Assembly: GCA_964275945.1 (NCBI GenBank)
Contig: CAXYEH010000021.1
Span: forward strand, 3,978-67,977
DNA: 64,000 nucleotides
Reading direction: 5' to 3'
Source: an uncultured Pseudomonadales bacterium
Lineage (GTDB): Bacteria > Pseudomonadota > Gammaproteobacteria > Pseudomonadales > Pseudohongiellaceae
The notes under the pieces are model-generated. The model was not told the origin of the DNA, did no database searches, and was given only the letters and a program-made list of their open reading frames with translations. The position numbers and the translations under genes were made by a program. Positions 1 through 64,000 of this stretch are shown one piece after another. The first letter of the stretch is position 1. Every line of letters begins with the position of its first letter.

Positions 1-349
1 CGGTCAAAAACAACGCTTTTCGATTGCATGTACTCTGGTAAATGAACCAAAGGTGCTGTTTCTGGATGAACCGACAACTGGTCTCGATCCTCAGGCGAAA
101 CGAAATATCTGGGATTTAGTTCAGGATCTAAATAACAACGGCATGACCATTGTGCTAACAACGCACAATATGGAAGAAGCGGAGTCCCTCTGTCACCGCA
201 TTGCGATCATGGACCATGGCAAAATCGTCGCGGAAGGCACACCAAAGAAGTTGATACTGCTACATGCGCCTGAACCGCCGGCCGCGCCACTGCATGGAAA
301 TCTTGAAGATGTCTTTCTTGTACTAACCGGACACGCTCTCAGAGATTGA
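1..349 (+). CDS. ABC transporter ATP-binding protein, C-terminal part (5' end lies outside the window)
   Basis: The frame is open from the window edge (codons from nt 2: GQKQRFSIACTLVNEPKVLFLDEPTTGLDP). This covers the end of the ABC signature, Walker B LFLDEPT and the D-loop, with H-loop TTHNMEEA further on. Stop TGA 347-349 overlaps the TTG start of the next ORF. Confidence 0.85.
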   Translation, partial: GQKQRFSIACTLVNEPKVLFLDEPTTGLDPQAKRNIWDLVQDLNNNGMTIVLTTHNMEEAESLCHRIAIMDHGKIVAEGTPKKLILLHAPEPPAAPLHGNLEDVFLVLTGHALRD

Positions 350-1458
350 AAAAAGTGATATTAAGTAAACTACAACTGCAGTTATCCAAAGCATTCCTGA
401 TGATCTTTCTACGGGATCGACAGTCAATTTTCTTCAGCCTGTTTTTCCCGATTATCTTCATGACTGTCTTCGGTGTGATGAACAATGGTCAACAAGAACC
501 TCTTAATATCGGCGTTGTCAATGAATCGGACTCGGCAGTCGCCGCGGATTTTGTCCAACAGCTCAAAGACAGTCTAGTCTTTAATGTAACCATAGGCACA
601 GAAGATCTTTTACGTTCTGATCTAGAGGAAGGCGATCAAACTATAGTACTGGTGATTCCGGAAATTTTTAATACCGCTAATCTGGATCGGGAGAGCGTAG
701 ACCTAAGAATATTAGTTGACGCGGCGCAGCTGGCGCAGTTGAGCCTCGTCATGCCGTTACTTGAGCAAACCCTAATTGAAATTGAGCGAGAATTTCGCGA
801 AACCGAGCCAATGTTCAGCCTTGTCATCGAAGACGTTCAAGCCCGTTCTCAGAGCTACCTAGATTTTCTACTCCCCGGACTGATGGCGTTTACATTAATG
901 CAGCTAAGTATCGCCGGCAGCGGCTATAACATAATTGAATTTCGGCGTAAGGGAATTCTGAAACGTTTATTCGCCACTCCTATTCAACCAAAAGATTTCA
1001 TTACAGCAATAGTACTAGCAAGAACGACTATCGTGTTAACCCAACTAGTCGTGCTTATTACCTTTGCGGTTTTAGTATTTGATGTGCAGATTATTGGTAG
1101 CTTTGCTGCGTTCTTTTTCGTCGTGATCCTCGGTACATTTATTTTCCTTAACCTCGGCTTTTGTCTCGGCAGTATCGCCAAAACTCAACAAGCCGCGATA
1201 ATGATAGGAAATATCTTCATCTTCCCTCAGGTCTTTCTTTCAGGGATTTTCTTTCCAATAGAATCAATGCCTGAATTCGTGCAACCCATAGCTTACGTAT
1301 TGCCTCTCAGCTTTGTGTCTACCGGTATGCGGGACATTGCCAACGAAGGTGCTTCACTGCTGGCAATTATGCCCAGTCTGATTGGTATTGCCGTCTGGCT
1401 AGTTGTCAGTTACCTGTTAGCTACCCGCCTATTTGTTTGGAAAGAAGTAGCAAATTAG
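346..1458 (+). CDS. ABC-2 type transporter permease
   Basis: 370-aa ORF translationally coupled (TTGA overlap) to the upstream ATPase. It has an N-terminal TM helix, a large extracytoplasmic loop, then about 5 TM helices in the C-terminal half (LMAFTLMQLSIAGSG..., IFIFPQVFLSGIFFP), the typical ABC-2 exporter layout. Confidence 0.8.
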   Translation: MKKVILSKLQLQLSKAFLMIFLRDRQSIFFSLFFPIIFMTVFGVMNNGQQEPLNIGVVNESDSAVAADFVQQLKDSLVFNVTIGTEDLLRSDLEEGDQTIVLVIPEIFNTANLDRESVDLRILVDAAQLAQLSLVMPLLEQTLIEIEREFRETEPMFSLVIEDVQARSQSYLDFLLPGLMAFTLMQLSIAGSGYNIIEFRRKGILKRLFATPIQPKDFITAIVLARTTIVLTQLVVLITFAVLVFDVQIIGSFAAFFFVVILGTFIFLNLGFCLGSIAKTQQAAIMIGNIFIFPQVFLSGIFFPIESMPEFVQPIAYVLPLSFVSTGMRDIANEGASLLAIMPSLIGIAVWLVVSYLLATRLFVWKEVAN

Positions 1459-1518
1459 ACGCTCTTAACTAACGCAGCATTACTCTCAAGCCGACGCCGT
1501 CGCTGCACAGCTACGTGC

Positions 1519-2559
1519 CTAAAGTTCAGCCGCTTCCCGTTTTTCACGTTCCCGGCCGGCACTGAGTATATTGCGAATGGCTTGATTGCCCTCGTGACAG
1601 GCGTATTCATATATCACGTAATCCGGATCGTGGTTCAGCGGCATGGAAATCGTGAAAGGCTGAATATAAATATCCGGGTCGGTAATCGTCACTTCCCAGA
1701 TAATAGTACCCTCATCAATTCGCGTGAAACGCTCCACCAAGTGGAGATCTTCGGTAACTGACACGCCCCTGAGCCGACCGCCTGCGCCGCTATTTGCGAT
1801 CATTCCTCTGCCGTGAAAATTAGTTGTCTCTACGACCAGTGTGTTTCCTTCCCAACGCGCCACTGAGTCCCCCATCCACAACTTAATTCGCTCATCGTTA
1901 TGATCAGATTTATCCAGAGGAATAATGCGTACTTCATGAATCATTTCATGCATGATTGCGACATGGTCCGGTGTCTGAATTATGCGATAGGCATTGTTGT
2001 AGGCGGCTGGCAGCATTGCACCGGGCACGCCGCGGGTAATGCAGCGATCCCATGGCGTGAAATTTAGATAATCATCCTCCAGATGCTGCAAGCGGTATTC
2101 GCGAGCTTGCCATGCCGAATCCCTAAGCGGCGCGCGACCGTTTGGCGGATCGACTATCAGAGACGTCTGACGCGTTGACAGCAAAGCCTCACCCTGATCA
2201 AGCCAAATTGCACTATGGGCTCCAACATTCCCCCCCACAACAGGAACCGATACTTCCTCAACTATAGCCTCGACCGGCGCTGGCTCTGCGGCCGCTCGCA
2301 TAGCCTGAACATCCTCCTCTGTAAAAAAGGCCTTGTTTCCCAGCTCCACAGGCCGTTCCATCGGCGTGCGAGTTTCATTAGTCCAAAGGCCCTGCAGGTC
2401 CGGATCGCCCCAGGCAGTAGTCCCATCATAGCTTGTGTCGCCTGCGCCCTGCGCGTGCAAAGGGGCGATAGGAAGCAACGCAGAAAACAGTGTAATCACT
2501 AGTGTGCTAGCCGCTCGTCGTATGCCGAGCTCCGACACTTTAATCATTAAGGTTCTCAT
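1519..2559 (-). CDS. Exported hypothetical protein, 'ACHEGN'-motif family, paralog 1
   Basis: 346-aa ORF with a signal-like N-terminus (TLVITLFSALLPIAPLHAQG). It is the last gene of the minus-strand run 11167->1519, 32 nt after the PQQ gene. It is collinear with the 14618..15649 product (shared PD(L/F)xG, TPMxRP, VVETxN, VERFxR, YE(Y/F)ACHEGN). I cannot assign a family. Confidence 0.7.
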   Translation of the reverse strand: MRTLMIKVSELGIRRAASTLVITLFSALLPIAPLHAQGAGDTSYDGTTAWGDPDLQGLWTNETRTPMERPVELGNKAFFTEEDVQAMRAAAEPAPVEAIVEEVSVPVVGGNVGAHSAIWLDQGEALLSTRQTSLIVDPPNGRAPLRDSAWQAREYRLQHLEDDYLNFTPWDRCITRGVPGAMLPAAYNNAYRIIQTPDHVAIMHEMIHEVRIIPLDKSDHNDERIKLWMGDSVARWEGNTLVVETTNFHGRGMIANSGAGGRLRGVSVTEDLHLVERFTRIDEGTIIWEVTITDPDIYIQPFTISMPLNHDPDYVIYEYACHEGNQAIRNILSAGREREKREAAEL

Positions 2560-2591
2560 ATAATCTCTTGTTTACATTTAGGCTATTAATT

Positions 2592-4541
2592 TTATTGCGG
2601 TAATGCGAAGGTAAAAATTTTCGCATCATTGAAACGGCCACCGGATATGGAGATGTGCTGTCTGCCATCAGCTAGGTAACTCATTACCGGGCCGTGCAAG
2701 CGAACATCCACGAGTACTTCCCCGACTTTTTCACCTGTCTCCTTGTTAAATGCAACCAAGATCGATCCATCTGCATCCGGATCAATCTCGTCTTTCTGCG
2801 CCAGATGAGTAATCAACAGAGTCTTGGTGACTAGGATGCCGCCCTCGGCTGAGTAGTCGCTAAACGAGCTACCGAGATCCGGTAAGTTGAGGTGCGCTAG
2901 CGCAGGATGGTTCGCTGGCCCTCTACCGAGAGGAGTTTTCCATACGTGTTCACCAGTGTTGAGGTCAATCGCGGTAATGCGCCTATAGGGTGGTTTTACC
3001 AGGGGCAATCCCATAGGACCAACGTTACGCTGTACACGGATAACATAGGGCCAGTCCGCTTCAGTGTCATTTGGTGGCACCAATGACATTGCATAAGGAC
3101 GCGTTTGAGAGGGCACATAGAGAATATTAGTCTCGGGGTCGATGTTGGCGCCAGGGAAGCTAGCACCGCCACCTGCGCCTGGCATGAAGATAGTCGCCTC
3201 CTTGCCATCGGTGCCTTCCACAATCGGTGGCGTGAATATCGGACCCATCACATATTTCTTTGCCAGCTCTTTCGCTGCGGCGGCTATTTCCGGCGTGAAA
3301 TCGATCAGATCTGCTTCACTCATCCCCTGCTTCTCAAATGGCAGTGGCCAAGTTGGATGTGGCTGAGTCGGATGGGCGCGCTCACCAGGCACATTGCTCG
3401 GCGGCACGGGAAGTTCCTCTATTGGCCACACAGGCTCACCGGTAATGCGGTCGAACACATAGGTGAAACCGGTCTTGGACACCTGAGCTACCGCCTTGAT
3501 GGGACGGCCATCAACCACGATGTCGACCAGATTGGGAGCCGAGGCAATGTCGTAATCCCAAAGGCCATGGTGCACCGTCTGAAAATGCCAGATGCGCTCA
3601 CCCGTCTCTGCATCCACGGCGACCAGTGATTCAGCAAACAGGTTTTCACCGAGGCGGGTGCCGCCCCAGTAATCATTAGTAGGGGTAGCAATAGGTAGAT
3701 AAACAATGCCCGCCTCATCATCAGCCGACATGAAGGTCCACACGTTGGTGTTCCCCATCTTGCGCCAGGAATCATTTTCCCACGTCTCGGTGAAATCATC
3801 GCCCTGCTGGGGAATCGTGTTGAAACGCCATTTGAATTGGCCGGTGTAGGCGTCATACGCACGGACATGACCGGGAGGATTGCGATTGAACTCCGTATAG
3901 TCGAATAGAGAGGAGCCAACGATAACTGAGCTGCCCACAGCGATCGGAGGTGAGCCATGGGTGATATTATCTAAATTAAATTCGTCTGTGCTCTTGCCGA
4001 AATCACCGCGCAAGTCCGCAAAGCCATTATCACCGAAATTCTTATCCGGCAGACCGGTTTTGATATCGATGCTAACCAGTTGCTTACCGCGCGTCGCAAT
4101 AAATATGCGTTCAATCTCGCCGTCAGTCCAGTATTCGATGCCTCGAGTTGAACTAGCACCCCTCCCTACGGTTAGTTGATAACTTTCAGGGTCGAAAACC
4201 CATAATTCTCTGCCACTTACTGGATCCAGTGCCGCTACTTGCCCAAGACTCGTATTGGTATACATGACCCCATTCACGAGAAGAGGGGTCGCGCGGTAGG
4301 GGCTAGTGTTAGAGGCCAACGAGCGAGGAATTCTGGCATCTGCCGACTGCCAATCCCACGCGACTTCCAAATCTGCGAAGTTGCTCGAATCAATTTGGTC
4401 TAAGGGTGAATATTTGGCAGAGAAATGATTGCCACCAGCATGATGCCACTCACCGAACGGAGCACTCGTCTGCTCAGGCTGCGGTGCACAGGCACCTGAT
4501 AAAAGTGCAACTGCGAGTAGGACAGAATAAGAGCGAATCAT
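2592..4541 (-). CDS. PQQ-dependent dehydrogenase (quinoprotein, glucose/quinate-like beta-propeller), lipoprotein
   Basis: The ORF track gives 2592..4796, but an internal ATG at 4541 is preceded by GGAGGA 7 nt upstream and opens a lipobox leader MIRSYSVLLAVALLSGAC. The N-terminal quinoprotein signature is GGNHFSAKYSPLDQIDSSNFADLEVAWDW. W-rich propeller repeats and HHGLWDYD are also present. Confidence 0.85.
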   Translation of the reverse strand: MIRSYSVLLAVALLSGACAPQPEQTSAPFGEWHHAGGNHFSAKYSPLDQIDSSNFADLEVAWDWQSADARIPRSLASNTSPYRATPLLVNGVMYTNTSLGQVAALDPVSGRELWVFDPESYQLTVGRGASSTRGIEYWTDGEIERIFIATRGKQLVSIDIKTGLPDKNFGDNGFADLRGDFGKSTDEFNLDNITHGSPPIAVGSSVIVGSSLFDYTEFNRNPPGHVRAYDAYTGQFKWRFNTIPQQGDDFTETWENDSWRKMGNTNVWTFMSADDEAGIVYLPIATPTNDYWGGTRLGENLFAESLVAVDAETGERIWHFQTVHHGLWDYDIASAPNLVDIVVDGRPIKAVAQVSKTGFTYVFDRITGEPVWPIEELPVPPSNVPGERAHPTQPHPTWPLPFEKQGMSEADLIDFTPEIAAAAKELAKKYVMGPIFTPPIVEGTDGKEATIFMPGAGGGASFPGANIDPETNILYVPSQTRPYAMSLVPPNDTEADWPYVIRVQRNVGPMGLPLVKPPYRRITAIDLNTGEHVWKTPLGRGPANHPALAHLNLPDLGSSFSDYSAEGGILVTKTLLITHLAQKDEIDPDADGSILVAFNKETGEKVGEVLVDVRLHGPVMSYLADGRQHISISGGRFNDAKIFTFALPQ

Positions 4542-4566
4542 AAGCCTGTCCTCCATAGATCGTTTA

Positions 4567-5823
4567 TTATGACCAGCGCAGCGCCTTACTGCCTTGACCA
4601 AACGCATCCACCTCAAGGCCCATCGATTGCAATAGAGTGACGAAGAGATCAGACAATGGCGCATCTTGCTCTTGCGTATTCGCAATGTGCTTGCCGTGCG
4701 CAAAACCGCCGCCTGCAACAAGAATAGGGAGCTGCTTGGAGGAATGGGAGGCTGCATTACCAAGATTACTGCCAAACAAGACTGCCGTCTCGTCAAGAAT
4801 CGAACCCCCAGCGAGGCTGGGCTGCTGAAGTTCTGTTAGCAGATTACCAAAACGGTTAATGATCTCTGTTTCGATAATCTTAAGCTGGGCTATATTAGTC
4901 GCATCCTGACCGTGATGGGAAAGCCCGTGCTGGTCTTTGGATACACCCGCAATTTGCGGCACTACACCATGGTCGTGAATCATCAGACTGACAACGCGAG
5001 AAGAATCGGTCTGGAGAATAAGCGGAATAAGGTTGAGCATGAGCTCGATACGGCCGATGAGGTCAGTATTGTCCGGAATGTCAACTGGAGACTCCTGACC
5101 AACCTCTGGCTTGGGACGATTCGTCCAAGCTTGTACCTCGGTAAGTTGATTCTCTGCCGCGCGCACCGCCTCGAAATGAGCGTTGAGCTTGTGCTTATCA
5201 GAAGCGCTGACTTGCTTACCAAGTCGTCGCCCCTCCTCCAGCAAATGGTCGAGGATACTTCCGCCGTCATTCAAACTCTGAGTTTCGCGCCTGATTTCCT
5301 CTGCGCTACCTCGCAGAAATAGTTTTTTGAACACTCCCGCTGGGCTTGATTCGGCCGGGACCATTACACCGTTCGCAGTGTAGGACTGGCTTTGCGGACT
5401 CGTTGTGCCGAGCACAATTGACGGGAATCGAGTCTCATAACCAATATGATTGGCAGCCGCCTGGTCCATGGAAATGGTATTTTGGAAACCATCCAAACCC
5501 GGATGCCTTGCCGAGGTCAGCCAGGTAATCTCTGAGTTGTGTGCTTGCCGGCCATTTTGCGCCTCGTGTGAGAGTCCAGAAAAGACCGTATACTGACTGC
5601 GGTGATGATCGATCAGCTTAAGATATTCTGTCGCTTCATAGTCTGCCCCATCATTTTTCGGCAACCACGAGGGCGTGTATAAACCCAGCGTGCAACCGAT
5701 GTTCACCATCCGCCTGATTTGCGCCGCGCCGTAAGCGGGCATCACCTCGAGATATGGTAGAGCGAGCGCCACACCGGATGCTCGCAACAGAGTGCGTCGA
5801 CTTATCTTATTGCCTTTTTTCAT
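4567..5823 (-). CDS. DUF1552-type protein with twin-arginine signal
   Basis: 418 aa with Tat-like leader MKKGNKISRRTLLRASGVALALP. It starts 6 nt downstream of a DUF1592-type gene, the canonical DUF1592/DUF1552 pairing. The family assignment is from memory of the N-terminal pattern and the pairing. Confidence 0.75.
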   Translation of the reverse strand: MKKGNKISRRTLLRASGVALALPYLEVMPAYGAAQIRRMVNIGCTLGLYTPSWLPKNDGADYEATEYLKLIDHHRSQYTVFSGLSHEAQNGRQAHNSEITWLTSARHPGLDGFQNTISMDQAAANHIGYETRFPSIVLGTTSPQSQSYTANGVMVPAESSPAGVFKKLFLRGSAEEIRRETQSLNDGGSILDHLLEEGRRLGKQVSASDKHKLNAHFEAVRAAENQLTEVQAWTNRPKPEVGQESPVDIPDNTDLIGRIELMLNLIPLILQTDSSRVVSLMIHDHGVVPQIAGVSKDQHGLSHHGQDATNIAQLKIIETEIINRFGNLLTELQQPSLAGGSILDETAVLFGSNLGNAASHSSKQLPILVAGGGFAHGKHIANTQEQDAPLSDLFVTLLQSMGLEVDAFGQGSKALRWS

Positions 5824-8222
5824 ATTAGACTACCTCGTCCTAAACAGATCGCTTGCCACGACCTCGTGAATCATTGTACGCAATGCGTAATTTTGGTCCT
5901 TGGTCGAGCTGAGGATCTCGTTCACCGCATCCCGGTCGGAAAACTCGACCTGCGCCCCGGTGCTGAATGTTATGAGTTGGTCCGCGAGATTGTAAGAGAT
6001 CGCATCCATCTCATTGTCCAACAACACTTGTTGGTAATCGGCGAATCCGCGGAAAGACGCCCCGTCAGATGTAATGCCACTGGCATCCACCGGCAGCCCC
6101 AACTGATAAGGCGCATATTGCAGAATCTCAGAAAAAGCCCCGACAGCCCGGTACTGGTCGCGAAATCCTCCGATAGGATCGAACGATTCGAGCGCAAAGC
6201 CCGGTGGGTCGATGGTTTTATGACAACCCGCGCAGATGGTGCTGTCTCGATGCGCCGCCAGCTGTTCGCGAATCGTAGTCGTCCCGCGCGTGTCGGGCTC
6301 CACACCACCCACGTTCGGCGGCGGTGGCGGTGCTGGGCGGCCAAGCAAATTCGCAAGCACAAAATTGCCGCGCGGTATGGGCGACGTGGTCGTCCCGTTC
6401 GCCGTGATCTTATGGATACTGCCCTGACCCAACAAACCGCCTCGCACGCTGCCCTCTGGCAGCATCACTTTGCGCATCTGCTGTCCTTCGATACCCGGCA
6501 CGTTGTAATGCTCAGCTAGACGACGGTTCAGGAACGTAAAGTCCGCACGGACGAGGTTCGTCAAACTCAAGTTCTCGCGGATCAGCTCCTCATAAAAAAG
6601 CTCAGACTCCGCTATCATGGCCTGACCAAGGAGGTCGTTAAATTCGGGATACAGCCCCGTATCAGGCGAAGTTGAGTTGATCTCATAGAGTCGATAAGCC
6701 TGCCCCACGAAGTCCTTGACGAAGCGCTTACTTTTCGGATCATCGAGCATGCGCTCCACCTGACGTGCCAGCTCTGCAGGCTCGGACAAACGACCGGCTT
6801 CAGCGACGGCGAGAAGCGCATCGTCGGGCATACTGCGCCACAGAAAATACGACAGGCGCGAGGCCAGGCTGTAATCATCCAGAGCGCCGCTAGCACCGTC
6901 TTGGTAGAGAAATGACGGCGCATTCAAGACCGTTCTAAGTGGCACGCGCAGTGCCTCAAGAAAAGGTCTGCCGTCTTCTAGCAACGGTATCGCCATATCG
7001 GCGTACAACTTGGCTTCACCTTCGGTGAGCGGTCGACGGAAGGCACGCTGCGCGAACGTCTCGACAATCTCGTTGATGTGATCCATGGCCGGCTTGGAAA
7101 GTTTAATCTGGCCCGACTCGTCAAAATCGATGCCGGTCAAGAGCTCGCGAGTACTCGCTGGCGGCCACACGTCATTCAAAGGGCCTTCGATAACTAGCGA
7201 CTTCATCGCGATGCCCTCGCCCCTGTAATCAGTGACGAAGTTTTCAGGGAGATAATATATGCCGGGATTTTCCCCCCGGTAATCGACATCCGCCAGCGAG
7301 GGGGCCACTAACATACCGGGCTCCAGATAAGTGATCTCCTCGACAACACGACCTTCCGGCTCAACTAAATCGTAACTACCGATGAGATTATCAAGCGATG
7401 CGACAATGCCTTGCTTTTTACCGCTATACAAAGTCAAGATTACCGGTGAATCCGCCTGGTAGGGATAAGCATCGAGGGTGACCCGGTAGCGTCCTGGCGA
7501 CGGCACGTTGTAGCCCTCCGACTCAGTATAAAAGGCGTAGGTCGATACGGTATCAAAAAACGTAGCAACCCCGTCGTCGAGCAACTTGGTAACGCCGAGG
7601 CCGAAAACCTCCTGAGTACTCAGAGTATAAAGAAACGGCGACTTCCGATACTCAATTTCGAAACGCTCCGACTCAGGACGTGGACCGAGCTGGATTGCTG
7701 CATCCAGCGCTCTGTCAGCCGCGCGCAAGTAGCCACGCACGTGCAAGGACGAGATGTCCTGATTTTTAGCCACGGTATCGAAACCGCCTGTATCGGCGGC
7801 GGCGGGTAATTCCGAAGCCATAGCCGTCGCCGTCTCTGCATCGAGATGCAGAAGGTCTTGTAAGGAATAAGCATACTCAAGCTGAGTCAGCCTACGCAGC
7901 TCCGCTCGTGAGCCACCACGCGCGGCTATATTGGCATCAACTAAGGCAGGCTTGAGAGCGGCAAGCGCATTCTCAATCAGCGACTGAACCGTGTCTGTCA
8001 CCTCCATCGGGGGCATCTGACCACGCTCAATACGATTATAGATATGCTGCCAAGTGCGATAAACCTCGGCATCGCCAAGGTCATAGCTGAGTTCTTGCAT
8101 ATTAAGGGGAGTCACCGTGCCCTCGCCATGGCACAAAAGGCAAGATGCCTCCAGCATTGGCTCCACTTCAGCTTCGAAGGAATCGGCACTGGCGTGTCCG
8201 ACGACAAACATGGTGCAAACGA
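5784..8222 (-). repeat. Tandem duplication unit A (partner 8698..11145)
   Basis: 5784-7173 matches 8698-10087 at a constant offset of 2914 nt, near-identical. 7672-8222 matches 10595-11145 at an offset of 2923 nt. The central 7174-7671 is strongly diverged. Confidence 0.9.
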
Positions 8223-8244
8223 GCAAAGTTGTTAATTTATACAT
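5830..8244 (-). CDS. DUF1592/DUF1585/DUF1587/DUF1588/DUF1595-type (planctomycete PSD-domain) protein with two CxxCH motifs, copy A
   Basis: The start is set at MYKLTTLLVCTMFVVGHASA (residue 41 of the track ORF 5830..8364) by homology to the copy B start. CLLCH lies at 8128-8142 and CAGCHKTIDPPGFALESFDPIGGFR at about 6220-6234, the latter being the hallmark of the DUF1585 C-terminal domain. Confidence 0.85.
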   Translation of the reverse strand: MYKLTTLLVCTMFVVGHASADSFEAEVEPMLEASCLLCHGEGTVTPLNMQELSYDLGDAEVYRTWQHIYNRIERGQMPPMEVTDTVQSLIENALAALKPALVDANIAARGGSRAELRRLTQLEYAYSLQDLLHLDAETATAMASELPAAADTGGFDTVAKNQDISSLHVRGYLRAADRALDAAIQLGPRPESERFEIEYRKSPFLYTLSTQEVFGLGVTKLLDDGVATFFDTVSTYAFYTESEGYNVPSPGRYRVTLDAYPYQADSPVILTLYSGKKQGIVASLDNLIGSYDLVEPEGRVVEEITYLEPGMLVAPSLADVDYRGENPGIYYLPENFVTDYRGEGIAMKSLVIEGPLNDVWPPASTRELLTGIDFDESGQIKLSKPAMDHINEIVETFAQRAFRRPLTEGEAKLYADMAIPLLEDGRPFLEALRVPLRTVLNAPSFLYQDGASGALDDYSLASRLSYFLWRSMPDDALLAVAEAGRLSEPAELARQVERMLDDPKSKRFVKDFVGQAYRLYEINSTSPDTGLYPEFNDLLGQAMIAESELFYEELIRENLSLTNLVRADFTFLNRRLAEHYNVPGIEGQQMRKVMLPEGSVRGGLLGQGSIHKITANGTTTSPIPRGNFVLANLLGRPAPPPPPNVGGVEPDTRGTTTIREQLAAHRDSTICAGCHKTIDPPGFALESFDPIGGFRDQYRAVGAFSEILQYAPYQLGLPVDASGITSDGASFRGFADYQQVLLDNEMDAISYNLADQLITFSTGAQVEFSDRDAVNEILSSTKDQNYALRTMIHEVVASDLFRTR

Positions 8245-8540
8245 GTATCTAAGCTCCCTGTCTAAAGCTGCGACTAACCTATTATATCGAATTATTGCTA
8301 ATAATTTCCAGACGCCCGTTAAAGAAAAAAAACCCCTGAGATTTAAATATTCAAATAATATCAATTACTTAAAAGAAATTCCGAGGACAGAAATGTGATA
8401 GTTTGTGACTGACAATAATCAATCAGAACTAGGCGCCCTTCTGGCCTTTTAGACTCTTTTTTTTAAATTAAAGATTATTTCTTTAAATATATACGTTAAT
8501 TATTTACAAAAGGTTGCAAAATCTTTGGCTTTCCTACTTT

Positions 8541-8602
8541 GCAGCCTGATAAAGCTCGATCTCGTAGACGTTCAGATCGTTGAAGAAGAGGTTTACCAGC
8601 AC
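8541..8602 (-). repeat. 62-nt repeat S1 (partner 11274..11335), possible VOC-fold gene tail remnant
   Basis: gcagcctgataaagctcgatctcgtagacgttcagatcgttgaagaagaggtttaccagcac matches 11274-11335 at about 55/62 positions by eye. The minus-strand frame reads ...LVNLFFNDLNVYEIELYQAAK*. Confidence 0.7.
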
Positions 8603-8635
8603 GTTGTCGCCTTCCAGCTTTATTCTTATTCCTAG

Positions 8636-8737
8636 CTATGACCAGCGCAGCGTCTTGCTGCCTTGACCAAACGCATCCACCTCGAGGCCCATCGATTGCA
8701 ACAGGGTGCGTCGACTTATCTTATTGCCTTTTTTCAT
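8636..8737 (-). pseudogene. Internally deleted relic of a second DUF1552 gene (33 codons)
   Basis: It translates as MKKGNKISRRTLLQSMGLEVDAFGQGSKTLRWS*. That is the first 13 codons of 4567..5823 fused in frame to its last 20. The same 6-nt spacer (attaga) to the upstream DUF1592 stop is kept. Confidence 0.8.
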
Positions 8738-11145
8738 ATTAGACTACCTCGTCCTAAACAGATCGCTTGCCACGACCTCGTGAATCATTGTACGCAATGC
8801 GTAATTTTGGTCCTTGGTCGAGCTGAGGATCTCGTTCACCGCATCCCGGTCGGAAAACTCGACCTGCGCCCCGGTGCTGAATGTTATGAGTTGGTCCGCG
8901 AGATTGTAAGAGATCGCATCCATCTCATTGTCCAACAACACTTGTTGGTAATCGGCGAATCCGCGGAAAGACGCCCCGTCAGATGTAATGCCACTGGCAT
9001 CCACCGGCAGCCCCAACTGATAAGGCGCATATTGCAGAATCTCAGAAAAAGCCCCGACAGCCCGGTACTGGTCGCGAAATCCTCCGATAGGATCGAACGA
9101 TTCGAGCGCAAAGCCCGGTGGGTCGATGGTTTTATGACAACCCGCGCAGATGGTGCTGTCTCGATGCGCCGCCAGCTGTTCGCGAATCGTAGTCGTCCCG
9201 CGCGTGTCGGGCTCCACACCACCCACGTTCGGCGGCGGTGGCGGTGCTGGGCGGCCAAGCAAATTCGCAAGCACAAAATTGCCGCGCGGTATGGGCGACG
9301 TGGTCGTCCCGTTCGCCGTGATCTTATGGATACTGCCCTGACCCAACAAACCGCCTCGCACGCTGCCCTCTGGCAGCATCACTTTGCGCATCTGCTGTCC
9401 TTCGATACCCGGCACGTTGTAATGCTCAGCTAGACGACGGTTCAGGAACGTAAAGTCCGCACGGACGAGGTTCGTCAAACTCAAGTTCTCGCGGATCAGC
9501 TCCTCATAAAAAAGCTCAGACTCCGCTATCATGGCCTGACCAAGGAGGTCGTTAAATTCGGGATACAGCCCCGTATCAGGCGAAGTTGAGTTGATCTCAT
9601 AGAGTCGATAAGCCTGCCCCACGAAGTCTTTGACGAAGCGCTTACTTTTCGGATCATCGAGCATGCGCTCCACCTGACGTGCCAGCTCTGCAGGCTCGGA
9701 CAAACGACCGGCTTCAGCGACGGCGAGAAGCGCATCGTCGGGCATACTGCGCCACAGAAAATACGACAGGCGCGAGGCCAGGCTGTAATCATCCAGAGCG
9801 CCGCTAGCACCGTCTTGGTAGAGAAATGACGGCGCATTCAAGACCGTTCTAAGTGGCACGCGCAGTGCCTCAAGAAAAGGTCTACCGTCTTCTAGCAACG
9901 GTATCGCCATATCGGCGTACAACTTGGCTTCACCTTCGGTGAGCGGTCGACGGAAGGCACGCTGCGCGAACGTCTCGACAATCTCGTTGATGTGATCCAT
10001 GGCCGGCTTAGAAAGTTTAATCTGGCCCGACTCGTCAAAATCAATGCCGGTCAAGAGCTCGCGAGTACTCGCTGGCGGCCACACGTCATGCAAGGGCCCT
10101 TCGATGGTCATCGACTTGACCGCGATGCCCTCACCCGGGTAATCACGGGCGTTGTTTTCAGGGAGGGCATAATAAGAAAGCATCCCCCCTTCATCATGAT
10201 CTGCCAGTGAGGGGCTCAATAACATGCCGGGTGTCAAGTAGGTGATCACTTCTACGACACGCGCTTCCGGCTCAACTAGATCGAAACTGCCAATGAGATT
10301 ATCAAGCGATGCGACAAGGCCCGACTGTTTGACACCGCTGTACAACGTCAAAATCACTGGCGACTCTGCCTGGTAGGGATAAGCCTCCAGCGTGACTCGA
10401 TAGCGTCCTGGCGCCGGCACGCGGTAAGTTTCCGGATGGTAGTTCATGGAATGCATGAGAAAGGTCGATCCGATATCGAAGAACATAACAGCGGCGTCGT
10501 CGAGCATCACGGTAATGCCGGCACCGGAATTGTCCGATTCATTAAAAATGGAAAGAAACTGCGACTTCGCATATTCGATTTCGTGACGTAGCAACTCAGG
10601 ACGGGGACCGAGCTGGATTGCTGCATCCAGCGCACTGTCGGCCGCGCTCAAGTAGCCGCGCACGTGCAAGGACGAGATGTCCTGATTTTTAGCCACGGTA
10701 TCGAAACCGCCTGTGTCGGCGGCGGCGGGTAATTCCGAAGCCATAGCCGTCGCCGTCTCTGCATCGAGATGCAGAAGGTCTTGTAAGGAATAAGCATACT
10801 CAAGCTGAGTCAGCCTACGCAGCTCCGCTCGTGAGCCACCACGCGCGGCTATATTGGCATCAACTAAGGCAGGCTTGAGAGCGGCAAGCGCATTCTCAAT
10901 CAGCGACTGAACCGTGTCTGTCACCTCCATCGGGGGCATCTGACCACGCTCAATACGATTATAGATATGCTGCCAAGTGCGATAAACCTCGGCATCGCCA
11001 AGGTCATAGCTGAGTTCTTGCATATTAAGGGGAGTCACCGTGCCCTCGCCATGGCACAAAAGGCAAGATGCCTCCAGCATTGGCTCCACTTCAGCTTCGA
11101 AGGAATCGGCACTGGCGTGTCCGACGACAAACATGGTGCAAACGA
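8698..11145 (-). repeat. Tandem duplication unit B (partner 5784..8222)
   Basis: See unit A. It includes the first 37 nt of the DUF1552 gene/relic and the whole DUF1592-type gene. Confidence 0.9.
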
Positions 11146-11167
11146 GCAGTGCTGTTAATTTATTCAT
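8744..11167 (-). CDS. DUF1592/DUF1585-type PSD-domain protein with two CxxCH motifs, copy B
   Basis: 807-aa ORF with signal peptide MNKLTALLVCTMFVVGHASA. The N-terminal ~190 aa and C-terminal ~447 aa are (near-)identical to copy A, and the central ~169 aa are diverged. Confidence 0.85.
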   Translation of the reverse strand: MNKLTALLVCTMFVVGHASADSFEAEVEPMLEASCLLCHGEGTVTPLNMQELSYDLGDAEVYRTWQHIYNRIERGQMPPMEVTDTVQSLIENALAALKPALVDANIAARGGSRAELRRLTQLEYAYSLQDLLHLDAETATAMASELPAAADTGGFDTVAKNQDISSLHVRGYLSAADSALDAAIQLGPRPELLRHEIEYAKSQFLSIFNESDNSGAGITVMLDDAAVMFFDIGSTFLMHSMNYHPETYRVPAPGRYRVTLEAYPYQAESPVILTLYSGVKQSGLVASLDNLIGSFDLVEPEARVVEVITYLTPGMLLSPSLADHDEGGMLSYYALPENNARDYPGEGIAVKSMTIEGPLHDVWPPASTRELLTGIDFDESGQIKLSKPAMDHINEIVETFAQRAFRRPLTEGEAKLYADMAIPLLEDGRPFLEALRVPLRTVLNAPSFLYQDGASGALDDYSLASRLSYFLWRSMPDDALLAVAEAGRLSEPAELARQVERMLDDPKSKRFVKDFVGQAYRLYEINSTSPDTGLYPEFNDLLGQAMIAESELFYEELIRENLSLTNLVRADFTFLNRRLAEHYNVPGIEGQQMRKVMLPEGSVRGGLLGQGSIHKITANGTTTSPIPRGNFVLANLLGRPAPPPPPNVGGVEPDTRGTTTIREQLAAHRDSTICAGCHKTIDPPGFALESFDPIGGFRDQYRAVGAFSEILQYAPYQLGLPVDASGITSDGASFRGFADYQQVLLDNEMDAISYNLADQLITFSTGAQVEFSDRDAVNEILSSTKDQNYALRTMIHEVVASDLFRTR

Positions 11168-11273
11168 GAATCCAAGTTCCTATTTACAAAATCCTATTTA
11201 ATTGCTGCTATTGATCTACTATCTAGGTTCTACATTAGACGCAGCAATTCTCTTTCTTTGACTTTTCAACTTC

Positions 11274-11335
11274 GCCGCCTGATAAAGCTCGATCTCGTAG
11301 CCGTTCAGATCTTGGAAGAAGAGGATTACCGGCAC
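11274..11335 (-). repeat. 62-nt repeat S2 (partner 8541..8602)
   Basis: gccgcctgataaagctcgatctcgtagccgttcagatcttggaagaagaggattaccggcac. The minus frame reads ...ILFFQDLNGYEIELYQAAK... and is open only from about 11374. Confidence 0.7.
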
Positions 11336-11864
11336 AATGAGAATCCCTCCATTGGGGTGTTTTATTTTTTGCGGTCAATGTCGCCAGCATTGTATAGGCG
11401 GCAACCGCCAATAAAATAATGGCTTTAGTTTTTCTACCGCCGTGAGGCTCACGATCAATCATATCTTTTCTTTTAATTAGTAACCATGTGTGCAGATTAA
11501 CCTCTCAGTGAGGAACCATCCTCCGCTATTCCGTGAATGCCGACTAATTCTCAGTTTTTGACTTCAAAAAAGAAAGCTCGTTATAGAATAATTCCCGCCA
11601 GGATTCCTAAAATTAGAATTAGTAACTCAGAATTAAGCACACCTTTCTCAGCGCTTATTGCCTGAAAACCATTAAATCGTAATGCGCAAGTTTAGCCAAT
11701 CAGAAGTGGTCCATTTGGCGGCGAAAGAAACGATCACCCACGCTCAATAACTTCGCTAACTGTGACCCCTGACCCCAACCTAACTAGACAAGTCCCAACC
11801 ACAGAGATACTATCTTCGCCCACTTAAATATGCTCGTGGAGCATAATCCAATAGAGGAAGAGAC

Positions 11865-12830
11865 ATGATAAAGCTGGGGATGGGATCTAGCAAAAAAAGA
11901 AAGATGATGAAGAAGGGAATGCGCGCTGATGGATTCCGAGGACTCCTCAGTTTTTCCTTGATGGCGTCTTGTCTCTGCGGCATATCTGCCTCGGCACAAG
12001 ATTTATCCCTGGTCGAGCAGAAGGTCCACAAGCTCAGCGACACGGTTTGGTGGATAGAGCCCGTTCCAGCTTACGGTGGCAACATAGCCGTATCCGCCGG
12101 TGAAGATGGGATACTCATGGTTGACGATCAGCTAATGCCGCTGACAGACGATATCAAAGAGGCGGTCGCTGGCATTCAGGAAGGAAAGGTCGACTTCCTC
12201 GTTAACAGCCACTACCACTACGATCATGCCGGCGGTAACGCTGCGTTCGGTGAGGAGTCTTTAATCATCGCGCACCACAGTGTGCGAACGCGTCTCTTGG
12301 AAGGACGGGAGGCAGGATCAAATTTCCGCGAAGAACCGCACCCAGCTGAGGCAATACCTGTGCTGACCTTCAAGGAAAACGTCACCTTCCATTGGAACGG
12401 AGAGGATATCGACGTCATCTACCTCGGCAATGCCTCGCACACCGATGGCGATGCAGTAATCGTTTTTCGGGAATCGAACGTTATCCACACCGGTGACCAG
12501 TACGTCAACCTCAACGGTTACCCATTCATCGATCTCCCCGTGGGCGGCTCGGCTACCGGACTGCGGGATAACATCGCCGCAATGTTGGCGATGATAGACG
12601 ATGATACCAAAGTCATCCCTGGCCACGGCCCTATGACGACAAAGACCGAACTGCAGGCCTACCACGACCGAATCGCGGCAACGATCGACCTCGTGGAGAA
12701 GCAAAAGTCAGCAGGGAAATCACTAGATGAAATCCAGGAAACCGGACTACCAGACGAATACTCCAAGTTCACCGGCTTCATGACTATCCCCACTTGGATC
12801 CAACAGGTATTCAGCAGTCTCAACGACTGA
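11865..12830 (+). CDS. MBL-fold metallo-hydrolase, exported
   Basis: HxHxDH motif NSHYHYDHAGGN, later HTDGD and PGHG. The signal region is LLSFSLMASCLCGISASAQ. GAGGAA sits 5-6 nt upstream of the ATG. Confidence 0.85.
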   Translation: MIKLGMGSSKKRKMMKKGMRADGFRGLLSFSLMASCLCGISASAQDLSLVEQKVHKLSDTVWWIEPVPAYGGNIAVSAGEDGILMVDDQLMPLTDDIKEAVAGIQEGKVDFLVNSHYHYDHAGGNAAFGEESLIIAHHSVRTRLLEGREAGSNFREEPHPAEAIPVLTFKENVTFHWNGEDIDVIYLGNASHTDGDAVIVFRESNVIHTGDQYVNLNGYPFIDLPVGGSATGLRDNIAAMLAMIDDDTKVIPGHGPMTTKTELQAYHDRIAATIDLVEKQKSAGKSLDEIQETGLPDEYSKFTGFMTIPTWIQQVFSSLND

Positions 12831-12929
12831 TCGAACGCGTACCGTTGAGGAGCGGCACGAGGACTCGCTAACTGCATTAAACCAGGGAGGATGTTAGCCA
12901 GCACTCTCGGCGCTGGCTAATCACTGCGT

Positions 12930-14291
12930 CTAATTGGTCGGCAATAATCGCGTACGGTCTACCCATTCGCCCAGCCGCATCACCCGGTCGATCTTCTGCG
13001 TATTGCGGATATCGACCAGTGGATCGGCATCGAGAACGACTAGATCTGCCACCTTACCGGGCACTAGGGTTCCGAAATCAGCTTCGCCTAAGGGAGGTAT
13101 CTGTGCAGCCCCCGTGGCCGTTGCCGCAACAATAGCCTGCATCGGCGTCAGGCCAGCCTCGACATATATCGCCATCTCACGATGAAGGCCCCACCCGAAC
13201 GGTACATTAGCGGTGCCCGCGTCAGTGCCAATGGCGACCTGAATACCGGCATCGTGGATCGTCTTGAGGAAGTCCTGAAGCTGTCGAAATGCCGCCTTGC
13301 TGTTCTCAAAGTTGTCCGCATCGACCACTTCCGCCCGGCGTTCAGGACTATCCCATCGAGCCAAGGCATCAGGATTGAATACCGCCCGTAAAATAGGGTC
13401 ATCCAGCAACTCCGGATGCGCGGCGAAATACCAGCCAAGCTGACGAATAGACAAGGTAGGAGTGAACACAACATCGTTCTCGACCGCCAATTGCAGGAAT
13501 TCCGACGACGGCGCGGGGTTGTCGACGGGAGCGCCGCCCCCTGGGCCGAAGGTCAACACGGTGCTGTGGAGGAAGTCCCGCAAACCAGCCCCAATCAACT
13601 GAATAGCATCAGCTTCGCCATCGATGTGGGCAACCGGCACGACCCCATTACGGATCGCCTCATCGATAATCGCCGCCCGAATCTCAGGCCTGATCTTCAA
13701 GCCAGGCTGCGCCACGTCATTGACCCACATCTTGATAAACTGCACACCAAGTGCAATCTGCTTCCGGACCAGCATCCGCGCCTCGTCTTCCGTCACCGGC
13801 GCATTCCGTCCGCCCGCGTTAAAACCTCCGGGGTGCGAGAATCCAAGACCTGCGGTGTACGCGCGCGGGAAGTCCGGCCGACCGGCGTTGGCTTCGAGCA
13901 AGAACTCGACAGTTTCCGGCGAGTCGCTGCCGATACTTCGTGCGGTTGTCACGCCATAGTAGAGCTGCGCATTGAACTGACTCTTAATGTCGGCGCTCTC
14001 GCCACGATAGTGCACATGCATGTTAACCAGACCGGGAATAATCGACTTGCCGCTAACATCAATCACTTCCGCACCGGCGGGAACAGGGGTAGTCTCCCGT
14101 GAACCGGCCGCAGTGATCCGCCCATCACGAATCACTATGACCGAATCTACCGTGGCTGCCGCGCCGGTTCCGTCAATCAACTGCGCCCCGACGAGGGCTA
14201 AATCTCCAGCCTCTACTATCGGTGCCACATTCTCTCCACAGCCAGTCAAGGCCAGGACCAGTCCAAATACCGCAAGCTGAAGTCGTTTCAT
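12930..14291 (-). CDS. Amidohydrolase-family metal-dependent hydrolase, lipoprotein
   Basis: Lipobox LVLALTGCG. The N-terminal beta-sandwich plus HxH motif reads IIPGLVNMHVHY. The C-terminal part reads GTDAG...PGKVADLVVLDADPL, typical of the amidohydrolase superfamily. Confidence 0.85.
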   Translation of the reverse strand: MKRLQLAVFGLVLALTGCGENVAPIVEAGDLALVGAQLIDGTGAAATVDSVIVIRDGRITAAGSRETTPVPAGAEVIDVSGKSIIPGLVNMHVHYRGESADIKSQFNAQLYYGVTTARSIGSDSPETVEFLLEANAGRPDFPRAYTAGLGFSHPGGFNAGGRNAPVTEDEARMLVRKQIALGVQFIKMWVNDVAQPGLKIRPEIRAAIIDEAIRNGVVPVAHIDGEADAIQLIGAGLRDFLHSTVLTFGPGGGAPVDNPAPSSEFLQLAVENDVVFTPTLSIRQLGWYFAAHPELLDDPILRAVFNPDALARWDSPERRAEVVDADNFENSKAAFRQLQDFLKTIHDAGIQVAIGTDAGTANVPFGWGLHREMAIYVEAGLTPMQAIVAATATGAAQIPPLGEADFGTLVPGKVADLVVLDADPLVDIRNTQKIDRVMRLGEWVDRTRLLPTN

Positions 14292-14617
14292 AAAAACCTC
14301 TGAGAAAATTGGCGATCAGCTCAATAATTACCACTGAAAGCGAGTCTAACAATGGCTTGTGCAGGCTGGGATTATAAAGTATCTCCGAATCCAAGTATTG
14401 CCGAGTGAGGCAATGAAAGTACGGAGCGATTGAGGGCATTTAACCGGGGCAAAGTTTCCCGGAAGAAATACTAATTATCTGTAAATTAATAGATTTGAAA
14501 ATAGACTTTGCTACACCTTTTAGAAACTAAATCAAGATCGATCACAATGGACGCCCCTGTTTATTACCTGAAATAGCGACGCCGCTTAGGAACGTCCATT
14601 CTTTAAATAATTTAGTT

Positions 14618-15649
14618 TCACAAACCGTTCTTTTCTCGGTATTCCATTTCCTGCCGACGCGCGCCCGCAAGAATCCCAGCCATAGCGTGGTTGCCTTCGT
14701 GGCAGGCAAACTCATAGGGCTCCTTGTCAGTTAATCTCCAACTCACTTCAGCGCTATAGGAATCGGTATAATCAGCGTCTTCAACTGTATAACCGTACAC
14801 TATGCCACCATCATCGTTGCGACTGAATCGTTCGACTATGCGACGGTCAGCAACTTCGCGAGGAGCCTCGTTAAGAATATTAACTGTTTCAACCACAAGG
14901 GTGTCTCCGTCCCACCATGCAATAGAATCTCCATCGTATGAGGCATGACTAACATGCTTGTGCTCTTCATCATTGATGCGGATTATCCGAGCCCAGTGAT
15001 TCCACTCGATATAAATCATCAAATAGTCTTCAGTTTGTACGACTTTTTTTATGTTGTTGTAGGGTAACGAAGTGACAGGAAGCGACGCAACGCCAGTGTA
15101 GATGCAGCGAGTCCCTAGAGATAGATTCTCAGGGCCGTCGAAGGGGTGAACGTCGGGCTCTTCCAGCCACCATGCACCACCCTTTGAGTATTCCTGTGGC
15201 CATTCAAAGGGAATCCTCATGGCTGCTTTTTCCTTACCTTCCTCAGTAAGCCCAGGCCTGCGCCCATTTTCAGGGTAAGTAATAATGGAAGTTCGGTACT
15301 TTCCGTTAATGGCAGAAGCACTGTCCCCAAAATTCATCCAGAAACCATCGTAGGCGCCTACATTAGCGCCAGCCTCCGGTGCAGCACGATCGGGATCAAG
15401 CGCTTTGTCCCCGTTAGCGAGACTATTTGCTGCGCGATCACTAATTGCCTTAACTTCTTCCGCAGTGTAATACTCCCGATCACCAAATTCTGCCGGGCGG
15501 TTCATCGGAGTCAAGGTTGACGTATCGTAATTTCCACTGAAGTCCGGTTTCCCCGATGGCGTGCGCGGAAAACTTTCCCCAGCGATTAACAGAGATTGAA
15601 CAAATGCAAAAGGTAGAGCGACTAGAATACTTAACAGTACTTTTTTCAT
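14618..15649 (-). CDS. Exported hypothetical protein, 'ACHEGN'-motif family, paralog 2
   Basis: 343 aa with signal peptide MKKVLLSILVALPFAFVQS. It is collinear with 1519..2559 and ends in the same PYEFACHEGNHAMAGILAGAR block. Confidence 0.7.
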   Translation of the reverse strand: MKKVLLSILVALPFAFVQSLLIAGESFPRTPSGKPDFSGNYDTSTLTPMNRPAEFGDREYYTAEEVKAISDRAANSLANGDKALDPDRAAPEAGANVGAYDGFWMNFGDSASAINGKYRTSIITYPENGRRPGLTEEGKEKAAMRIPFEWPQEYSKGGAWWLEEPDVHPFDGPENLSLGTRCIYTGVASLPVTSLPYNNIKKVVQTEDYLMIYIEWNHWARIIRINDEEHKHVSHASYDGDSIAWWDGDTLVVETVNILNEAPREVADRRIVERFSRNDDGGIVYGYTVEDADYTDSYSAEVSWRLTDKEPYEFACHEGNHAMAGILAGARRQEMEYREKNGL

Positions 15650-16450
15650 GGTTTGTACCTCTGATCTTCTTATTCTAAAGTTTTCTATCTACGCCCCGCT
15701 TAGGGGTGTTAGTGAACTTACCTAGGCTACTCCAATCCCGCATAAAAGTGCAAATCAAGGCACAAACTGTAACACTCCTCTTTGGTTATGCAGAGAGATG
15801 GGCAGCACCATACTTATGTATTAGTGCCTGTGAGTGCCGCAATAAAAATTGAACAGCGTGACACTAAGATCGTCGTATTTCAGGCACCGCAAAATACTGT
15901 TGGTAAGGAAGATGATCCCTATGCGAATTTTCAAATCCCGGATGATCCAACTTAGTAAGTTCAAGAGTCTTTGAATCCTAGGGAATTTAAAGTATGAAGA
16001 ATTAATGCAACGCAGCAGTATTTTTTCATAACTGTTATTATCTGGTTTAGTCGTGCATCTTAAATGATATAGGGCGGCATGCAGTAAATTAATTTACCAA
16101 TGGGGCGTAGCCAAACATCCGGCTCGGTCTCAGCTCCTTTTGTTTAAGTTTTAGACAACCCTGCTGCGGTGATCATATTCTTAGACCCGACAATTCAATA
16201 ACGGCCATTAGATGAACTAAAGAAGTGCTTGTAAATGATGATGTCTACATTAAGACGCGAGTGAACAAGTTGATTCGCTTTTAGGTGGCCCATCACGACC
16301 TTCACGAGCGAGGGTAATAGCCAGGCTTAGGTATTGAAGGGGTACTTTTCAGATCGTCGAGGGTACCAAGAGCGCCCTTTCGAGCGCCTACAAAATTGGT
16401 ATTAGGATTGTTGCATCACAGCAGCTCTGAGGGGACTGCGAGGCTCTCAA

Positions 16451-17254
16451 TCAGCGAGCCGTCTGGCGAACGACCTCGACAACGTTCCCTGAGGGATCAC
16501 GGGCAAACAACAATCCGTCGCCGCGCTCCCGAACGTACAGGCCGAGAGCCTTGATCCGCTCAAGAACACCGTCGTAGTCAGTCGAGTAGATAGCTACCAC
16601 CGGAAAATTACTCTTGGGCAAGGGGGGCTCGTCCTTTGGCTCGTAGAGTGCGAAGAATAAACCCCCACCCATTTTAAGGAATACTTCATCGAAGTTGTCA
16701 GTAACAATACGATTGTCCGGCTCCACGTCGAAGACTTCAAGAAACCACTCTTCGGCCGCCGCACGGTCCTCGACTATGAGCCGAGCCCCCATCACTGCCG
16801 GTAGTCCCTCGACCTCGACTATCTCGATGGCGTTACCGCTCGGATCATTGACGATGGAGAGTCGCGTTCCTCCGCCGAGGTCGTATATCGGAAACTGCTT
16901 TCCTGCACTTTCGAACCGAGCTGCCAATTCTTCCAAGTCAGGCACGGAAATGGCCGAGACCGGGGCTGAGCTCTTCTTTAGCGTCTCCTTCTCACTGTAG
17001 TCGAGCAGCCCTATCCGGCCATCCTCGACCCACCCCATGAACGGCTCCACCAGTCGCCCCTCATCCACATAGCGACGTAACTCCGGGATGCCAAGTAAGT
17101 CCTCATAGAACGCCTTACTGACCTCGGCGTCCTCCACCGTAAACTTAGTGGTGGTAACAGTGTGAATCGGCACCGTGTCAGCCAACGTTCCTGAAGATGT
17201 GATCAGAGTGAGTGCGACTATTGGCAGCAGCTGCCTGAGTGCTGATGGTGTCAT
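16451..17254 (-). CDS. Two-domain VOC (glyoxalase/bleomycin-resistance/dioxygenase fold) protein, exported
   Basis: The start is placed at MTPSALRQLLPIVALTL (AAGGAG 9 nt upstream); the track ORF extends to 17284. Two repeats of the VOC pattern are present (TKFTVEDAEVSKAFYEDLLG ... DPSGNAIEIVE; RLIVEDRAAAEEWF ... DPSGNVVEVV). It is a paralog of 24728..25522. Confidence 0.75.
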   Translation of the reverse strand: MTPSALRQLLPIVALTLITSSGTLADTVPIHTVTTTKFTVEDAEVSKAFYEDLLGIPELRRYVDEGRLVEPFMGWVEDGRIGLLDYSEKETLKKSSAPVSAISVPDLEELAARFESAGKQFPIYDLGGGTRLSIVNDPSGNAIEIVEVEGLPAVMGARLIVEDRAAAEEWFLEVFDVEPDNRIVTDNFDEVFLKMGGGLFFALYEPKDEPPLPKSNFPVVAIYSTDYDGVLERIKALGLYVRERGDGLLFARDPSGNVVEVVRQTAR

Positions 17255-17450
17255 TTGTATATTCTCCTTGTTATGAAGTTTCAAAGATATCGCCGAGGCC
17301 GGTGATTGTCCATGTTTGTATCTGCCGGCGAAAATTGCTTTGAAGGTATCTCATAAAAAAATCCCGCATCGATCGATGCGGCTGTTTTGTCACTCTTGAG
17401 ACTGTTTTTACGCGGGCCTGAACTGCTTCTCTTCGCCTGGCCTACGCGAT

Positions 17451-18356
17451 CTATTGAGTCAATTCATCGTATATGGATTCAATGCGGCCCGGCGGCATGG
17501 GCCAGTTCAAATCGGCGATATCCAACTCCGCGGCTATGCGATCACGCCCTACTCCATTATCTATCAGCACCTTTATCCGAGTCATGAACTGATCCAGTTT
17601 ACTGCGAAATATACGGATATCGACCTTTCTTAGGATTGGTCCATGACCAGGAATAGCGGTATCGAAATCCAGCGTCAACAGACCATCCAGCGTCGCTGTC
17701 CAATCAGCCGCACTGCCGCCGTTGTCATAGTCAAAGAACGGTGACATTGTGCTGCCATCCAGACGATTGCCCCAGAGAACCAGGTCGCCGGTGTGTACCG
17801 TGCGTAGCGCAGGGAAATGAATCACCGAATCACCACTAGTATGGCCACGGCCGAAATAATGGGCGTTAACTTCGTGCCCACCCAACACCACAGTGGCGCT
17901 TTTCTCGTAGAGAATAACCGGCGCTCCCTCCGGGGCATTACGCTCATCACGCAACGCATTGGTGCGTACATTGCGGTGAGCCAGAATCGGTATACCATCC
18001 TCGAGGAAGTCCGCGTTACTGCCCGCGTGATCGTAGTGGTGGTGGGTGTTGAGCATATAACGGATATCTTTATCCGTCACTTTCCTCAACTGCTCCATGA
18101 TCTCCGGATAGCTGTAGAAAAACTTATTATCTACAACGAGCACGCCCTCATCAGTGACCAAAAATATCACGTTGCCCCCACTATTGCCGCCGAAGCCGGG
18201 GACAAGATACAGATTATCCTTGCCAGGCACAGCATGCACCTGCACCCGTGCCAGCTCCGCCGCTGTCATCGTAGGGATGTCCTGAGCACTAACTGAAGGT
18301 CCGAACAGCAGTAAACAAAGTAAAGTGAAACAGCCTACATCAACACCAATTTTCAT
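17451..18356 (-). CDS. MBL-fold metallo-hydrolase, exported
   Basis: NTHHHYDHAGSN (HxHxDH), HTSGD and PGHGP. The signal peptide is FTLLCLLLFGPSVSAQD. It is a paralog of 11865..12830. Confidence 0.85.
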   Translation of the reverse strand: MKIGVDVGCFTLLCLLLFGPSVSAQDIPTMTAAELARVQVHAVPGKDNLYLVPGFGGNSGGNVIFLVTDEGVLVVDNKFFYSYPEIMEQLRKVTDKDIRYMLNTHHHYDHAGSNADFLEDGIPILAHRNVRTNALRDERNAPEGAPVILYEKSATVVLGGHEVNAHYFGRGHTSGDSVIHFPALRTVHTGDLVLWGNRLDGSTMSPFFDYDNGGSAADWTATLDGLLTLDFDTAIPGHGPILRKVDIRIFRSKLDQFMTRIKVLIDNGVGRDRIAAELDIADLNWPMPPGRIESIYDELTQ

Positions 18357-18722
18357 TTAAGCACCTCTATTACAATTATGTTCGGGTTTATCTTTCGAGC
18401 ATTGCAGATAATTATTCTAACTCTTCTCATATGGGTAATTTGCCAGCAGTATACTTATCTACAAATATTTTACAAAAAAATAAAGGAAACTGCCTCCGCC
18501 ATCCGCAACTCGCTCTGAGAATACAGGGGTCTATACCGAACGGTAGCAAACCTGCCTTTAAACTACTTCGGAAACACTAATAGTCTATGGCATCAGAAAT
18601 TTCTCTTACTTATGCTAGACTGCTGGCGCTGCATTTTATGGGCTGACAATCATAACCATATTTATAGCCTATGGGCGCGTGCTACGATCTTAGAAACGAA
18701 AATAAAAACAAAAGAGCAAATC

Positions 18723-20138
18723 ATGACAACAGAATCATCACCAAATTTGACCCCTATTCAAAAACTCGGAGAAGCAATCGCGGACCGAGTGGAACGATGG
18801 ATGCCGAATCCGTTCGTCTTCGCCATTCTCTTAACCTACACAGCTGCACTCGCCGCATTCATTTTGGAAGGGGCTGGGCCGCAGACCATCGCGATCGCAT
18901 GGTACGATGGCTTTTGGGGGCTGCTGCAGTTCGCAATGCAGATGGTGCTGATTCTCGTCACCGCGACAGTGGTGGCCCACCATCCCTACGTCAAGGCCTT
19001 CATCTACCGTTTGGTGAGCATGCCCAAGAACGGTAAGCAGGCAGTCGTCCTAGTGGGATTGGTAAGCATGCTCACCGGCTGGATCTCCTGGGGGCTGGGA
19101 TTAATAGTAGGAGCGATCGTCGCTCGGGAAATGGGAGTCATGGCCAAACGAACAGGTGTGGTCGTGCACTATCCTCTGCTAGCCGTCGCCGGCTACATGG
19201 GAATGAGTCTGACCTGGGGCTGGGGCTTGTCCAGTTCCGCCGGTCTTCTGCAAGCTACTCCGGGAAATATCTTCATGGAGATGGGGATCGTCGACCGCAT
19301 CGTTGAATCGACAGAATGGGTATTCCACCCCTACCCCCTCATGCTGACTGGGATGGCGCTCGTCTACGCCTCAGTGATGCTGTGGCTGCTCACTCCTCCC
19401 AACCAAAACTCCAAAGGGATAGAGCAATACGTCGATCTCTCCATGGAAGAGGCCCCTGAAGAAGCAGCTACGGAAGAAACGGAAGAGAAGTCACTCACCG
19501 CTGCCCGCACTTTTGCCGACAGGGTCGACAACAGCCGAATACTGGGAGGCATCATCGCCCTCACCGGGGTCATTCTTACTCTCAAGGCTTTCTATACCGA
19601 CGGGCTTGGAGCGCTGAACCTAAACGTTTTCAACTTCGGTTTCCTGACGATCGGAATGCTCCTATTCTTGAGTCCTTCCCACTACCAAGCGGAATTCAAT
19701 CGGGCGGTACAAGGATCTGCGGGAGTTATCCTTCAGTTTCCTTTCTATGCAGGGATCATTGGGATCATGACGGGAACCGGCCTCGTAGACACTTTGACTG
19801 CGGCTCTTCTCTCCATTGCAACCCCTGAGAACTTTCCTGTGGTGGCGTGGATGACAGCAGGGGTGTTGAACCTCTTCGTTCCTTCTGCCGGAGGGGAATG
19901 GGCCATCATTGGCGGCCCCATACTCATGGCAGCGCAGGAGCTGGGCATACCTTTGGGTCAGGCCATCGTGGCATACTCCGTGGGCGATGCGCATACGAAT
20001 CTCTTGAATCCCTTTTGGGCCATTCCTCTTCTGGCCATTACCGGGCTCCGAGCCCGGGTGATGTTCGGATACGCTATCACTATGATGATCCTCCTCGTTC
20101 CGTTTATCTGGCTAGCCCTTTACTTCCTTCCCTACTAA
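18723..20138 (+). CDS. atoE: Short-chain fatty acid transporter (AtoE family)
   Basis: The start is placed at MTTESSPNL (residue 38 of track ORF 18612..20138). ERWMPNPFVFAILLTY...WYDGFWGLLQFAMQMVLILVT aligns closely with the E. coli AtoE N-terminus (SRWLPDPLIFAMLLT...WGDGFWNLLAFGMQMALIIVT). The protein is polytopic throughout. Confidence 0.85.
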   Translation: MTTESSPNLTPIQKLGEAIADRVERWMPNPFVFAILLTYTAALAAFILEGAGPQTIAIAWYDGFWGLLQFAMQMVLILVTATVVAHHPYVKAFIYRLVSMPKNGKQAVVLVGLVSMLTGWISWGLGLIVGAIVAREMGVMAKRTGVVVHYPLLAVAGYMGMSLTWGWGLSSSAGLLQATPGNIFMEMGIVDRIVESTEWVFHPYPLMLTGMALVYASVMLWLLTPPNQNSKGIEQYVDLSMEEAPEEAATEETEEKSLTAARTFADRVDNSRILGGIIALTGVILTLKAFYTDGLGALNLNVFNFGFLTIGMLLFLSPSHYQAEFNRAVQGSAGVILQFPFYAGIIGIMTGTGLVDTLTAALLSIATPENFPVVAWMTAGVLNLFVPSAGGEWAIIGGPILMAAQELGIPLGQAIVAYSVGDAHTNLLNPFWAIPLLAITGLRARVMFGYAITMMILLVPFIWLALYFLPY

Positions 20139-20336
20139 CACGAAGGCCCGACCGCGCAATCTCTCTTCATGAGTTTTGCGCGGTCCACGGCCGCAGTGCA
20201 GTTGCTCAACTGCATAAAGCTCGCATGCAGTCAGCCTTGCGGATGCTTTGATCTGGTAGGAATAGTACTCTTCATAACAAGCCGCCTATGTGTCAGCTGG
20301 TTTCAGGGTGGGACAAATTTTCAGTAAAGGACTAGG

Positions 20337-20371
20337 AAAAAAAAAGCCGGGCTACAAAGCTCGGCTTTTTT
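20337..20371. terminator. Bidirectional rho-independent terminator between convergent atoE and TBDR genes
   Basis: aaaaaaaaAGCCGGGCtacaaaGCTCGGCTttttttg. This is a 9-bp stem with one G-U pair and a 6-nt loop, with an A-run upstream and a T-run downstream. Confidence 0.8.
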
Positions 20372-20453
20372 GTTCAGGAAGGTTTTACACCTTCCACGTT
20401 ATTTGGCTGCTTGTCACGCATGTTACGCGCGACCTCAGCCCTTGCCCTGGCTA

Positions 20454-23400
20454 TCAGAAGCGTAAACGGACAGAAGCAATTGCTGACCGCTCCGCAATAA
20501 ACCAGGATTTTCCAGCCCGAGTACCCCCGTTATCCAGGACATAGCTGAGGTTGGACTCAGTATCCAATAAATTGTTGGCCTGTATCGACAAGGTCACGTT
20601 ATCGGTTACATCCCAGATCACAGACGCATCCACAACGCCGTTGTCGTCTTGCCATACCGGAAGGTTGGTAATTCCATCGCGGTAGCTCACCAAGTACTGG
20701 GAACGCCAGTTGTAAGCGAGTCGGGCCTGCCAGTCGTACTTCTGGTACATCAGCACCAAGTTGGCCGTGTGCTCAGATTGACCTACTAAGGGTACGGTAT
20801 CCAAGTTGACCACTTCAGCATAGTTCCAAGCATATTGACTCATCGACGAGCCGTCGACGTGAGGCGGCACACCGCTCGCTTCAATCCATGTGTAGTTGGC
20901 CTGCATTCCGAGACCGTTCCAGAAACTAGGTAGCATGTCGAAGAACTGCGTATAAGCCAGTTCGTAACCGTACATTTTACCTTCTTCACCATTAACCTGA
21001 GATTCCACTAATACCGTCTGGGTCTGACCAGTGGACCCATTAGTAATCTGTTGAGGATTGGAACCGTAGATGAAAAAATTGCTCAGATCCTTGTAAAACA
21101 CCCCACCTGTCAACGAGCTGGCGTCGGCGAAGTACCACTCCAGCGAGGCATCCCACTGTACAGATTCCATCGGCTCTAAGAATGGATTGCCACCGACACC
21201 TTCCCAGCGAATTACTGAGGCGCTTTGTGTCGCAGTCTCCCAGCGTGCGGCATTTTCCGGATCGGCGGGTATGCCTTGCACTACGTCAAGCTCTGCACTG
21301 GTACCGATTTTATTCTGTATACGGTTCATGGTTGGCTGGGCCATTGCCTTACTGACTGCAAAACGGCCAAGCAATCTGTCGCTCAACTCAACTTTCACAT
21401 TCAGGCTAGGCAGCCAATCAGTGTACTTACTGCTGGCGCTCTGAGCCATGGAGCTCTCTGTGCCGAAAGCACGTTCTGCGTCACTGAGGTACCAGTAAGC
21501 GCTTCTGGCCCAAAGAGTATCGTTGGAATTGTAGAAATCATCCAGCTGAGCGTAGTTGCCCGCATCTACTTGGCCCTGTGCATAGGCCAATACACCAGGG
21601 CCGGTCAACGGCGCGGTCTGGCCAGCAGGGAGCTCGTAGGCGGTCCCCGCAAAGAACTGATCCATACCAGGAGAGCGGATGAAACCAGTGGCCTTACGGT
21701 CTAGCTCGACGTAGCGCAAACCGAAATTACCGGCCACGCGCCTGGGCAGGTTATCAAGCTCCCAGTCCAGACGCACATAGGCAGCTGTATTGGTTTCAAC
21801 AGTACTGCTTATCCCATCCTCGTAGAACATGCCGTACCTGCTATCAACATCCTCGCGGCAGCGGTTTCCTCCATCCCAAGTGCCAGCCGACGACGTTTGA
21901 ACAAAGGCTGGATCGCCCGAGCAGATGGCGCCGTCAAGCATCCTTTGAACGTAATCACGACTAAAGCCCAGCAACTGATTACCTCCGGCGATATCCAGCA
22001 CACCTCCGCGATGGAAGTTGGACCAGCTAGTCGCTTCGAACATATTGTACGCTGCACCTTGATCAGCCACATGGTCCATGTACAGAGCGCCAGAGGCCCA
22101 GCTCGGTGAGATAGCGCCCCATCTAACCGGGGCATCGCGAAGCGTCTGTTCACGCTCGCCCCGACGGGCACCAAACTTGATATTGGTAAGCCAGGAAGAA
22201 TCGTTCACGGCGTAGTCTGCATCCACCCGGAACGCGTCGGAATCACCCTGGTCGCGACCGAATATATCCCAAGCGCTACTCATCGAATAGCTGGTTGGAT
22301 CCTGAAAGTAATTGGAATCACCCAGCGGATCACCGGTCCAGCCTGCACGATTGACACCGTTATTGTAGGCAGCCGGGTTGTTGTCACGCTCGCCGTTCCA
22401 AGGACTGATCAATTCCAGGCTAGGCTTGTTACCGCTCACATTCAATCGCTGCATTGCGGGCACAGTAGCGCTCATCAAATTGATATCTTGCTTTTGGGTG
22501 GCATCGATGTTCTGGTAATCGAACTCCACGGTCCAACTCTCATTCGGTGTCCAGACAAAGTTCAAGGAAATATCGTCCAGCTTCCTGCTTGTCTCATTCC
22601 GCTCCGTTTGCGTAGTGAAATTATGACCGAACTGGGCCATACCCCCTACATCACCGTAATACCAGGGTCGAGGTATATAAGGATTGACGTAACGGGTATT
22701 CTTCTCAGTGCCACCCGGACCAATCATCCCGTTGGCTCGCCAGCCCCAGTTGGCATGAGCCAGAGTACCGGACTGGAACACACCTTTATCATCAAACTGG
22801 AGTTGGGTGTCCCCGTAGGCACGCGTGTTTCTTGAGGAGATGCTAGTCCCCCCATCATACCGGAGCCAATTTTGCCAAAAATTGTATGTCGAAGCCGAGC
22901 GTATGTACTCCGCCGTCAACAGGTACTTGTTGTCAATATCGCGCCACTGGAAAGAGATAACCCCGCCGTCTGTGGTGTTTTCATCTTCTTTCTGGGTAAA
23001 GTTTGCACCTGAGGGCACCATGACTTGGCCGCCACTAAAGCTTTCCGCACCGGCAAGGGCCCAAGCATCGTAAGGTATGTAAGGGTTGATATGAACGGCA
23101 TTGGAAATGGCCTCCCTCTCGGAACTCTGGGCTTGGATCAACAAGCCGAACTCGCCAGAACTGGTCTCCCAGCGGTTGCTGTACAAGCCAGACGTCTCAG
23201 GGGTCCAATCCATATTAAGATCACCCCATCGCCCCCCTGCGTTAAACGCGATCATCTGCCCTTCTTGATCAAAAGGCTTACGGGTAATTAGGCTCACAGT
23301 CCCGCCAATACCACCTTCAATCATGTCCGCGGTCTGGTTCTTATAAATGTTCACACCAGCCAACAACTCGGGAGCAACATCACCAAAAGAAAGACCACGC

Positions 23401-23816
23401 CCGCTGGCGTGGAAGGCATCGCGTCCGTTGAATTCGGAACGGGTGGCCGACATACCTCGGATCGCCACCCCTCTACCTTCGACCGAAAAGTAGTCCGGCC
23501 AACCCTCACCTACACGCTCAATGGAGACACCTGGAATGCGCTGCATGGCCTCTAGTACAGAACGATCGGGCAAGGCACCGATGTCGAGCGCACTTATCGC
23601 GTCAACAAAGGTGTCTGCATCTCTCTTGATCTCCTGGGCATTACGCAGACTCGCACGCGCACCCCTAACTACTACCTCTTCTATTACCTGCTCTGTCTCT
23701 TGCGCCTGCACCACAACCGGCGCACCCGCAGCTACAACGCAAGTAGCAAGTAGCGATCGACAAATCTTCGACATTGGGAACGGAGGGGTTGAATACTTTG
23801 GGTGAAATCTACTCAT
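20454..23816 (-). CDS. TonB-dependent receptor (large, 1106-1120 aa)
   Basis: The plug region reads IEEVVVRGARASL...DAISALDIGALPDRSVLEAMQRIPGVS. A long beta-barrel follows, ending ...ASVRLRF with a terminal Phe. The start is either 23816 (GGGAGA 9 nt upstream) or 23774 (MSKICRSLLATCVVAAG). Confidence 0.9.
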   Translation of the reverse strand: MSRFHPKYSTPPFPMSKICRSLLATCVVAAGAPVVVQAQETEQVIEEVVVRGARASLRNAQEIKRDADTFVDAISALDIGALPDRSVLEAMQRIPGVSIERVGEGWPDYFSVEGRGVAIRGMSATRSEFNGRDAFHASGRGLSFGDVAPELLAGVNIYKNQTADMIEGGIGGTVSLITRKPFDQEGQMIAFNAGGRWGDLNMDWTPETSGLYSNRWETSSGEFGLLIQAQSSEREAISNAVHINPYIPYDAWALAGAESFSGGQVMVPSGANFTQKEDENTTDGGVISFQWRDIDNKYLLTAEYIRSASTYNFWQNWLRYDGGTSISSRNTRAYGDTQLQFDDKGVFQSGTLAHANWGWRANGMIGPGGTEKNTRYVNPYIPRPWYYGDVGGMAQFGHNFTTQTERNETSRKLDDISLNFVWTPNESWTVEFDYQNIDATQKQDINLMSATVPAMQRLNVSGNKPSLELISPWNGERDNNPAAYNNGVNRAGWTGDPLGDSNYFQDPTSYSMSSAWDIFGRDQGDSDAFRVDADYAVNDSSWLTNIKFGARRGEREQTLRDAPVRWGAISPSWASGALYMDHVADQGAAYNMFEATSWSNFHRGGVLDIAGGNQLLGFSRDYVQRMLDGAICSGDPAFVQTSSAGTWDGGNRCREDVDSRYGMFYEDGISSTVETNTAAYVRLDWELDNLPRRVAGNFGLRYVELDRKATGFIRSPGMDQFFAGTAYELPAGQTAPLTGPGVLAYAQGQVDAGNYAQLDDFYNSNDTLWARSAYWYLSDAERAFGTESSMAQSASSKYTDWLPSLNVKVELSDRLLGRFAVSKAMAQPTMNRIQNKIGTSAELDVVQGIPADPENAARWETATQSASVIRWEGVGGNPFLEPMESVQWDASLEWYFADASSLTGGVFYKDLSNFFIYGSNPQQITNGSTGQTQTVLVESQVNGEEGKMYGYELAYTQFFDMLPSFWNGLGMQANYTWIEASGVPPHVDGSSMSQYAWNYAEVVNLDTVPLVGQSEHTANLVLMYQKYDWQARLAYNWRSQYLVSYRDGITNLPVWQDDNGVVDASVIWDVTDNVTLSIQANNLLDTESNLSYVLDNGGTRAGKSWFIAERSAIASVRLRF

Positions 23817-24431
23817 CTATCTGTATCTCCCTTGTTATTATTGCAACCTTTTTCAAATAATTAAGGTACATATGCTGGTACTTAATATCTTTTTCTTCAC
23901 ACTATCTAAAGTGAGTCATAGGCGTCAACCATCCAGTTGTGACTGTTTGTAATGTAGAGTTGCAAATAATGGGGCTATAGTTAAACGGCGAGTCTAATAT
24001 TGCATGGCACAAAGGCTTTAGGCACCTTTCAAAGTACTGGCAATGTTGTTCGCAGATGCGCAATATAACTTACGTTATATAGTAGCTTGCCTATGGGCCA
24101 GCCGTGCAGCTTGAGGATTAGAGAGCTAAGGATTCGGCACAAGCTAACCCCTGCACAATGCCACGAAAGCCAAATTAGTAGTCTCCATATTGCAAATAAT
24201 TGCCAATGTTCTGCCCCTAATTTCTCCCTTAGGGAAAAAATACCGAGATGTTATTCAAAATAAATCTAGGGCTTAGAACTAAGAGGTCCCGGGTATCTTT
24301 GTTTATTCAACCCATATCATACCTGCTCGAGGTGTCCCCATGGATCCCCTCTGTGCAACCTATATAGAATTTGATGAGCCCGGGTTAGCGGCTAGAAGCA
24401 AACAACTCTAGCAGCCTTAATCGGTAACTGA

Positions 24432-24698
24432 ACCTTATGTACTTCCTCATGGTGGCGCGAACTGTCGGCGAATACTTCGGTAGGAGGCAGTGGAAATATG
24501 GCTACCGCAGGTGATCTGGTTTTTCAGGGAACTGAAGGTAGCGGCTTCGATGCCTTACATGCAGAAAATGGAGAAACGCTCTTCCGCTATGAAGCCCTGA
24601 GAACCATTCATGCCAGCTCCTTAACTTATGAGGTCGATGGCAAGCAGTACGTGACTGTGGTGGCGACCAGCACTTTAATTACTCTAGCACTGCCGTAG
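24432..24698 (+). pseudogene. C-terminal fragment of a PQQ-dependent dehydrogenase (methanol/ethanol family), inverted relative to the intact copies
   Basis: The open frame from 24432 reads ...GGSGNMATAGDLVFQGTEGSGFDALHAENGETLFRYE...SLTYEVDGKQYVTVVAT...LALP*. It is collinear with the last ~85 aa of 27055..28908 (STGGGLVFGGDANGRFRAHDHETGEALWE...ITYAVDGKQYVAVNT...VFALP*). No upstream propeller is present. Confidence 0.75.
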
Positions 24699-24727
24699 CG
24701 GAACCTGCAGGTTCTCGACCACTAGTC

Positions 24728-25522
24728 TTATCGACGAACTACCTCGACGACGTTGCCGGACGGGTCATTTGCTAGGAACATACCGGAACCATACTCTTTA
24801 AGACCAAGGCCGCCAGCTTTTACCCGTTCAAGCACTACGTCGAACGCTGACGAATATATCGCGACCACGGGGTTCTCGCTCTTGGGGAGTGGCGCTTCGC
24901 CCTTAGGCTCGTATAGTGCGACGAACTTGCCATCACCAAAATCAAAGAAGACCTCATCGAAGCTCTCCGTCACGATGCGCCGTCCTGGCGTCACGTCGAA
25001 AACACGCACGAAGAATTCTTCCGCCGCCGCTCGGTCCGCGACTATCAGGCGGGCACCAGCCACCTTCGGGGGACCATCAACCTCAACGAGTTCAATCGTG
25101 TTGCCGCTCGGGTCGGTGGTGATTCCAATACGCACGCTATTGCCATCGCCGACGTCGACCGACATGATATTCAATGAGTGGTTTGCACTTTCCATTCGCG
25201 CAGCCACAGCGTCAATGTCGGGAATCATCACTACTGAAACTGGATGCGGGGTCTTCTCGATGTCTTCTATCTTGGCGTAGCCCAGCAGCCCGACACGCAT
25301 GATCCCGTCGCCAAATCCCATAAACGGCTCGGTGAGGCTGCCGGGGGCCTCAAATCGACCGACTTCTTCCATCCCCACTAGATCCTGATAGAACGCGACA
25401 GCAGCGTCGACATCGCTGACCGTGAACTTTGTCGTACGCAATTCGTGCGGCTGTGCCGAGGCGCTGAGGGTCAAGGTGACTGTCGCGATGCTACATAGAA
25501 TTATTGCTAGTGCTTTTTTCAT
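24728..25522 (-). CDS. Two-domain VOC-fold protein, exported
   Basis: Signal peptide MKKALAIILCSIATVTLTLSASAQP. TKFTVSDVDAAVAFYQDLVGM ... DPSGNTIELVE; RLIVADRAAAEEFF ... DPSGNVVEVV. It is a paralog of 16451..17254. Confidence 0.75.
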   Translation of the reverse strand: MKKALAIILCSIATVTLTLSASAQPHELRTTKFTVSDVDAAVAFYQDLVGMEEVGRFEAPGSLTEPFMGFGDGIMRVGLLGYAKIEDIEKTPHPVSVVMIPDIDAVAARMESANHSLNIMSVDVGDGNSVRIGITTDPSGNTIELVEVDGPPKVAGARLIVADRAAAEEFFVRVFDVTPGRRIVTESFDEVFFDFGDGKFVALYEPKGEAPLPKSENPVVAIYSSAFDVVLERVKAGGLGLKEYGSGMFLANDPSGNVVEVVRR

Positions 25523-25543
25523 GGCTTTTACTTTTAGTTTTTC

Positions 25544-25996
25544 TTAGCTAACTGGCTTAGCAGTGATCATGAGTTTGTCCAAGGCTTTCTCATCCGATTC
25601 CAACTCGGCGTCCCCTGCTGGAAACTCATTGGACTTCAGGATGAACGCTAAGATGTCCTCGTATGACCCTTTCGTTAGACTGCGCGGCTGATCCAAGGGC
25701 ATGTCGTTACGTATTTTTGAGTACAGTTCACCCAGAGATTTTCCTTCCCAAAGAAACATGAACCCCATACCCACCAAACCGGCTGCATGACTGTCCCCCC
25801 TGAGATTGGCCCCATGACAGCCCGCGCAGCTCACGCGATAGTCCTCGGCCCCTCGTTCAGCCTGAGCCTCGGTATAGGAACCGCTCCAGATCGACTCTGC
25901 TACCTGGGCATGAAGAGTCCATGGAACGAACAATGCAGCGACCGCAGCTAAATAGCTCAAGGCAATGACCATGTATCGTGATGAATGTTTCGTCAT
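25544..25996 (-). CDS. c-type cytochrome (monohaem), exported
   Basis: Signal/anchor region VIALSYLAAVAALFVPWTLHA and the haem motif CAGCH in YRVSCAGCHGANLRG. It is about 150 aa and sits near the PQQ dehydrogenase genes. Confidence 0.8.
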   Translation of the reverse strand: MTKHSSRYMVIALSYLAAVAALFVPWTLHAQVAESIWSGSYTEAQAERGAEDYRVSCAGCHGANLRGDSHAAGLVGMGFMFLWEGKSLGELYSKIRNDMPLDQPRSLTKGSYEDILAFILKSNEFPAGDAELESDEKALDKLMITAKPVS

Positions 25997-26298
25997 AATT
26001 TTTCTCCTGCTTCTATAATTCTAAAAGGCTCCCAGATTCTAGAGGCGACCCTGTCACATATTAACTCTGCGATCGCGACCATAACAAATCGGTTATGATC
26101 TGCTTTTCAGCCGTCACAGAATAGCCGAACGAAGCCTCAAGCTGTTGAGGAGTATACCTCCTTCTGTTCAGCGTCCAAGCTTGGCTATGTCGTTGCACCA
26201 ACATTGAAACTGTCTTAGCGCAACTATAGTCAATCCTAGATAAGAAATAGTGAGGATGATTTCTTGATGCTTTGTTATGAGGCAGCTTTAACTGGCCT

Positions 26299-26817
26299 CT
26301 ATTTGAGCTCGCTTTCGATCTGCGTAGGATCTACATCCCGAGGCGAGATCAGGAGCATCAGCGAACCAAGGAGAGCTGCAACGGTAAAAGCCATTCCAAA
26401 AATAACCTCGCTTACTACATTTGACCAAAGCGTTGGCCCCTCAGGTGTTACATAAATCTCACTCCATATCACCACGCCAAACAGCATTAGAATATCAAGA
26501 ATTCGGGCGCCGATGGTTATGACGGCCCATGCGCAGATCCAAGAATTATTTTTCCGAAAGTCGACACTCTTGCTGTTGGAAGACAGCCCGCACTGAATCG
26601 CGAAATAGAACGCCGCGATGAACCCCATAATGTCCAAAATCCACGCATTAATCCCCCAGTTAAAACCATCCACGACGCAGGTGACAACCACAGTTACCAA
26701 ATGTGTCACCACGAAACAGACCCCCAACAGAGCCGCAACGCCCAAAAATCGATGACCCGCAGTGAGCACAGGGGCTTGAAACAACCCGCTTATGCCAAAA
26801 ATTTTAAAATTAGTCAT
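26299..26817 (-). CDS. Hypothetical integral membrane protein
   Basis: 172-aa ORF with about 5 hydrophobic helices. I recognise no family, and coding status rests on ORF length and hydrophobic periodicity. Confidence 0.5.
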   Translation of the reverse strand: MTNFKIFGISGLFQAPVLTAGHRFLGVAALLGVCFVVTHLVTVVVTCVVDGFNWGINAWILDIMGFIAAFYFAIQCGLSSNSKSVDFRKNNSWICAWAVITIGARILDILMLFGVVIWSEIYVTPEGPTLWSNVVSEVIFGMAFTVAALLGSLMLLISPRDVDPTQIESELK

Positions 26818-27054
26818 GCAATATTTCCTAACTCATTAACTAATAATCTCGGTCGTGTAACGCCGAGCCCTTTTGATTTGTTTGTTATGTGCTTTTACAA
26901 AAAAAGAACAAAGGCTTCCGGTAGTTTGACGGGATTATCGTTTACAAGGATGTTGTGCAATCTCACTTAGAGTTGACCTGACGAGATTAACAACCCAGGA
27001 GACCCTCTACAGGAGGGTCCCCAGAAGACATAGATTCCGTCAGTGCCGCCTCAG

Positions 27055-28908
27055 CTAGGGTAATGCAAATACGAACAGGTTGGTTCCGCGGCTAGGCCTT
27101 AACTCGGGTGTCCCAATGCTACCTAACCAGGGCCCGGTATTTACCGCAACATACTGCTTCCCATCCACTGCATAAGTTATCGGGAAGCCGACTACCGGGG
27201 AGCCCAGGTTTATTTCCCAAAGGGCCTCACCGGTCTCATGATCGTGGGCCCGAAAGCGGCCGTTGGCATCTCCGCCGAATACCAGCCCGCCGCCTGTGGA
27301 CATCAGCGATGTAGTGCCGGCCCGTTGCTCATAAAGCCATTCGGTGCGGCCTGTTTCGGCATTGATTGCTCTTACGGTGCCCAAGTTGTCCGTGCCGGGT
27401 GCAATCCGATGCCTGCCCGCCAGTGAGTACAGAGCCAGGCCACCTCTGACAATCTCACGCTCGAGGTCGGTAGCCCTTTGCGTTTCGAAGTCAGCGGTGG
27501 CCATCATGTCGGCACAGGTGTTGCGCAACGGATAGTACATGGTATTGGTGAGTGGGCTGTAGGTACCCGTTTCCCAATTCTTGCCCCCAAGCCAGGTCGG
27601 ACAGACAAACACAATTTGTTCTGTCTCACGAAAAACCACCTCCGGATTTTCCGTCACCTCGCCAGTCACGCCGTCAATGTTCTGTATTATGTTCTGGAAT
27701 ACGGTAGGAGTTGCCCACAGGAACTCGCCGGTCTCTCGGTCCAGCGTGTACACCACGCCGGTCTTGCCGGGAATACCGGTGATGACCTTGCGAACTTCGC
27801 CAACCTTCAGATCAGGGTTAATCCACTCAACTTCGTCTGGATCGGGTGTCACTGAGGTGTCCACGAGCAGGCGCTCAAAAGGATGGTCCATATCCCAGTG
27901 ATCATTGAGATGCTGGTAGTACCAGCGTATCTCACCGGTATCTACCTCCAGCGCCAGGGTACTGTTGTGATACAAATACTTCTTATCAACGCCATCTAGA
28001 AAGATTTTCGGTGCCGGCGAGGTGACAGAAGTACCGAAGATAATCAGCTTCAGCTCCGGGTCGTAACTCGAAGGCGTCCAGGATCCTACTTGTTGACGCA
28101 GCTCGTAAGGCACGTCGCCCCAGGTCTCGTAACCCGGCTCTCCAGGGGCTGGAATCAATTGGCGGCGCCACAGCTCGGCGCCGGTACGGGCATCATGGGC
28201 GGCGACAAAGCAGGCATCGGGCCCACCTCCCGGATAACCAAGTGTCGACTTACAACTGCGACCAGAAATTACTCGACCATCGGCAATAATCGGCCCCGAA
28301 CTATGGGTGCCGGTATTGATCTTGTAGTCGGAAACCTGGGTTTCCCATACGATTTCGCCGGTTTGAGCATTCAGTGCGAACACAAAGCCTTCAGCGCTAG
28401 AGTCGATGATTAGGTTTTCGTAAATGGCTAGGTTGCGATTATTGCTACCATGAGGCCCAATCCACTGAGACAGATCATCAGGCAGGTCCCGTCGATATGC
28501 CCAGATCAAGTCGCCACTGACGGCATCGATGGCCTCGATCACATCATTGGCCTGCGGAACGTAGAGGAGGCCGTTATAGGCCAGCGGTGTAATTTCATCA
28601 GTAGCGGCGGCCAGGTTGCGAGTCCACACCATCCTCATCTGACCCACATTGTCACGGTTGACTTCAGCCAAGGGGCTGTAGCCCCAGCTATCAAGCGTGC
28701 GACGCCACATGAGCCAGTCGCTGGGAGCGGGGTCCTGTAACATGGCATCGGTAACGGGTGGAAAACTACCAGGTCCTTGGCCGTAACTGACCGGGCTGAG
28801 TAAAACCAGACTTGCCAGCAAGACAGCCAGAGTCGTTTGTACAGTCCGGACAAAAACACCGAGTGTGGTATGGGAGATAGCGGGGTAGGTAGATATCACG
28901 TTTTTCAT
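27055..28908 (-). CDS. PQQ-dependent dehydrogenase, methanol/ethanol (type I ADH-like) family, exported
   Basis: 617 aa. The N-terminal signature reads VTDAMLQDPAPSDWLMWRRTLDSWGYSPLAEVNRDNVGQMRMVW. Propeller W-motifs, NDHWDMDHP, and the C-terminal ITYAVDGKQYVAV block are present. Confidence 0.9.
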   Translation of the reverse strand: MKNVISTYPAISHTTLGVFVRTVQTTLAVLLASLVLLSPVSYGQGPGSFPPVTDAMLQDPAPSDWLMWRRTLDSWGYSPLAEVNRDNVGQMRMVWTRNLAAATDEITPLAYNGLLYVPQANDVIEAIDAVSGDLIWAYRRDLPDDLSQWIGPHGSNNRNLAIYENLIIDSSAEGFVFALNAQTGEIVWETQVSDYKINTGTHSSGPIIADGRVISGRSCKSTLGYPGGGPDACFVAAHDARTGAELWRRQLIPAPGEPGYETWGDVPYELRQQVGSWTPSSYDPELKLIIFGTSVTSPAPKIFLDGVDKKYLYHNSTLALEVDTGEIRWYYQHLNDHWDMDHPFERLLVDTSVTPDPDEVEWINPDLKVGEVRKVITGIPGKTGVVYTLDRETGEFLWATPTVFQNIIQNIDGVTGEVTENPEVVFRETEQIVFVCPTWLGGKNWETGTYSPLTNTMYYPLRNTCADMMATADFETQRATDLEREIVRGGLALYSLAGRHRIAPGTDNLGTVRAINAETGRTEWLYEQRAGTTSLMSTGGGLVFGGDANGRFRAHDHETGEALWEINLGSPVVGFPITYAVDGKQYVAVNTGPWLGSIGTPELRPSRGTNLFVFALP

Positions 28909-29016
28909 GGCTATGTCGTTATCGAAATTTGGATTGCAGCATTAGGGTGGTCCGCTTTGAACCGCCATGGGACGGAGCCCTAGTCGGGCTCCACTCTATG
29001 TACATCTTCGCTTCAG

Positions 29017-30862
29017 TTAGGGTAATGCAAAGATGAACAGGTTAGCGTTGCCGCTGGGCCTTATCTCGGGTGTGGCAACACCACCCAGTCCACGTCCGGT
29101 ATTTACCGCAACATACTGTTTTCCATCCACGGCATAGCTTATCGGGTAGCCGACTACTTCGGCGCCCAGATTTATTTCCCAGAGTATCTCACCGGTCTCA
29201 TCATCAAAGGCTCTAAAACGGCCGTTGATATCGCCACCGAATACCAGCCTTCCGCCGGTGGCTACCATAGGATACCGTGCCAGCGCGCTGTTCATATAGC
29301 CACTCAGTGCGACCAGTCTCGGCATTGATCGCTCTTACCGTGCCCGAGTTGGTCTCGCCGGGGGTCATTCGAGCTCTGGCCGCCAGTGAGTAGATGGACT
29401 GGGCGCCGTCGATAATGTCACGCGCGAGTTCGGTATCATTGGTCGTCTTGAGGTCAGCGGTGGCCATCATGTCGGCACAGGTGTTGCGCACCCCATAATA
29501 CATGTTATTGGTGAGTGGGCTGTAGGCGCCTGCTTCCCAATCCCTGCCCCCGAGCAAGTGCGGACAGACCATCACAATCTGTTCGTTTTCGCGAAAGATC
29601 ACTTCCTCGTTGAGTACCACCTCGCCAGTGGCGCCGTCAATATTCGAGATAACGTTTTGAAATGTGGTAGGGGTTGCCCACAGGAACTCACCGGTCTCTC
29701 GGTCCAGTGTGTAAACTATGCCGGTCTTGCCGGGAATGCCGGTGATAACCTTGCGAACTTCGCCAGCCTCCAAATTTGGATTTATCCACTCAACTTCGTC
29801 TGGATCGGGAGCCACTGCAGTGTCCACCAACAGCCGCTCAAAAGGATGATCCAAATCCCAGTGGTCATTGAGGTGCTGGTAGTACCAGCGTATCTCACCG
29901 GTTTCAAGCTCCAGTGCCAGAGTGCTGTTGTGATAAAGATGATCGTTCTCGACGCCACCTAAAAAGAATTTCGGTGCGGGAGAAGTCACAGAGGTGCCTA
30001 TGATAATCAGCTCCAGCTCCGGATCGTAGCTGGCAGGCATCCACGAACCCACGTGTTGGCGCTGCTCGTAAGGCACGTCGCCCCAGGTCTCGTAACCCGG
30101 CTCTCCAGGCTTTGGAATCAACTGGCGGCGCCAAAGCTCAACGCCGGTAAGGGCATCATGGGCGGCGACAAAGCAGGCTTCGGGTCCACCTCCTGGATAA
30201 GTAGGTTTCGATCGACAACTGCGACCGGAAATAACCCGACCGTCGGCAATAATCGGCCCCGCACTATGGGTGCCGGTATTGACCTTGTAATCGAAAACTT
30301 GGGTTTCCCAAACGGTTTCGCCGGTTTGGGCATCCAGCGCAAACACGAAGCCGTCATCGCTGGTGTTGATGATCAGATTCCCAAAGATTGCTAGGTTGCG
30401 ATTGTTGCGGGCATTAACACCCACGTAGTCATAAAGGCCTTCCGGATGGTCGCGGCCGTATTCCCAGATCTGGTCGCCAGTGCGGGCATCGATGGCCTCG
30501 ATAACATCATTATGCTGCGGAACGTAGAGCACGCCATCATAGGCCAGCGGCGTAATTTCTCCAGTACCGGTGCCCAAGCCGTGGGTCCATACCATCCTCA
30601 ACTGATCCACATTGTCGCGGTTGACTTCAGCCAAGGGGCTATAGCCCCAGCTATCAAGCGTACGACGCCACATCAGCCAGTCGCTGGGAGCAGGGTCCTG
30701 TAGCATGGCATCAGTAACCGGTGGAAAGCTGTCGCTACCCTGACCGTAAGTGAATGGGCTAATTAACACTGTGCTTACCAGCAAGACAGCAAATATGGTT
30801 TGGACAGTCCGGGAAAAAATACCGACTGTGGTTTGACGGATAGCAGAGTAAACAGATGTCAT
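29017..30862 (-). pseudogene. PQQ-dependent dehydrogenase paralog interrupted by one frameshift near 29270
   Basis: Track ORFs 29213..30862 and 29017..29325 together are collinear with 27055..28908. The frame changes between ...WLYEQRAGTVS and MVATGGRLVFGGDINGRF (GGC ACG GTA TCC T|ATG GTA GCC). The intact copy reads AGTTSLMSTGGGLVF, so the lesion looks like a 2-nt loss or 1-nt gain. Confidence 0.8.
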
Positions 30863-31188
30863 GGTTTTATTCTTCTCACAATTTGATTGACAGGTATTAT
30901 TAACGACTCAGGAACTTACAATTATTCTAATGAAATTTAAATAACACTTGACGAATTTGGATAACATCGCGTCAATTATAAAGCGTTATATGGTAATAAA
31001 TTGTAACGAAGCACATGCAATTTTTTCTCCGATGAGCAATACCCCAGGGGGGAGCCAAGCAGTTATAACCTATCATGTTATTCAACTAGTTAGAATTTTC
31101 CCCTACTTTCAAATTCCATTGCACACCCATCACACACTTTTGGTATTTTTCTGAGCCTGATGCTCGTGCGCAAAGAACTGAATTTGAA

Positions 31189-31437
31189 ATGGCAAAACGA
31201 GTATTTTTTAGCTTTCACTCCAAACACGTATGAAAAGTGAACCAAATTCGAAGGGTGCCACATATTACAGACACAACAGCCGCTGGCTTTCAAGATGCCT
31301 CTCTTTTGGAAGCTGCAAAAAAGAGAAGCGATAGAGAAATTAAAAATATGGTCGATAGGGAACTCGAAAACACGAGTGTTACTGTTGTATTTAAGGGTGT
31401 AGCAATACTTCGTTGGACGAAAATAAACGCTAATTAA
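31189..31437 (+). pseudogene. Relic of a TIR-like (DUF1863 / ThsB-like) domain gene with an in-frame TGA and C-terminal truncation
   Basis: ATG 31189 opens MAKRVFFSFHSKHV, followed by TGA (31231-31233) and then, in the same frame, KVNQIRRVPHITDTTAAGFQDASLLEAAKKRSDREIKNMVDRELENTSVTVVF.... The FFSFH...VNQ(V/I)R...GF.DAS...SVTVV pattern matches my memory of the family. Confidence 0.55.
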
Positions 31438-31503
31438 AGATATATATTATCAATTAGTTATAAAACTCTATCGGACTTTGCTGGACACTACTAGACTTGA
31501 GTT

Positions 31504-31580
31504 TGGCACGCCCGGAGAGATTCGAACTCCCGACCAACTGGTTCGAAGCCAGTTACTCTATCCAGCTGAGCTACGGGCGC
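31504..31580 (-). tRNA. tRNA-Arg (anticodon UCG), CCA encoded
   Basis: The reverse complement is GCGCCCGTAGCTCAGCTGGATAGAGTAACTGGCTTCGAACCAGTTGGTCGGGAGTTCGAATCTCTCCGGGCGTGCCA. It folds as a cloverleaf with a 7-bp acceptor stem, D arm GCTC/GAGT, anticodon arm ACTGG-CTTCGAA-CCAGT and T arm GGGAG-TTCGAAT-CTCTC. It is very similar to E. coli tRNA-Arg(ACG). Confidence 0.95.
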
Positions 31581-31664
31581 ATAATGAGGAAATATTATAT
31601 ACGCTTAAGATTGCGGGGTCACTGCAATTGGACATCACAATCATAATACTGAAAACCAGTAAAT

Positions 31665-33896
31665 TTAATTAAAAATATCTAAAATTCGGCTGTACTTAAT
31701 GATGAATTGCTGAGCATTTCTCCTGGGCCCGCCTAATCCACTATCATCTACCTCGTTATAAACCAGATACAAACCTGAGTTGGCTGATTGTAACCAAGCG
31801 AAACGTAAATTAGTTGCTAACACATTATCTCTTTTGTTGTACTGCACCAATGTCTGAATCGATATTCTTGGCGTAAAAGAATACGACAATCTTAAGCGTG
31901 CCAGATCTACCTCAAAGTCACCTCCCGGGATAGGTAAATCAATATCACTATGGCTCCAAGATAATTCTGTGCTGAATTTCTCTCCAGCTCTATAACGAAG
32001 CGTAGGCTCTAAATTCACCCGATCGCCACCAAAAAATCCACCTACAATACCCCTTAAACCGAGACTAAGAGGAGCGCCAGGGTCTGACGAAAACCTGAAA
32101 GACATTTCTTCGTGCTCGTACTCGTCAACGGGGACTGTTACACCTCTAACGATGTCAAAAGGTTCTTTAACTCCCTCTTGGGTAAAGTTTATTGCGGTAG
32201 AAAGTTGGGTTCCTGATTCCCATTCCAAAGCACTGTCTACGTGCAAGCGTCCAGATTCCTGGAAACCATCAAAGTCCCAATAGCCTCGATAATCTATATG
32301 TGGGTGAAGCTCAAGAATGCCAAAAAGGTTGTCTGGTCTAATTGTGCGAGCAACGTAGCCTTCAATTTTGCGGAATCCCTTACGTTGCAAAAAACCTACC
32401 TCGGGATTAAAGTTTTCACCTACCTGTGAGTATCCCGCGCGAAATTCCCACTCTGGAGATTGATAGGCCCCTCGCAAGCCTCCCGCGGAATCCCTTCCAG
32501 AAACCCCCGGCGTATCAGTTCTTGCAGCCCAGCTTGTTACTAGAGTTTCATCTCCAATCCCCCAGCGTCCATCTACTGCAAAGGTGCGATTATAGTCTTC
32601 ACCTTTATTATTTAGCACAGAGCCATCACCATCGCGCTCTACAAACATAAAGCCAATAGAAGAACGATTGGGAAGATCTTGACTGACTCGAGCAACTGAA
32701 AAGTCATTACCAGATGCTACCCCTTCAAGCCCTTCTGTACGCATACCGATAAAGCCAATATTAGTGTTGCTACCTACTTTCCCTGTAAGACGCGCGCCGG
32801 CCTCAATAGGAAGCTGAGCCCCCCCGGCACCAACGCCGATGCGACGACTAAAAAAGAGTTCCACTTCACGAGGGACCCCGATAGCAAATTGCCCTGCATT
32901 TTCAAGAAAAAATGGCCGCTTCTCTGGGAAAAATAAGCTGAACCTATCGAGGTTGACTTGTAAATCATCCGCCTCGACTTGCGCAAAATCAGTATTATAA
33001 GTGACATCAAGGGTCAGAGACGGTGTTACCGAATACTTAACATCAAAACCATACTCTTCATTGTTTTCGGTGCCCGACACGATACTACCGCCGCGAGACG
33101 AAGAACTTAATGCATAAGGTGTAAATTGAAGATTGCGCTGCCTGGGAGCACGAATCCCCTCAAGAAAACCTGCTTCTGAAACTCGATACAAATTGTACTG
33201 TCTATCCAATGGGGCCCAATAGACTTCTTCATTATTACGTCTTATGTTTCGCTGAAAGTTGATCCCCCAAGTCTGGACATCGTCACTGCCATAACGCAAG
33301 GCCGTAAATGGAATTTCCATTTCAGCACTCCATCCAATACTAGAGATTGTCGTCGCAACCTCCCAGGTCGTATCCCAGTTAACATTTACAGCACCATTCG
33401 AACCTCGAAATCTTGGCCCGGTCGCCTCATTGACTACCTGCGCGTCATATTCCAATCCAGACGGTGTAGTTCCAAAAATGTAACCATTTTGTCTATCAAG
33501 AAGTCCATCAATAATGACCTGAAAACTATCAGTCTCATCCAAACGAGAGTCCCGGCGACTGTCCGCGAAAATAATACCCTCTGGATCATCATCATACGCA
33601 ACGACGCCGATATAAAGAGAATCGTCGGTATAACCAATAAAGACTTCAGTTTTTTGTGTTGCCGGCTGCCCTTCGTCGGGTCTTACTTGAGAGAACCCGC
33701 TTGTTGGAGTGACGCCACCCCAGGCAGTGTCTGCCAATACTTCGCCGTCAATTACAGGACTGCTATCTAAAGAAAAAGCTGTAGTAGATGGCGTAACAGA
33801 TTGAGTAGTTAGTTCTTGCGCCCATAACAAACCAGGAAACAACAATGTCGCGGCCACAAACTCGAGTTTAAATCTTTTACTACTGAAGTAGCCCAT
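31665..33896 (-). CDS. CBM9-like / DUF5916-type exported protein
   Basis: 743 aa with a signal peptide. The N-terminal domain reads VIDGEVLADTAWGGVTPTSGFSQVRPDEGQPATQKTEVFIGYTDDSLYIGVVAYDDDP, typical of carbohydrate-binding family 9-like/DUF5916 proteins. A long beta-rich C-terminal part follows. The family assignment is from memory. Confidence 0.6.
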   Translation of the reverse strand: MGYFSSKRFKLEFVAATLLFPGLLWAQELTTQSVTPSTTAFSLDSSPVIDGEVLADTAWGGVTPTSGFSQVRPDEGQPATQKTEVFIGYTDDSLYIGVVAYDDDPEGIIFADSRRDSRLDETDSFQVIIDGLLDRQNGYIFGTTPSGLEYDAQVVNEATGPRFRGSNGAVNVNWDTTWEVATTISSIGWSAEMEIPFTALRYGSDDVQTWGINFQRNIRRNNEEVYWAPLDRQYNLYRVSEAGFLEGIRAPRQRNLQFTPYALSSSSRGGSIVSGTENNEEYGFDVKYSVTPSLTLDVTYNTDFAQVEADDLQVNLDRFSLFFPEKRPFFLENAGQFAIGVPREVELFFSRRIGVGAGGAQLPIEAGARLTGKVGSNTNIGFIGMRTEGLEGVASGNDFSVARVSQDLPNRSSIGFMFVERDGDGSVLNNKGEDYNRTFAVDGRWGIGDETLVTSWAARTDTPGVSGRDSAGGLRGAYQSPEWEFRAGYSQVGENFNPEVGFLQRKGFRKIEGYVARTIRPDNLFGILELHPHIDYRGYWDFDGFQESGRLHVDSALEWESGTQLSTAINFTQEGVKEPFDIVRGVTVPVDEYEHEEMSFRFSSDPGAPLSLGLRGIVGGFFGGDRVNLEPTLRYRAGEKFSTELSWSHSDIDLPIPGGDFEVDLARLRLSYSFTPRISIQTLVQYNKRDNVLATNLRFAWLQSANSGLYLVYNEVDDSGLGGPRRNAQQFIIKYSRILDIFN

Positions 33897-34081
33897 ATCG
33901 ATCCTGCAATTGGCATCATAGAGCTGTGGAACAGCCCCGAAAAGCCGCGTACATTAGTTGAAACATAGAATAATATCAACCGCTTAGCGACAAGCCCGAG
34001 AGTCGAGATGTAATAGTTTGTTACTGACGACAATCAGACAAAGTTGACATGCCAAATCCATCTGGAATCAGTTACCTTTAG

Positions 34082-34525
34082 TTAGTTGACGGCAATGCCT
34101 TGCATTTCAAAGCGCGCATCAAATAGCAACGTTCCCGCACCGATGAAAGCACGTGCAGGATAAACGCCGCTGAAGTAAGTACGATAGACACTATTAAAGG
34201 CATCGTAATGCGCAACATCTGAACAATAGATAGTGACACTTACCAGATCATCCATAGTCATGCTGGCTTCTTCCAGTGTGGCTTTGAATTGCTCCATCAG
34301 CAGCCTCGCTTCTTCTTCTGCGGTTTCTGGAACCTCTCCATTATCAAGCCCAATCATGCCAGATAAATAGAGAGTATCGTCTACCAAAACCGCGCCGCTG
34401 AATACTGGGCCGTCACCATCGACCGAACTTGGATTAATGTAAGACTTATCCTGCGCACTTAGGATTGACGTGAATGCAAGCAATAAGCCTGCGATTACGT
34501 ATTGGTAGCGAGTAAGTGTAATCAT
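34082..34525 (-). CDS. RidA/YjgF/L-PSP family protein with signal peptide
   Basis: 147 aa. GAVLVDDTLYLSGMIGLD ... VSVTIYCSDVAHYDAFNSVYRTYF ... YPARAFIGAGTLLFDARFEMQGIAV matches the RidA fold pattern. The N-terminus LLLAFTSILSAQD looks cleavable. Confidence 0.8.
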   Translation of the reverse strand: MITLTRYQYVIAGLLLAFTSILSAQDKSYINPSSVDGDGPVFSGAVLVDDTLYLSGMIGLDNGEVPETAEEEARLLMEQFKATLEEASMTMDDLVSVTIYCSDVAHYDAFNSVYRTYFSGVYPARAFIGAGTLLFDARFEMQGIAVN

Positions 34526-34720
34526 TGTAATTCCTTAGACTAAATAGTTAACTGTAGCGATTCTTGCTCAATTTAATCACAAAAGAAACTCAGCAATACA
34601 TTTAATGAGGATTCTGTATTAGTGAACATAGGCTATTTTCAGTATTAGCAAGTGTAAGCAAAGACCAGAATCGATGTATTTTAATTTCATCTTAAGAAGA
34701 GCAAAACAGAAGGAATCGTG

Positions 34721-35293
34721 ATGCCAGAACGCTGTTGGTGGTCAGGGAAAGATATGGACTATATCGCGTACCATGATGAAGAATGGGGAGTTCCGATTAG
34801 AGATGATCAATTGCTCTTCGAGTTTATATGCCTTGAAGGTCAACAGGCAGGTTTAAGTTGGATTACAGTACTGAAGAAACGTGAGCGGTACCGAAAGTGT
34901 TTCAAAAACTTCGACATTAGTAAGTGTGCCAACCTAACAGATCGAACCATAGAGAAACTATTACTGGATACAGGATTGATCCGTAATCGTTTAAAGCTTT
35001 ATTCTATTCGAACAAATGCAAAGGCTTTCCAAGTAGTACAAAAAGAATTCGGCAGTTTTGAAAAGTACATCTGGTCTTTCGTTGATGGAAAGGTGTTAGA
35101 TGGAAAACGCAAAAATTACAAACAAGTACCATCAACAACTAGGGAAAGTGATGCCATGTCTAAAGATTTAAAAAAACGGGGCTTTAAGTTCATTGGCAGC
35201 ACTATCTGTTATGCTTTTATGCAAGCCGCTGGCTTAGTTAATGATCACACAAGTAATTGCTTTCGCTATAAACAAATAAAAAAAATAATCTAA
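34721..35293 (+). CDS. tag: DNA-3-methyladenine glycosylase I
   Basis: RCWWSGKDMDYIAYHDEEWGVPIRDDQLLFEFICLEGQQAGLSWITVLKKRERYRKCF and KKRGFKFIGSTICYAFMQAAGLVNDH align almost residue for residue with E. coli Tag. Confidence 0.95.
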   Translation: MPERCWWSGKDMDYIAYHDEEWGVPIRDDQLLFEFICLEGQQAGLSWITVLKKRERYRKCFKNFDISKCANLTDRTIEKLLLDTGLIRNRLKLYSIRTNAKAFQVVQKEFGSFEKYIWSFVDGKVLDGKRKNYKQVPSTTRESDAMSKDLKKRGFKFIGSTICYAFMQAAGLVNDHTSNCFRYKQIKKII

Positions 35294-35362
35294 TACTGAA
35301 AAATTACTAAACTAAAATGACGGATCTGGAAACGACCGTTTCTAGATTTATACAACCAGCTA

Positions 35363-35854
35363 TCAGTCAGTGTGACGCTCCTGCTGCAATTGAGCGTAAG
35401 CTATGGAATTCATCTCATTCGCACGATTACCAAATACGACTTTATGTAATGTGTCGGCTATGCATTCTTCAGCCTCATCAGAATGCAAATAAGCCGCCAC
35501 ATTGCCATCCATTGGGTCTAAAGCGAGCTGCCGAAGATCTATATGATGATCTTCTGTAAGAATGATAACCGGAGTTGGGCTGCGCATCGGGCTTCTTCTT
35601 TCCTCATCACGAATCGTAAATAGAAACTGATCCCTAGGTTTCTTATATCTGTTCCACCCAGTAATCACACAGGACAGTTTATTAGTTAACAAACCAAAGC
35701 CACGATTGTATTGCTGCATCGCCTCAATGGCATTGATTTCGTTATAAGTATTTATAGCTGTGTAGAGCCCAGTTTTACCAATGATATGCGCACACTCATC
35801 GACGAGTGCATTATCAAGATCGAAAAGCAGGACGACTGGTTTAGGACTCATCAT
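35363..35854 (-). CDS. Hypothetical protein
   Basis: 163-aa ORF starting 6 nt downstream of the nitroreductase gene. I recognise no family. Confidence 0.5.
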   Translation of the reverse strand: MMSPKPVVLLFDLDNALVDECAHIIGKTGLYTAINTYNEINAIEAMQQYNRGFGLLTNKLSCVITGWNRYKKPRDQFLFTIRDEERRSPMRSPTPVIILTEDHHIDLRQLALDPMDGNVAAYLHSDEAEECIADTLHKVVFGNRANEMNSIAYAQLQQERHTD

Positions 35855-35860
35855 TCATAA

Positions 35861-36583
35861 CTAGCTTGACCGAAAAGTCACATTCGCTGAAATATCTTCT
35901 CGCGCAGTCCTGGTTTTATTGGCTGGAATAGAGTTGTCCTCGTACCCGAAGCTTATTCCGAACAATATCTTAGTATCATCTTGGATATCGAAGGATTCTC
36001 TGACTAGGTCAGGATAGTTTCGCATAGTTGCCATAGGGCAACTATGCAACCCAAAGCTAACCATAGTAAGCATTAATGTCTGCGCCCACATTCCCACATC
36101 CACCGCCACGGTCGTCCCAAAGGCCGGATCCATACCTATAAACGCGATATACGGAGCATCAAAAAATTCAAAGTTCCGCAACGAAGCCCTCATGCGCCCT
36201 TCTCTATCATCTCGACCTATTTCCATTGTGGAATACAGGGCTACTGCACAATCTACTTGACGCTTGCGATACTCATTTTCAAAGGTACTGTTGTAAAAGT
36301 AATCAGGATTAGCTTCTACGCCAGAAGTAACGTTTTCTACCATTTGCTTTTTAAGGCGCTTTTTTAATTCACCAGATGCCACATAAACCTTCCACGGTTG
36401 CACATTGCAATTCGAAGGAGCATTCTGCGCAACCTCAAAAATACGATTAAGTAAATTCTGTGGCACTTCCTGATCCAAGAAGCCTCTAACTGAACGACGG
36501 GACGCAACAGCATCTACTAAACTCATTTCCGGGTCTACAACAACTGATTCAGCAGTTTTTGATTCTGTATTCATAGCACTCAT
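35861..36583 (-). CDS. Nitroreductase family protein
   Basis: SRRSVRGFLDQEVPQNLLNRIFEVAQNAPSNCNVQPWKVYV is the classic nitroreductase N-terminal motif. The protein is 240 aa. Confidence 0.85.
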   Translation of the reverse strand: MSAMNTESKTAESVVVDPEMSLVDAVASRRSVRGFLDQEVPQNLLNRIFEVAQNAPSNCNVQPWKVYVASGELKKRLKKQMVENVTSGVEANPDYFYNSTFENEYRKRQVDCAVALYSTMEIGRDDREGRMRASLRNFEFFDAPYIAFIGMDPAFGTTVAVDVGMWAQTLMLTMVSFGLHSCPMATMRNYPDLVRESFDIQDDTKILFGISFGYEDNSIPANKTRTAREDISANVTFRSS

Positions 36584-36672
36584 TAAAACTTCGTTCCTTT
36601 GATTTTTCCAAGCAGTATTATTCTATCGTTAGCAAAACGGTTCTAGGTATATTTACAGTAGAAATCGCACCT

Positions 36673-37398
36673 TTAACTGAGAATTCTTCCTCCATCCACG
36701 TCCACAGTAGTCCCAGTCACGAATCTATTATTCATAGCGAATATTAGACCTTCTGCCACCTCTTCGGACGTTCCTCCGCGTTCAATCAAATGGCCAGATG
36801 TCATCGCAGCCAGTCTTTCTCCTCGCTCATCCCCAAACTGGTCAAACATGGCCGTATCTATAGTGCCAGGTGACACTGTATTCACTCGAATAGGCGCTAA
36901 TTCGACTGCCAGACAACGAACAAGGTTCTCGACTGAGCCTCCAACACAGCTTAAAGCTGAAGTAGATGGTGTGATTTTCCGCGCAGGCGAACCGCTCACC
37001 AAGGTGACAGAGCCATTTTGAGCTACATAGGGTACACCAAGTCGAACTACTTTCGCGTACCCCCATAGTTTTCCATAGGCTGCTTTAAATTGTTCCTCTG
37101 TCTGTTCAATAAAAGGCTTGATGGTACGCTCCCCACCAATTGCTGCAGAAACCAAATGATCTATGGTTCCAGCTTCTTTAAATATGGCTTCTAATTCTTC
37201 TGCATTATGTGTATCAGCCTGGCGCACTTCAAACTTCCCGTTGCTAACTGCTCTAGCTTTTTCGATATGCGCTTCAGTGCGCCCCGCAGCCCATACGTTG
37301 GCGCCAAGTTCACTCGCAGCTACTGCCGTTGCTAGCCCAATACCAGCTGTGCCACCTATTATGACGACATTTTTCCCAGACAAGTTGTTATCAGTCAT
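36673..37398 (-). CDS. SDR family oxidoreductase
   Basis: Rossmann motif GKNVVIIGGTAGIGLATA, about 240 aa, with C-terminal GTTVDVDGG typical of short-chain dehydrogenases. Confidence 0.9.
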   Translation of the reverse strand: MTDNNLSGKNVVIIGGTAGIGLATAVAASELGANVWAAGRTEAHIEKARAVSNGKFEVRQADTHNAEELEAIFKEAGTIDHLVSAAIGGERTIKPFIEQTEEQFKAAYGKLWGYAKVVRLGVPYVAQNGSVTLVSGSPARKITPSTSALSCVGGSVENLVRCLAVELAPIRVNTVSPGTIDTAMFDQFGDERGERLAAMTSGHLIERGGTSEEVAEGLIFAMNNRFVTGTTVDVDGGRILS

Positions 37399-37407
37399 AC
37401 CTTACTC

Positions 37408-38802
37408 CTAAAAAATACGCCCAGGGCTAAGAATGCCATGAGGGTCCATTGTTTGTTTAAGTGTTTTCATTAATTGAATTTCAGGGTCGCTCTTACTGTA
37501 TTCCAAAAATTGTTTCTTCATTATGCCAATTCCGTGTTCCGCTGAAATAGAACCATTCAACTCCTGAATTAGCCGATAAACTATCTCATCAATTTCTAAA
37601 TGTACGTCACGAGTCTCGGGGCCTATATTTACGATGATATGCACATTGCCATCGCCAATATGCCCAAATAGCCCAATCGTAGTTTGTTCCCATTTCGCCC
37701 GAATCCGTTTTTCGACTTCGTCACCGAAATATCCCATATCATCAATATTTAGTGAGACATCATAAGCATGCATGTAACCTGCACCAATAACCTCTGCTGC
37801 GCCGTCGCGCACTGCCCAAATACTGCGAATTTTCGTATCAGAGTCTGCAACCACGACATCTTCAATCAAACCGCTTTCACTAGCCTGATTCAACGTATTT
37901 AAAAATAAATCTAGATCTTGTTCAGCATTAGACCCCATAGTTTCTATAAGTACATAGAAGCCAAAGTTTTGCGACAAGGGTGAGTCCACATGAGGCACAT
38001 ATTCGTCAATCAGCTTATAGGTATTGTTCCAGAGCACTTCAAAAGCGCTTAAGTTGGACCCTAAACTCGATTGCGCAAGCACCAGAAAATCTGCGACCTC
38101 TGAAAAACTCTTTAAGCCACACAATGCAACCGCTTGGCTATTAGGCTTCGGTGCAAGTTTTATAACTGCCTGAGTAATAAGGCCCAAGGTACCTTCACTA
38201 CCTATAAATAATTGCTTTAAGTCATACCCTGTATTGTTCTTCCTCAACTTGTGTAGCCCATCGATAATCGTGCCATCGGCGAGAACAGCCTCAACACCGA
38301 CCACTAAATCGCGGGTCATGCCATAACGAATCACACGATTTCCGCCTGCATTAGTAGCCAAATTACCTCCAATAGTGCAGCTACCCCTGGCGCCTAAATC
38401 TAAAGGAAAAAGTAAATTGGATTCTTCTGCCTTTTCTTGAATAGTTTGTAATTCAACCCCTGCTTGCACAGTCATGGTCGAAGTAAATTTATCAACTTCC
38501 ACGACTTTTTTCATACGCTCAAAGCTCAGTACTATTTCTCCATCCAAAGGGGCAGCACCAGAGACCAGGCCAGTCATCCCTCCTTGGGGTGCGATTGGTT
38601 GCTTAACGCTATGACAAGCTTTGAGTATCTGTGAAACTTGTTCAGTAGTTTCTGGGCGCAGTAATAGAGGGGGGTGAACAGAGCGGGCTCCCATCAAATC
38701 TTTATAATTCTTTGAGTCGATATCTTCGCCCTCACGATAACCGCCAGGACCGACTATAGCTTTTAGCTGCTCGATTAGTTCTGAGCTTTCTACAATGGCC
38801 AT
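37408..38802 (-). CDS. FAD-binding oxidoreductase (GlcD / D-2-hydroxyacid dehydrogenase-like)
   Basis: 464 aa. The PCMH-type FAD-binding region reads [14 protein letters not shown]...[24 protein letters not shown]. The C-terminal part reads [10 protein letters not shown]...DP.GILSPG. Its stop lies 9 nt upstream of the SDR gene start. Confidence 0.85.
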
Positions 38803-38986
38803 ATCTTTTACTCAATCAAACCCCAAATACTGCGAGCATAGATTATCCAAATCCGAAAACCGTCGGATATTACCATACTGGTCTGCCGTTTTTGGGATAG
38901 ATTCGCTTGATCGCATAACAACTACAAGAGTAACTAAAACTGATAAACTTGGATTTGTTCAGATATCCATTTCTTCGGAGACAGCC

Positions 38987-39301
38987 ATGAGACGAATTTT
39001 CCTTCTTTCTACATTTATTGTTTTCATTAGTGGATGCAATAGTTGGGTGCAAGTTACTAATGAAGGAGAGTCAGTGCGCCTGAGCACAAGCCGCGATGTT
39101 GCCAACTGCCAGCGGATTGGTCGTGCCCAAGCCCAAACTCTTAGCCGTTTTGTGGTAGTTGAACGCGGCGGCGAGCGCTTACAGGAAGAACTAACACGCA
39201 TAGCCCGCAACGAAGCAGGTGATATGGGTGGCAATGTCATCATCCCAGAATCCATAATAGAAGAAGGGCGACAAAGCTTTGGAGTTTATCGATGCCCCTA
39301 A
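38987..39301 (+). CDS. Small lipoprotein (DUF4156-like)
   Basis: The start is placed at MRRIFLLSTFIVFISGC (lipobox), residue 65 of track ORF 38795..39301. The protein is 104 aa and ends GVYRCP. The DUF4156 assignment is tentative and from memory. Confidence 0.55.
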   Translation: MRRIFLLSTFIVFISGCNSWVQVTNEGESVRLSTSRDVANCQRIGRAQAQTLSRFVVVERGGERLQEELTRIARNEAGDMGGNVIIPESIIEEGRQSFGVYRCP

Positions 39302-39345
39302 CCTATTAACAAGATCTCCATAATAAATCTTACTTCGACACTTTG

Positions 39346-39381
39346 ACCATATGACCAAATATGTTATTTTGGTCATATGGT
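39346..39381. promoter_or_regulatory. Perfect 14-bp inverted repeat (8-nt spacer) overlapping the TetR start codon: candidate TetR operator
   Basis: ACCATATGACCAAA-tatgttat-TTTGGTCATATGGT. The right arm contains the ATG at 39377. Confidence 0.5.
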
Positions 39382-40039
39382 GAGTAGAATAGCAGAATTA
39401 TTTGGCAAAGCAGCAGCACTGCCGGGACGCGGCAAACTCCAGGAAAGTGTCGATAACCCGAACATCGAGGTTCAGCGCAAGATAATCCGAGTAGCAACGA
39501 GGTTTTTCGCGGATGTCGGATATCGTCGAACTAATATTGCAGATATTGCAATAGAGTCAGGAATTGGGAAAGGTTCTATATACCTGCATTTTAAAAGCAA
39601 GAAGGACCTGTTCCTTAGCTGTCAACTTGCCGAAGAGCTGGCAATTTTGCCGCAGTTAGAAGCTATTGAAAAATTACCAAAAAAGTCCAAGCTCTCAGCC
39701 TATCTTGAAATTAGCCTAACCTTCGCGACTAAGGCACCGCTAACCAGGGCTCTTATGTCCAGGCCACAAGATTTTGCCACAATACTCGAAGATACTCGTG
39801 TTAAGAGTCTTGTTATGGAAGGTCATAGATACATAGCAGAAGAATATATTAATCCAGTAGCAAAGAATTTAGACGTAACTGAACAGGAAACTCTTGCAGC
39901 AGTTATTAGCATGGTAGTTACAGCCATTCACTATGTACCCCAATCGATATTTGATACTTCTGGACTAAAAACTCAAGATTTAGTTCGAGTTCTTACTAAA
40001 ATAATTGATCAAGGCACACAAAATACCAGCAGTATCTAA
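39377..40039 (+). CDS. TetR/AcrR family transcriptional regulator
   Basis: The N-terminal HTH reads RKIIRVATRFFADVGYRRTNIADIAIESGIGKGSIYLHFKSKKDLF. The protein is 220 aa and sits directly upstream of the transporter genes. Confidence 0.9.
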   Translation: MVSRIAELFGKAAALPGRGKLQESVDNPNIEVQRKIIRVATRFFADVGYRRTNIADIAIESGIGKGSIYLHFKSKKDLFLSCQLAEELAILPQLEAIEKLPKKSKLSAYLEISLTFATKAPLTRALMSRPQDFATILEDTRVKSLVMEGHRYIAEEYINPVAKNLDVTEQETLAAVISMVVTAIHYVPQSIFDTSGLKTQDLVRVLTKIIDQGTQNTSSI

Positions 40040-40054
40040 TACAGGGAAAACGAG

Positions 40055-41521
40055 ATGGAAAAGGTTCTTTTAAAGCTCACAGAATTATTTGGGAAAACGC
40101 CCAACGTCATTCTTAACTATAAGAAACAAGTACTGACCGGCTTGGTGATCATCTCAGTATTTTTGTTTTATGGGATTTTTAGTCTTACCGTTTTCGATAT
40201 GTCTACTGACAGTTTTTTAGAGGAGGAAAATCCAGCACAAGTTGCGCTTGATGAATTTCGTAGACAATTTGGCGGCGATGATTCTGTCTTCATAATTTAT
40301 TCTCCAGAAGACGGGGATGTCTTTTCTCGTGAATCTTTAACTGCAGTCCAACAACTAACCGATGACCTTGTTAACTGGAGAGACTTAGACAGAAGTGAAT
40401 ATCCTGAAATTCCATGGGAAGAGCTATCCCATGTTCGCAGAATCCAATCCCTTGCAAACATCCGCGTTCAAGAAAGTATAGGCGATACATTAAGATCAGA
40501 TAGGCTGATTCCTAGACAGATACCTACCAGTGAGGCTGACCTCGAAGAACTCAGAACTGAGGCTTTAAGTAAGCAAGACTATGTAGGCGCCTTTTACTCC
40601 GAAGACGGAGAGTACGGCGCAATACTCGTCCAGACAGACTTCGGAACAATCCCGGTAGAAGGATATGAATCTGTTGTAGATATTGCTGGCATTGAGCTGG
40701 ATGATAGCTTTGCAAACTTTGATCTCACTTTTGATGACAATGCTGTTGTGCAAGAAGTTGAATTTCAAGACACCGACCAGCTTGCTTACTTCTCTTTTGA
40801 TGAGGCCTTAACTGCGGTTTATCAAAAATATTCAAGTGAACTAAGCTTTTATCCAGTTGGCACTCCGTCCATGATGGGACAAATGCAAGGCATACTCAAT
40901 CAGATGGCAGTGCTGGGCACCCTGATGGTATTAATTTTTTCTCTGCTCCTATGGGTTTTGTTCCGTTCCGGAAGCGCACTAGTCTGGCCGATGGTCACCA
41001 TAGCACTTAGCGTAGCTTGGTGCTGGGGAATAACAGTTTGGATGGGCATTACTGTGTCTACAATGGTCGCGTTAACAGTTCTGCTTATTTTTGCAGTAGG
41101 GATTGCTGACTGCGTCCATGTGATGAGCGCTTATTTTAGTTTCAGGCGCGACGGACAAGAACATTATGTCGCTCTTTCGCACGCTTATGAAAAAGTAAGC
41201 TTGGCGATCTTGCTTACGACACTCACTACATCCGCAGGGGTGTCAGTCCTCGCGACCTCAAATTTAGAGCCAATCAAAGTTTTTGCCCTTATGTCAGCTC
41301 TCGGGGTCATTCTGGCTTTCTTCTTTACCATGGTTCTCTTGCCAGTTCTTTTAGATCTCTGGCATCCAGCTGCAGTTGGAAGTAAAGAAAACCCTAGCCT
41401 GGCTGATAGATTAGGCGCCAAGTGGACCTCTATAAAATCTAAGAAAAAATTGGTCATCGCAGCTAGTATCGGCGCTTCTTATTTTTGTTTCGCTGGGTTT
41501 ACTGTTGGGAGCGTTTATTAA
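40055..41521 (+). CDS. MMPL/RND-superfamily transporter, N-terminal half (TM1 + periplasmic loop + 5-TM SSD-like bundle)
   Basis: 488 aa. TM1 is VLTGLVIISVFLFYGIFSL, followed by a ~230-aa loop and then a TM cluster with GIADCVHVMSAY. It ends 17 nt inside the next ORF. Confidence 0.75.
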   Translation: MEKVLLKLTELFGKTPNVILNYKKQVLTGLVIISVFLFYGIFSLTVFDMSTDSFLEEENPAQVALDEFRRQFGGDDSVFIIYSPEDGDVFSRESLTAVQQLTDDLVNWRDLDRSEYPEIPWEELSHVRRIQSLANIRVQESIGDTLRSDRLIPRQIPTSEADLEELRTEALSKQDYVGAFYSEDGEYGAILVQTDFGTIPVEGYESVVDIAGIELDDSFANFDLTFDDNAVVQEVEFQDTDQLAYFSFDEALTAVYQKYSSELSFYPVGTPSMMGQMQGILNQMAVLGTLMVLIFSLLLWVLFRSGSALVWPMVTIALSVAWCWGITVWMGITVSTMVALTVLLIFAVGIADCVHVMSAYFSFRRDGQEHYVALSHAYEKVSLAILLTTLTTSAGVSVLATSNLEPIKVFALMSALGVILAFFFTMVLLPVLLDLWHPAAVGSKENPSLADRLGAKWTSIKSKKKLVIAASIGASYFCFAGFTVGSVY

Positions 41522-42758
41522 TTTCGTGATCGCCCTAACTTATTGGATAATTAACTCTCAACGAGAAATACTTGCTCGAGTTCCTGCAATTGTTCAGCGA
41601 TCACCCTACCTAATATTAGCTATCTTTGGGTCCGGCTTTATCCTCTGCGCATATGGCGCAACTAAAATCTTAATCGATACAAACATCGCCGAGATGTTTA
41701 GGGCGGACCACCCATTGTCTATCGCTGTAGAAGTGGTTGACCAGAACATGTCTGGCGCTCAAAACATGGAAATAATGATCGATACCGGGATAACTGACGG
41801 TATGCTTGATTCTGAATTACTTACCGCAGTTGATAATCTGCAGACCCGGGTCGAGAGCCGCTACCCTGATATTATTGGGCGGACTAATTCCCTCGCTAAT
41901 ATTGTTAAAGATACAAACCAAGCCATGAACGAGGATAACCCAGAATTTTATAGAATTCCGGATTCAAACCAAGCGATTTCACAATTACTTTTTATGTTCA
42001 ACAGTGCGAACCCAGAAGACCGCAGAAATCTTGTGTCAGATGATTACAGCCGATCACATATTAGCGTCACCGCACGAAATTTAGGCTCTTATGAATACAA
42101 GGAACTCTTTGAAGATATTTCATTAGATGTCCAGGAAACTTTTGCGGAAATTGAAACCGACTTTCCGGGTCTAGATGTGAATTTAACAGGAACTATGGCA
42201 ACTCTAATGGTAATGGCCGATGAAGTAGCAACTTCTCAATTTAATAGCTTCGCCTTAGCTCTGCTCATAGTTAGCATAATTATGATTATTTCACTGGGAT
42301 CTTTTAGCGGCGGCATGATGGGTATGGTGCCCAATGCCATACCAGCTTTTCTAGCCTTTGGCTTAATGGGCCTTTTTGGTATCCCCTTGGACACGGACAC
42401 CCTATTAATAGCACCTATAATTTTAGGTATAGCTGTAGATGATACTATTCATTTTATGACCCACTACAGAGTAGAATTAAGCAAAACAGGGAGCATGGCT
42501 GCGGCACTAGAGAGCGCAATAAAGGAAGTAGGACAAGCCGTGATGTTTACTACAATGGTCATAGGGCTTGGATTTGCCGTACTAAGCTTTTCAGATTATC
42601 TAGGGATGGCAAAGGTTGGCTTTTTTGGCTCAATGGCAATATTTGTTGCTCTGCTTTGTGACCTATTTCTTATTCCCGCAATGATTATAATTTTTAAACC
42701 AAAATTCGGCGTGAAAAATGTAGACACCAAGATTGATTTCCAGGGAGTGACTGTATGA
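41505..42758 (+). CDS. MMPL/RND-superfamily transporter, C-terminal half
   Basis: 417 aa with a second TM + loop + 5-TM repeat (IAPIILGIAVDDTIHFMTHY). This frame is open from 41436 and the track start is a TTG. Together the two ORFs equal one ~890-aa 12-TM RND/MMPL protein. Confidence 0.75.
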   Translation: MGAFINFVIALTYWIINSQREILARVPAIVQRSPYLILAIFGSGFILCAYGATKILIDTNIAEMFRADHPLSIAVEVVDQNMSGAQNMEIMIDTGITDGMLDSELLTAVDNLQTRVESRYPDIIGRTNSLANIVKDTNQAMNEDNPEFYRIPDSNQAISQLLFMFNSANPEDRRNLVSDDYSRSHISVTARNLGSYEYKELFEDISLDVQETFAEIETDFPGLDVNLTGTMATLMVMADEVATSQFNSFALALLIVSIIMIISLGSFSGGMMGMVPNAIPAFLAFGLMGLFGIPLDTDTLLIAPIILGIAVDDTIHFMTHYRVELSKTGSMAAALESAIKEVGQAVMFTTMVIGLGFAVLSFSDYLGMAKVGFFGSMAIFVALLCDLFLIPAMIIIFKPKFGVKNVDTKIDFQGVTV

Positions 42759-43648
42759 TTGCAACAAGCTTACGATTATTGATTGGCTCGATATTTTTGG
42801 GAGTTTGCTTTAGCAGTGTTCTTGCTCAAGATCTCACCGGCTTTGATATCATGAAATTGGCAGATGATGCTCAGCGCCAAAGTAATGACTCATCATTTAA
42901 TAGAATGCAGCTTTCGAGCTGTAAATTTGGTGTTACCGATGGGCGCATAACCTGCGCAGATAGACCTCGAGTTAAATCTCTGGAATCTGTGGCAAAAAAC
43001 TACGGGCCAGAGCTAAAAGATACCAAGAGTGTCACAGTCACATTGGAACCGGCTGCAGAACGTGGTATCGGTATGCTCAGCTATACCTATGATGAAACTG
43101 ACCGCGACAACGAAACCTGGCTCTATCTTTCCGCTCTTGGAAGAGTAAAACGCCTAGCGAGTGGAGATTCAGATGAAGACACCGAGCCCGCATCGCTATT
43201 TGGCTCCGAATTTACTACTGAAGATACTGAAACAGGAAAACTCGAAGAGTATACTTTCAATATTCTAGAAGAAACGACAACAGCCGGTCGAGAAGTTTGG
43301 AAAGTGGAAATGATTCCAAATGAAGAGAGGGCGAAGAAGACGCGTTATTCCCGACAAGTGCATTACGTGGACAAAGAAAGACATGTCGTTTTGCGATCGG
43401 AAATGTATGACCAGTACGAGAAAGAAGTTAAAAGACTCATGGCTTCAAGAGTTGAACTTGTGAATGATATATGGATGTCGCGCTCATTAACCATGATGAA
43501 TCTCATTACCAACCGTTTGTCTAATATGGCATTTGTGGAAATTTATACTGATTTAGACATTGAAGACGAATTTCTAAGTCAACGCACGCTTACCGATGCA
43601 GCCTATCGAGAGACAGAATTAGAGAAACTTCGGGCTCAACTTAATTAA
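42755..43648 (+). CDS. Outer-membrane lipoprotein-sorting (LolA-like) protein
   Basis: ATGA overlap with the transporter gene and a signal peptide. DNETWLYLSALGRVKRLASGD...ASLFGSEFTTEDTE matches the LolA_like family pattern (WxYLPalxkvRRI...SFxGSDFTYED) as I remember it. Confidence 0.7.
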   Translation: MIATSLRLLIGSIFLGVCFSSVLAQDLTGFDIMKLADDAQRQSNDSSFNRMQLSSCKFGVTDGRITCADRPRVKSLESVAKNYGPELKDTKSVTVTLEPAAERGIGMLSYTYDETDRDNETWLYLSALGRVKRLASGDSDEDTEPASLFGSEFTTEDTETGKLEEYTFNILEETTTAGREVWKVEMIPNEERAKKTRYSRQVHYVDKERHVVLRSEMYDQYEKEVKRLMASRVELVNDIWMSRSLTMMNLITNRLSNMAFVEIYTDLDIEDEFLSQRTLTDAAYRETELEKLRAQLN

Positions 43649-43668
43649 CCTGGAATTACTAACTTAAT

Positions 43669-45090
43669 ATGTCGCGCTTCTGCAAAAGAGCCGGGGTAAT
43701 TCTGATGTTTGTCGCTCCGATAGCGTACTCTCAACAGAATGAGCAGTCGAACCCCGAAGACGAAGCTGTATTAAGCGACGAGATCATCTTCGATGATAAT
43801 CTGTTTGATAGCGTTTTTGACGAACAACCCAATGACGGTCCAGATTCTTGGTTAGAAGGTTTTACCTTCAGCGTCAGCCAGCAGTTCTATGGGCAGGTTA
43901 ATAACCACTCCGTAGAACCACTGCCAGGTTTCTCCTTTCCGCGTGAAGCAGAAATGGAAAACAATCGATTAGGCATAAATATTCGGTATCAAAATGGCTT
44001 TGCGCCAGGGTGGTTAATTCAAGCAAGCGGGCAAACGCGGACATACTGGAAACATGACTATGAGCACGAGGCTAATAACAAAAATATTGACGCTGAGTAC
44101 CGTATAAATGAATTTTTTCTGCAGCGAAGTTTCGATCAACACAGTATTAAGTTTGGGCGACAGACAGTTGTTTGGGGGGAGACTGTAGGCAACTCTGTTC
44201 TCGATGTGATTAATCATTTTGAATTCAGAGACCTCACTATCATCGACATAGAAGATGCCCGTCTCAATCAGTGGATGGTCGTGTGGGATTATTTTGGAGA
44301 AGGGAGTAATTGGTCCAGCTTTGTAAATCTTTATCCAGAATTTAATCCAGCATCTGTCCGCGGTAGCCCTTTTTTCTTTGAACCTGAATTTAATCTCACA
44401 GACTACAAAAGAGATGGAGAAGCTCTTGCAGAAGTCGGCACCCAGTGGAGAAAATCATTCGACCGGAGCGACATCAGCTTTATGGCGGCGTATCTTTATG
44501 AAAACCAATTACGCTATGAAGACCCAGTTTCTGGAATCGGTGATGCAGTGGCAAAGAAGAACGATTTTTTGTTGTTGGGGTTTAGTGCCAATCGCGCAAT
44601 CGGCCGCCTACTCCTCAACTTCGATTTAGCCTTTAGTCACAATGTCCTGGCAGACAGCTTCAATTTTCCCGGAACAACTGCCCTCTCCTCGCCACTCGAT
44701 TTAAAGAAAGATCAAATTGGCACTTCGTTTGGCTTTGAATGGGCGGTAGATAATGAGCAAAGTTTGAGTTTGGGTATTCAGGCACAGAAGATGCTGGACG
44801 AGGACGAAGGTTTGTTGCCGGGGCAGAAACTCTTCAACCAAGGAGTGTTCGGTAGCTGGCTAGTGCGGTACAGCAATATTCTGCTTAATAGCGACCTTAC
44901 GCTTTCATCTACGTTGCAAGGTGATCTTAATGGGGATTCACTATTAGCGCTACTTGGTGTCAACTACACAATCAATGATAATTGGGCAGTAGATGCACAG
45001 ATCATTAGCATTAATGCAACTAGCGATTCCCCTTTGGTTTTCTTTGATGAAGACCTGAGGGTCGGTATGACAATAACTTATTCGTATTGA
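43669..45090 (+). CDS. Putative outer-membrane beta-barrel protein (DUF1302-like, tentative)
   Basis: 473 aa with signal peptide VILMFVAPIAYSQQ. Alternating hydrophobic beta-strand patterns are present and the C-terminus ...GMTITYSY is aromatic. Its position after RND + LolA-like genes fits this call. Confidence 0.45.
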   Translation: MSRFCKRAGVILMFVAPIAYSQQNEQSNPEDEAVLSDEIIFDDNLFDSVFDEQPNDGPDSWLEGFTFSVSQQFYGQVNNHSVEPLPGFSFPREAEMENNRLGINIRYQNGFAPGWLIQASGQTRTYWKHDYEHEANNKNIDAEYRINEFFLQRSFDQHSIKFGRQTVVWGETVGNSVLDVINHFEFRDLTIIDIEDARLNQWMVVWDYFGEGSNWSSFVNLYPEFNPASVRGSPFFFEPEFNLTDYKRDGEALAEVGTQWRKSFDRSDISFMAAYLYENQLRYEDPVSGIGDAVAKKNDFLLLGFSANRAIGRLLLNFDLAFSHNVLADSFNFPGTTALSSPLDLKKDQIGTSFGFEWAVDNEQSLSLGIQAQKMLDEDEGLLPGQKLFNQGVFGSWLVRYSNILLNSDLTLSSTLQGDLNGDSLLALLGVNYTINDNWAVDAQIISINATSDSPLVFFDEDLRVGMTITYSY

Positions 45091-45091
45091 G

Positions 45092-46336
45092 CTAGTTCTT
45101 TAAAGGCCGATCGAATACATCCTTTTCAAATTCCCCTTCCCAAATTGCCACTGCTGTAGATACTGAGAGATCACCACCAACATTAACGCTGGTACGCAAC
45201 ATATCTAGAGGTCTGTCGAATGCTAGAATAAAGCCTACTACAGCCGCATTCTGCTCTGGCGACATACCGATAGTATCCATTACGGCCGCAATCAAAAAGA
45301 GGGAGGCACCGGGAACTGCTGCAGTTCCAATTGAAACCAAAGTTGTTGATCCTGCAATTAGCGCATAGTCGGCGACAGTAAGATCGATACCAAAAGCCTG
45401 AGCCGCGAACACCGAAACAATACCAACATAAAGCGCGGTACCATCCATATTAATGGTGGCGCCTAAAGGTAATACAGTTGAAGCAACTACAGGCTTAATG
45501 CCTAAATTTTCTTCAGCACAAGACATGGAAATAGGTAGTGTCGCAGAGCTAGAAGAAGTAGAAAACGCCATTAACATAGCGTCACGTGCCCCACGAAAAA
45601 ATGTTAATGGAGATAAATGAAGCATAGTTCTCATAATGATTACGCCGTGCATTAACACCATGTGCGCAAAACATCCAATAACTACAGCTAGCGCCAGTGT
45701 TAACACATCGAGCAACGCACCTACTCCAGCGGTGCCAGCTAATTGAGCAATTAACGCAAAGGCTCCAAAGGGCGCAACTTCCATAATCCAATGAGTAATG
45801 CGCAACATAGCTTCTGCCGCTGCTCCCATAAAATCAGCAACTGGCTTTCCAGTCTCACCAATAGTAAGCAAGCTGACACCTATCAGGAGGGCGAAAAAAA
45901 TAATCGCAAGAATATTGCCTTCTGCAAAAGCTGCAAAAGGATTATCAGGCACGATATTCATTAATCGCTCACCAAGGGGCACCGTTTCCTGCACCGCACT
46001 GGGAGCTACTGCAGTAAGATCTACACCAACACCTGGCTGCAATAGCGCCGCAAGAGTTAAACCAATAGTGATTGCAACCAGGGTGGTCACTAGATAGATA
46101 GCCAGCGTCCTTACTCCTAACGAGCCAAGCTTACTCGGATCGCCCATGGAAATAACACCGGACACCAAAGTCACAAATACAAGCGGCACGACAACCATTC
46201 GAATCAGTCGAATGAATAACTCACCGATCCAAGCGATGGCAGTTACCCCATTCCCCCAGACTACACCAAGTATTACGCCAAGAATCATGGCGCCTAGAAT
46301 TCTTTTCCAGAGTGCTATCTCAAACCACATAGCCAT
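45092..46336 (-). CDS. Dicarboxylate/amino acid:cation symporter (DAACS family)
   Basis: 414 aa. LWKRILGAMILGVILG...IRMVVVPLVFVTLVSGV and ...ATINMDGTALY... are typical GltP/DctA-family motifs. Confidence 0.9.
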   Translation of the reverse strand: MAMWFEIALWKRILGAMILGVILGVVWGNGVTAIAWIGELFIRLIRMVVVPLVFVTLVSGVISMGDPSKLGSLGVRTLAIYLVTTLVAITIGLTLAALLQPGVGVDLTAVAPSAVQETVPLGERLMNIVPDNPFAAFAEGNILAIIFFALLIGVSLLTIGETGKPVADFMGAAAEAMLRITHWIMEVAPFGAFALIAQLAGTAGVGALLDVLTLALAVVIGCFAHMVLMHGVIIMRTMLHLSPLTFFRGARDAMLMAFSTSSSSATLPISMSCAEENLGIKPVVASTVLPLGATINMDGTALYVGIVSVFAAQAFGIDLTVADYALIAGSTTLVSIGTAAVPGASLFLIAAVMDTIGMSPEQNAAVVGFILAFDRPLDMLRTSVNVGGDLSVSTAVAIWEGEFEKDVFDRPLKN

Positions 46337-46475
46337 AAAGCTGTACCTGTTTAAGTATTTTAACTTCTCTTAATAGGCCACAAAGTGGCATCCTGACCAT
46401 TTTGTGCTTGCTAGGAGACTATAGAAATTCATACCATAGTGCCAGTAATTAGCGGTGTAGCAGCGGATTGAATAA

Positions 46476-47219
46476 ATGACACAGTGGATTGAAGGTAAAG
46501 TCTCAGAAAATATTCATTGGACTGAAAATCTATTCACATTGAAGATCGATGCCGACGTAGATACGTTTACCGCCGGGCAATTTACTAGTCTCGCCCTAGA
46601 TATTGATGGAGAACGCATTGCGCGTCCTTATTCTTATTTGAGCTCACCTCAACAAAGACCTCTTGAGTTTTTCTTTTACACAGCTACTGATGGCATGCTT
46701 TCGAATGCCCTGGTTAAATTAGAAAGTGGCGACAGTATTTGGGTAAAACAACAATCAAATGGATTTTTTGTACTGGACGAAATCCCTGAATGCGCGGATT
46801 TATGGCTGCTTGGAACGGGGACAGGCGTGGCTCCCTTTTTCTCAATCCTTAATACTGATGAGCCATGGCAGCGTTTTGAAAAAATTGTACTCATTCATGG
46901 AGTAAGGACTTTAGCTGACTTACGTTATCAGGAAGTCATTCAATCACTGCAAGAAAAATACAGAGGACGCTTTTATTTCCATGCATTCGTTAGCCGAGAA
47001 ATTGTGGAAGGGACGATTAACGGACGAATTCCAATCACGTTAGAAGATGGTTCCCTCGAAAATGCTTTGGGATTAATGCTCGATGTTGAGAAGTCTCACA
47101 TTATGCTGTGCGGGAACCCTGACATGATCAAGGATTCTGTAGAAATTCTGAAAATCAGAAAATTTACTAAAAACCGCCGTCGTTCACCAGGGCACATCAC
47201 TATAGAAAATTATTGGTAA
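46476..47219 (+). CDS. fpr: Ferredoxin/flavodoxin--NADP+ reductase
   Basis: It is collinear with E. coli Fpr along the whole length: W..GKV....W...LF.L...A....F.AGQFT.L.L.IDGER..R.YSY..SP ... LWLLGTGT ... HIMLCGNP.M ... RRSPGHITIENYW*. Confidence 0.93.
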   Translation: MTQWIEGKVSENIHWTENLFTLKIDADVDTFTAGQFTSLALDIDGERIARPYSYLSSPQQRPLEFFFYTATDGMLSNALVKLESGDSIWVKQQSNGFFVLDEIPECADLWLLGTGTGVAPFFSILNTDEPWQRFEKIVLIHGVRTLADLRYQEVIQSLQEKYRGRFYFHAFVSREIVEGTINGRIPITLEDGSLENALGLMLDVEKSHIMLCGNPDMIKDSVEILKIRKFTKNRRRSPGHITIENYW

Positions 47220-47281
47220 GCTATGGTTAACTTACATCCACACTTTTTCCAACTTCCGCAATACTAGTTAACATCTTTGCA

Positions 47282-48949
47282 CTACTGATATTTTGAGGGG
47301 ATTCTGCGGGCCTGGGTAAGTTTTTCGAATTGTGCACCGATATCAATAAGCAGCTGTTCTTGAAAGGGAGGGGCAATCAAAGTCAGTCCAATAGGACGAC
47401 CATTCTCCTCATAACCCATAGGAATGGTCAAGGCAGGATAATTTGCCAAGGCCGCGATTCCAGCTTGATGATTATTAACACCGACTAGCACATCTAAATT
47501 TGATTCTATAAACGTACGATCCAATATTTCTCTTCCCCAAGCTTGAAGCTCAGCCCGTAATTCTTCTAGCTCAGTTTCGTTGTAATTGAGCTCAGTCATC
47601 ATATCAATCAACCCCTGACCATAAGGTGCCCGAACTTCAAGCTCAACATTATTGAATGCTTGTAATTCGGTAATTGAATGAATCTCAACCTGATCCGCAG
47701 CATTTTTACTCAAATAAAGCGCCAGATCTCTCACCATTTCAGCACCCAGGAATTCAGTAAATTGAGGTTGTCTTGAAGGATTAAAACTAAGATCGATAAG
47801 CTCCGCATTATTTGCAGATAAAACACTAAGGGCATTGTTGTAAAAGGCATTATCAGCATACCGATCTATGACACCTAAGCGTTTCTCAGCCAGACTCGTT
47901 TCCCGATAAATTAACTGCAGATCATCACTGATCAAAGGCATCGCCAAATCATCTTGATCATATCCCGCCATCGAGTTAAACAGCACCACAACATCTGCAA
48001 CTGAGCGGGTCATTGGTCCTGTTGTATCTAAACTCGCTGAAATTGGCACCACTCCCGTTCTACTTAGAGACCCAGTCGTAGGTTTTAATCCCACCAAAGA
48101 ATTTGCACTTGCGGGGGACAAGATCGAACCAGAAGTTTCTGAACCAACGGCGACTGTTGCATAGTTAGCCGCCGTCGAAGCCCCGCTGCCCGCGCTGGAA
48201 CCACCAGTCCCGAATTCAAATCGACCATAGGGGTTTAATGTTTGGCCGCCCATTGCGCTGTAACCTGACGGGCAATCATTGCAGAAAAAATAAGCCCACT
48301 CACTCAAGTTAGCTTTGCCAATAATTATTGCACCCTTCTCTAACAAACGCTCAGCAATGAATGCGTTATCAGTATAATTTTCCTGCAGCGCCACTGCACC
48401 TGCTGTAGTGGCCATACCCTCCACACCAATATTGTCCTTAAGTAAAACTGGAATCCCGAATATTGAATCTGAAGGAGTTCCATCACCGGCCTGATGTATC
48501 TCATCCAGCTGGCGCGCTCGATTTATAGCATCAGGATTTAGCGCTATAACACCATTAATAGCCCGCTGATTATCTGATTCAATTTCCCTAATCCTAAATA
48601 TGTAAAACGTCACTAATTGCTCATAGGACAAATCTCCTGCGTTCACAGAATTCTGAATCTCACTGATGGACCTATCAAGAATCAGCGGTTTTAACGCCAC
48701 ATAATCTCGCTCAGAGAAATTTGCCAGCGAATCTTGAAAAGGAGACCAAAGTGAATTCTTATCCAATACCTTTGAATTCAGCAGCTTGAAATGCATGCTG
48801 TTATTCTCATGCAGCGCTAATTGCGCCAGGTCCTCTGTTTCATCATAAGCTGCCCAGCGCATCTGATCTTCCGCCGCAACAGTTAGCGCAGAAGAGAAAC
48901 TCAAGACAACTAGCAACAGATAGCTCAGGACAAATATGTATTTTTTCAT
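47282..48949 (-). CDS. Amidase (amidase-signature family), exported
   Basis: Signal peptide VLSYLLLVVLSFSSALTVAA. The AS motif reads GGSSAGSGASTAANYATVAVGSETSGSILSPAS. Confidence 0.9.
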   Translation of the reverse strand: MKKYIFVLSYLLLVVLSFSSALTVAAEDQMRWAAYDETEDLAQLALHENNSMHFKLLNSKVLDKNSLWSPFQDSLANFSERDYVALKPLILDRSISEIQNSVNAGDLSYEQLVTFYIFRIREIESDNQRAINGVIALNPDAINRARQLDEIHQAGDGTPSDSIFGIPVLLKDNIGVEGMATTAGAVALQENYTDNAFIAERLLEKGAIIIGKANLSEWAYFFCNDCPSGYSAMGGQTLNPYGRFEFGTGGSSAGSGASTAANYATVAVGSETSGSILSPASANSLVGLKPTTGSLSRTGVVPISASLDTTGPMTRSVADVVVLFNSMAGYDQDDLAMPLISDDLQLIYRETSLAEKRLGVIDRYADNAFYNNALSVLSANNAELIDLSFNPSRQPQFTEFLGAEMVRDLALYLSKNAADQVEIHSITELQAFNNVELEVRAPYGQGLIDMMTELNYNETELEELRAELQAWGREILDRTFIESNLDVLVGVNNHQAGIAALANYPALTIPMGYEENGRPIGLTLIAPPFQEQLLIDIGAQFEKLTQARRIPSKYQ

Positions 48950-49383
48950 GCGTGTCAGATTAAAGTTCCAAAGAAGGTTTTCCCAATAGCGCTTCTTGCG
49001 GATCGCAGCAAACCACTATGGTTGATTGAGTATTTCCGCCATTACTCTTTATTACGAGCTTCTGAATTAACGTTTTCCTCAGCTTGAGTAGAGGACTTTA
49101 TTATAAGAAGCGACTCAGCACCACTGACATTACTTGTTTGATTCACTTCTTATAATTTTGCGCGAGCGACTAATTTCTGCGTTCTTATCGGCAACTATTA
49201 AATTTTAAGTTGGTTATTCTCATTTTCTTTATGCGCTTTCAATCGGCAAGTCAAACTAGCAATCTCACACGAAATTTTTCAAAGGAGTCGCTTAATTTAG
49301 CTAGAAAATAGGGTAATCACAGAGTCCCTGGCTACGAAGTATTCCCTAACAGTTAGAGTGGATACCGGCCAGTAATCACCAGA

Positions 49384-50748
49384 TTACTCATGTCGCAGAG
49401 CCTCAACAGGATCCATGTCCGCGGCCCGCATGCTGGGATAGATTCCAAAGATCACGCCAATCATGGCAGATATTGAAAAGGCGAGAATTGGCGCTATTGG
49501 GGTAACAATTGTGGTCATACCCCAAAAGGTAGAAATGATGAAGGGAATGAGGATGCCCAACACGACCCCGATTAATCCGCCGACGCCGGAAAGAATTACG
49601 GCCTCAATAAGAAATTGCGCAATGATATCTTTCCTCTTAGCGCCTAAGGCTCTTCGAATCCCTATCTCTCGAGTCCGTTCAGTGACGCTAGCTAACATAA
49701 TATTCATGATGCCTATACCACCCACCAGCAGGGAAATACCCGCGATAGCACCAGCAACTATTTGATCCCTTAATGCACTGGCTTCCGCTTGCCGCAGCAA
49801 GGCAAGTGGCACCTCAATCGAGTAATCCACATCCTTGTGCCTACGCTGAAGAATCTGGTCGATAATCTCACCCACTTCAATCACCGTTTCCTGATTGTCC
49901 ACCTGAATAATCGCCTCATGCAATTCGACAGTTTCAGACTCCATCCCTCCGGCAGTTTGCCGGGTAGTGGTTTCACCAAAACGACTCTTTGAAGCAGTAA
50001 AAGGTATAAAAACTCTACTCGGCGCGGAATTTGAGCTTCCAGCTTGATTTTGACCTAGATTTGAAAAGCCTTCGGCTTCCATGATACCGACTACATTGTA
50101 ATAGTCGCTGTCTATTTTGATGGATTTTGCTATTGGGTTATCTATCGGGAAAAGTAGATTAGCAACTTCATCGCTAAGTACTACAACATTAGCATGGTCT
50201 CGTAACTCTGTTTCACTAAAAAACCTCCCAGCACGAAGATTATAATTTCGCGAAGAGGGATAATCGACCGCTGTACCAACCACATCAGTATTCATCGATA
50301 TACCTAGGTTCCAAATATTCTTCTTAACAATTCGTGAAGCGATCACATTGGAGATGCCTGGTATCGTATCCCGAATTGTTGCAATGTCGGCTTGAGTCAA
50401 TCCATATACAATCGCCTGTGGAGGACCAAAACCACGATTGGTGCTCTCTTCCACTTCTGCCGGCTTGACACTCTTTAACAGAATATTTGTCGCACCAAGA
50501 TCACGAAACTGCTTTTGCGCTTCAAAACTGGCACCTTCACTTACAGCAAGCATTGCGATTACCGCTGCAACACCTATGACAATACCTAAAACTGTTAGCA
50601 AGGAACGCAAACCATGAGAGAAAATACTTTTAATCCCTACTTGAGTAATTTTCTTAAGACGAGCAGTGGTGAATTTCGATCTGGAATTAGATCGAGAAGA
50701 AGAAGCTAACGGCTGGCTTATCGGATCAAGTGTGAATTCGCTCATCAC
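49384..50748 (-). CDS. MacB/FtsX-type ABC transporter permease
   Basis: TM1 is followed by a ~230-aa periplasmic domain and a C-terminal FtsX bundle (ERTREIGIRRALGAKRKDI). It overlaps the ATPase gene end; the start is GTG 50748 or ATG 50745. Confidence 0.85.
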   Translation of the reverse strand: MMSEFTLDPISQPLASSSRSNSRSKFTTARLKKITQVGIKSIFSHGLRSLLTVLGIVIGVAAVIAMLAVSEGASFEAQKQFRDLGATNILLKSVKPAEVEESTNRGFGPPQAIVYGLTQADIATIRDTIPGISNVIASRIVKKNIWNLGISMNTDVVGTAVDYPSSRNYNLRAGRFFSETELRDHANVVVLSDEVANLLFPIDNPIAKSIKIDSDYYNVVGIMEAEGFSNLGQNQAGSSNSAPSRVFIPFTASKSRFGETTTRQTAGGMESETVELHEAIIQVDNQETVIEVGEIIDQILQRRHKDVDYSIEVPLALLRQAEASALRDQIVAGAIAGISLLVGGIGIMNIMLASVTERTREIGIRRALGAKRKDIIAQFLIEAVILSGVGGLIGVVLGILIPFIISTFWGMTTIVTPIAPILAFSISAMIGVIFGIYPSMRAADMDPVEALRHE

Positions 50749-51478
50749 TCTCTACTCGTCCGTCCTTCAGTTTAATTTCACGCTTGGAATGCTCTGCTAA
50801 TTCGTCTGAGTGAGTAACTAAAATCAGCGTTTTCCCCTGATCATGAAGCTCGTCAAACAAGGTTAGAATTTCTGCCCCAGATTTCGAATCCAGGTTACCT
50901 GTTGGTTCATCGGCCAGAATAATTAGCGGGTCAACTGCCAAGGCCCGAGCAATAGCTACTCGTTGTTGCTGCCCTCCGGACAGTTCAAACGGTTTATGGT
51001 CAACTCGGTCTTCAAGACCCACTCGTGCCGCGAGACCCATGGCAATCTCATGACTCTCAGCTTCAGTGTACCCCTGATAAAACAACGGCATCTCAATATT
51101 TTCCAACACATCTAATTGTTGAATGAGATTATAAGACTGAAAAATAAATCCTAAACGCGCTCCACGTATAGTTGAGAGGTCATCGTCTTCCATTTTAGAG
51201 GTGTCTTCATCGCCTAAAAAATATTTACCCTGCGTTGGCTGATCCAGGCAACCTAAAATATTCATCAACGTGGACTTACCACAACCCGAAGGACCCATTA
51301 TCGATATGTAATCACCAGCATAAAAATCAAGAGTAATGCCGTGCAAGACTTCAACCGACAAAGCACCCATATAATAAGTTTTTTTGATCTCTTGCAAACT
51401 AGCAACTAATTCGCCCGCAAAAACGTCGTGCGGGTTAACTGGAGAACCATGATCAGAATTAGTTTCGATAGCAGTCAT
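50726..51478 (-). CDS. ABC transporter ATP-binding protein (MacB/LolD-like)
   Basis: Walker [10 protein letters not shown], signature [15 protein letters not shown], Walker [12 protein letters not shown] and H-loop VTHS. Confidence 0.92.
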
Positions 51479-51507
51479 GTGTTGATTAAAGCTAAGAGAG
51501 CAATCCC

Positions 51508-53646
51508 TTAAGCGCCTATATCCCCAAGACTTTGTCGTGGTGGAAGCAAGAGCACTTTCTCACCTTCGCGCAAACCAGAAGTGATTTCGATAAAAGACTC
51601 AGAAAATGTGCCTGTTTTTACTTCTCGTCGCACGGGACTGCCACCTGCATCAACATAGACAACTCGCTGTTCATCCCAATAAGTTACTGCCTGCACTGGC
51701 ACATACACCACATCCGCAAGATTATTCACAAGAATTTCAACCTCAGAACTCATGCCAGGGCGCAACCAATCATGAACCCCATCTATCTTAATCGTGGTTG
51801 GATAAACTTTTAGGTCAGGGTTCATGAATGAATTTGCAGAATCGGCAACCACTGCTACTTTAGTGACTACACCTATTAAGTTTGTATCCGGAAAGGCGTC
51901 AATTGACACTCTGACTTTCTGACCTACCGCTACTCGTTGTACGGCCGATTCATGAATATTTGTTTTTACTGCCATTTCCCGCATATCAGGAATAGTAAGA
52001 ATGGCTTGCCGTTCTCTTACTGTTGCACCTTCTTGAATCGCTTCTTGTGAACTGCCGCCATAGCGCATTTTATTCTGGTCTGCAGCCCCATAAACCACTA
52101 GACCAGGGCGTTGAGCCACAATAGTTGCCAACTCAATCTGCTCTTCTATATCTGCCAGCTTTACCCGTTCAAGATTGTATTTGCGTTCAGCAGAACTGAA
52201 CCTAGCTTCTTCTTGGGCTTTTTCCGCGATATTTTCTTTAAGCTGACGCTGATAGGCCATAATGGCGTTCTCAAAATCAGATAATCTCTGTTCTGCGTCT
52301 TTTGGGAACGTGTATTGAATATAAAGTTTAAGCGCCGTTTCTTTTTCAGCTTCCTTATTGCGGGCCTTACTCAAATTAAGCTCTTCCGCTTCTAGTTCAG
52401 TCGGAGTAATAAAACCTCTCGATTCCAAGCGCCGCTGACCCTCAATACGATCCTGCGCGAGTAAGTACTCTTCCTGTGACACCTGTAACTCATCTTGCAA
52501 TCCACGCAACTGCTGTTTGGCTTCACCATCTTCCAATTTGTCCATGTCAGCGTATTGCGTAAAGTCCAGCTCATAGCGAATCGCCATATAGCTTTCATCC
52601 ATTAATAGGGTCACCTCAGTATTAAGCGGCGTATCTGTAATAGGTTGTAGTCGCAACTCAGTGGTATCGGCAACAACAGGTCCATCTTCTAGTGGAAAGC
52701 CTGATGCTGACCTGTCAATACCAGGAACTCGGGCGCCATCAAAATCATCTCGACCTCTCCCTCTACCGTCTTGATTGCGACCGCCGCCAGGAAAGCCATC
52801 TTGGGAAAAGCTCTGCATGCGCTCCAACATTTCTGCTGGTAACTCACCACCGTTTTCCAACATCATTTGCTGAATACGCTCGCGCACAGCAGGAGGCAAA
52901 GCCTCCAGATCATTAGGGTCGAATGCAGCTCGGCGCGACCGCTCTTCGACAATTACTGAAGTTCTTGTGTTAATGGAGGGAAGTGCTGTGGCAACTGCCA
53001 CCAAATCTGCAGCTTCAGCTTTGGCCAAGCGATCCTCAATATCGAGTTGCTGAATAATTTCTGCAACAAGATCTCCACCAAGAAATTTTTCAAATTCTAA
53101 TCGAGCAAAACGCATTTCTTGACGGGCATCGTTTAATTCCGTCATGTTTTCATTTAGCTGAATTTCAAATTGAGCTCTACGCTCAATGTAGGTTGCTTCA
53201 GCAGTTTCAACCGCGATTTCTTGGTTAAGTTGTTGATCAATTAAGGCAGCTTTATCCAACTCAACCAGAACCAGTCCCGCATCAACATCCTCAGGTGTTA
53301 CCTGATAACCTTCTTCGACGATGTTTAAAATCTTAACCCCTTCTCTACCTTTGATACGGGAACGTATTTCTTGAGACTGCAAAGCCTCTAGAGAACCGCC
53401 TTCGAGTACAGTAATCTCAAGGTCGCCACGACGGGCCTCGAAAGTAATTACGGTTCCTTGATCTGAGCTCTCTCCCCCCGACATGAACCAAAAGACAAGG
53501 GCAAGAAATATCGCACCAGCAATTCCGTATTGGGTAGATTTTTCCGCAGCAAAGAATTTATCGCGCAGTTCCCTACCTATTTCTTTTAGAGCGCCGGGAG
53601 TTCTCGCTTTTAGTTGCCCAGTAATCGTTTTGTTATTGTGGCTCAT
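51508..53646 (-). CDS. Efflux periplasmic adaptor (MFP/HlyD family), unusually long
   Basis: The start is placed at MSHNNKT (GGAGG 6 nt upstream; the track ORF extends to 53682). It has an N-terminal TM anchor, barrel-sandwich segments and a very long heptad-rich insert. The C-terminal beta-barrel/MP domains read PVQAV...VVYV...REVKTG. Confidence 0.8.
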   Translation of the reverse strand: MSHNNKTITGQLKARTPGALKEIGRELRDKFFAAEKSTQYGIAGAIFLALVFWFMSGGESSDQGTVITFEARRGDLEITVLEGGSLEALQSQEIRSRIKGREGVKILNIVEEGYQVTPEDVDAGLVLVELDKAALIDQQLNQEIAVETAEATYIERRAQFEIQLNENMTELNDARQEMRFARLEFEKFLGGDLVAEIIQQLDIEDRLAKAEAADLVAVATALPSINTRTSVIVEERSRRAAFDPNDLEALPPAVRERIQQMMLENGGELPAEMLERMQSFSQDGFPGGGRNQDGRGRGRDDFDGARVPGIDRSASGFPLEDGPVVADTTELRLQPITDTPLNTEVTLLMDESYMAIRYELDFTQYADMDKLEDGEAKQQLRGLQDELQVSQEEYLLAQDRIEGQRRLESRGFITPTELEAEELNLSKARNKEAEKETALKLYIQYTFPKDAEQRLSDFENAIMAYQRQLKENIAEKAQEEARFSSAERKYNLERVKLADIEEQIELATIVAQRPGLVVYGAADQNKMRYGGSSQEAIQEGATVRERQAILTIPDMREMAVKTNIHESAVQRVAVGQKVRVSIDAFPDTNLIGVVTKVAVVADSANSFMNPDLKVYPTTIKIDGVHDWLRPGMSSEVEILVNNLADVVYVPVQAVTYWDEQRVVYVDAGGSPVRREVKTGTFSESFIEITSGLREGEKVLLLPPRQSLGDIGA

Positions 53647-55171
53647 TAATGCCCTCCTCCCACTGCCCCGAATCGTCGACATAGAGCAAACCTACATCTC
53701 GCCAGAATTCTAACTTCGCAATATTATGCTCCACTATAGAGCTCACTAATTCAGTCCGAGCAGCAGTTAAATCATTCTGTGAATCTACAGTATCCTGAAT
53801 GTCGCCCAAACCTAACTCAGCCCTCAATTGGGCCTCTTCAACCCGTCGTTCGTTAATCTGCACACTCGTTACACTTATATCGTAACTTTTCCGTGCTTCA
53901 TTCATTCTGCGCCAAGTGTCCACCACGTCCAACTTTACGCTATCTAATATGAGCAGATAGTTGCGGGACGAGGAGTCGTAATCAATTAAAGCTCGTCGAT
54001 AGCTGTTGCGCTCAAATTTGGTATCAATCGGCAAATCTATATCGAGCCCTGCAGTGTAGATTGCATTCTCGAAATCAAGTTCACCAATATTGCCATTATT
54101 TGCATCTGGTACAGCAGCAACCAAACTTAAATTTAACCCAGGGTTCAGCTGATTAGCCGCCACCTCAATTCTTCGAGCGCTATCTTGCACACGGTCTAAA
54201 GAGCTGTATAGATCTAGGCGCGTTTGAATCGCCATTTCAGTTGCCTGCTCAAGACTAAGGTCTGGGCTATCCATTCCTGTCTCGGTAATTAATTCCATCT
54301 CATTATCATCAAGAACAATATTCTCATCTGCAGTAAGCCCAATAAGTATTTTGAGATTATCCAAGCTGCGCTTGTATCGGGTTATGGAAGAAGTCCAACG
54401 TAGGTCTGCCTGCAATGCTGACTGCTCTAATCGACCAACCTCTAATAACGTGGTTAAACCTTCCACTTGGAATGCTTGCTCTCTCTCTAGTGATAGATTC
54501 GTGGCATTAAGCCCAGCGAAATTATTGCGGGCCGTTTCCCTATTTAACAATACGGAGTAATAATCGGATGCGACTCGCACCGTGAACAATTTTCTGAACC
54601 GAGTAAAATCACGTAACCGATAAAGCAAATCACGTTCGGCTTGCATTAATACTTCTGTCTCAATATCTGCGCCGAAGTCACGAAGCAATGGCTGGGTTAT
54701 AGAACCGATTAAAGCGCTGGTTCCAAATTCACTGATATCACCACTTAAGAATCTTGTAAAATTATTCGTAAGGTTCACAGCAATGGAGCCGCCACTTTTT
54801 AAAAAGTATTGCGCCCCTAAGCTGGTGTTGGAAAAAGTAGACTCAGAGTAATTAGTTCGATCCATGCCAGTAAGCGATTGCATATCTTGCACAAACTGGT
54901 CTTCAGCATCCCACTGATAGTCACCAGAGCCTCTTGCAGAGAAAGTAGGCGTGTAACGATAGCGATCAAAGGTCAGGGCCAACGCTTCGAGATACAATAA
55001 TTCTTTTTGATTTTGATAATCCTTGCTGTGCGAAAAAGCCAAGCCTAGAGCAGCATCGAGACTTAAAATACTCGCACCAATTTCACTATTGGCCTCATTG
55101 TCGAGAAATTCAAAACTAGTCACTATTAACCTCAAAACTGTCAAGATTAATTTCGCGAACTTCATCGACAA
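53633..55171 (-). CDS. TolC-family outer-membrane factor (body), N-terminus uncertain
   Basis: 512-aa ORF. ILSLDAALGLAFSHSKDYQNQKE is the usual first helix. Two repeats of the OEP pattern are present. It lacks a convincing signal peptide of its own; see the lipobox ORF 55116..55331. Confidence 0.75.
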   Translation of the reverse strand: MSMKFAKLILTVLRLIVTSFEFLDNEANSEIGASILSLDAALGLAFSHSKDYQNQKELLYLEALALTFDRYRYTPTFSARGSGDYQWDAEDQFVQDMQSLTGMDRTNYSESTFSNTSLGAQYFLKSGGSIAVNLTNNFTRFLSGDISEFGTSALIGSITQPLLRDFGADIETEVLMQAERDLLYRLRDFTRFRKLFTVRVASDYYSVLLNRETARNNFAGLNATNLSLEREQAFQVEGLTTLLEVGRLEQSALQADLRWTSSITRYKRSLDNLKILIGLTADENIVLDDNEMELITETGMDSPDLSLEQATEMAIQTRLDLYSSLDRVQDSARRIEVAANQLNPGLNLSLVAAVPDANNGNIGELDFENAIYTAGLDIDLPIDTKFERNSYRRALIDYDSSSRNYLLILDSVKLDVVDTWRRMNEARKSYDISVTSVQINERRVEEAQLRAELGLGDIQDTVDSQNDLTAARTELVSSIVEHNIAKLEFWRDVGLLYVDDSGQWEEGINEPQ

Positions 55172-55331
55172 CCACCTGCGAAGTCATCCCAGGCACCATG
55201 TCGGACTTATCCGCGATGGCATAATAGCTCTCATCGTCGGCGCTGGTCTTTTGCTTAGACACAGAGCAGCCAAGCATTAGACTAGTAATACCCAACAATA
55301 TCAGAGGTTTATGATTTTTCAGTTCGAGCAA
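55116..55331 (-). CDS. Lipobox-bearing short ORF, probably the severed 5' end of the outer-membrane factor gene
   Basis: TTG-initiated (M)LELKNHKPLILLGITSLMLGCSVSK. It overlaps the TolC-type ORF by 56 nt in another frame. Removing 22 nt between two AGTTTTGA repeats fuses the two ORFs in frame. Confidence 0.5.
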   Translation of the reverse strand: MLELKNHKPLILLGITSLMLGCSVSKQKTSADDESYYAIADKSDMVPGMTSQVVVDEVREINLDSFEVNSD

Positions 55332-55647
55332 ATGCTTAATTCTCTGTTTTTTATAAAAGTTGTAGGATTATACGCTTGATTCTTCGCAGACAGTTTATTA
55401 TTAGCGTCTAGTTTCTGCTGTGAGTAGATAGATAACCATATGCTTTTCGCTTTTTTCCCCTTAACATCATAGCGGATTTCGAGGTTTTAGGCTGATACTT
55501 CTAAAACCTGAAAGCATTATTTAAAATGACCGTTACAAGATAGATATGAGATTTAATTACACGATCTCAACTTTTTAGTGAATTTTTTATAACTCCAAAA
55601 AATAAAATCTTCACATCATTGAGGGAAAAAAGCGGACCAAAGCCAAA

Positions 55648-56682
55648 ATGAAACTGAAATCCATATTGATAGTTGCTTTATCTCTAATTATTAGCGGGCT
55701 TAGTTACGCAACTTTTTTATTACAGTCAACAAACTCTCGCTTACAAGACCAACTAGAAACAGCACTTGGATATCGCAAGCAACTGCAAAAGCAGTCTGAA
55801 CTAAATATCCGAAATCGCTTAGATTTTGAATCGCAACTGGAAAGTTTAGAAGGGGAATTATTAGCATCCTCCTCACAGCTCAGCAGTCTGTCAAATGAGC
55901 TCGCTGAAGCAAAGCTACAAGCCAATCCAGATTACGAAGCGCTGATGGAACAAGCCCGCAGAGAAGTGATTACCGAAAATGGCCGACTAGTGGAGCGCGG
56001 TCGCCCGAACGGAGGGTTTTCAGTGTTTTCTGATCCTGCCAGTACCCGCAAAATGGCGGAAGACAAAGTTGCTGGGCAGTATCTTAGCTATTTCGAAACC
56101 TTAGCGTTAAGTTCAACCGAGATGGATAGCATGTATGAAGCCTTTGTAGATTTCAGCGACGAGCGCTATCAAATGCTAGGCCAACTTATAGCTGGGAATT
56201 TAACAGCTGATCAAGCAGCCGTCATGTTTGGGCCAAACGCATTGGTTGATAACCTGAAAGATAATTTAACCTCCAAACAAGCTGCTGAATTAGGCGCTTA
56301 CGATTTAATGATGAATCAGGATGCCTTTCGCCAAGTCTATACCGGTATATTCGGGCAAGTTGGCGATACCATTTCTGGGCAAATCCAAGACTATGTCATG
56401 GACGTAGTCATTGATGAGGTATTTTCTGAAGAAAATAACTACGGCGCACTAGTGGCAGACAATGGCAGTATGACTTCTGCTTATATCGACAAACTCGATT
56501 CTTTTGGTCGAGCACGCGAGCGTTTGGAGCCTAATTTGACCGCTGAGCAACTGTTCCAATTTGATCGCTTCGCAGAGGGTCAGTTCGGTACTGTAGATGT
56601 GGTGCTCGAAGCAAATACTGATGGCGAAGGCAAAGTTCAAATGAGAAACATGCGCCTAAGCGCTGAGAGTCTGCCAAACTAA
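55648..56682 (+). CDS. Hypothetical membrane-anchored coiled-coil protein
   Basis: 344 aa with an N-terminal TM (ILIVALSLIISGLSYATFLL) followed by a heptad-like Q/E/L-rich segment. I recognise no family. Confidence 0.55.
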   Translation: MKLKSILIVALSLIISGLSYATFLLQSTNSRLQDQLETALGYRKQLQKQSELNIRNRLDFESQLESLEGELLASSSQLSSLSNELAEAKLQANPDYEALMEQARREVITENGRLVERGRPNGGFSVFSDPASTRKMAEDKVAGQYLSYFETLALSSTEMDSMYEAFVDFSDERYQMLGQLIAGNLTADQAAVMFGPNALVDNLKDNLTSKQAAELGAYDLMMNQDAFRQVYTGIFGQVGDTISGQIQDYVMDVVIDEVFSEENNYGALVADNGSMTSAYIDKLDSFGRARERLEPNLTAEQLFQFDRFAEGQFGTVDVVLEANTDGEGKVQMRNMRLSAESLPN

Positions 56683-56779
56683 GTCGAATTAGACTGTTGT
56701 AAATCGTCCTAAACAAAATAGAAAGCAAAGCCATATCATCGTAATATACCCAGTCGCAGCAAACTCAAGGGGTTTCATA

Positions 56780-59740
56780 ATGATTAAACGCATTTTCCCA
56801 AACGAATGGACTCGATGGATTCTCGCAATAGTGGCGTTGATCGGGCTAATAGCCTGCAGCGAAGCCCCTGAGATCACCTCAACGGAAGCACCGAATTCTG
56901 CAGGCTACAGCAGAATCAATGCCCCCAACGAAGATGACCCTCTGAATACCCACATTTATGAACTAGATAATGGTTTACAAGTTTATCTGACAGAGAATCA
57001 CGAAGAGCCCCGGTTCTATGCGGAAATTGCCGTACGAGCAGGCAGCAAACATGACCCCGCTGATGGCACAGGTTTAGCTCACTACCTTGAACATTTATTA
57101 TTTAAGGGTAATCAAAACTTGGGAACTCTTGACTACGAAGCTGAAAAACCCTTTCTTGATGAAATTGTCGATCTATATGAACAGCATTTCGCGGAAACCA
57201 ATGAGGTCCGTCGCGCTGAAATCTACAGCGAAATTAATCGTGCCGCTCAACAAGCGGCAGAATACTCCATCCCTAATGAAATCGACAAGATCTACAATTC
57301 TATGGGTGGAAGCGGACTAAATGCTCACACATGGTACGAAGAAACAGTATACAAAATAGGCCTACCTTCGAATCGCATGCACCAGTGGGCAGAATTAGAA
57401 TCCGATCGATTCGTAAATCCTGTATTCAGGCTCTTTCACACTGAACTCGAAACTGTCTACGAAGAAAAGAACAGATCGCTCGATAATGCCGATCGTATTA
57501 TCGGTACAGCAATCGATGAATTACTCTATAAAGTCCACCCCTATGGGCAACAACCTACAATAGGAACCGTTGATCATTTAAAGAACCCTTCTCTGATTTA
57601 TATTCAAAATTATTTCGACACTTATTATGTACCCAACAATATGGGCATCTTTATTAGTGGTGATATAAATATCGAAGAAACAATTACCCTAATAAACGAA
57701 AAATTTGGCGACTGGGAAGCGAAACCGGTTCCAGAAGTGGGTCCTTGGATCGAACCTCCACTGCAAGGCGCTGAGCGCCGCACCGTGCAATACCCCGGTG
57801 AAGAGCAAGTATCTATAGCTTTCCGTACAGCTGAGAACGGCCATGAGGATAAAGAGGCACTAATCCTGGTAGACATGATCTTAGATAATCGTACCGCAGG
57901 ATTAATCAATCTTAATCTTAACCAACAACAATTAGTATCAAACGCAGGGTCGTCTCCACTTTTCTTGAATGACTTTGGTTCGCAAAATTTGTACGGAGTC
58001 CCCAAACAGGATCAAACCCTGGAAGAAGTAGAGCAGCTTTTACTCGCACAAATAGAGAATATTAAAGCTGGTGAATTTGAAGACTGGATTATTTCAGCCA
58101 TTATTAATGACTTCAAAAAGAACGAAAAAGCGAGCCTAGAATTTAATACGGCCCGTGTAACTATGATGCGACAATCGTTTATCGAAGACTCCGATTGGGA
58201 TTACCACATTGCTGAAATCGACCGCATGGAGCAACTCGGTAAACAAGACGTAGTCGACGTGGCCAATAAGTATTTTGGCGATCACTATATCTCAGTTTAT
58301 CGAATCGATGACCAACACGTTCTTCCTCCAGTCGAAAAGCCACAAATCGAACCAGTAAACATCGATCCGACCCGGCAATCAGATTTTGCGGCCAGCATAT
58401 TGGCAATGGAATATGAAGAAATAGAGCCTTCCTTCGTCGAGGTAGATACTGATTATCGAGTAGTCGAATTTGCCGATGGTGTTGAACTCTACTATGCGCC
58501 CAATCCACTAAATGACCTTTTCTCATTCTCTATCAATGTCGAAGTCGGTACTGAAGAAAACGAAAAGCTTGGATTGTCAGCCGCACTTATGGATGTCGCT
58601 GGCACACAAAACCTAAGCAACGAAGAGCTGCAGAAAGAGTGGTATCGCAAAGGGTCAGAATTCCGTTTTGGCTCAGGAGAAAATTCTTCAACTTTCTCAG
58701 TCTCTGGATTAGACGAACAATTCGAAGATTCCTTAGCACTAATGATGGAACTTATAAAAACTCCTTCAGCTGATGAACAAACGCTAGAACAATTAAAAGG
58801 CATTTTGCTGAAGTCGCGAGAAGATCGCAAAAGCTCACCACCAGCTATCGCCCAAGCACTTTACCTGTATAACCGCTATGGCGAAGAATCCCCCATGCTA
58901 GAAGCCTTGACTGAACAGGAGATTGTCGATACTGGACTAGATGAATTGATGTCTCTGCCATCGAATTTACTCAACTACAAACAGACTATTGCTTACACAG
59001 GCTCCCTGCCACTGGAAGATTTAGTGGAAGTTCTGCGCAGGCACCATGAAATCGAAAGCGAATTGCAAGACACACCAGATTTCAGATTCAGAACGGCACG
59101 CCAGATAGATGAAACCGAACTTATGGTTGTCGATCAACAAACCGCTCAAGCTCAGGTCCGTATCGAATTTGCCGATGGCGAATACACGCCTGATGACTCT
59201 GTTATGTCTTCTATCTACACAAATTATTTTGGCAGTGGCATGTCCAGTGTCGTCTTTCAAGAGTTAAGAGAATCTCGCGCACTAGCCTACTCTGCTCAAG
59301 CTCGTTATGCACAAGGCGGCCGCCTGAATGCCGAAAATCTGATGCTGGGAGCGATAGGAACTCAGACTGACAAGACTGTCGACGCGTTAGATTCTTTTAT
59401 CGATCTCATCGACAATATGCCTTCTTCCTCAGAACGATTCGAAGAATCCGTCAATTCATTATTGAATCGTTATCGCACATCGAAGCTTAACTTTAGGGAA
59501 GTTATCGGCGCGGTCAGAAGCTGGGAGCGTTTGGGTTTTGAAACTGATCCTCGCCGCGAGCGTTACCAACAACTGCAGACCGCTAGCATTGATGAGTTAA
59601 TTTCTTTCCAAGAAGAACATGTTAAAGATCGACCCAAACTGATTTCAATTGTAGGTGATCTCTCGATCATTAGTACTGAAGAACTTGAGCAATTTGGAAC
59701 AGTAGAAGAAGTTCAAGTAGAACAGCTATTCGTGGAATAG
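56780..59740 (+). CDS. M16 (pitrilysin/insulinase) family zinc metallopeptidase, lipoprotein
   Basis: Lipobox LIGLIACS and the inverted zinc motif HxxEH in GLAHYLEHLLFKG. The ~986-aa protein has a duplicated M16 architecture. Confidence 0.9.
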   Translation: MIKRIFPNEWTRWILAIVALIGLIACSEAPEITSTEAPNSAGYSRINAPNEDDPLNTHIYELDNGLQVYLTENHEEPRFYAEIAVRAGSKHDPADGTGLAHYLEHLLFKGNQNLGTLDYEAEKPFLDEIVDLYEQHFAETNEVRRAEIYSEINRAAQQAAEYSIPNEIDKIYNSMGGSGLNAHTWYEETVYKIGLPSNRMHQWAELESDRFVNPVFRLFHTELETVYEEKNRSLDNADRIIGTAIDELLYKVHPYGQQPTIGTVDHLKNPSLIYIQNYFDTYYVPNNMGIFISGDINIEETITLINEKFGDWEAKPVPEVGPWIEPPLQGAERRTVQYPGEEQVSIAFRTAENGHEDKEALILVDMILDNRTAGLINLNLNQQQLVSNAGSSPLFLNDFGSQNLYGVPKQDQTLEEVEQLLLAQIENIKAGEFEDWIISAIINDFKKNEKASLEFNTARVTMMRQSFIEDSDWDYHIAEIDRMEQLGKQDVVDVANKYFGDHYISVYRIDDQHVLPPVEKPQIEPVNIDPTRQSDFAASILAMEYEEIEPSFVEVDTDYRVVEFADGVELYYAPNPLNDLFSFSINVEVGTEENEKLGLSAALMDVAGTQNLSNEELQKEWYRKGSEFRFGSGENSSTFSVSGLDEQFEDSLALMMELIKTPSADEQTLEQLKGILLKSREDRKSSPPAIAQALYLYNRYGEESPMLEALTEQEIVDTGLDELMSLPSNLLNYKQTIAYTGSLPLEDLVEVLRRHHEIESELQDTPDFRFRTARQIDETELMVVDQQTAQAQVRIEFADGEYTPDDSVMSSIYTNYFGSGMSSVVFQELRESRALAYSAQARYAQGGRLNAENLMLGAIGTQTDKTVDALDSFIDLIDNMPSSSERFEESVNSLLNRYRTSKLNFREVIGAVRSWERLGFETDPRRERYQQLQTASIDELISFQEEHVKDRPKLISIVGDLSIISTEELEQFGTVEEVQVEQLFVE

Positions 59741-59749
59741 CGAGCGCTG

Positions 59750-59780
59750 AGTGGTATTGCTATGGCAATACCACTTTTAT
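59750..59780 (+). terminator. Rho-independent terminator after the M16 peptidase gene
   Basis: AGTGGTATTGC-tatg-GCAATACCACT, a perfect 11-bp stem, followed by TTTTAT. Confidence 0.75.
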
Positions 59781-59808
59781 CAAAACCAACAAATAAACAT
59801 CAATAGTA

Positions 59809-60735
59809 ATGAGTGCAAACATCAGTGCCCTGGCATTATCCGTCAACGGACTCAACAAAAGTTACGGATCATTCGAAGTCTTAAAAAATCTTGACCTAGA
59901 ACTCAAACAAGGCTCTATCCTCGGCCTTGTAGGACTCAACGGCTCAGGAAAAACTACGACCATTGAGTGCATTCTTGGCTTACAAGAAGCGAACAGTGGC
60001 TCAGTCTCTATTCTCAATCACACCCCACAAAGACTGCATGAGACTAGAGGGAAAATTGTTAGTATCTTCGACACTCCCAGCCTTCACCCGAATTTAACCG
60101 TTCGTCAAAGTTTAGAACATGCCGAATTATTGAGTGAAAATCTTGTGCGCACCCCTCAGCAAGTTGAAGAACTGCTCGGTATTGAAAAATATTCAACGTT
60201 TAAAATTAAGAACTTGTCGTTAGGCAATAAGCGCAGGGCGTCCCTCGCCCAAGCCTTACTAGGCAATCCCGAATTAATCATACTCGACGAACCGTTTAAT
60301 GGTCTCGATGCGGAAGGTGTCGACGATGTACTAGCCTTGATTCGACGCTTAAATAAAGATAAAGGAACCACTTTTCTCCTTTCAAGCCATCAACTTCCCT
60401 ACCTCGAGAGCATTTGCAGTCATATCGCCATTCTCCATCAAGGGAAAATTTTGGTTAGTGACAACATCGATGACTTACTCGCCAACACAAACAATAGCGT
60501 TTTGTTAAAAACAGAAACCGAAGCTACTGCAATAAAATTTTTGGAAGCCCGGAATGACATTACAATTATTAATAAAAATTCTGATGGCTACTTGGAACTC
60601 TCTACAAAAGATGTGCGATCTTCTGACTTAACCCGCCAGTTAGTCGAAAACCAGATTGCTGTCAGCGAATTGGTCCTAAAGCAAGCATCGCTCGGTAATT
60701 TATTTCGAGCAATTACTAGCGAGGAATCAGCATGA
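59809..60735 (+). CDS. ABC transporter ATP-binding protein
   Basis: Walker A GLNGSGKTT, signature LSLGNKRRASLAQAL, Walker B LILDEPFNGLD and H-loop SSHQL. Confidence 0.9.
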   Translation: MSANISALALSVNGLNKSYGSFEVLKNLDLELKQGSILGLVGLNGSGKTTTIECILGLQEANSGSVSILNHTPQRLHETRGKIVSIFDTPSLHPNLTVRQSLEHAELLSENLVRTPQQVEELLGIEKYSTFKIKNLSLGNKRRASLAQALLGNPELIILDEPFNGLDAEGVDDVLALIRRLNKDKGTTFLLSSHQLPYLESICSHIAILHQGKILVSDNIDDLLANTNNSVLLKTETEATAIKFLEARNDITIINKNSDGYLELSTKDVRSSDLTRQLVENQIAVSELVLKQASLGNLFRAITSEESA

Positions 60736-61589
60736 ATGGTTTTTTCGCAGCATTAAAATCAGAAATGTTCATCGCTCGGCATACCCTTTCTAGCAAGCTT
60801 ATCGTTATAGCCCCTGCCCTGATCATAATTTTACAGAACCTCTTATTATGGGTCACCACAACCGGGCAAGAAGCTCGTGACAATTTATTGGGCAATACGA
60901 GCTTCGACGAAGTAGTAAGTACCAATGCTTATGGTTATTTCGTCGACAGCATGAGTACGGGGCTAACCATACTTGGCCTATTATTGACTGCCCAAGCGGC
61001 CTATAGCTTCAGTTACGAGAGAGATACCGGCTTAGTTAGACATCTGCTCATCCGCCGTGTCAGCAGAGCTGCTCTAATGCTAGCGAAATTGGCATACTTG
61101 CATTTGTTGGCGCTTATTTCATTTGTCGGGTCATTAATCGCGGCGTATATATTCAGCGGCATGTTTTGGGAGTTTGGGCCTATTGTGGAAGATGGGTTCG
61201 AGCTGATTAGTGAAGCCGATATTCTTGCTGAGATAAATACCGGCTTGCAGTTAGCGATGGCTCCTTTCCCCGCGGCAATCGCATTTGGCCTCCTTGTCTC
61301 TGTCTGCAGTCAATCCGCCACACAGGCGGTTACTACGGCGCTAGGTATCACACTTGCAGTAGATATTTTCAAATCCATGCTGGGAGACTATGCCAATTTC
61401 CTTTATGCCCGCTTCCAACCATCCTTAATAGATGCTTCATATTTACAGGACGTCAGTCGCATTGTTCGCGGATACTCTGATGTACTGGTCGATGAGGAAG
61501 TGCTACAAATGAATCTTTGGGTACCGATACCCGCAGTAATTATCTTTCTAGTTGTAATTTTTTTCGCTATTCATCGGAAGAATATTTAA
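60732..61589 (+). CDS. ABC-2-type permease (NosY-like topology)
   Basis: ATGA overlap with the ATPase gene. The 285-aa protein has about 6 hydrophobic helices. Confidence 0.65.
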   Translation: MNGFFAALKSEMFIARHTLSSKLIVIAPALIIILQNLLLWVTTTGQEARDNLLGNTSFDEVVSTNAYGYFVDSMSTGLTILGLLLTAQAAYSFSYERDTGLVRHLLIRRVSRAALMLAKLAYLHLLALISFVGSLIAAYIFSGMFWEFGPIVEDGFELISEADILAEINTGLQLAMAPFPAAIAFGLLVSVCSQSATQAVTTALGITLAVDIFKSMLGDYANFLYARFQPSLIDASYLQDVSRIVRGYSDVLVDEEVLQMNLWVPIPAVIIFLVVIFFAIHRKNI

Positions 61590-61604
61590 GACGGGAGAAT
61601 ACCA

Positions 61605-62564
61605 GTGAACACTCGCGGTAACTTGGGTTTAATAGTTTTATCTCTAATGGCAATCCAACTACCTGCCTGTGTTAGTTATGAGCCAGCAATCTTGATTCCC
61701 GCAATTGCCCTGTCAGCCGAAGAAATTCGCCTTAGCGAAAGTGCAGAATCAGATATACAGCTAGATTTTGGATTGGAACTCGGCATCAATGAAAGCGATT
61801 CACTACTCAATGTAGAAGTCTTACCGGGAGTGCGAGTAAGAAACGTCGCTGCTAACGGCGCCGCCGATTCAGCAGGTATCCAGGTAGGTGATATTATTCT
61901 TTCTATTAATTCTTTGGAAACGAATCATCCGGATACCGTGCTGGCAATTCAACAGCGCTCTGCGGAAGCAAGTTATGAATTTCAGGTACAAAGAAATACG
62001 CTGGTGTTTGCAGCTTCCGTAATCGCTAGATCGATTAATGAGAATATCGGACCCATTGAATTATTCCGCATTGACCCGATCGCTACGCGCGCGGGTTACC
62101 GGACGGAGCTAGTTACTATCGGCATAGAGCAAGAACTTGCTGCGGCCAGGGTGGTAGAGTTATTTCCCAACAGCCCACTACCACAAGCGCAGATTGAGCG
62201 AAATGACTTAATCCTCGCACTAAACGGTGTTTACTTAAATTCTGCGCAAGATCTGGTCACTCGTTTAGTTAGGGACCATGAACTTGGTGAAGAAGTTATA
62301 TTGACGATCTATGATGGCAATAATGTGATTGAACAGCCGGTGCGCCTATGGGGTCCCGGCAGGCGCGTGAGTCGTATCAACCTTGGCCCACTCTTACAAT
62401 ACGAATCTGTATTAAACCCCGCTAGCGAATCATTTTCTCTTTTGGATTTGTGGCTGTTTGCAGTTTACAGCTACTCCCGGATGGAGGGTGAGCGGTCACA
62501 TAGTATTTTAGGTCTTTTTAATATTACTAGTGATTACGGCGAACTTACTGAACTAAATGAGTAA
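61605..62564 (+). CDS. PDZ domain-containing exported (lipo)protein
   Basis: GTG start with GGGAGA 6 nt upstream. The leader is LIVLSLMAIQLPAC. Two PDZ-like segments are present (GVRVRNVAANGAADSAGIQVGDIILSIN; VVELFPNSPLPQAQIERNDLILALNG). Confidence 0.7.
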   Translation: MNTRGNLGLIVLSLMAIQLPACVSYEPAILIPAIALSAEEIRLSESAESDIQLDFGLELGINESDSLLNVEVLPGVRVRNVAANGAADSAGIQVGDIILSINSLETNHPDTVLAIQQRSAEASYEFQVQRNTLVFAASVIARSINENIGPIELFRIDPIATRAGYRTELVTIGIEQELAAARVVELFPNSPLPQAQIERNDLILALNGVYLNSAQDLVTRLVRDHELGEEVILTIYDGNNVIEQPVRLWGPGRRVSRINLGPLLQYESVLNPASESFSLLDLWLFAVYSYSRMEGERSHSILGLFNITSDYGELTELNE

Positions 62565-62625
62565 AATTGGGCATAATCAGACGCAACTAGGTATGCAATG
62601 CAACTTATCAAAATCTCACAAGACA

Positions 62626-64000
62626 ATGTTGGCAATAAGTAATTTCAAATCTTTAAAACGACTCCTATTATTGTTTAGCGCTGCACTTGCGTCTGCAGGT
62701 TTTGCTCAAAATAATTACGTCGCCTTCGAGCTCAACAGAGAGAACAATTGGGACCAACTAATTACTGAAGACGTCAACGGAGATGGTGCCAAAGACATTA
62801 TTTTCGCTCACTTCGATCCTAACATCGGAAGGGAATTGCGCATTCATCATCAACAAAGTGATGGCAATTTCACGTCTAACCCTCAGCGGATAGAGATAAA
62901 AACAGAAATTATCGCAGTCGGTTTTGCCGACCTGAGAACTGATCCTGGCAAGGAGCTTATTCTGTTAGCCAATAGCGGAGTCTTCAGCCTTTCGACTGCA
63001 ATCGAAGGCTATGCCGGCAATTTAAAGCAACTTTTCCAATGGGATTTAATCGCCGCAATTCCTGATCTTGCGCAGGTGCAGTTTATGCAAAATATTCAGG
63101 ACATCAACGGCGATGGCCATATCGATCTATTATTACCAGGTGAAACTTCCTATGGCTTATTCTTGGGCACAGGAAACGAGGAGTTTGAGCTGGCGGCCGA
63201 CTTACAAACAACCAACGATAACCTTACCGCAGTGCAACGTAATTATCAGGAGTCAGCCCTGAATGCGAGCATTGGAATCAATCCAGACAAAGGCGTGGTA
63301 GTGGAGCTTAACACTTCAACGACAACACCTTTTTCTGGCTTTATTGAACTCTGGGAACCTAAATCCACAGAATCCAGAGCGCTGCTGCGTACCGAGAATT
63401 GGATGCCTACGGCAGTCGTCAGTGAACTAAACGGTGATAATTTACAGGATATCATTTACTTAAATATTGACGATGAAGGCTTAGGGCAACTCAACATTCA
63501 CTATCAGAATGATGATCAGGGCTATACTTCACAGCCTGACTGGCAAGCATCCATGGAAACCCGCGGTGATATGCGGTTGGTGGATATCGATAAAGATGGT
63601 CGACTGGATCTACTCCGCTTAACTGGTGATGGTAGCGATTGGGACGCTCGATTTTTTCTAAACCAAAACGGTGAATTCAACCTACAGCAGCCTAATCAAA
63701 TTATGCGTTTTTCAGGTTACGATGTCCGCTTGAATTTCATTCAACTCTCTCTAGCGAGCAAACCCGTTCTTAATGTTAGTTTCTACACCATTCCTGTAGT
63801 AGATGCGATTCGCAATGCAAGTATCAAGCGCACACAGCTGCTATATAGCGCTGAAGATGCAGAAACTGGACAAGTATTTGCTCGACGACCTAGCTCCAGT
63901 CTGGAGGAGAGTTTTTCGGCAACTAATGTTCGCGGATTGTCAGAACAAATGTCTCTGCGCTTCGATGTAGATGGAGATGGAGCCAGCGACGCTATGTACA
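62626..64000 (+). CDS. FG-GAP/VCBS-like repeat protein, exported (3' end outside the window)
   Basis: The ORF is not in the track because it has no stop inside the window. The leader is MLAISNFKSLKRLLLLFSAALASAGFAQ. Repeated Ca-binding-like motifs occur: DVNGDGAKDIIF, DINGDGHIDLLL, ELNGDNLQDIIY, DIDKDGRLDLL, DVDGDGASDAMY. In-frame alternative ATGs lie at 62557 and 62593. Confidence 0.7.
   Translation, partial: MLAISNFKSLKRLLLLFSAALASAGFAQNNYVAFELNRENNWDQLITEDVNGDGAKDIIFAHFDPNIGRELRIHHQQSDGNFTSNPQRIEIKTEIIAVGFADLRTDPGKELILLANSGVFSLSTAIEGYAGNLKQLFQWDLIAAIPDLAQVQFMQNIQDINGDGHIDLLLPGETSYGLFLGTGNEEFELAADLQTTNDNLTAVQRNYQESALNASIGINPDKGVVVELNTSTTTPFSGFIELWEPKSTESRALLRTENWMPTAVVSELNGDNLQDIIYLNIDDEGLGQLNIHYQNDDQGYTSQPDWQASMETRGDMRLVDIDKDGRLDLLRLTGDGSDWDARFFLNQNGEFNLQQPNQIMRFSGYDVRLNFIQLSLASKPVLNVSFYTIPVVDAIRNASIKRTQLLYSAEDAETGQVFARRPSSSLEESFSATNVRGLSEQMSLRFDVDGDGASDAMY

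Follow-up and report, generated by a model that had tools for sequence, protein, structure and literature searches.

Marine PQQ dehydrogenases of the GDH- and SDH-like types nearly all carry a W-D-x-D motif, and TonB-dependent transporters are the expected route of lanthanide uptake (PMC11996626). In the marine Pseudomonadales UBA9145, a genus of Pseudohongiellaceae, PQQ enzymes that resemble sorbose and glucose dehydrogenases and are putatively lanthanide-dependent have been reported as greatly expanded, with up to 70 such genes per MAG (PMC11996626). The window, the whole 64,000-nucleotide stretch of DNA analysed here, comes from the genome of an uncultured marine member of OM182/Pseudohongiellaceae. 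It holds the same enzyme types in another genus of the same family and would thus enlarge the PQQ-dehydrogenase repertoire known from UBA9145. The original prediction of an undescribed island with a single periplasmic pathway was partly supported: the observation of an island stood and the single pathway found no support, and 'undescribed' is true only in part in view of the published expansions. The features of the locus are collected in the Table. In our judgement the locus is probably a horizontally acquired, fast-rearranging flexible island at tRNA-Arg(UCG), composed of at least four modules whose products are all exported or membrane proteins, with periplasmic PQQ oxidation at its core.

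Table. Features of the island and its junctions (window coordinates)
Feature	Position	Strand	Evidence and remarks
ABC-2 permease	346..1458	+	Pfam ABC2_membrane_3 E = 1.1e-41; GC3 0.45, host-like; flanks GC step
GC-rich foreign block (island proper)	1459..30862	none	GC, GC3 and tetranucleotide contrast; missing at L016 tRNA site
unkA	1519..2547	-	exported 'ACHEGN' family; invariant R-C ... A-C-H-E-G-N motif
PQQ1	2592..4541	-	exported, glucose-dehydrogenase-like; PF01011 over all 595 positions, E = 2.8e-177; W-D-Y-D; no membrane anchor
DUF1552 (HXXSHH)	4567..5823	-	PF07586 E = 2.8e-68; twin-arginine signal SRRTLLR
DUF1592a (tandem copy A)	5830..8244	-	PSD3-PSD5-PSD4-PSCyt3-PSD2 (Pfam); two CxxCH: CLLCH, CAGCH
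Relics between DUF1592 copies	8537..8743	-	VOC164 C-terminus 8537-8620; first ~20 and last ~23 codons of DUF1552 8639-8743
DUF1592b (tandem copy B)	8744..11167	-	Pfam; 91% aa identity to copy A
Relic of 164-aa exported VOC gene	11270..11389	-	N- and C-terminal fragments only; gene intact in L023-L028
MBL1	11865..12830	+	exported metallo-beta-lactamase-fold hydrolase; PF00753; HxHxDH intact (HYHYDH)
Amidohydrolase lipoprotein	12930..14291	-	PF01979; lipobox LTGC; Cc2672 / prolidase / molinate-hydrolase group
unkB	14618..15649	-	second 'ACHEGN' member; 33% identical to unkA
DUF2058 relic	~15788..15955	+	55 codons, in 800-bp gap; called at equivalent place in L032, L035, L038
VOC1	16451..17254	-	exported two-domain glyoxalase/dioxygenase-superfamily protein; PF00903, PF13669
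MBL2	17451..18356	-	exported MBL-fold hydrolase; HHHYDH
AtoE-like short-chain fatty acid transporter	18612..20138	+	PF02667 E = 8e-116
TonB-dependent receptor (TBDR)	20454..23774	-	TonB-Xanth-Caul; TIGR01782 585.6 bits, above cut-off 310; plug and barrel domains
PQQ C-terminal relic (fourth PQQ dehydrogenase)	24498..24698	+	66 aa; tblastn; PF01011 positions 543-595, E = 2.7e-6; strand opposite
VOC2	24728..25522	-	exported two-domain VOC; 53% identical to VOC1
Cytochrome c	25544..25996	-	exported, mono-haem; PF13442; CAGCH
unkC	26299..26817	-	small four-helix membrane protein; four hydrophobic segments
PQQ3	27055..28908	-	sorbose-dehydrogenase / Pseudogluconobacter-ADH-like; W-D-M-D; PDB 4cvb
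PQQ4	29020..30862	-	PQQ3 paralogue (76% aa identity); W-D-L-D; frameshifted
ThsB-type TIR-domain relic	31189..31437	+	Pfam ThsB_TIR E = 1.3e-7; in-frame stop; AT-rich junction
tRNA-Arg(TCG)	31504..31580	-	integration hotspot in Pseudohongiellaceae

GC content measured in 2-kb windows was 0.47-0.57 at ~1.5-31 kb, compared with 0.41-0.47 at 31-64 kb. The island ORFs (n = 17) had a GC content of 0.535 ± 0.024 and a GC3 of 0.584 ± 0.048, and the corresponding values for the flank ORFs (n = 26) were 0.439 ± 0.019 and 0.399 ± 0.031 (Mann-Whitney test of per-gene composition, p = 6e-8). The tetranucleotide correlation r to the 32-64 kb reference was 0.09-0.47 inside the island and 0.87-0.92 outside it, so that all three measures confirmed the predicted difference between the block and its surroundings. 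The nearest non-self homologues were 77-86% identical and lay on contigs of 52-54% GC; no plasmid or phage match was found. A GC excess might also be expected of native DNA, through the amino-acid or codon preference of exported proteins, or of a mis-assembled or mis-binned contig, since the island genes all encode exported proteins, whose composition can differ, and the source is apparently an uncultured population known from metagenome assemblies only. This reading is largely refuted and we give it almost no credence. The gap was largest at third codon positions (0.58 versus 0.40), and exported proteins of the flank (DUF5916, LolA-like, OEP, M16) showed host-like GC3. Moreover, both junctions were spanned by independent assemblies from different samples, the tRNA-PQQ4 junction by L001 and L021 (94-96% nt identity) and the unkA-ABC-2 junction by L022, and L016 has an empty site.

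At this empty site 62 bp separate a 100% identical tRNA-Arg from the HbpS region, which in MED-G28 is found on the far side of the island and the ABC-2 pair. Other elements were detected at the tRNA-Arg in relatives, namely an integrase with Rep_trans (L006), a reverse transcriptase (L011) and a helicase (L013). The empty site and these other mobile elements demonstrate that the block is a real genomic island at a hotspot: 1459..30862 is a compositionally foreign, GC-rich island at a tRNA integration site, as had been proposed, and it was present, in rearranged form, only in close relatives. Neither an integrase nor a direct repeat of the tRNA 3' end (att) was found at the island. Its edges differed from those predicted. 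On the left there is indeed a GC step at ~1350-1500, at the stop codons of the ABC-2 permease (1458) and unkA (1519), but the ABC-2 ATPase/permease pair is likewise absent from the L016 site, and judged by gene order the left synteny boundary is placed outside the window, taking in this host-like pair. Since the pair is host-like yet missing in L016, there were either two events or a loss of the pair by L016. On the right the GC-rich DNA was expected to abut the tRNA 3' end, but it ends at the start of PQQ4 (30862) without reaching the tRNA. The intervening ~640 bp (30863-31503) are AT-rich (GC 0.34-0.41) and hold the TIR relic; 31044-31294 of this junction is deleted in L001 and L021.

Inspection of N-termini by eye revealed an export or membrane signal in all 17 island ORFs, as predicted, for example the Tat signal SRRTLL of the DUF1552 protein, the lipobox of the amidohydrolase, and the four membrane segments of unkC and eight of AtoE. 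A crude export script flagged 15 of the 17 island ORFs and 16 of the 26 flank ORFs; the two island ORFs were missed because of the start codon chosen. The contrast in exported proteins (17/17 in the island versus 15/26 in the flank; Fisher p = 0.0014) is real, yet less extreme than it sounds, since envelope proteins are common in the flank as well. In agreement with the original prediction, Pfam and NCBIfam searches revealed neither a transcription factor nor an integrase in the island, and no protein that is evidently a cytoplasmic enzyme.

At least four modules would make up the island. Module L would comprise the di-haem PSCyt3/DUF1592 protein (duplicated here), the Tat-exported DUF1552 protein, the glucose-dehydrogenase-like PQQ enzyme and an 'ACHEGN' protein; module H the second 'ACHEGN' protein, the amidohydrolase lipoprotein and an MBL hydrolase; module T the TonB-dependent receptor, the AtoE-like carrier, the second MBL hydrolase and a second VOC protein; and module R PQQ4 (frameshifted here) and PQQ3, the small membrane protein, the cytochrome c and an exported VOC protein. 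Eight independent assemblies of the window's population (L032-L039) had the gene order of the window. In a sister population (L023-L028, 91-95% nt identity) modules L, H and R were kept, and TBDR-AtoE-MBL2-VOC1 was missing, with extra PQQ/'ACHEGN' pairs in its place. In MED-G28 the gene order differed and the interval between VOC1 and MBL1, which in the window holds unkB and the amidohydrolase, showed no amidohydrolase. The island is a mosaic, its modules being arranged differently or present only in part in populations 91-96% identical, and these modules behave independently.

These comparisons bear on the proposal of one coherent pathway for a single substrate, which would enter through the TonB receptor and be oxidised by the PQQ dehydrogenases; the MBL, amidohydrolase and VOC enzymes would hydrolyse or cleave it, leaving acids for uptake via AtoE. 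Such a pathway would account for the export of every product, the co-orientation of all but two genes and the stable order in the eight assemblies. Sets of TBDR, PQQ dehydrogenase, cytochrome c and lactonase or amidohydrolase were also found elsewhere, at the unrelated loci L040 and L041 and on Novosphingobium and Sphingobium plasmids, which bears out the predicted logic of periplasmic oxidation. Nevertheless we consider a single pathway unlikely, since the sister population dispenses with the whole T block, MED-G28 has a different order, the island has no regulator, and the redundancy of paralogues (most functions have 2-4 copies), together with the relics and the frameshift, agrees better with interchangeable modules than with a tuned pathway. 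According to the modular reading, the island enzymes would act in the periplasm on dissolved organic matter, oxidising its sugars, polyols or other alcohols, with electrons passing from the PQQ dehydrogenases to c-type cytochromes. The MBL, amidohydrolase and VOC enzymes may process the oxidation products, the TonB receptor may admit larger substrates and AtoE may take up acids. The island would then broaden the substrate range rather than encode one pathway. No characterised subfamily was matched above cut-off by the MBL, VOC or amidohydrolase proteins, so the downstream chemistry is guesswork.

The redundancy that had been predicted was found for the DUF1592-type, MBL, VOC and 'ACHEGN' proteins (two each), but the supposed four PQQ dehydrogenases are three genes and a 66-aa relic. 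PQQ1 scored 364 bits against TIGR03074, under the cut-off of 833; its N-terminus, MIRSYSVLLAVALLSGAC, has a Cys directly after the hydrophobic stretch, and the protein is possibly a lipoprotein. PQQ3 gave a full-length match to PDB 4cvb (E = 2.8e-122). PQQ4 contains a 1-nt insertion near 29261-29268 relative to three relatives, and this frameshift may be real or an assembly error; the gene is intact in L021, L023 and L025. PQQ3 and PQQ4 probably pass their electrons to the cytochrome c; L021 and L025 keep the order PQQ-unkC-cyt c-VOC2, and unkC had no family match in Pfam or NCBIfam. A W-D-x-D motif was present in all three island dehydrogenases and in every homologue checked in L023, L029, L040 and L041. 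From the D-x-D motif, PQQ1, PQQ3 and PQQ4 are predicted to be probably lanthanide-using; the window contains genes neither for PQQ biosynthesis nor for lanthanide uptake. The original prediction had not mentioned this motif.

A new lead is the 'ACHEGN' family. unkA had no Pfam or NCBIfam match and the family has no family model, although it is large, with at least 8000 homologues and 22,196 representative clusters; a protein identical to unkB was found on 27 contigs. The AF2 model of unkA (pLDDT 70) matched FABP/CRABP in Foldseek (E about 2e-4), and its C-terminus is modelled as an FABP/calycin-like beta-barrel. Three full-length fusion proteins of 984-1018 aa combine a propeller like that of PQQ1 (53% identity) with an unkB-like domain whose own signal peptide has been lost, and a 622-aa fusion of 'ACHEGN' to an SMP-30/gluconolactonase domain had 14 cluster members. 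The distant genome L040 (GC 0.685) carries PQQ, sulfatase, PQQ::ACHEGN, DUF1552, DUF1592, PQQ and TBDR genes, and L041 carries TBDR, MFS carrier, ACHEGN::lactonase, cytochrome c and quinohaemoprotein PQQ-ADH genes. Such fusions and co-location in distant genomes indicate that the 'ACHEGN' domain is coupled to PQQ1-like dehydrogenases, and the island ties two large protein families annotated without function to these enzymes. The partnership is not exclusive, since more distant 'ACHEGN' genes have no PQQ dehydrogenase beside them and adjoin other genes: Mo-oxidoreductases in L044 and L045, a Zn-ADH in L043, a xylose-isomerase-like TIM-barrel gene in L007 and an unannotated ORF in L031.

The invariant Cys/His/Glu cluster of this family could bind metal. 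Together with D-x-D in 3/3 dehydrogenases and the expected lanthanide uptake via TonB-dependent transporters (PMC11996626), it might point to a lanthanide-acquisition island, in which a lanthanide chelate would enter through the TonB receptor and the 'ACHEGN', DUF1552 and MBL proteins would handle the metal for the dehydrogenases. We regard this as very improbable, given that no chelator biosynthesis genes, periplasmic binding protein or lut/ped-type ABC importer are present, that the dehydrogenases occur in the sister population in the absence of the window's TonB receptor, and that 'ACHEGN' is also fused to gluconolactonase and found beside Mo-oxidoreductases. The receptor itself belongs to TIGR01782 (TonB-Xanth-Caul), and receptors of this type are tied to carbohydrate/nutrient scavenging loci and not to siderophore-type receptors.

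Returning to the modular island, the best NCBIfam match of MBL1 was TIGR04559/04558, far under the cut-offs, and the amidohydrolase matched PDB 3mtw (E = 4.4e-24). Solved structures included no relative of the DUF1552 protein, and VOC1 had no sequence relative in the PDB. The AtoE-like gene probably starts at 18723; the protein is called as 471 aa in most relatives. The relics between the two DUF1592 copies were found by tblastn of the relatives' ORFs against the gaps of the window; the coordinates of the DUF2058 relic were inferred by offset, because it gave no exact match there. The description of the island as still evolving was borne out by these several relics, by the strain-dependent gene order and by the polymorphic duplication of the DUF1592 gene. 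Over part of their length the two copies show 100% DNA identity, the duplication has a period of 2914 nt, and the gene is present twice in L033 and once in L034, L032, L038, L022 and L023.

The base composition of the window changed sharply at the edges of the block. GC content in 2-kb windows was 0.47-0.57 at about 1.5-31 kb and 0.41-0.47 at 31-64 kb, and at the level of single genes the distributions of the 17 island ORFs (GC 0.535, GC3 0.584) and the 26 outside ORFs (GC 0.439, GC3 0.399) hardly overlapped (Mann-Whitney p = 6e-8). Tetranucleotide usage correlated with a 32-64 kb reference at r = 0.09-0.47 in the island and at 0.87-0.92 outside it. The compositional shift claimed in the original prediction is thus correct, and it is strong. 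On the left, the GC step (~1460-1520) coincided with the stop of the ABC-2 gene and the stop of unkA. On the right, where the block had been said to abut the 3' end of tRNA-Arg, the GC-rich DNA ended at the start of PQQ4, and the next 640 bp up to the tRNA were AT-rich.

The island encodes two DUF1592-type PSCyt3 proteins, one DUF1552 protein, two MBL hydrolases, two two-domain VOC proteins, a single amidohydrolase, an AtoE-like carrier, a TonB-dependent receptor, a cytochrome c, a small membrane protein (unkC) and two proteins, unkA and unkB, that we call 'ACHEGN' proteins. The predicted gene list was essentially right, except that its four PQQ dehydrogenases are three intact or nearly intact genes, with the fourth reduced to a relic of 66 codons on the opposite strand. 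Inspection revealed a Sec, Tat, lipoprotein or membrane signal at all 17 island N-termini, in agreement with the proposed all-exported content. A crude signal script was positive in 15 of the 17, the two misses being an artefact of the chosen start codon, and in 16 of the 26 flank ORFs; the flank outside the island is likewise rich in envelope proteins. As had also been predicted, no regulator, integrase or obvious cytoplasmic enzyme was found among the island genes. Promoter and terminator scans gave counts that were not above those of shuffled sequence. Two sites in the island, one just upstream of DUF1592a and one just upstream of the TonB receptor gene, form a 33-nt inverted match (88% complementary), which may represent either an operator common to both genes or the scar of a recombination event; its 12-mer core TTGCAACCTTTT occurs at just those two sites, and two matches were also obtained in 4 of 100 shuffles.

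The decay reported earlier was confirmed by a split PQQ4 and by relics of DUF1552, VOC164, DUF2058 and TIR genes. PQQ4 is interrupted by a 1-nt insertion, which makes it a pseudogene or else is an assembly error. Between the DUF1592 copies just the first ~20 and the last ~23 codons of a DUF1552 gene are left. VOC164, a gene for a 164-aa VOC protein and still intact in relatives, persists as terminal fragments, twice, and the gap at 15.65-16.45 kb contains a fragment of DUF2058. A TIR gene of the ThsB type that carries an in-frame stop (Pfam E = 1.3e-7) suggests that an older defence-type element was once present at the tRNA junction. Approximately 250 bp, including the 5' part of this TIR-like relic, are retained in the window and deleted in two homologous contigs (L001 and L021), so junction decay differs among strains that are 94-96% identical.

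Positions of features in the window and in other genomes
Feature	Sequence	Position	Strand	Remark
unkA	window	1519-2547	-	'ACHEGN' protein
PQQ1	window	2592-4541	-	PQQ dehydrogenase
33-nt inverted match, first site	window	8487-8519		upstream of DUF1592a
unkB	window	14618-15649	-	'ACHEGN' protein
33-nt inverted match, second site	window	23841-23873		upstream of TonB receptor gene
PQQ3	window	27055-28908	-	PQQ dehydrogenase
PQQ4	window	29020-30862	-	PQQ dehydrogenase
Segment deleted in L001 and L021	window	31044-31294		
TIR relic	window	31189-31437		
tRNA-Arg(TCG)	window	31504-31580	-	sole Rfam match in scan
Envelope cluster	window	39377-45090		
MMPL/RND-like transporter, two ORFs	window	40055-41521, 41505-42758		
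Integrase and Rep_trans element	L006	15844-20254		
Reverse transcriptase element	L011	20355-21545		
Helicase element	L013	19845-21956		
HbpS-like gene	L016	12781-13257		
HbpS-like gene	L022	13390-13866		
pcnB	L025	20200-21029		
Split TonB receptor gene	L033	1835-5197		
Split DUF1592 gene	L035	14483-16907		
'ACHEGN' gene and oxidoreductase pair	L044	5059-9035		
'ACHEGN' gene and oxidoreductase pair	L045	5066-9029		

The DUF5916 gene located past the tRNA matched OM182 bacterium MED-G28 with 98% amino-acid identity and a series of Pseudohongiellaceae and Pseudohongiella MAGs with 63-90% identity. In nearly all these genomes tRNA-Arg(TCG) was found downstream of DUF5916, and many contigs ended just past the tRNA. 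In close relatives the island occupied the same site. The tRNA-PQQ4 junction was spanned in L001, a contig of MED-G28, and in L021 (94-96% nucleotide identity), and the unkA-ABC-2 junction in a second MED-G28 contig, L022. In L016, from a host with a GC content of 0.44 and a DUF5916 that is 71% identical, the tRNA is 100% identical and is followed, after 62 bp, by an HbpS-like gene region whose place in MED-G28 is past both the island and the ABC-2 ATPase/permease pair. L016 thus carries an empty site, and the part of the genome that varies here is shown to be longer than the GC-rich block. The HbpS-like proteins at the far edge of this segment are 94% identical between L016 and MED-G28 (L022), and DUF5916, across the tRNA, just 71%, a difference that points to recombination at the edge of the island or to unusual conservation there.

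Low-GC elements were detected behind the same tRNA in three other Pseudohongiellaceae genomes, with a tyrosine integrase and a Rep_trans initiator in one, a reverse transcriptase in the second and a DEAD/ResIII helicase in the third. The three elements differ, and tRNA-Arg(TCG) is thus a general integration hotspot in the family. The non-uniform composition, the locus without the block and the occupation of the same tRNA by other elements elsewhere establish the block as an island and not as core DNA. It resembles tRNA-linked islands in its tRNA 3' end neighbour, its foreign composition, its presence/absence polymorphism and the integrase-bearing elements at the same tRNA in other genomes. Unlike them, it lacks mobility genes, and its cargo is set off from the tRNA behind a decayed TIR-like gene. 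No integrase or recombinase was detected among the island ORFs or relics, and no att repeat of the tRNA longer than 12-13 nt was found when 32 nt were searched with up to 3 mismatches or when the tRNA and its flanks were compared with positions 1-31440 by blastn-short. Repeats of the tRNA 3' end of at least 13 nt were absent within the window; the distal synteny boundary lies outside it and may yet carry one. A plasmid origin was considered and rejected; 24.5 kb of the island had no nucleotide match.

The genes of the island can be grouped into four modules: R (PQQ4-PQQ3-unkC-cytochrome c-VOC2), L (DUF1592-DUF1552-PQQ1-unkA), H (unkB-amidohydrolase-MBL1) and T (TonB receptor-AtoE-MBL2-VOC1). 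An identical unkB protein was encoded on 27 contigs, and the gene order of the window was repeated in eight independent assemblies, with one or two DUF1592 copies and with some genes split. MED-G28 contains a single DUF1592, has the order unkB / MBL2-VOC1 / MBL1 / DUF1592-DUF1552-PQQ1-unkA and carries no amidohydrolase at the equivalent place. A sister population (L023-L028, 91-95% nucleotide identity) showed the order unkB, amidohydrolase, MBL1, intact VOC164, DUF1592, DUF1552, PQQ1 and unkA, followed by a PQQ4-like gene, an unkB-like gene, a PQQ gene and a further 'ACHEGN' gene, and then by PQQ3, unkC, cytochrome c and VOC2; the TonB receptor, AtoE, MBL2 and VOC1 were missing. In one contig of this population, L025, the island-like cluster ends at a poly(A) polymerase gene (pcnB, GC 0.47-0.48) instead of tRNA-Arg, which indicates that the same gene set is present at another chromosomal place or in another host. 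Still another combination of genes was observed in L029 (77-86% identity). Since modules R, L, H and T have been kept, lost, duplicated and reordered independently, these results argue against a single tuned pathway. The proposal of a horizontally acquired, evolving periplasmic pathway is therefore supported in part, for a real and evolving island of periplasmic oxidation and not for a single pathway, and the arrangement is consistent with a toolbox of cassettes for oxidation and hydrolysis in the periplasm. In long-read metagenome contigs of the window's population, the TonB receptor gene (L033) and DUF1592 (L035) are each split into two ORFs. The splits may reflect true pseudogenes or errors in long reads of low coverage. 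The contig of L035, 367 kb long, stops within the DUF1592 duplication.

All island PQQ enzymes gave full-length matches to solved PQQ-ADHs. Over their entire length PQQ3 and PQQ4 could be aligned both to 4cvb, the PQQ alcohol dehydrogenase of Pseudogluconobacter (E = 2.8e-122 for PQQ3), and to 4mh1, the sorbose dehydrogenase of Ketogulonicigenium. PQQ1 was similar to the propeller of membrane glucose dehydrogenase and is without the membrane anchor; its N-terminus, MIRSYSVLLAVALLSGAC, is signal-peptide-like, possibly a lipoprotein signal, and contains no anchor of several helices. PF01011 was matched by PQQ1 over the whole propeller model (E = 2.8e-177), by PQQ3 (E = 5e-56) and by PQQ4 (E = 5.8e-50). 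The cut-off of TIGR03075 (methanol/ethanol family, 480 bits) was not reached by PQQ3 (314), PQQ4 (239) or PQQ1 (191), nor was that of TIGR03074 (membrane-bound glucose/quinate dehydrogenases, 833 bits) by PQQ1, which scored 364 bits at model positions 147-764 only. The three enzymes are relatives of the TIGR03075 family and not members of it, and none of them reached the curated cut-off of any named NCBIfam family. Each carries a W-D-x-D motif, with the second Asp two residues past the catalytic Asp (WDYD, WDMD and WDLD in PQQ1, PQQ3 and PQQ4); in 4cvb, which is a calcium enzyme, the corresponding residues are WDSE. This motif is used for predicting lanthanide dependence, and PQQ1, PQQ3 and PQQ4 are accordingly predicted from their sequences to be lanthanide-type dehydrogenases.

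A 2025 survey (PMC11996626) reported that marine glucose- and sorbose-dehydrogenase-like (GDH-like and SDH-like) PQQ enzymes almost all contain the D-x-D motif and that the putative lanthanide-dependent enzymes of both clades are expanded in UBA9145 and Acidobacteria, with up to 70 such genes per genome in fifteen Pseudomonadales UBA9145 MAGs. The structure nearest to its SDH model is 4cvb, which is also the best PDB match of PQQ3. The UBA9145 repertoires resemble the island in family (Pseudohongiellaceae), in SDH-like and GDH-like clades, in D-x-D and in many paralogues per genome. Since the motif and the clades have already been published, the island dehydrogenases are a new instance of a published phenomenon, and the description of the block as undescribed does not extend to the enzyme expansions. 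It does stand for the island context, which is absent from that survey: PMC11996626 is a gene catalogue without genomic islands, horizontal origin, accessory genes or an all-exported context, and its kinship with the window is at the family level. UBA9145 is treated in the literature as a genus of Pseudohongiellaceae, listed as a clade apart from OM182, and we found no paper combining OM182 with PQQ.

The cytochrome c contains one CxxCH motif and each DUF1592 protein two. Both DUF1592 copies have the architecture PSD3-PSD5-PSD4-PSCyt3-PSD2, with all five Pfam domains above their cut-offs, and the DUF1552 (HXXSHH) protein scored 231 bits, its gene being separated from DUF1592 by 6 nt. PSCyt3 and DUF1552 are a known conserved pair on whose function 'nothing is known' (PMC5615132), and in the literature we found DUF1552 and DUF1592 mentioned just in passing, with 'nothing known' of their function. 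The pairs of Planctomycetes and Verrucomicrobia share this architecture and the DUF1552 adjacency (PMC5615132); the island pair differs in being gammaproteobacterial, on a foreign island and directly upstream of a GDH-like PQQ dehydrogenase. HxHxDH is intact in both MBLs, for which TIGR04558 and TIGR04559 ('quinoprotein relay system zinc metallohydrolase', SoxH-like, cut-offs 300 and 280 bits) were the best or near-best families; the scores (50 and 42 for MBL1, 65 and 55 for MBL2) were far under the cut-offs. Comparison with solved structures gave generic MBL matches only for MBL2, only the broad Cc2672/prolidase/molinate-hydrolase group for the amidohydrolase, and no relative for VOC1 or DUF1552. 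The TonB receptor (PF07715 and PF00593) is a bona fide member of TIGR01782 (TonB-Xanth-Caul; 585.6 bits, cut-off 310).

The ped/exa/xox clusters for alcohol oxidation in the periplasm (Pseudomonas putida PedE/PedH-PedF; methylotroph XoxF-XoxG-XoxJ) are like the island in pairing a periplasmic PQQ dehydrogenase with its own cytochrome c and in having redundant paralogues. The ped cluster also includes an exported MBL-fold hydrolase, PP_2678, and such SoxH-like hydrolases are known companions of its PQQ alcohol dehydrogenases (PMC12997753). In contrast to these clusters, the island is without regulators, PQQ biosynthesis genes, an aldehyde dehydrogenase, an ABC importer and SoxYZ/rhodanese genes, its dehydrogenases fall into other clades and have no vicinal Cys-Cys, and its MBLs remain at 50-65 bits for the better of the two relay-system families. 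The ABC-2 permease was tried as a PedC-type lanthanide/alcohol transporter and rejected (31 bits, cut-off 241).

The two 'ACHEGN' proteins are 33% identical, and neither matched Pfam or NCBIfam. We defined the family, in this analysis alone, by three features that unkA and unkB both possess: a length of ~330-350 aa, the presence of a signal peptide, and R-C and A-C-H-E-G-N motifs whose residues are invariant. Each of them retrieved at least about 7,500-8,000 homologues, and a profile search of 1.84 billion representatives gave 22,196 clusters, formed at 50% identity, when E was at most 1e-3, and 9,716 with the limit set to 1e-10. A first AlphaFold model of unkA, built from 19 sequences, had a pLDDT of 58 and no Foldseek match at E <= 1e-3. 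A second model, from 58 sequences (pLDDT 70, pTM 0.73), matched only FABP/CRABP-like barrels, with its C-terminal half (Foldseek E about 2e-4, TM about 0.5 to the target), so that this half may tentatively be regarded as a ligand-binding barrel of that type; the conserved Cys/His motifs lie in low-confidence segments of the model.

The telling result on this family was gene fusion. In a cluster of 984-1018 aa with three full-length members, on contigs of up to 324 kb, the first ~630 residues, WDWD included, share 53% identity with PQQ1, and directly after this propeller comes an unkB-like domain whose signal peptide has been lost. A second cluster, with 14 members on contigs of up to 650 kb, joins 'ACHEGN' to an SMP-30/gluconolactonase domain. 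The gene neighbourhoods were in line with these fusions. In L040, a distant genome of 68.5% GC in which all PQQ genes have D-x-D, the PQQ fusion lies between PQQ and sulfatase genes on one side and DUF1552, DUF1592, PQQ and TonB receptor genes on the other. The combination of module L thus recurs in an unrelated lineage, including the PSCyt3-DUF1552 pair upstream of a GDH-like enzyme, which provides independent evidence of functional coupling. In L041 the lactonase fusion adjoins a cytochrome c gene; a gene for a quinohaemoprotein PQQ-ADH is found two genes downstream, and those for an MFS carrier and a TonB receptor are located upstream. The coupling to PQQ enzymes is not exclusive: more distant members adjoin Mo-oxidoreductases, Zn-ADH, a cytochrome-c-containing protein or unrelated genes. 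In L044 and L045 (GC 0.69) an 'ACHEGN' gene stands divergently beside a Fer2_2 and molybdopterin aldehyde-oxidase-type oxidoreductase pair, and in L030 such a gene comes after that of a 467-aa cytochrome c protein in which Cu2_monoox_C is weakly matched. Periplasmic oxidoreductases of several kinds may be partners of the family. Apparent fusions to DUF3089 (alpha/beta-hydrolase-like) and to a squalene-hopene-cyclase-C-like repeat domain were seen once each, in single-member clusters (P0332 and P0272), and are either real or gene-calling artefacts.

Loci on sphingomonad plasmids (Novosphingobium sp. EMRT-2 pABRDHK22; Sphingobium indicum B90A pSRL1) resemble the island in having a TonB receptor beside a PQQ1-like enzyme, PQQ-DH/cytochrome c pairs, and a gluconolactonase and an amidohydrolase nearby. 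They differ in identity (only 40-42%), in including cytoplasmic enzymes and regulators and in having no 'ACHEGN' gene; the hypothetical gene after the Novosphingobium PQQ1 homologue was tried as a relative and found unrelated (hhalign probability 0.2).

What was observed comprises the parts list, motifs, fusions and neighbourhoods only, and from these we infer the following on the substrates and on what the accessory proteins do. Alcohol or sugar substrates would reach the periplasm, larger ones through the TonB receptor, and would be oxidised by the PQQ enzymes with predicted use of lanthanides. Electrons would pass to cytochrome c and perhaps also to the di-haem DUF1592 proteins. The 'ACHEGN' proteins would assist the GDH-like enzyme, the lactonase fusion hinting at aldonolactone handling, while the MBL, amidohydrolase and VOC proteins would process the products and AtoE would import small acids. 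It is possible, if rather doubtful, that 'ACHEGN' proteins are dedicated periplasmic partners of lanthanide-type GDH-like PQQ enzymes and that PSCyt3/DUF1592-DUF1552 is a haem-containing redox module of the same system. Such a partner could handle a substrate or product (lactone) in the FABP-like barrel, or metal or electrons via the invariant Cys/His/Glu cluster. If this reading is true, the island provides two very large families of unknown function with their first functional context, and it would define a new type of system for sugar/alcohol oxidation in the periplasm, one that has spread horizontally among marine bacteria. Testable enzyme partners are at hand for 'ACHEGN' through the fusion and the neighbourhood in the 68%-GC genome, and for PSCyt3/DUF1552 through that neighbourhood. 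Lanthanide-type PQQ dehydrogenases are reportedly widespread in the ocean and hugely expanded in UBA9145, and the origin of these expansions and their partners have not been described. The locus presents one expansion unit in the act: a foreign, regulator-free, exported-only collection of cassettes at a tRNA hotspot, shuffled, duplicated and decaying among strains 91-98% identical. It could give access to two large families whose function is unknown and clarify how oligotrophic bacteria obtain energy by periplasmic use of dissolved sugars and alcohols.

Outside the island, the window contains a conserved-looking envelope cluster in which the gene for a TetR regulator precedes that for an MMPL/RND-like transporter, and genes for LolA-like/DUF1329 and DUF1302 proteins come next. 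The transporter is encoded by two overlapping ORFs, which may reflect a frameshift or a genuine two-gene arrangement.

Follow-up and report, generated by a model that had tools for sequence, protein, structure and literature searches.

Tandem DUF1592-type PSCyt3/PSD genes with near-identical flanks and one apparently imported core domain in a marine OM182-clade gammaproteobacterium

RecA-dependent gene conversion drives the concerted evolution of bacterial paralogues such as tufA/tufB in Salmonella and the rRNA operons. Interspecies homologous recombination makes mosaic genes, exemplified by pbp/penA of Streptococcus and Neisseria, and cassette-type systems with variable domains are found in the receptor-binding domain swaps of phage tail fibres and in the CdiA-CT/Rhs tips. 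PSCyt/PSD ('Planctomycete-specific cytochrome c') proteins that carry CBM-type insertions and have a conserved partner gene of unknown function have been described, as has the pairing of DUF1592 with DUF1552, neither of which has a known function (He et al. 2017, PMC5615132). In the Cellvibrio protein Cbp2D a CBM occurs together with DUF1587 and c-type cytochrome domains (PMC8981238).

The window, that is, the whole stretch of 64,000 nucleotides that was analysed, comes from a marine OM182-clade gammaproteobacterium (Pseudohongiellaceae) and holds two adjacent genes of this kind, here called copy A and copy B (Table 1). Pfam finds PSD3 (DUF1587), PSD5 (DUF1595), PSD4 (DUF1592), PSCyt3 (DUF1588) and PSD2 (DUF1585) in this order in both copies, all five above the gathering score, and both have a signal peptide and two CxxCH motifs. 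By their sequence the copies are members of the DUF1592-type PSCyt3/PSD family. The CxxCH motifs, at residues 35-39 and 674-678 of copy B, are putative c-type haem motifs in which C35, C38 and H39 are nearly invariant and C674, C677 and H678 invariant among 82 homologues. Along the protein the N-terminal CxxCH/PSD3 region is followed by a variable core and then by PSD5-PSD4-PSCyt3-PSD2, an order that agrees with a preliminary description of this DNA in which the core was placed between an N-terminal haem region and conserved C-terminal domains. The ORF list extends copy A to a TTG at 8364; homologues begin at the ATG at 8244, P0003 and P0006 starting with MYKLTT. Exact-sequence look-ups of A and B gave no match, PDB sequence searches with DUF1592 and DUF1552 gave no significant match, and no NCBIfam family matched either of these or the 346-aa neighbour. 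Promoter and terminator scans gave hits at chance level only; a promoter-like site (10/12) at 8310-8281, upstream of A, is not significant.

Table 1. Coordinates of the features discussed, in window positions
Feature	Position	Strand	Remarks
PQQ-dependent alcohol-dehydrogenase-family beta-propeller, 649 aa	2592..4541	-	PF01011, 591 bits
Intact DUF1552/HXXSHH partner gene, 418 aa, twin-arginine signal SRRTLL	4567..5823	-	PF07586, 231 bits
Putatively homogenised 3' tract, copy A	5784..7175	-	Counterpart in B 8698-10089
Copy A, 804-aa DUF1592-type protein	5830..8244	-	Architecture as copy B; resident-type core
A-type core, apparently the resident type	7176..7725	-	Common to single-copy relatives L005 and L006, and to L001
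Putatively homogenised 5' tract, copy A	7726..8244	-	Counterpart in B 10649-11167; signal peptide, haem motif, PSD3
Glyoxalase/VOC 3'-end remnant upstream of copy A	8522..8602	-	Marks the start of duplicated unit A
In-frame deletion remnant of a second DUF1552, downstream of copy B	8636..8737	-	33-aa ORF
Copy B, 807-aa DUF1592-type PSCyt3/PSD protein	8744..11167	-	Intact ORF
B-type core, ~residues 174-360, apparently of foreign origin	10090..10648	-	Closest to L014_1
Glyoxalase/VOC 3'-end remnant upstream of copy B	11255..11335	-	

The locus resembles the described PSCyt/PSD proteins in the PSD3-PSD5-PSD4-PSCyt3-PSD2 set, the CxxCH motifs, the adjacent DUF1552 and the beta-sandwich predicted between conserved domains, and also in the suspected redox chemistry on carbohydrates. 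Unlike the proteins of the PVC group, it has an OM182 gammaproteobacterial host, an insert outside the Pfam CBM families and a PQQ dehydrogenase as neighbour in place of sulfatases. The PQQ gene lies immediately downstream of DUF1552, an association with DUF1592/DUF1552 that is conserved as far as Vicinamibacterales (synteny in L008 and L011), and its product has PDB sequence matches to quinohaemoprotein ADHs (3e-41). The AF2 model of the DUF1552 protein has a pLDDT of 65.7 and its fold matches are weak (E >= 0.013), all in the alkaline-phosphatase/sulfatase superfamily; because of this low confidence the likeness is only a hint.

Self-BLAST matches 5784-8257 to 8698-11180 with 93.6% identity over 2491 columns and, together with a repeat search that recovered the offsets of 2914 and 2923 nt already reported, bears out the two tandem copies of the preliminary description. 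An assembly artefact, in which the alleles of a single-copy gene from two strains were joined into a false tandem, would fit the metagenome-like character of the window, the many short contigs (2.5-4 kb) that end around the DUF1592 gene and the single hybrid copy in L001. The same B-A-DUF1552-PQQ layout is, however, found in three separate ENA assemblies (L002, L003 and L004), which were reached via the close homologue P0006 and which carry the 807-aa gene of copy B at 99.4-99.6% identity. L002 is a 1.05-Mb contig, and two FRAM_RAS_F4 contigs are apparently HiFi-based, their names matching a time series sequenced with 6-kb PacBio HiFi reads and assembled with metaFlye (PMC11790911). In addition, the 499-nt spacer between the copies is unique sequence with remnants of DUF1552 and glyoxalase and has 100% identity to that of L002, features that would not arise from the collapse of an assembly bubble. 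The A/B tandem is thus genuine, and an artefact, named at the outset as the reading that could undo it, is hardly conceivable. The single B/A hybrid in L001 was considered as proof of unequal crossover at the population level, but this was downgraded because L001 is a short-read scaffold in which the assembly may have collapsed across a 433-nt identical stretch.

Copies A and B are identical at 1855 of 1865 nt (99.5%) outside one divergent block and at 405 of 547 nt (74.0%) within it, where 15 gap columns make up three indels of 9, 3 and 3 nt. Differences occupy 157 of 571 columns inside the block against 10 of 1856 outside (Fisher p = 9e-93), so that the segment-wise alignment speaks clearly against evenly distributed divergence. 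The core had been delimited by eye at 7174-7671, with 55-65% protein identity and indels; a divergent core is indeed found there, with 63.6% protein identity over those limits and with indels, but the block is slightly wider at the 5' side (7176-7725).

The 3' tract consists of the C-terminal 445 codons and a further 46 nt, of which 40 are the start of DUF1552, and this downstream stretch is identical in A and B bar one mismatch. The coding part has four differences, all synonymous (Sd=4, Nd=0 over 445 codons), and 885 nt of it (5830-6714) are identical to B. In the MAFFT alignment of 5784-7173 with 8698-10087 they fall at 6715, 6970, 7096 and 7129, exactly the four silent substitutions listed before. 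The 5' tract has six differences in 519 nt, with 433 identical nt at 7793-8225, and the four amino acid changes that had been counted in the first ~190 codons are N2Y, A6T, S174R and S178R. Between A and B, dS is 0.01-0.03 in the flanks and 0.59 in the core.

The gene remnants beside the copies reflect a duplication of more than the DUF1592 gene. The glyoxalase remnant upstream of A is 88% identical to that upstream of B (11255-11335) and matches the 3' end of an intact 164-aa glyoxalase gene in L013, where the syntenic locus is single-copy. Copy A is adjoined downstream by the intact DUF1552 partner, whereas copy B is followed only by a 33-aa remnant, kept in L002-L004, in which the first 13 codons are fused to the last 20 at an 11-nt microhomology (CACyCTrTTGC); 8637-8708 of this remnant match 4568-4639 at 93%. 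Because the paired remnants define the unit, a segment of ~4.07 kb with the glyoxalase 3' end, DUF1592 and DUF1552 appears to have been duplicated. The age of the duplication is only rough since the remnants are short (72 and 81 nt).

The remnants differ at 15 of 153 nt (~10%) as compared to 8 of 442 synonymous sites in the flanks (~1.8%; p = 5e-5), which suggests that the flanks were homogenised after the duplication. In the small sample of four genomes, both alleles are found in both paralogues at gene-alignment columns 259, 305, 1103, 1120 and 1580, and the right-hand tract edge varies with the strain, from 1080 in the window to 1103 in L002 and 1088 in L003 and L004. Conversion between the A and B flanks appears to be ongoing. 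The near-identical tracts, seemingly younger than the duplication and bounded by divergent sequence, have the characteristics of inter-paralogue gene conversion. The near-identical paralogues, shared polymorphisms and strain-variable tract ends are all as in concerted evolution of the tufA/tufB type. Here, on the other hand, a heterologous block of 550 nt interrupts the tract so that only two flanks evolve in concert, and the copies are adjacent direct repeats, which also permits deletion collapse to a hybrid of the L001 type.

The core of copy B has another affiliation than its flanks. Its nucleotide identity is 89.7% to L014_1 as compared to 74.0% to A, and dS between copy B and L014_1 is 0.16 in the core but 0.63 in both flanks (p = 9e-10), while the neighbouring genes of the window and L014 have dS values of 0.58 and 0.85. 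Neighbour-joining trees group A with B in the flanks (bootstrap 100%) but, in the core, B with L014_1 (100%) and A with L001, L005 and L006 (100%), and a sliding-window comparison has L014_1 as the sequence nearest to B over residues ~185-345 only. The A core is 95% identical to that of L006 in amino acids and 94.6% in nucleotides, and a lone A-type copy is found in each of L005, L006 and L009, the nearest species representatives.

The preliminary description had offered two alternatives, homogenisation of the flanks of an old duplication or a swap of the core into one copy. Both parts seem to hold, the flanks being converted and the core swapped into B, and what does not stand is that the B core diverged in place. 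Divergence in place under diversifying selection, with conversion preserving the flanks and no transfer, could draw on the core being the least constrained domain (dN/dS 0.2-0.6 vs 0.1-0.27 in the flanks) and on the concentration of A/B differences in loops. It is nonetheless very unlikely and was rejected on dS and phylogeny: core dS is also high, dN/dS between A and B is 0.42 and not above 1, and the B core is 89.7% identical in nucleotides to L014_1, whose flanks and neighbouring genes lie at dS ~0.6 from the window. For these reasons, and with a bootstrap of 100%, the B core is very probably foreign, a xenologous segment closer to a distant lineage than flank or species divergence allows.

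The only relatives of the B-type core that were recovered are L014_1 (DNA) and P0045 (protein). A closer donor was found neither in a JGI metagenome scan with the B core, which gave only distant matches (47-57%), nor in a protein search with the core alone, which gave two fragments. The B core shows no compositional anomaly; its GC is not anomalous and GC3 is 61% vs 59% in the A core. B-type proteins that have A-type flanks probably go unseen because their 90% clusters have A-type representatives.

The imported piece may also have been larger. The whole B unit (glyoxalase remnant, gene B and DUF1552) could have been taken up beside the resident unit, with A later converting the flanks of B, and the donor would then be a related strain or species whose single-copy gene carries a B-type core. 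The ~10% divergence of the remnants is similar to the inter-species dS of 0.07-0.2 (window vs L005, L006 and L013), core alleles vary strongly between otherwise close lineages (75-77% identity in the L009/P0037 core, 93% in the flanks), and in L014 and the P0045 contig a B-type gene likewise stands between a DUF1552 3' end on its upstream side and a second copy on its downstream side. However, none of the relatives searched combined a single gene copy with a B-type core and window-like flanks, and it is on the upstream side of B that the sequence runs on into the resident MBL gene; this region matches the single-copy contig L001 at 99.7% identity. Import of the whole unit is regarded as unlikely, though far less so than divergence in place. 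It differs from the preferred explanation only in the size of the imported piece.

The conflict between the phylogeny of an internal block and that of its flanks, the import from a distant relative and the end points in conserved stretches recall the pbp/penA mosaics. The A/B mosaic differs in that the block is a whole structural domain in one of two tandem copies, so that the resident allele is retained, and in having no known selective agent. A diversity-generating retroelement (DGR) or a phase-variable cassette was rejected because the differences include indels and the B core is 90% identical to a homologue of another species; no further DUF1592 core copies beyond the two were found in the 64 kb, and no reverse transcriptase or recombinase among the neighbouring ORFs scanned with Pfam. 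The combination of a conserved chassis and an exchangeable, laterally moving variable module is shared with tail-fibre and CdiA-CT/Rhs cassettes, but here the module is internal, no immunity gene, silent-cassette array or dedicated recombinase was found, and only two alleles are seen in this genome.

The variable core is predicted to be a jelly-roll beta-sandwich. The AF2 model has a mean pLDDT of 78.8 overall, mostly 75-93 in the core, which forms a nine-strand sandwich, and Foldseek gives the predicted core weak matches to CBM6, CBM22, a porphyran CBM and TNF/C1q (E 2e-3 to 2e-2, TM 0.45-0.56). By sequence neither core belongs to a CBM family: Pfam searches with both isolated cores (E up to 10) found no family at threshold, the sole hint being BclA_C (E = 0.04). 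Differences between the A and B cores are enriched outside the strands (47 of 100 vs 14 of 66, p = 9e-4), and core dN/dS is 0.42 for A vs B, 0.60 for B vs L014_1 and 0.2-0.6 among orthologues. The core had been called diversifying and a likely specificity determinant. Within the family the core evolves faster than any other domain, with differences that fall mainly in loops, but dN/dS never exceeds 1, which does not support diversification in the selective sense. For the same reason its role as specificity determinant is no more than a plausible reading, based on the predicted beta-sandwich with its weak CBM fold matches.

Since core dN/dS is below 1, it gives no direct support for selection, over heterology alone, as the force that keeps two cores. 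Copy B might be a redundant or decaying duplicate whose core persists only because heterology blocks conversion, and this neutral by-product is a possibility of some weight, if clearly the lesser one. It would agree with the lack of a cognate DUF1552 for B, with the dN/dS of 0.60 between B and L014_1, with a single-copy B/A hybrid (L001) that may exist in the population and with the closest species managing with one copy. Against decay, all four genomes have B as an intact ORF of 807 codons whose core shows just 3 differences among strains, the dN/dS values of 0.42-0.60 are still below neutrality, and the strands of the sandwich are conserved.

The preferred history would start from an ancestral operon of glyoxalase, DUF1592, DUF1552 and PQQ dehydrogenase. 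Tandem duplication of the ~4.07-kb unit would have given what today are 4568-8636 and 8637-~11335, and the upstream unit would have lost its DUF1552 by a 1.14-kb in-frame deletion at the 11-nt microhomology. Repeated bidirectional conversion would keep the 5' ~520 nt and the 3' ~1390 nt nearly identical. The central ~550 nt of B, between PSD3 and PSD5, would be an allele of a distant OM182 lineage, introduced by recombination whose end points fall in conserved sequence on either side of the core domain, and this block, with 26% divergence and indels, would act as a heterology barrier that stops conversion tracts. The result would be two periplasmic haem proteins with one chassis and alternative beta-sandwich modules that bind different ligands or partners, both cooperating with the one DUF1552 protein that is left and, probably, with the neighbouring PQQ dehydrogenase. 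As a whole, from duplication and DUF1552 deletion through flank conversion and an imported B core with its heterology barrier to a function for two proteins, this scenario is considered probable. The parts of it that were demonstrated are the anatomy of the genes and their remnants, the mosaic with its phylogenetic conflict between segments, the polymorphisms common to both paralogues and, as a prediction, the fold.

The domain-level mosaic is clean but not unprecedented, and none of the three processes is new in itself. It is a well-resolved case, seen in several assemblies, of tandem duplication, domain-sized lateral replacement and heterology-limited concerted evolution in an uncultured ocean bacterium. 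In Planctomycetota, Verrucomicrobiota, Acidobacteriota and some marine Gammaproteobacteria, few families of unknown function are as numerous as DUF1592/DUF1552 and the related PSCyt/PSD pairs. The locus amounts to a natural experiment in which A and B, near-identical except for one structural domain, are encoded next to each other with only one partner gene. If the cores bind different ligands, comparison of A and B would isolate the specificity determinant of the family with other variables constant. A bolder and rather doubtful idea is that the beta-sandwich is a laterally exchangeable ligand-specificity cassette on a conserved haem chassis, conversion of the chassis being selectively favoured because both paralogues have to dock to the one surviving DUF1552 protein and to feed the PQQ dehydrogenase system next to it. 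If true, A and B would be a two-allele 'shared-chassis' pair of sensors or enzymes, and would for the first time make the determinants of substrate choice accessible to experiment in the very large orphan families of PSCyt/PSD-DUF1552.

Each of the tandem genes A and B encodes a DUF1592-type protein with a signal-peptide-like N-terminus, CxxCH at residues 35-39 and 674-678, and the Pfam domains PSD3/DUF1587, PSD5/DUF1595, PSD4/DUF1592, PSCyt3/DUF1588 and PSD2/DUF1585. In their annotations, close homologues are assigned to MAGs of the OM182 clade, Pseudohongiellaceae or Gammaproteobacteria. Genes of the PSCyt3 type have been described as paired with an unknown family, some with CBMs, and with "nothing known about their functions" (PMC5615132). 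The Cellvibrio redox protein Cbp2D joins a CBM, c-type cytochrome domains and DUF1587 (PMC8981238). Gene callers and homologues agree on a length of 649 aa for the neighbouring PQQ gene, with the start at 4541; the 734-aa TTG ORF (2592-4796) is an over-extension.

Features of the tandem locus and its surroundings (window positions)
Feature	Position	Strand	Remark
PQQ alcohol-dehydrogenase-family beta-propeller	2592..4541		next beyond DUF1552 gene
DUF1552/HXXSHH gene	4567..5823		downstream of A; twin-arginine signal
Copy A	5830..8244	minus	804 aa, DUF1592-type
Glyoxalase/VOC 3' end	8522-8602		81 nt, upstream of A
33-aa ORF, DUF1552 remnant	8636..8737		downstream of B
Copy B	8744..11167	minus	807 aa, DUF1592-type
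Glyoxalase/VOC 3' end	11255-11335		81 nt, upstream of B
Metallo-beta-lactamase-fold gene	11865..12830	opposite to B	upstream of B

The preliminary description had proposed a tandem repeat with near-identical flanks around a diverged core, and this is borne out. Self-BLAST of the window pairs 5784-8257 with 8698-11180, and a repeat search gives copy offsets of 2914 and 2923 nt. Global alignment of A with B recovers the same four substitutions that had been seen by eye in the 3' 1390 nt (6715, 6970, 7096 and 7129, all synonymous). In the 5' part the copies agree without a break over 433 nt, and the central block has three indels. By alignment the diverged block spans A 7176-7725 and B 10090-10648, with 74.0% identity (405/547 nt, besides 15 gap columns); 1855/1865 nt are identical outside it. 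The differences are clustered (p = 9e-93). Within the core as first delimited, the two proteins are 63.6% identical.

The tandem is real rather than an assembly artefact because the layout recurs in relatives. P0006, a close homologue, is encoded by L002 (1.05 Mb), L003 and L004. These contigs come from three ENA assemblies and share the gene order metallo-beta-lactamase-fold gene, 807-aa gene, 804-aa gene, DUF1552, PQQ. The 499-nt inter-copy spacer of L002 is 100% identical to that of the window, and the B genes of L002-L004 are 99.4-99.6% identical to window B. A published time series (PMC11790911) used PacBio HiFi reads of ~6 kb and metaFlye; the FRAM_RAS_F4 contigs are matched to it by name only.

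The 33-aa ORF consists of the first 13 DUF1552 codons joined in frame to the last 20 at an 11-nt microhomology (CACyCTrTTGC), with 93% identity to 4568-4639 in the 3' part. The two glyoxalase/VOC pieces are 88% identical to each other, and the gene is intact (164 aa) in L013, a syntenic single-copy locus. From these remnants the duplicated unit was ~4.07 kb long and made up of the glyoxalase 3' end, DUF1592 and DUF1552; the DUF1552 partner of B was lost by deletion after duplication.

The decay of the glyoxalase/VOC gene between the metallo-beta-lactamase-fold and DUF1592 genes is at varying stages (window 11168-11864; L013 8969-10000; L005 and L006). Upstream of B only promoter-side and 3' fragments are left, and in L005 and L006 the gene is wholly absent (spacer 335-392 nt). 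Directly upstream of A lies a 264-nt AT-rich spacer (8245-8508) without counterpart upstream of B or in relatives, tandem-bearing strains excepted. It contains the region's best promoter-like match (8310-8281, 10/12), a kind of match found here at chance frequency.

Non-coding and pseudogene remnants differ at 15/153 positions and flank synonymous sites at 8/442 (p = 5e-5), so the flanks were homogenised after the duplication. At five sites (gene-alignment columns 259, 305, 1103, 1120 and 1580) both alleles occur in both paralogues among four genomes; column 259 is one such site, with A/B bases A/A in the window, G/A in L002 and G/G in both L003 and L004. Where the identical tract ends on its right-hand side also varies by strain. 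Taken together, these sequence patterns indicate that conversion between A and B is ongoing and in both directions. It would be of the RecA type and would stop at the heterologous core block.

A single-copy hybrid gene in L001 (10001-12415) is of B type as far as window position 10648 and of A type from 7717 on, with the switch at codon ~174 and the crossover placed within 8 nt. Its core has two isolated B-like sites (columns 621 and 644). This hybrid arose either through deletion at an unequal crossover or through collapse in a short-read assembly.

The three closest species representatives, L005, L006 (OM182 MED-G28) and L009, have a single copy with an A-like core, as does L013. The only B-type cores found were those of L014_1 and P0045, both of which occupy the upstream position in a further tandem pair from a more distant lineage. 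For the N-terminal part, core and C-terminal part respectively, dS is 0.033, 0.59 and 0.013 between A and B, and 0.63, 0.16 and 0.63 between B and L014_1; adjacent genes compared between the window and L014 have dS 0.58 (PQQ) and 0.85. Nucleotide identity between B and L014_1 is 89.7% in the core and 80-82% in the flanks. Neighbour-joining trees unite A with B in both flanks and B with L014_1 in the core, each with 100% bootstrap, and a sliding window puts the two switches in conserved stretches, near residues 165-185 and 345-357. On these comparisons the B core is xenologous. Divergence in place from A is ruled out by a synonymous divergence that is far too high, and an ancient vertically inherited paralogue by a similarity to L014_1 that is far too great. 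The two alternatives first offered, homogenised flanks or a swapped cassette, therefore both apply, conversion to the flanks and replacement to the core of B. The imported piece may have been the core alone or something larger.

The L014 pair is an inverse mosaic with a core more alike than its flanks (dS 0.46, 0.20 and 0.45 between L014_1 and L014_2), which implies that cores move independently of flanks in more than one lineage. This OM182-like pair (332-5265) has a core dN/dS of 0.83, and the B-like part of L014_2 is confined to the second half of its core (residues ~270-350). L015-L017, from the same Fram Strait samples, represent a different locus type with glyoxalase, DUF1552, DUF1592 (P0041, 804 aa) and PQQ (593 aa) genes in that order. 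The DUF1552/DUF1592 order is thereby reversed, and the P0041 core stands at dS 0.35 from both A and B.

An AF2 run on an 82-sequence alignment (mean pLDDT 78.8, pTM 0.80) predicts residues ~190-360, the variable domain, as a beta-sandwich of nine strands (pLDDT mostly 75-93). The core matches no Pfam model. In PDB, Foldseek finds only weak resemblance (E 2e-3 to 2e-2, TM to target 0.45-0.56), in each case to jelly rolls, namely CBM6, CBM22, a porphyran-binding CBM and TNF/C1q. Differences between A and B are enriched outside the strands (47/100 vs 14/66, p = 9e-4). Core dN/dS is 0.60 for B vs L014_1, and A-type orthologue comparisons give 0.18-0.55 in the core and 0.1-0.27 in the flanks. The core had been seen as the diversifying part, which holds in that it is the least constrained domain, but dN/dS (0.42 for A vs B) gives no sign of positive selection.

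A second tandem duplication in the window (27047-30868; 27047-28869 vs 29009-30832, 81% nt identity) holds two minus-strand paralogues that encode PQQ beta-propeller dehydrogenases, with divergence even along the length and no mosaic. Of the two, only the first (27055..28908, 617 aa) is intact; a frameshift near 29244-29282 (tblastn frames -1 and -2) splits the second, owing either to pseudogenisation or to an error in sequencing. In L010 (Hydrogenedentota, 17.4 kb) at least five DUF1592 copies form one array interleaved with DUF1552 genes and remnants, and L007 (Vicinamibacterales) has three copies. Tandem amplification of DUF1592 with decay of the partner gene appears to recur across phyla.

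The analysis documents duplication, partner deletion, conversion, a foreign core and a beta-sandwich prediction. A and B would be periplasmic haem proteins that share a single DUF1552 partner, for which a low-confidence model weakly suggests an alkaline-phosphatase/sulfatase-like fold. A PQQ alcohol-dehydrogenase-family gene also adjoins DUF1592/DUF1552 in L008 and L011 of the Vicinamibacterales (Acidobacteriota; ~58% identity), suggesting a conserved functional module or co-transfer, and the retained neighbour suggests a periplasmic redox role. The two copies might differ in binding through the beta-sandwich; alternatively, the core may persist just because heterology blocks conversion. The mosaic itself is real and well resolved, and it arose by known processes in a family whose function is unknown.
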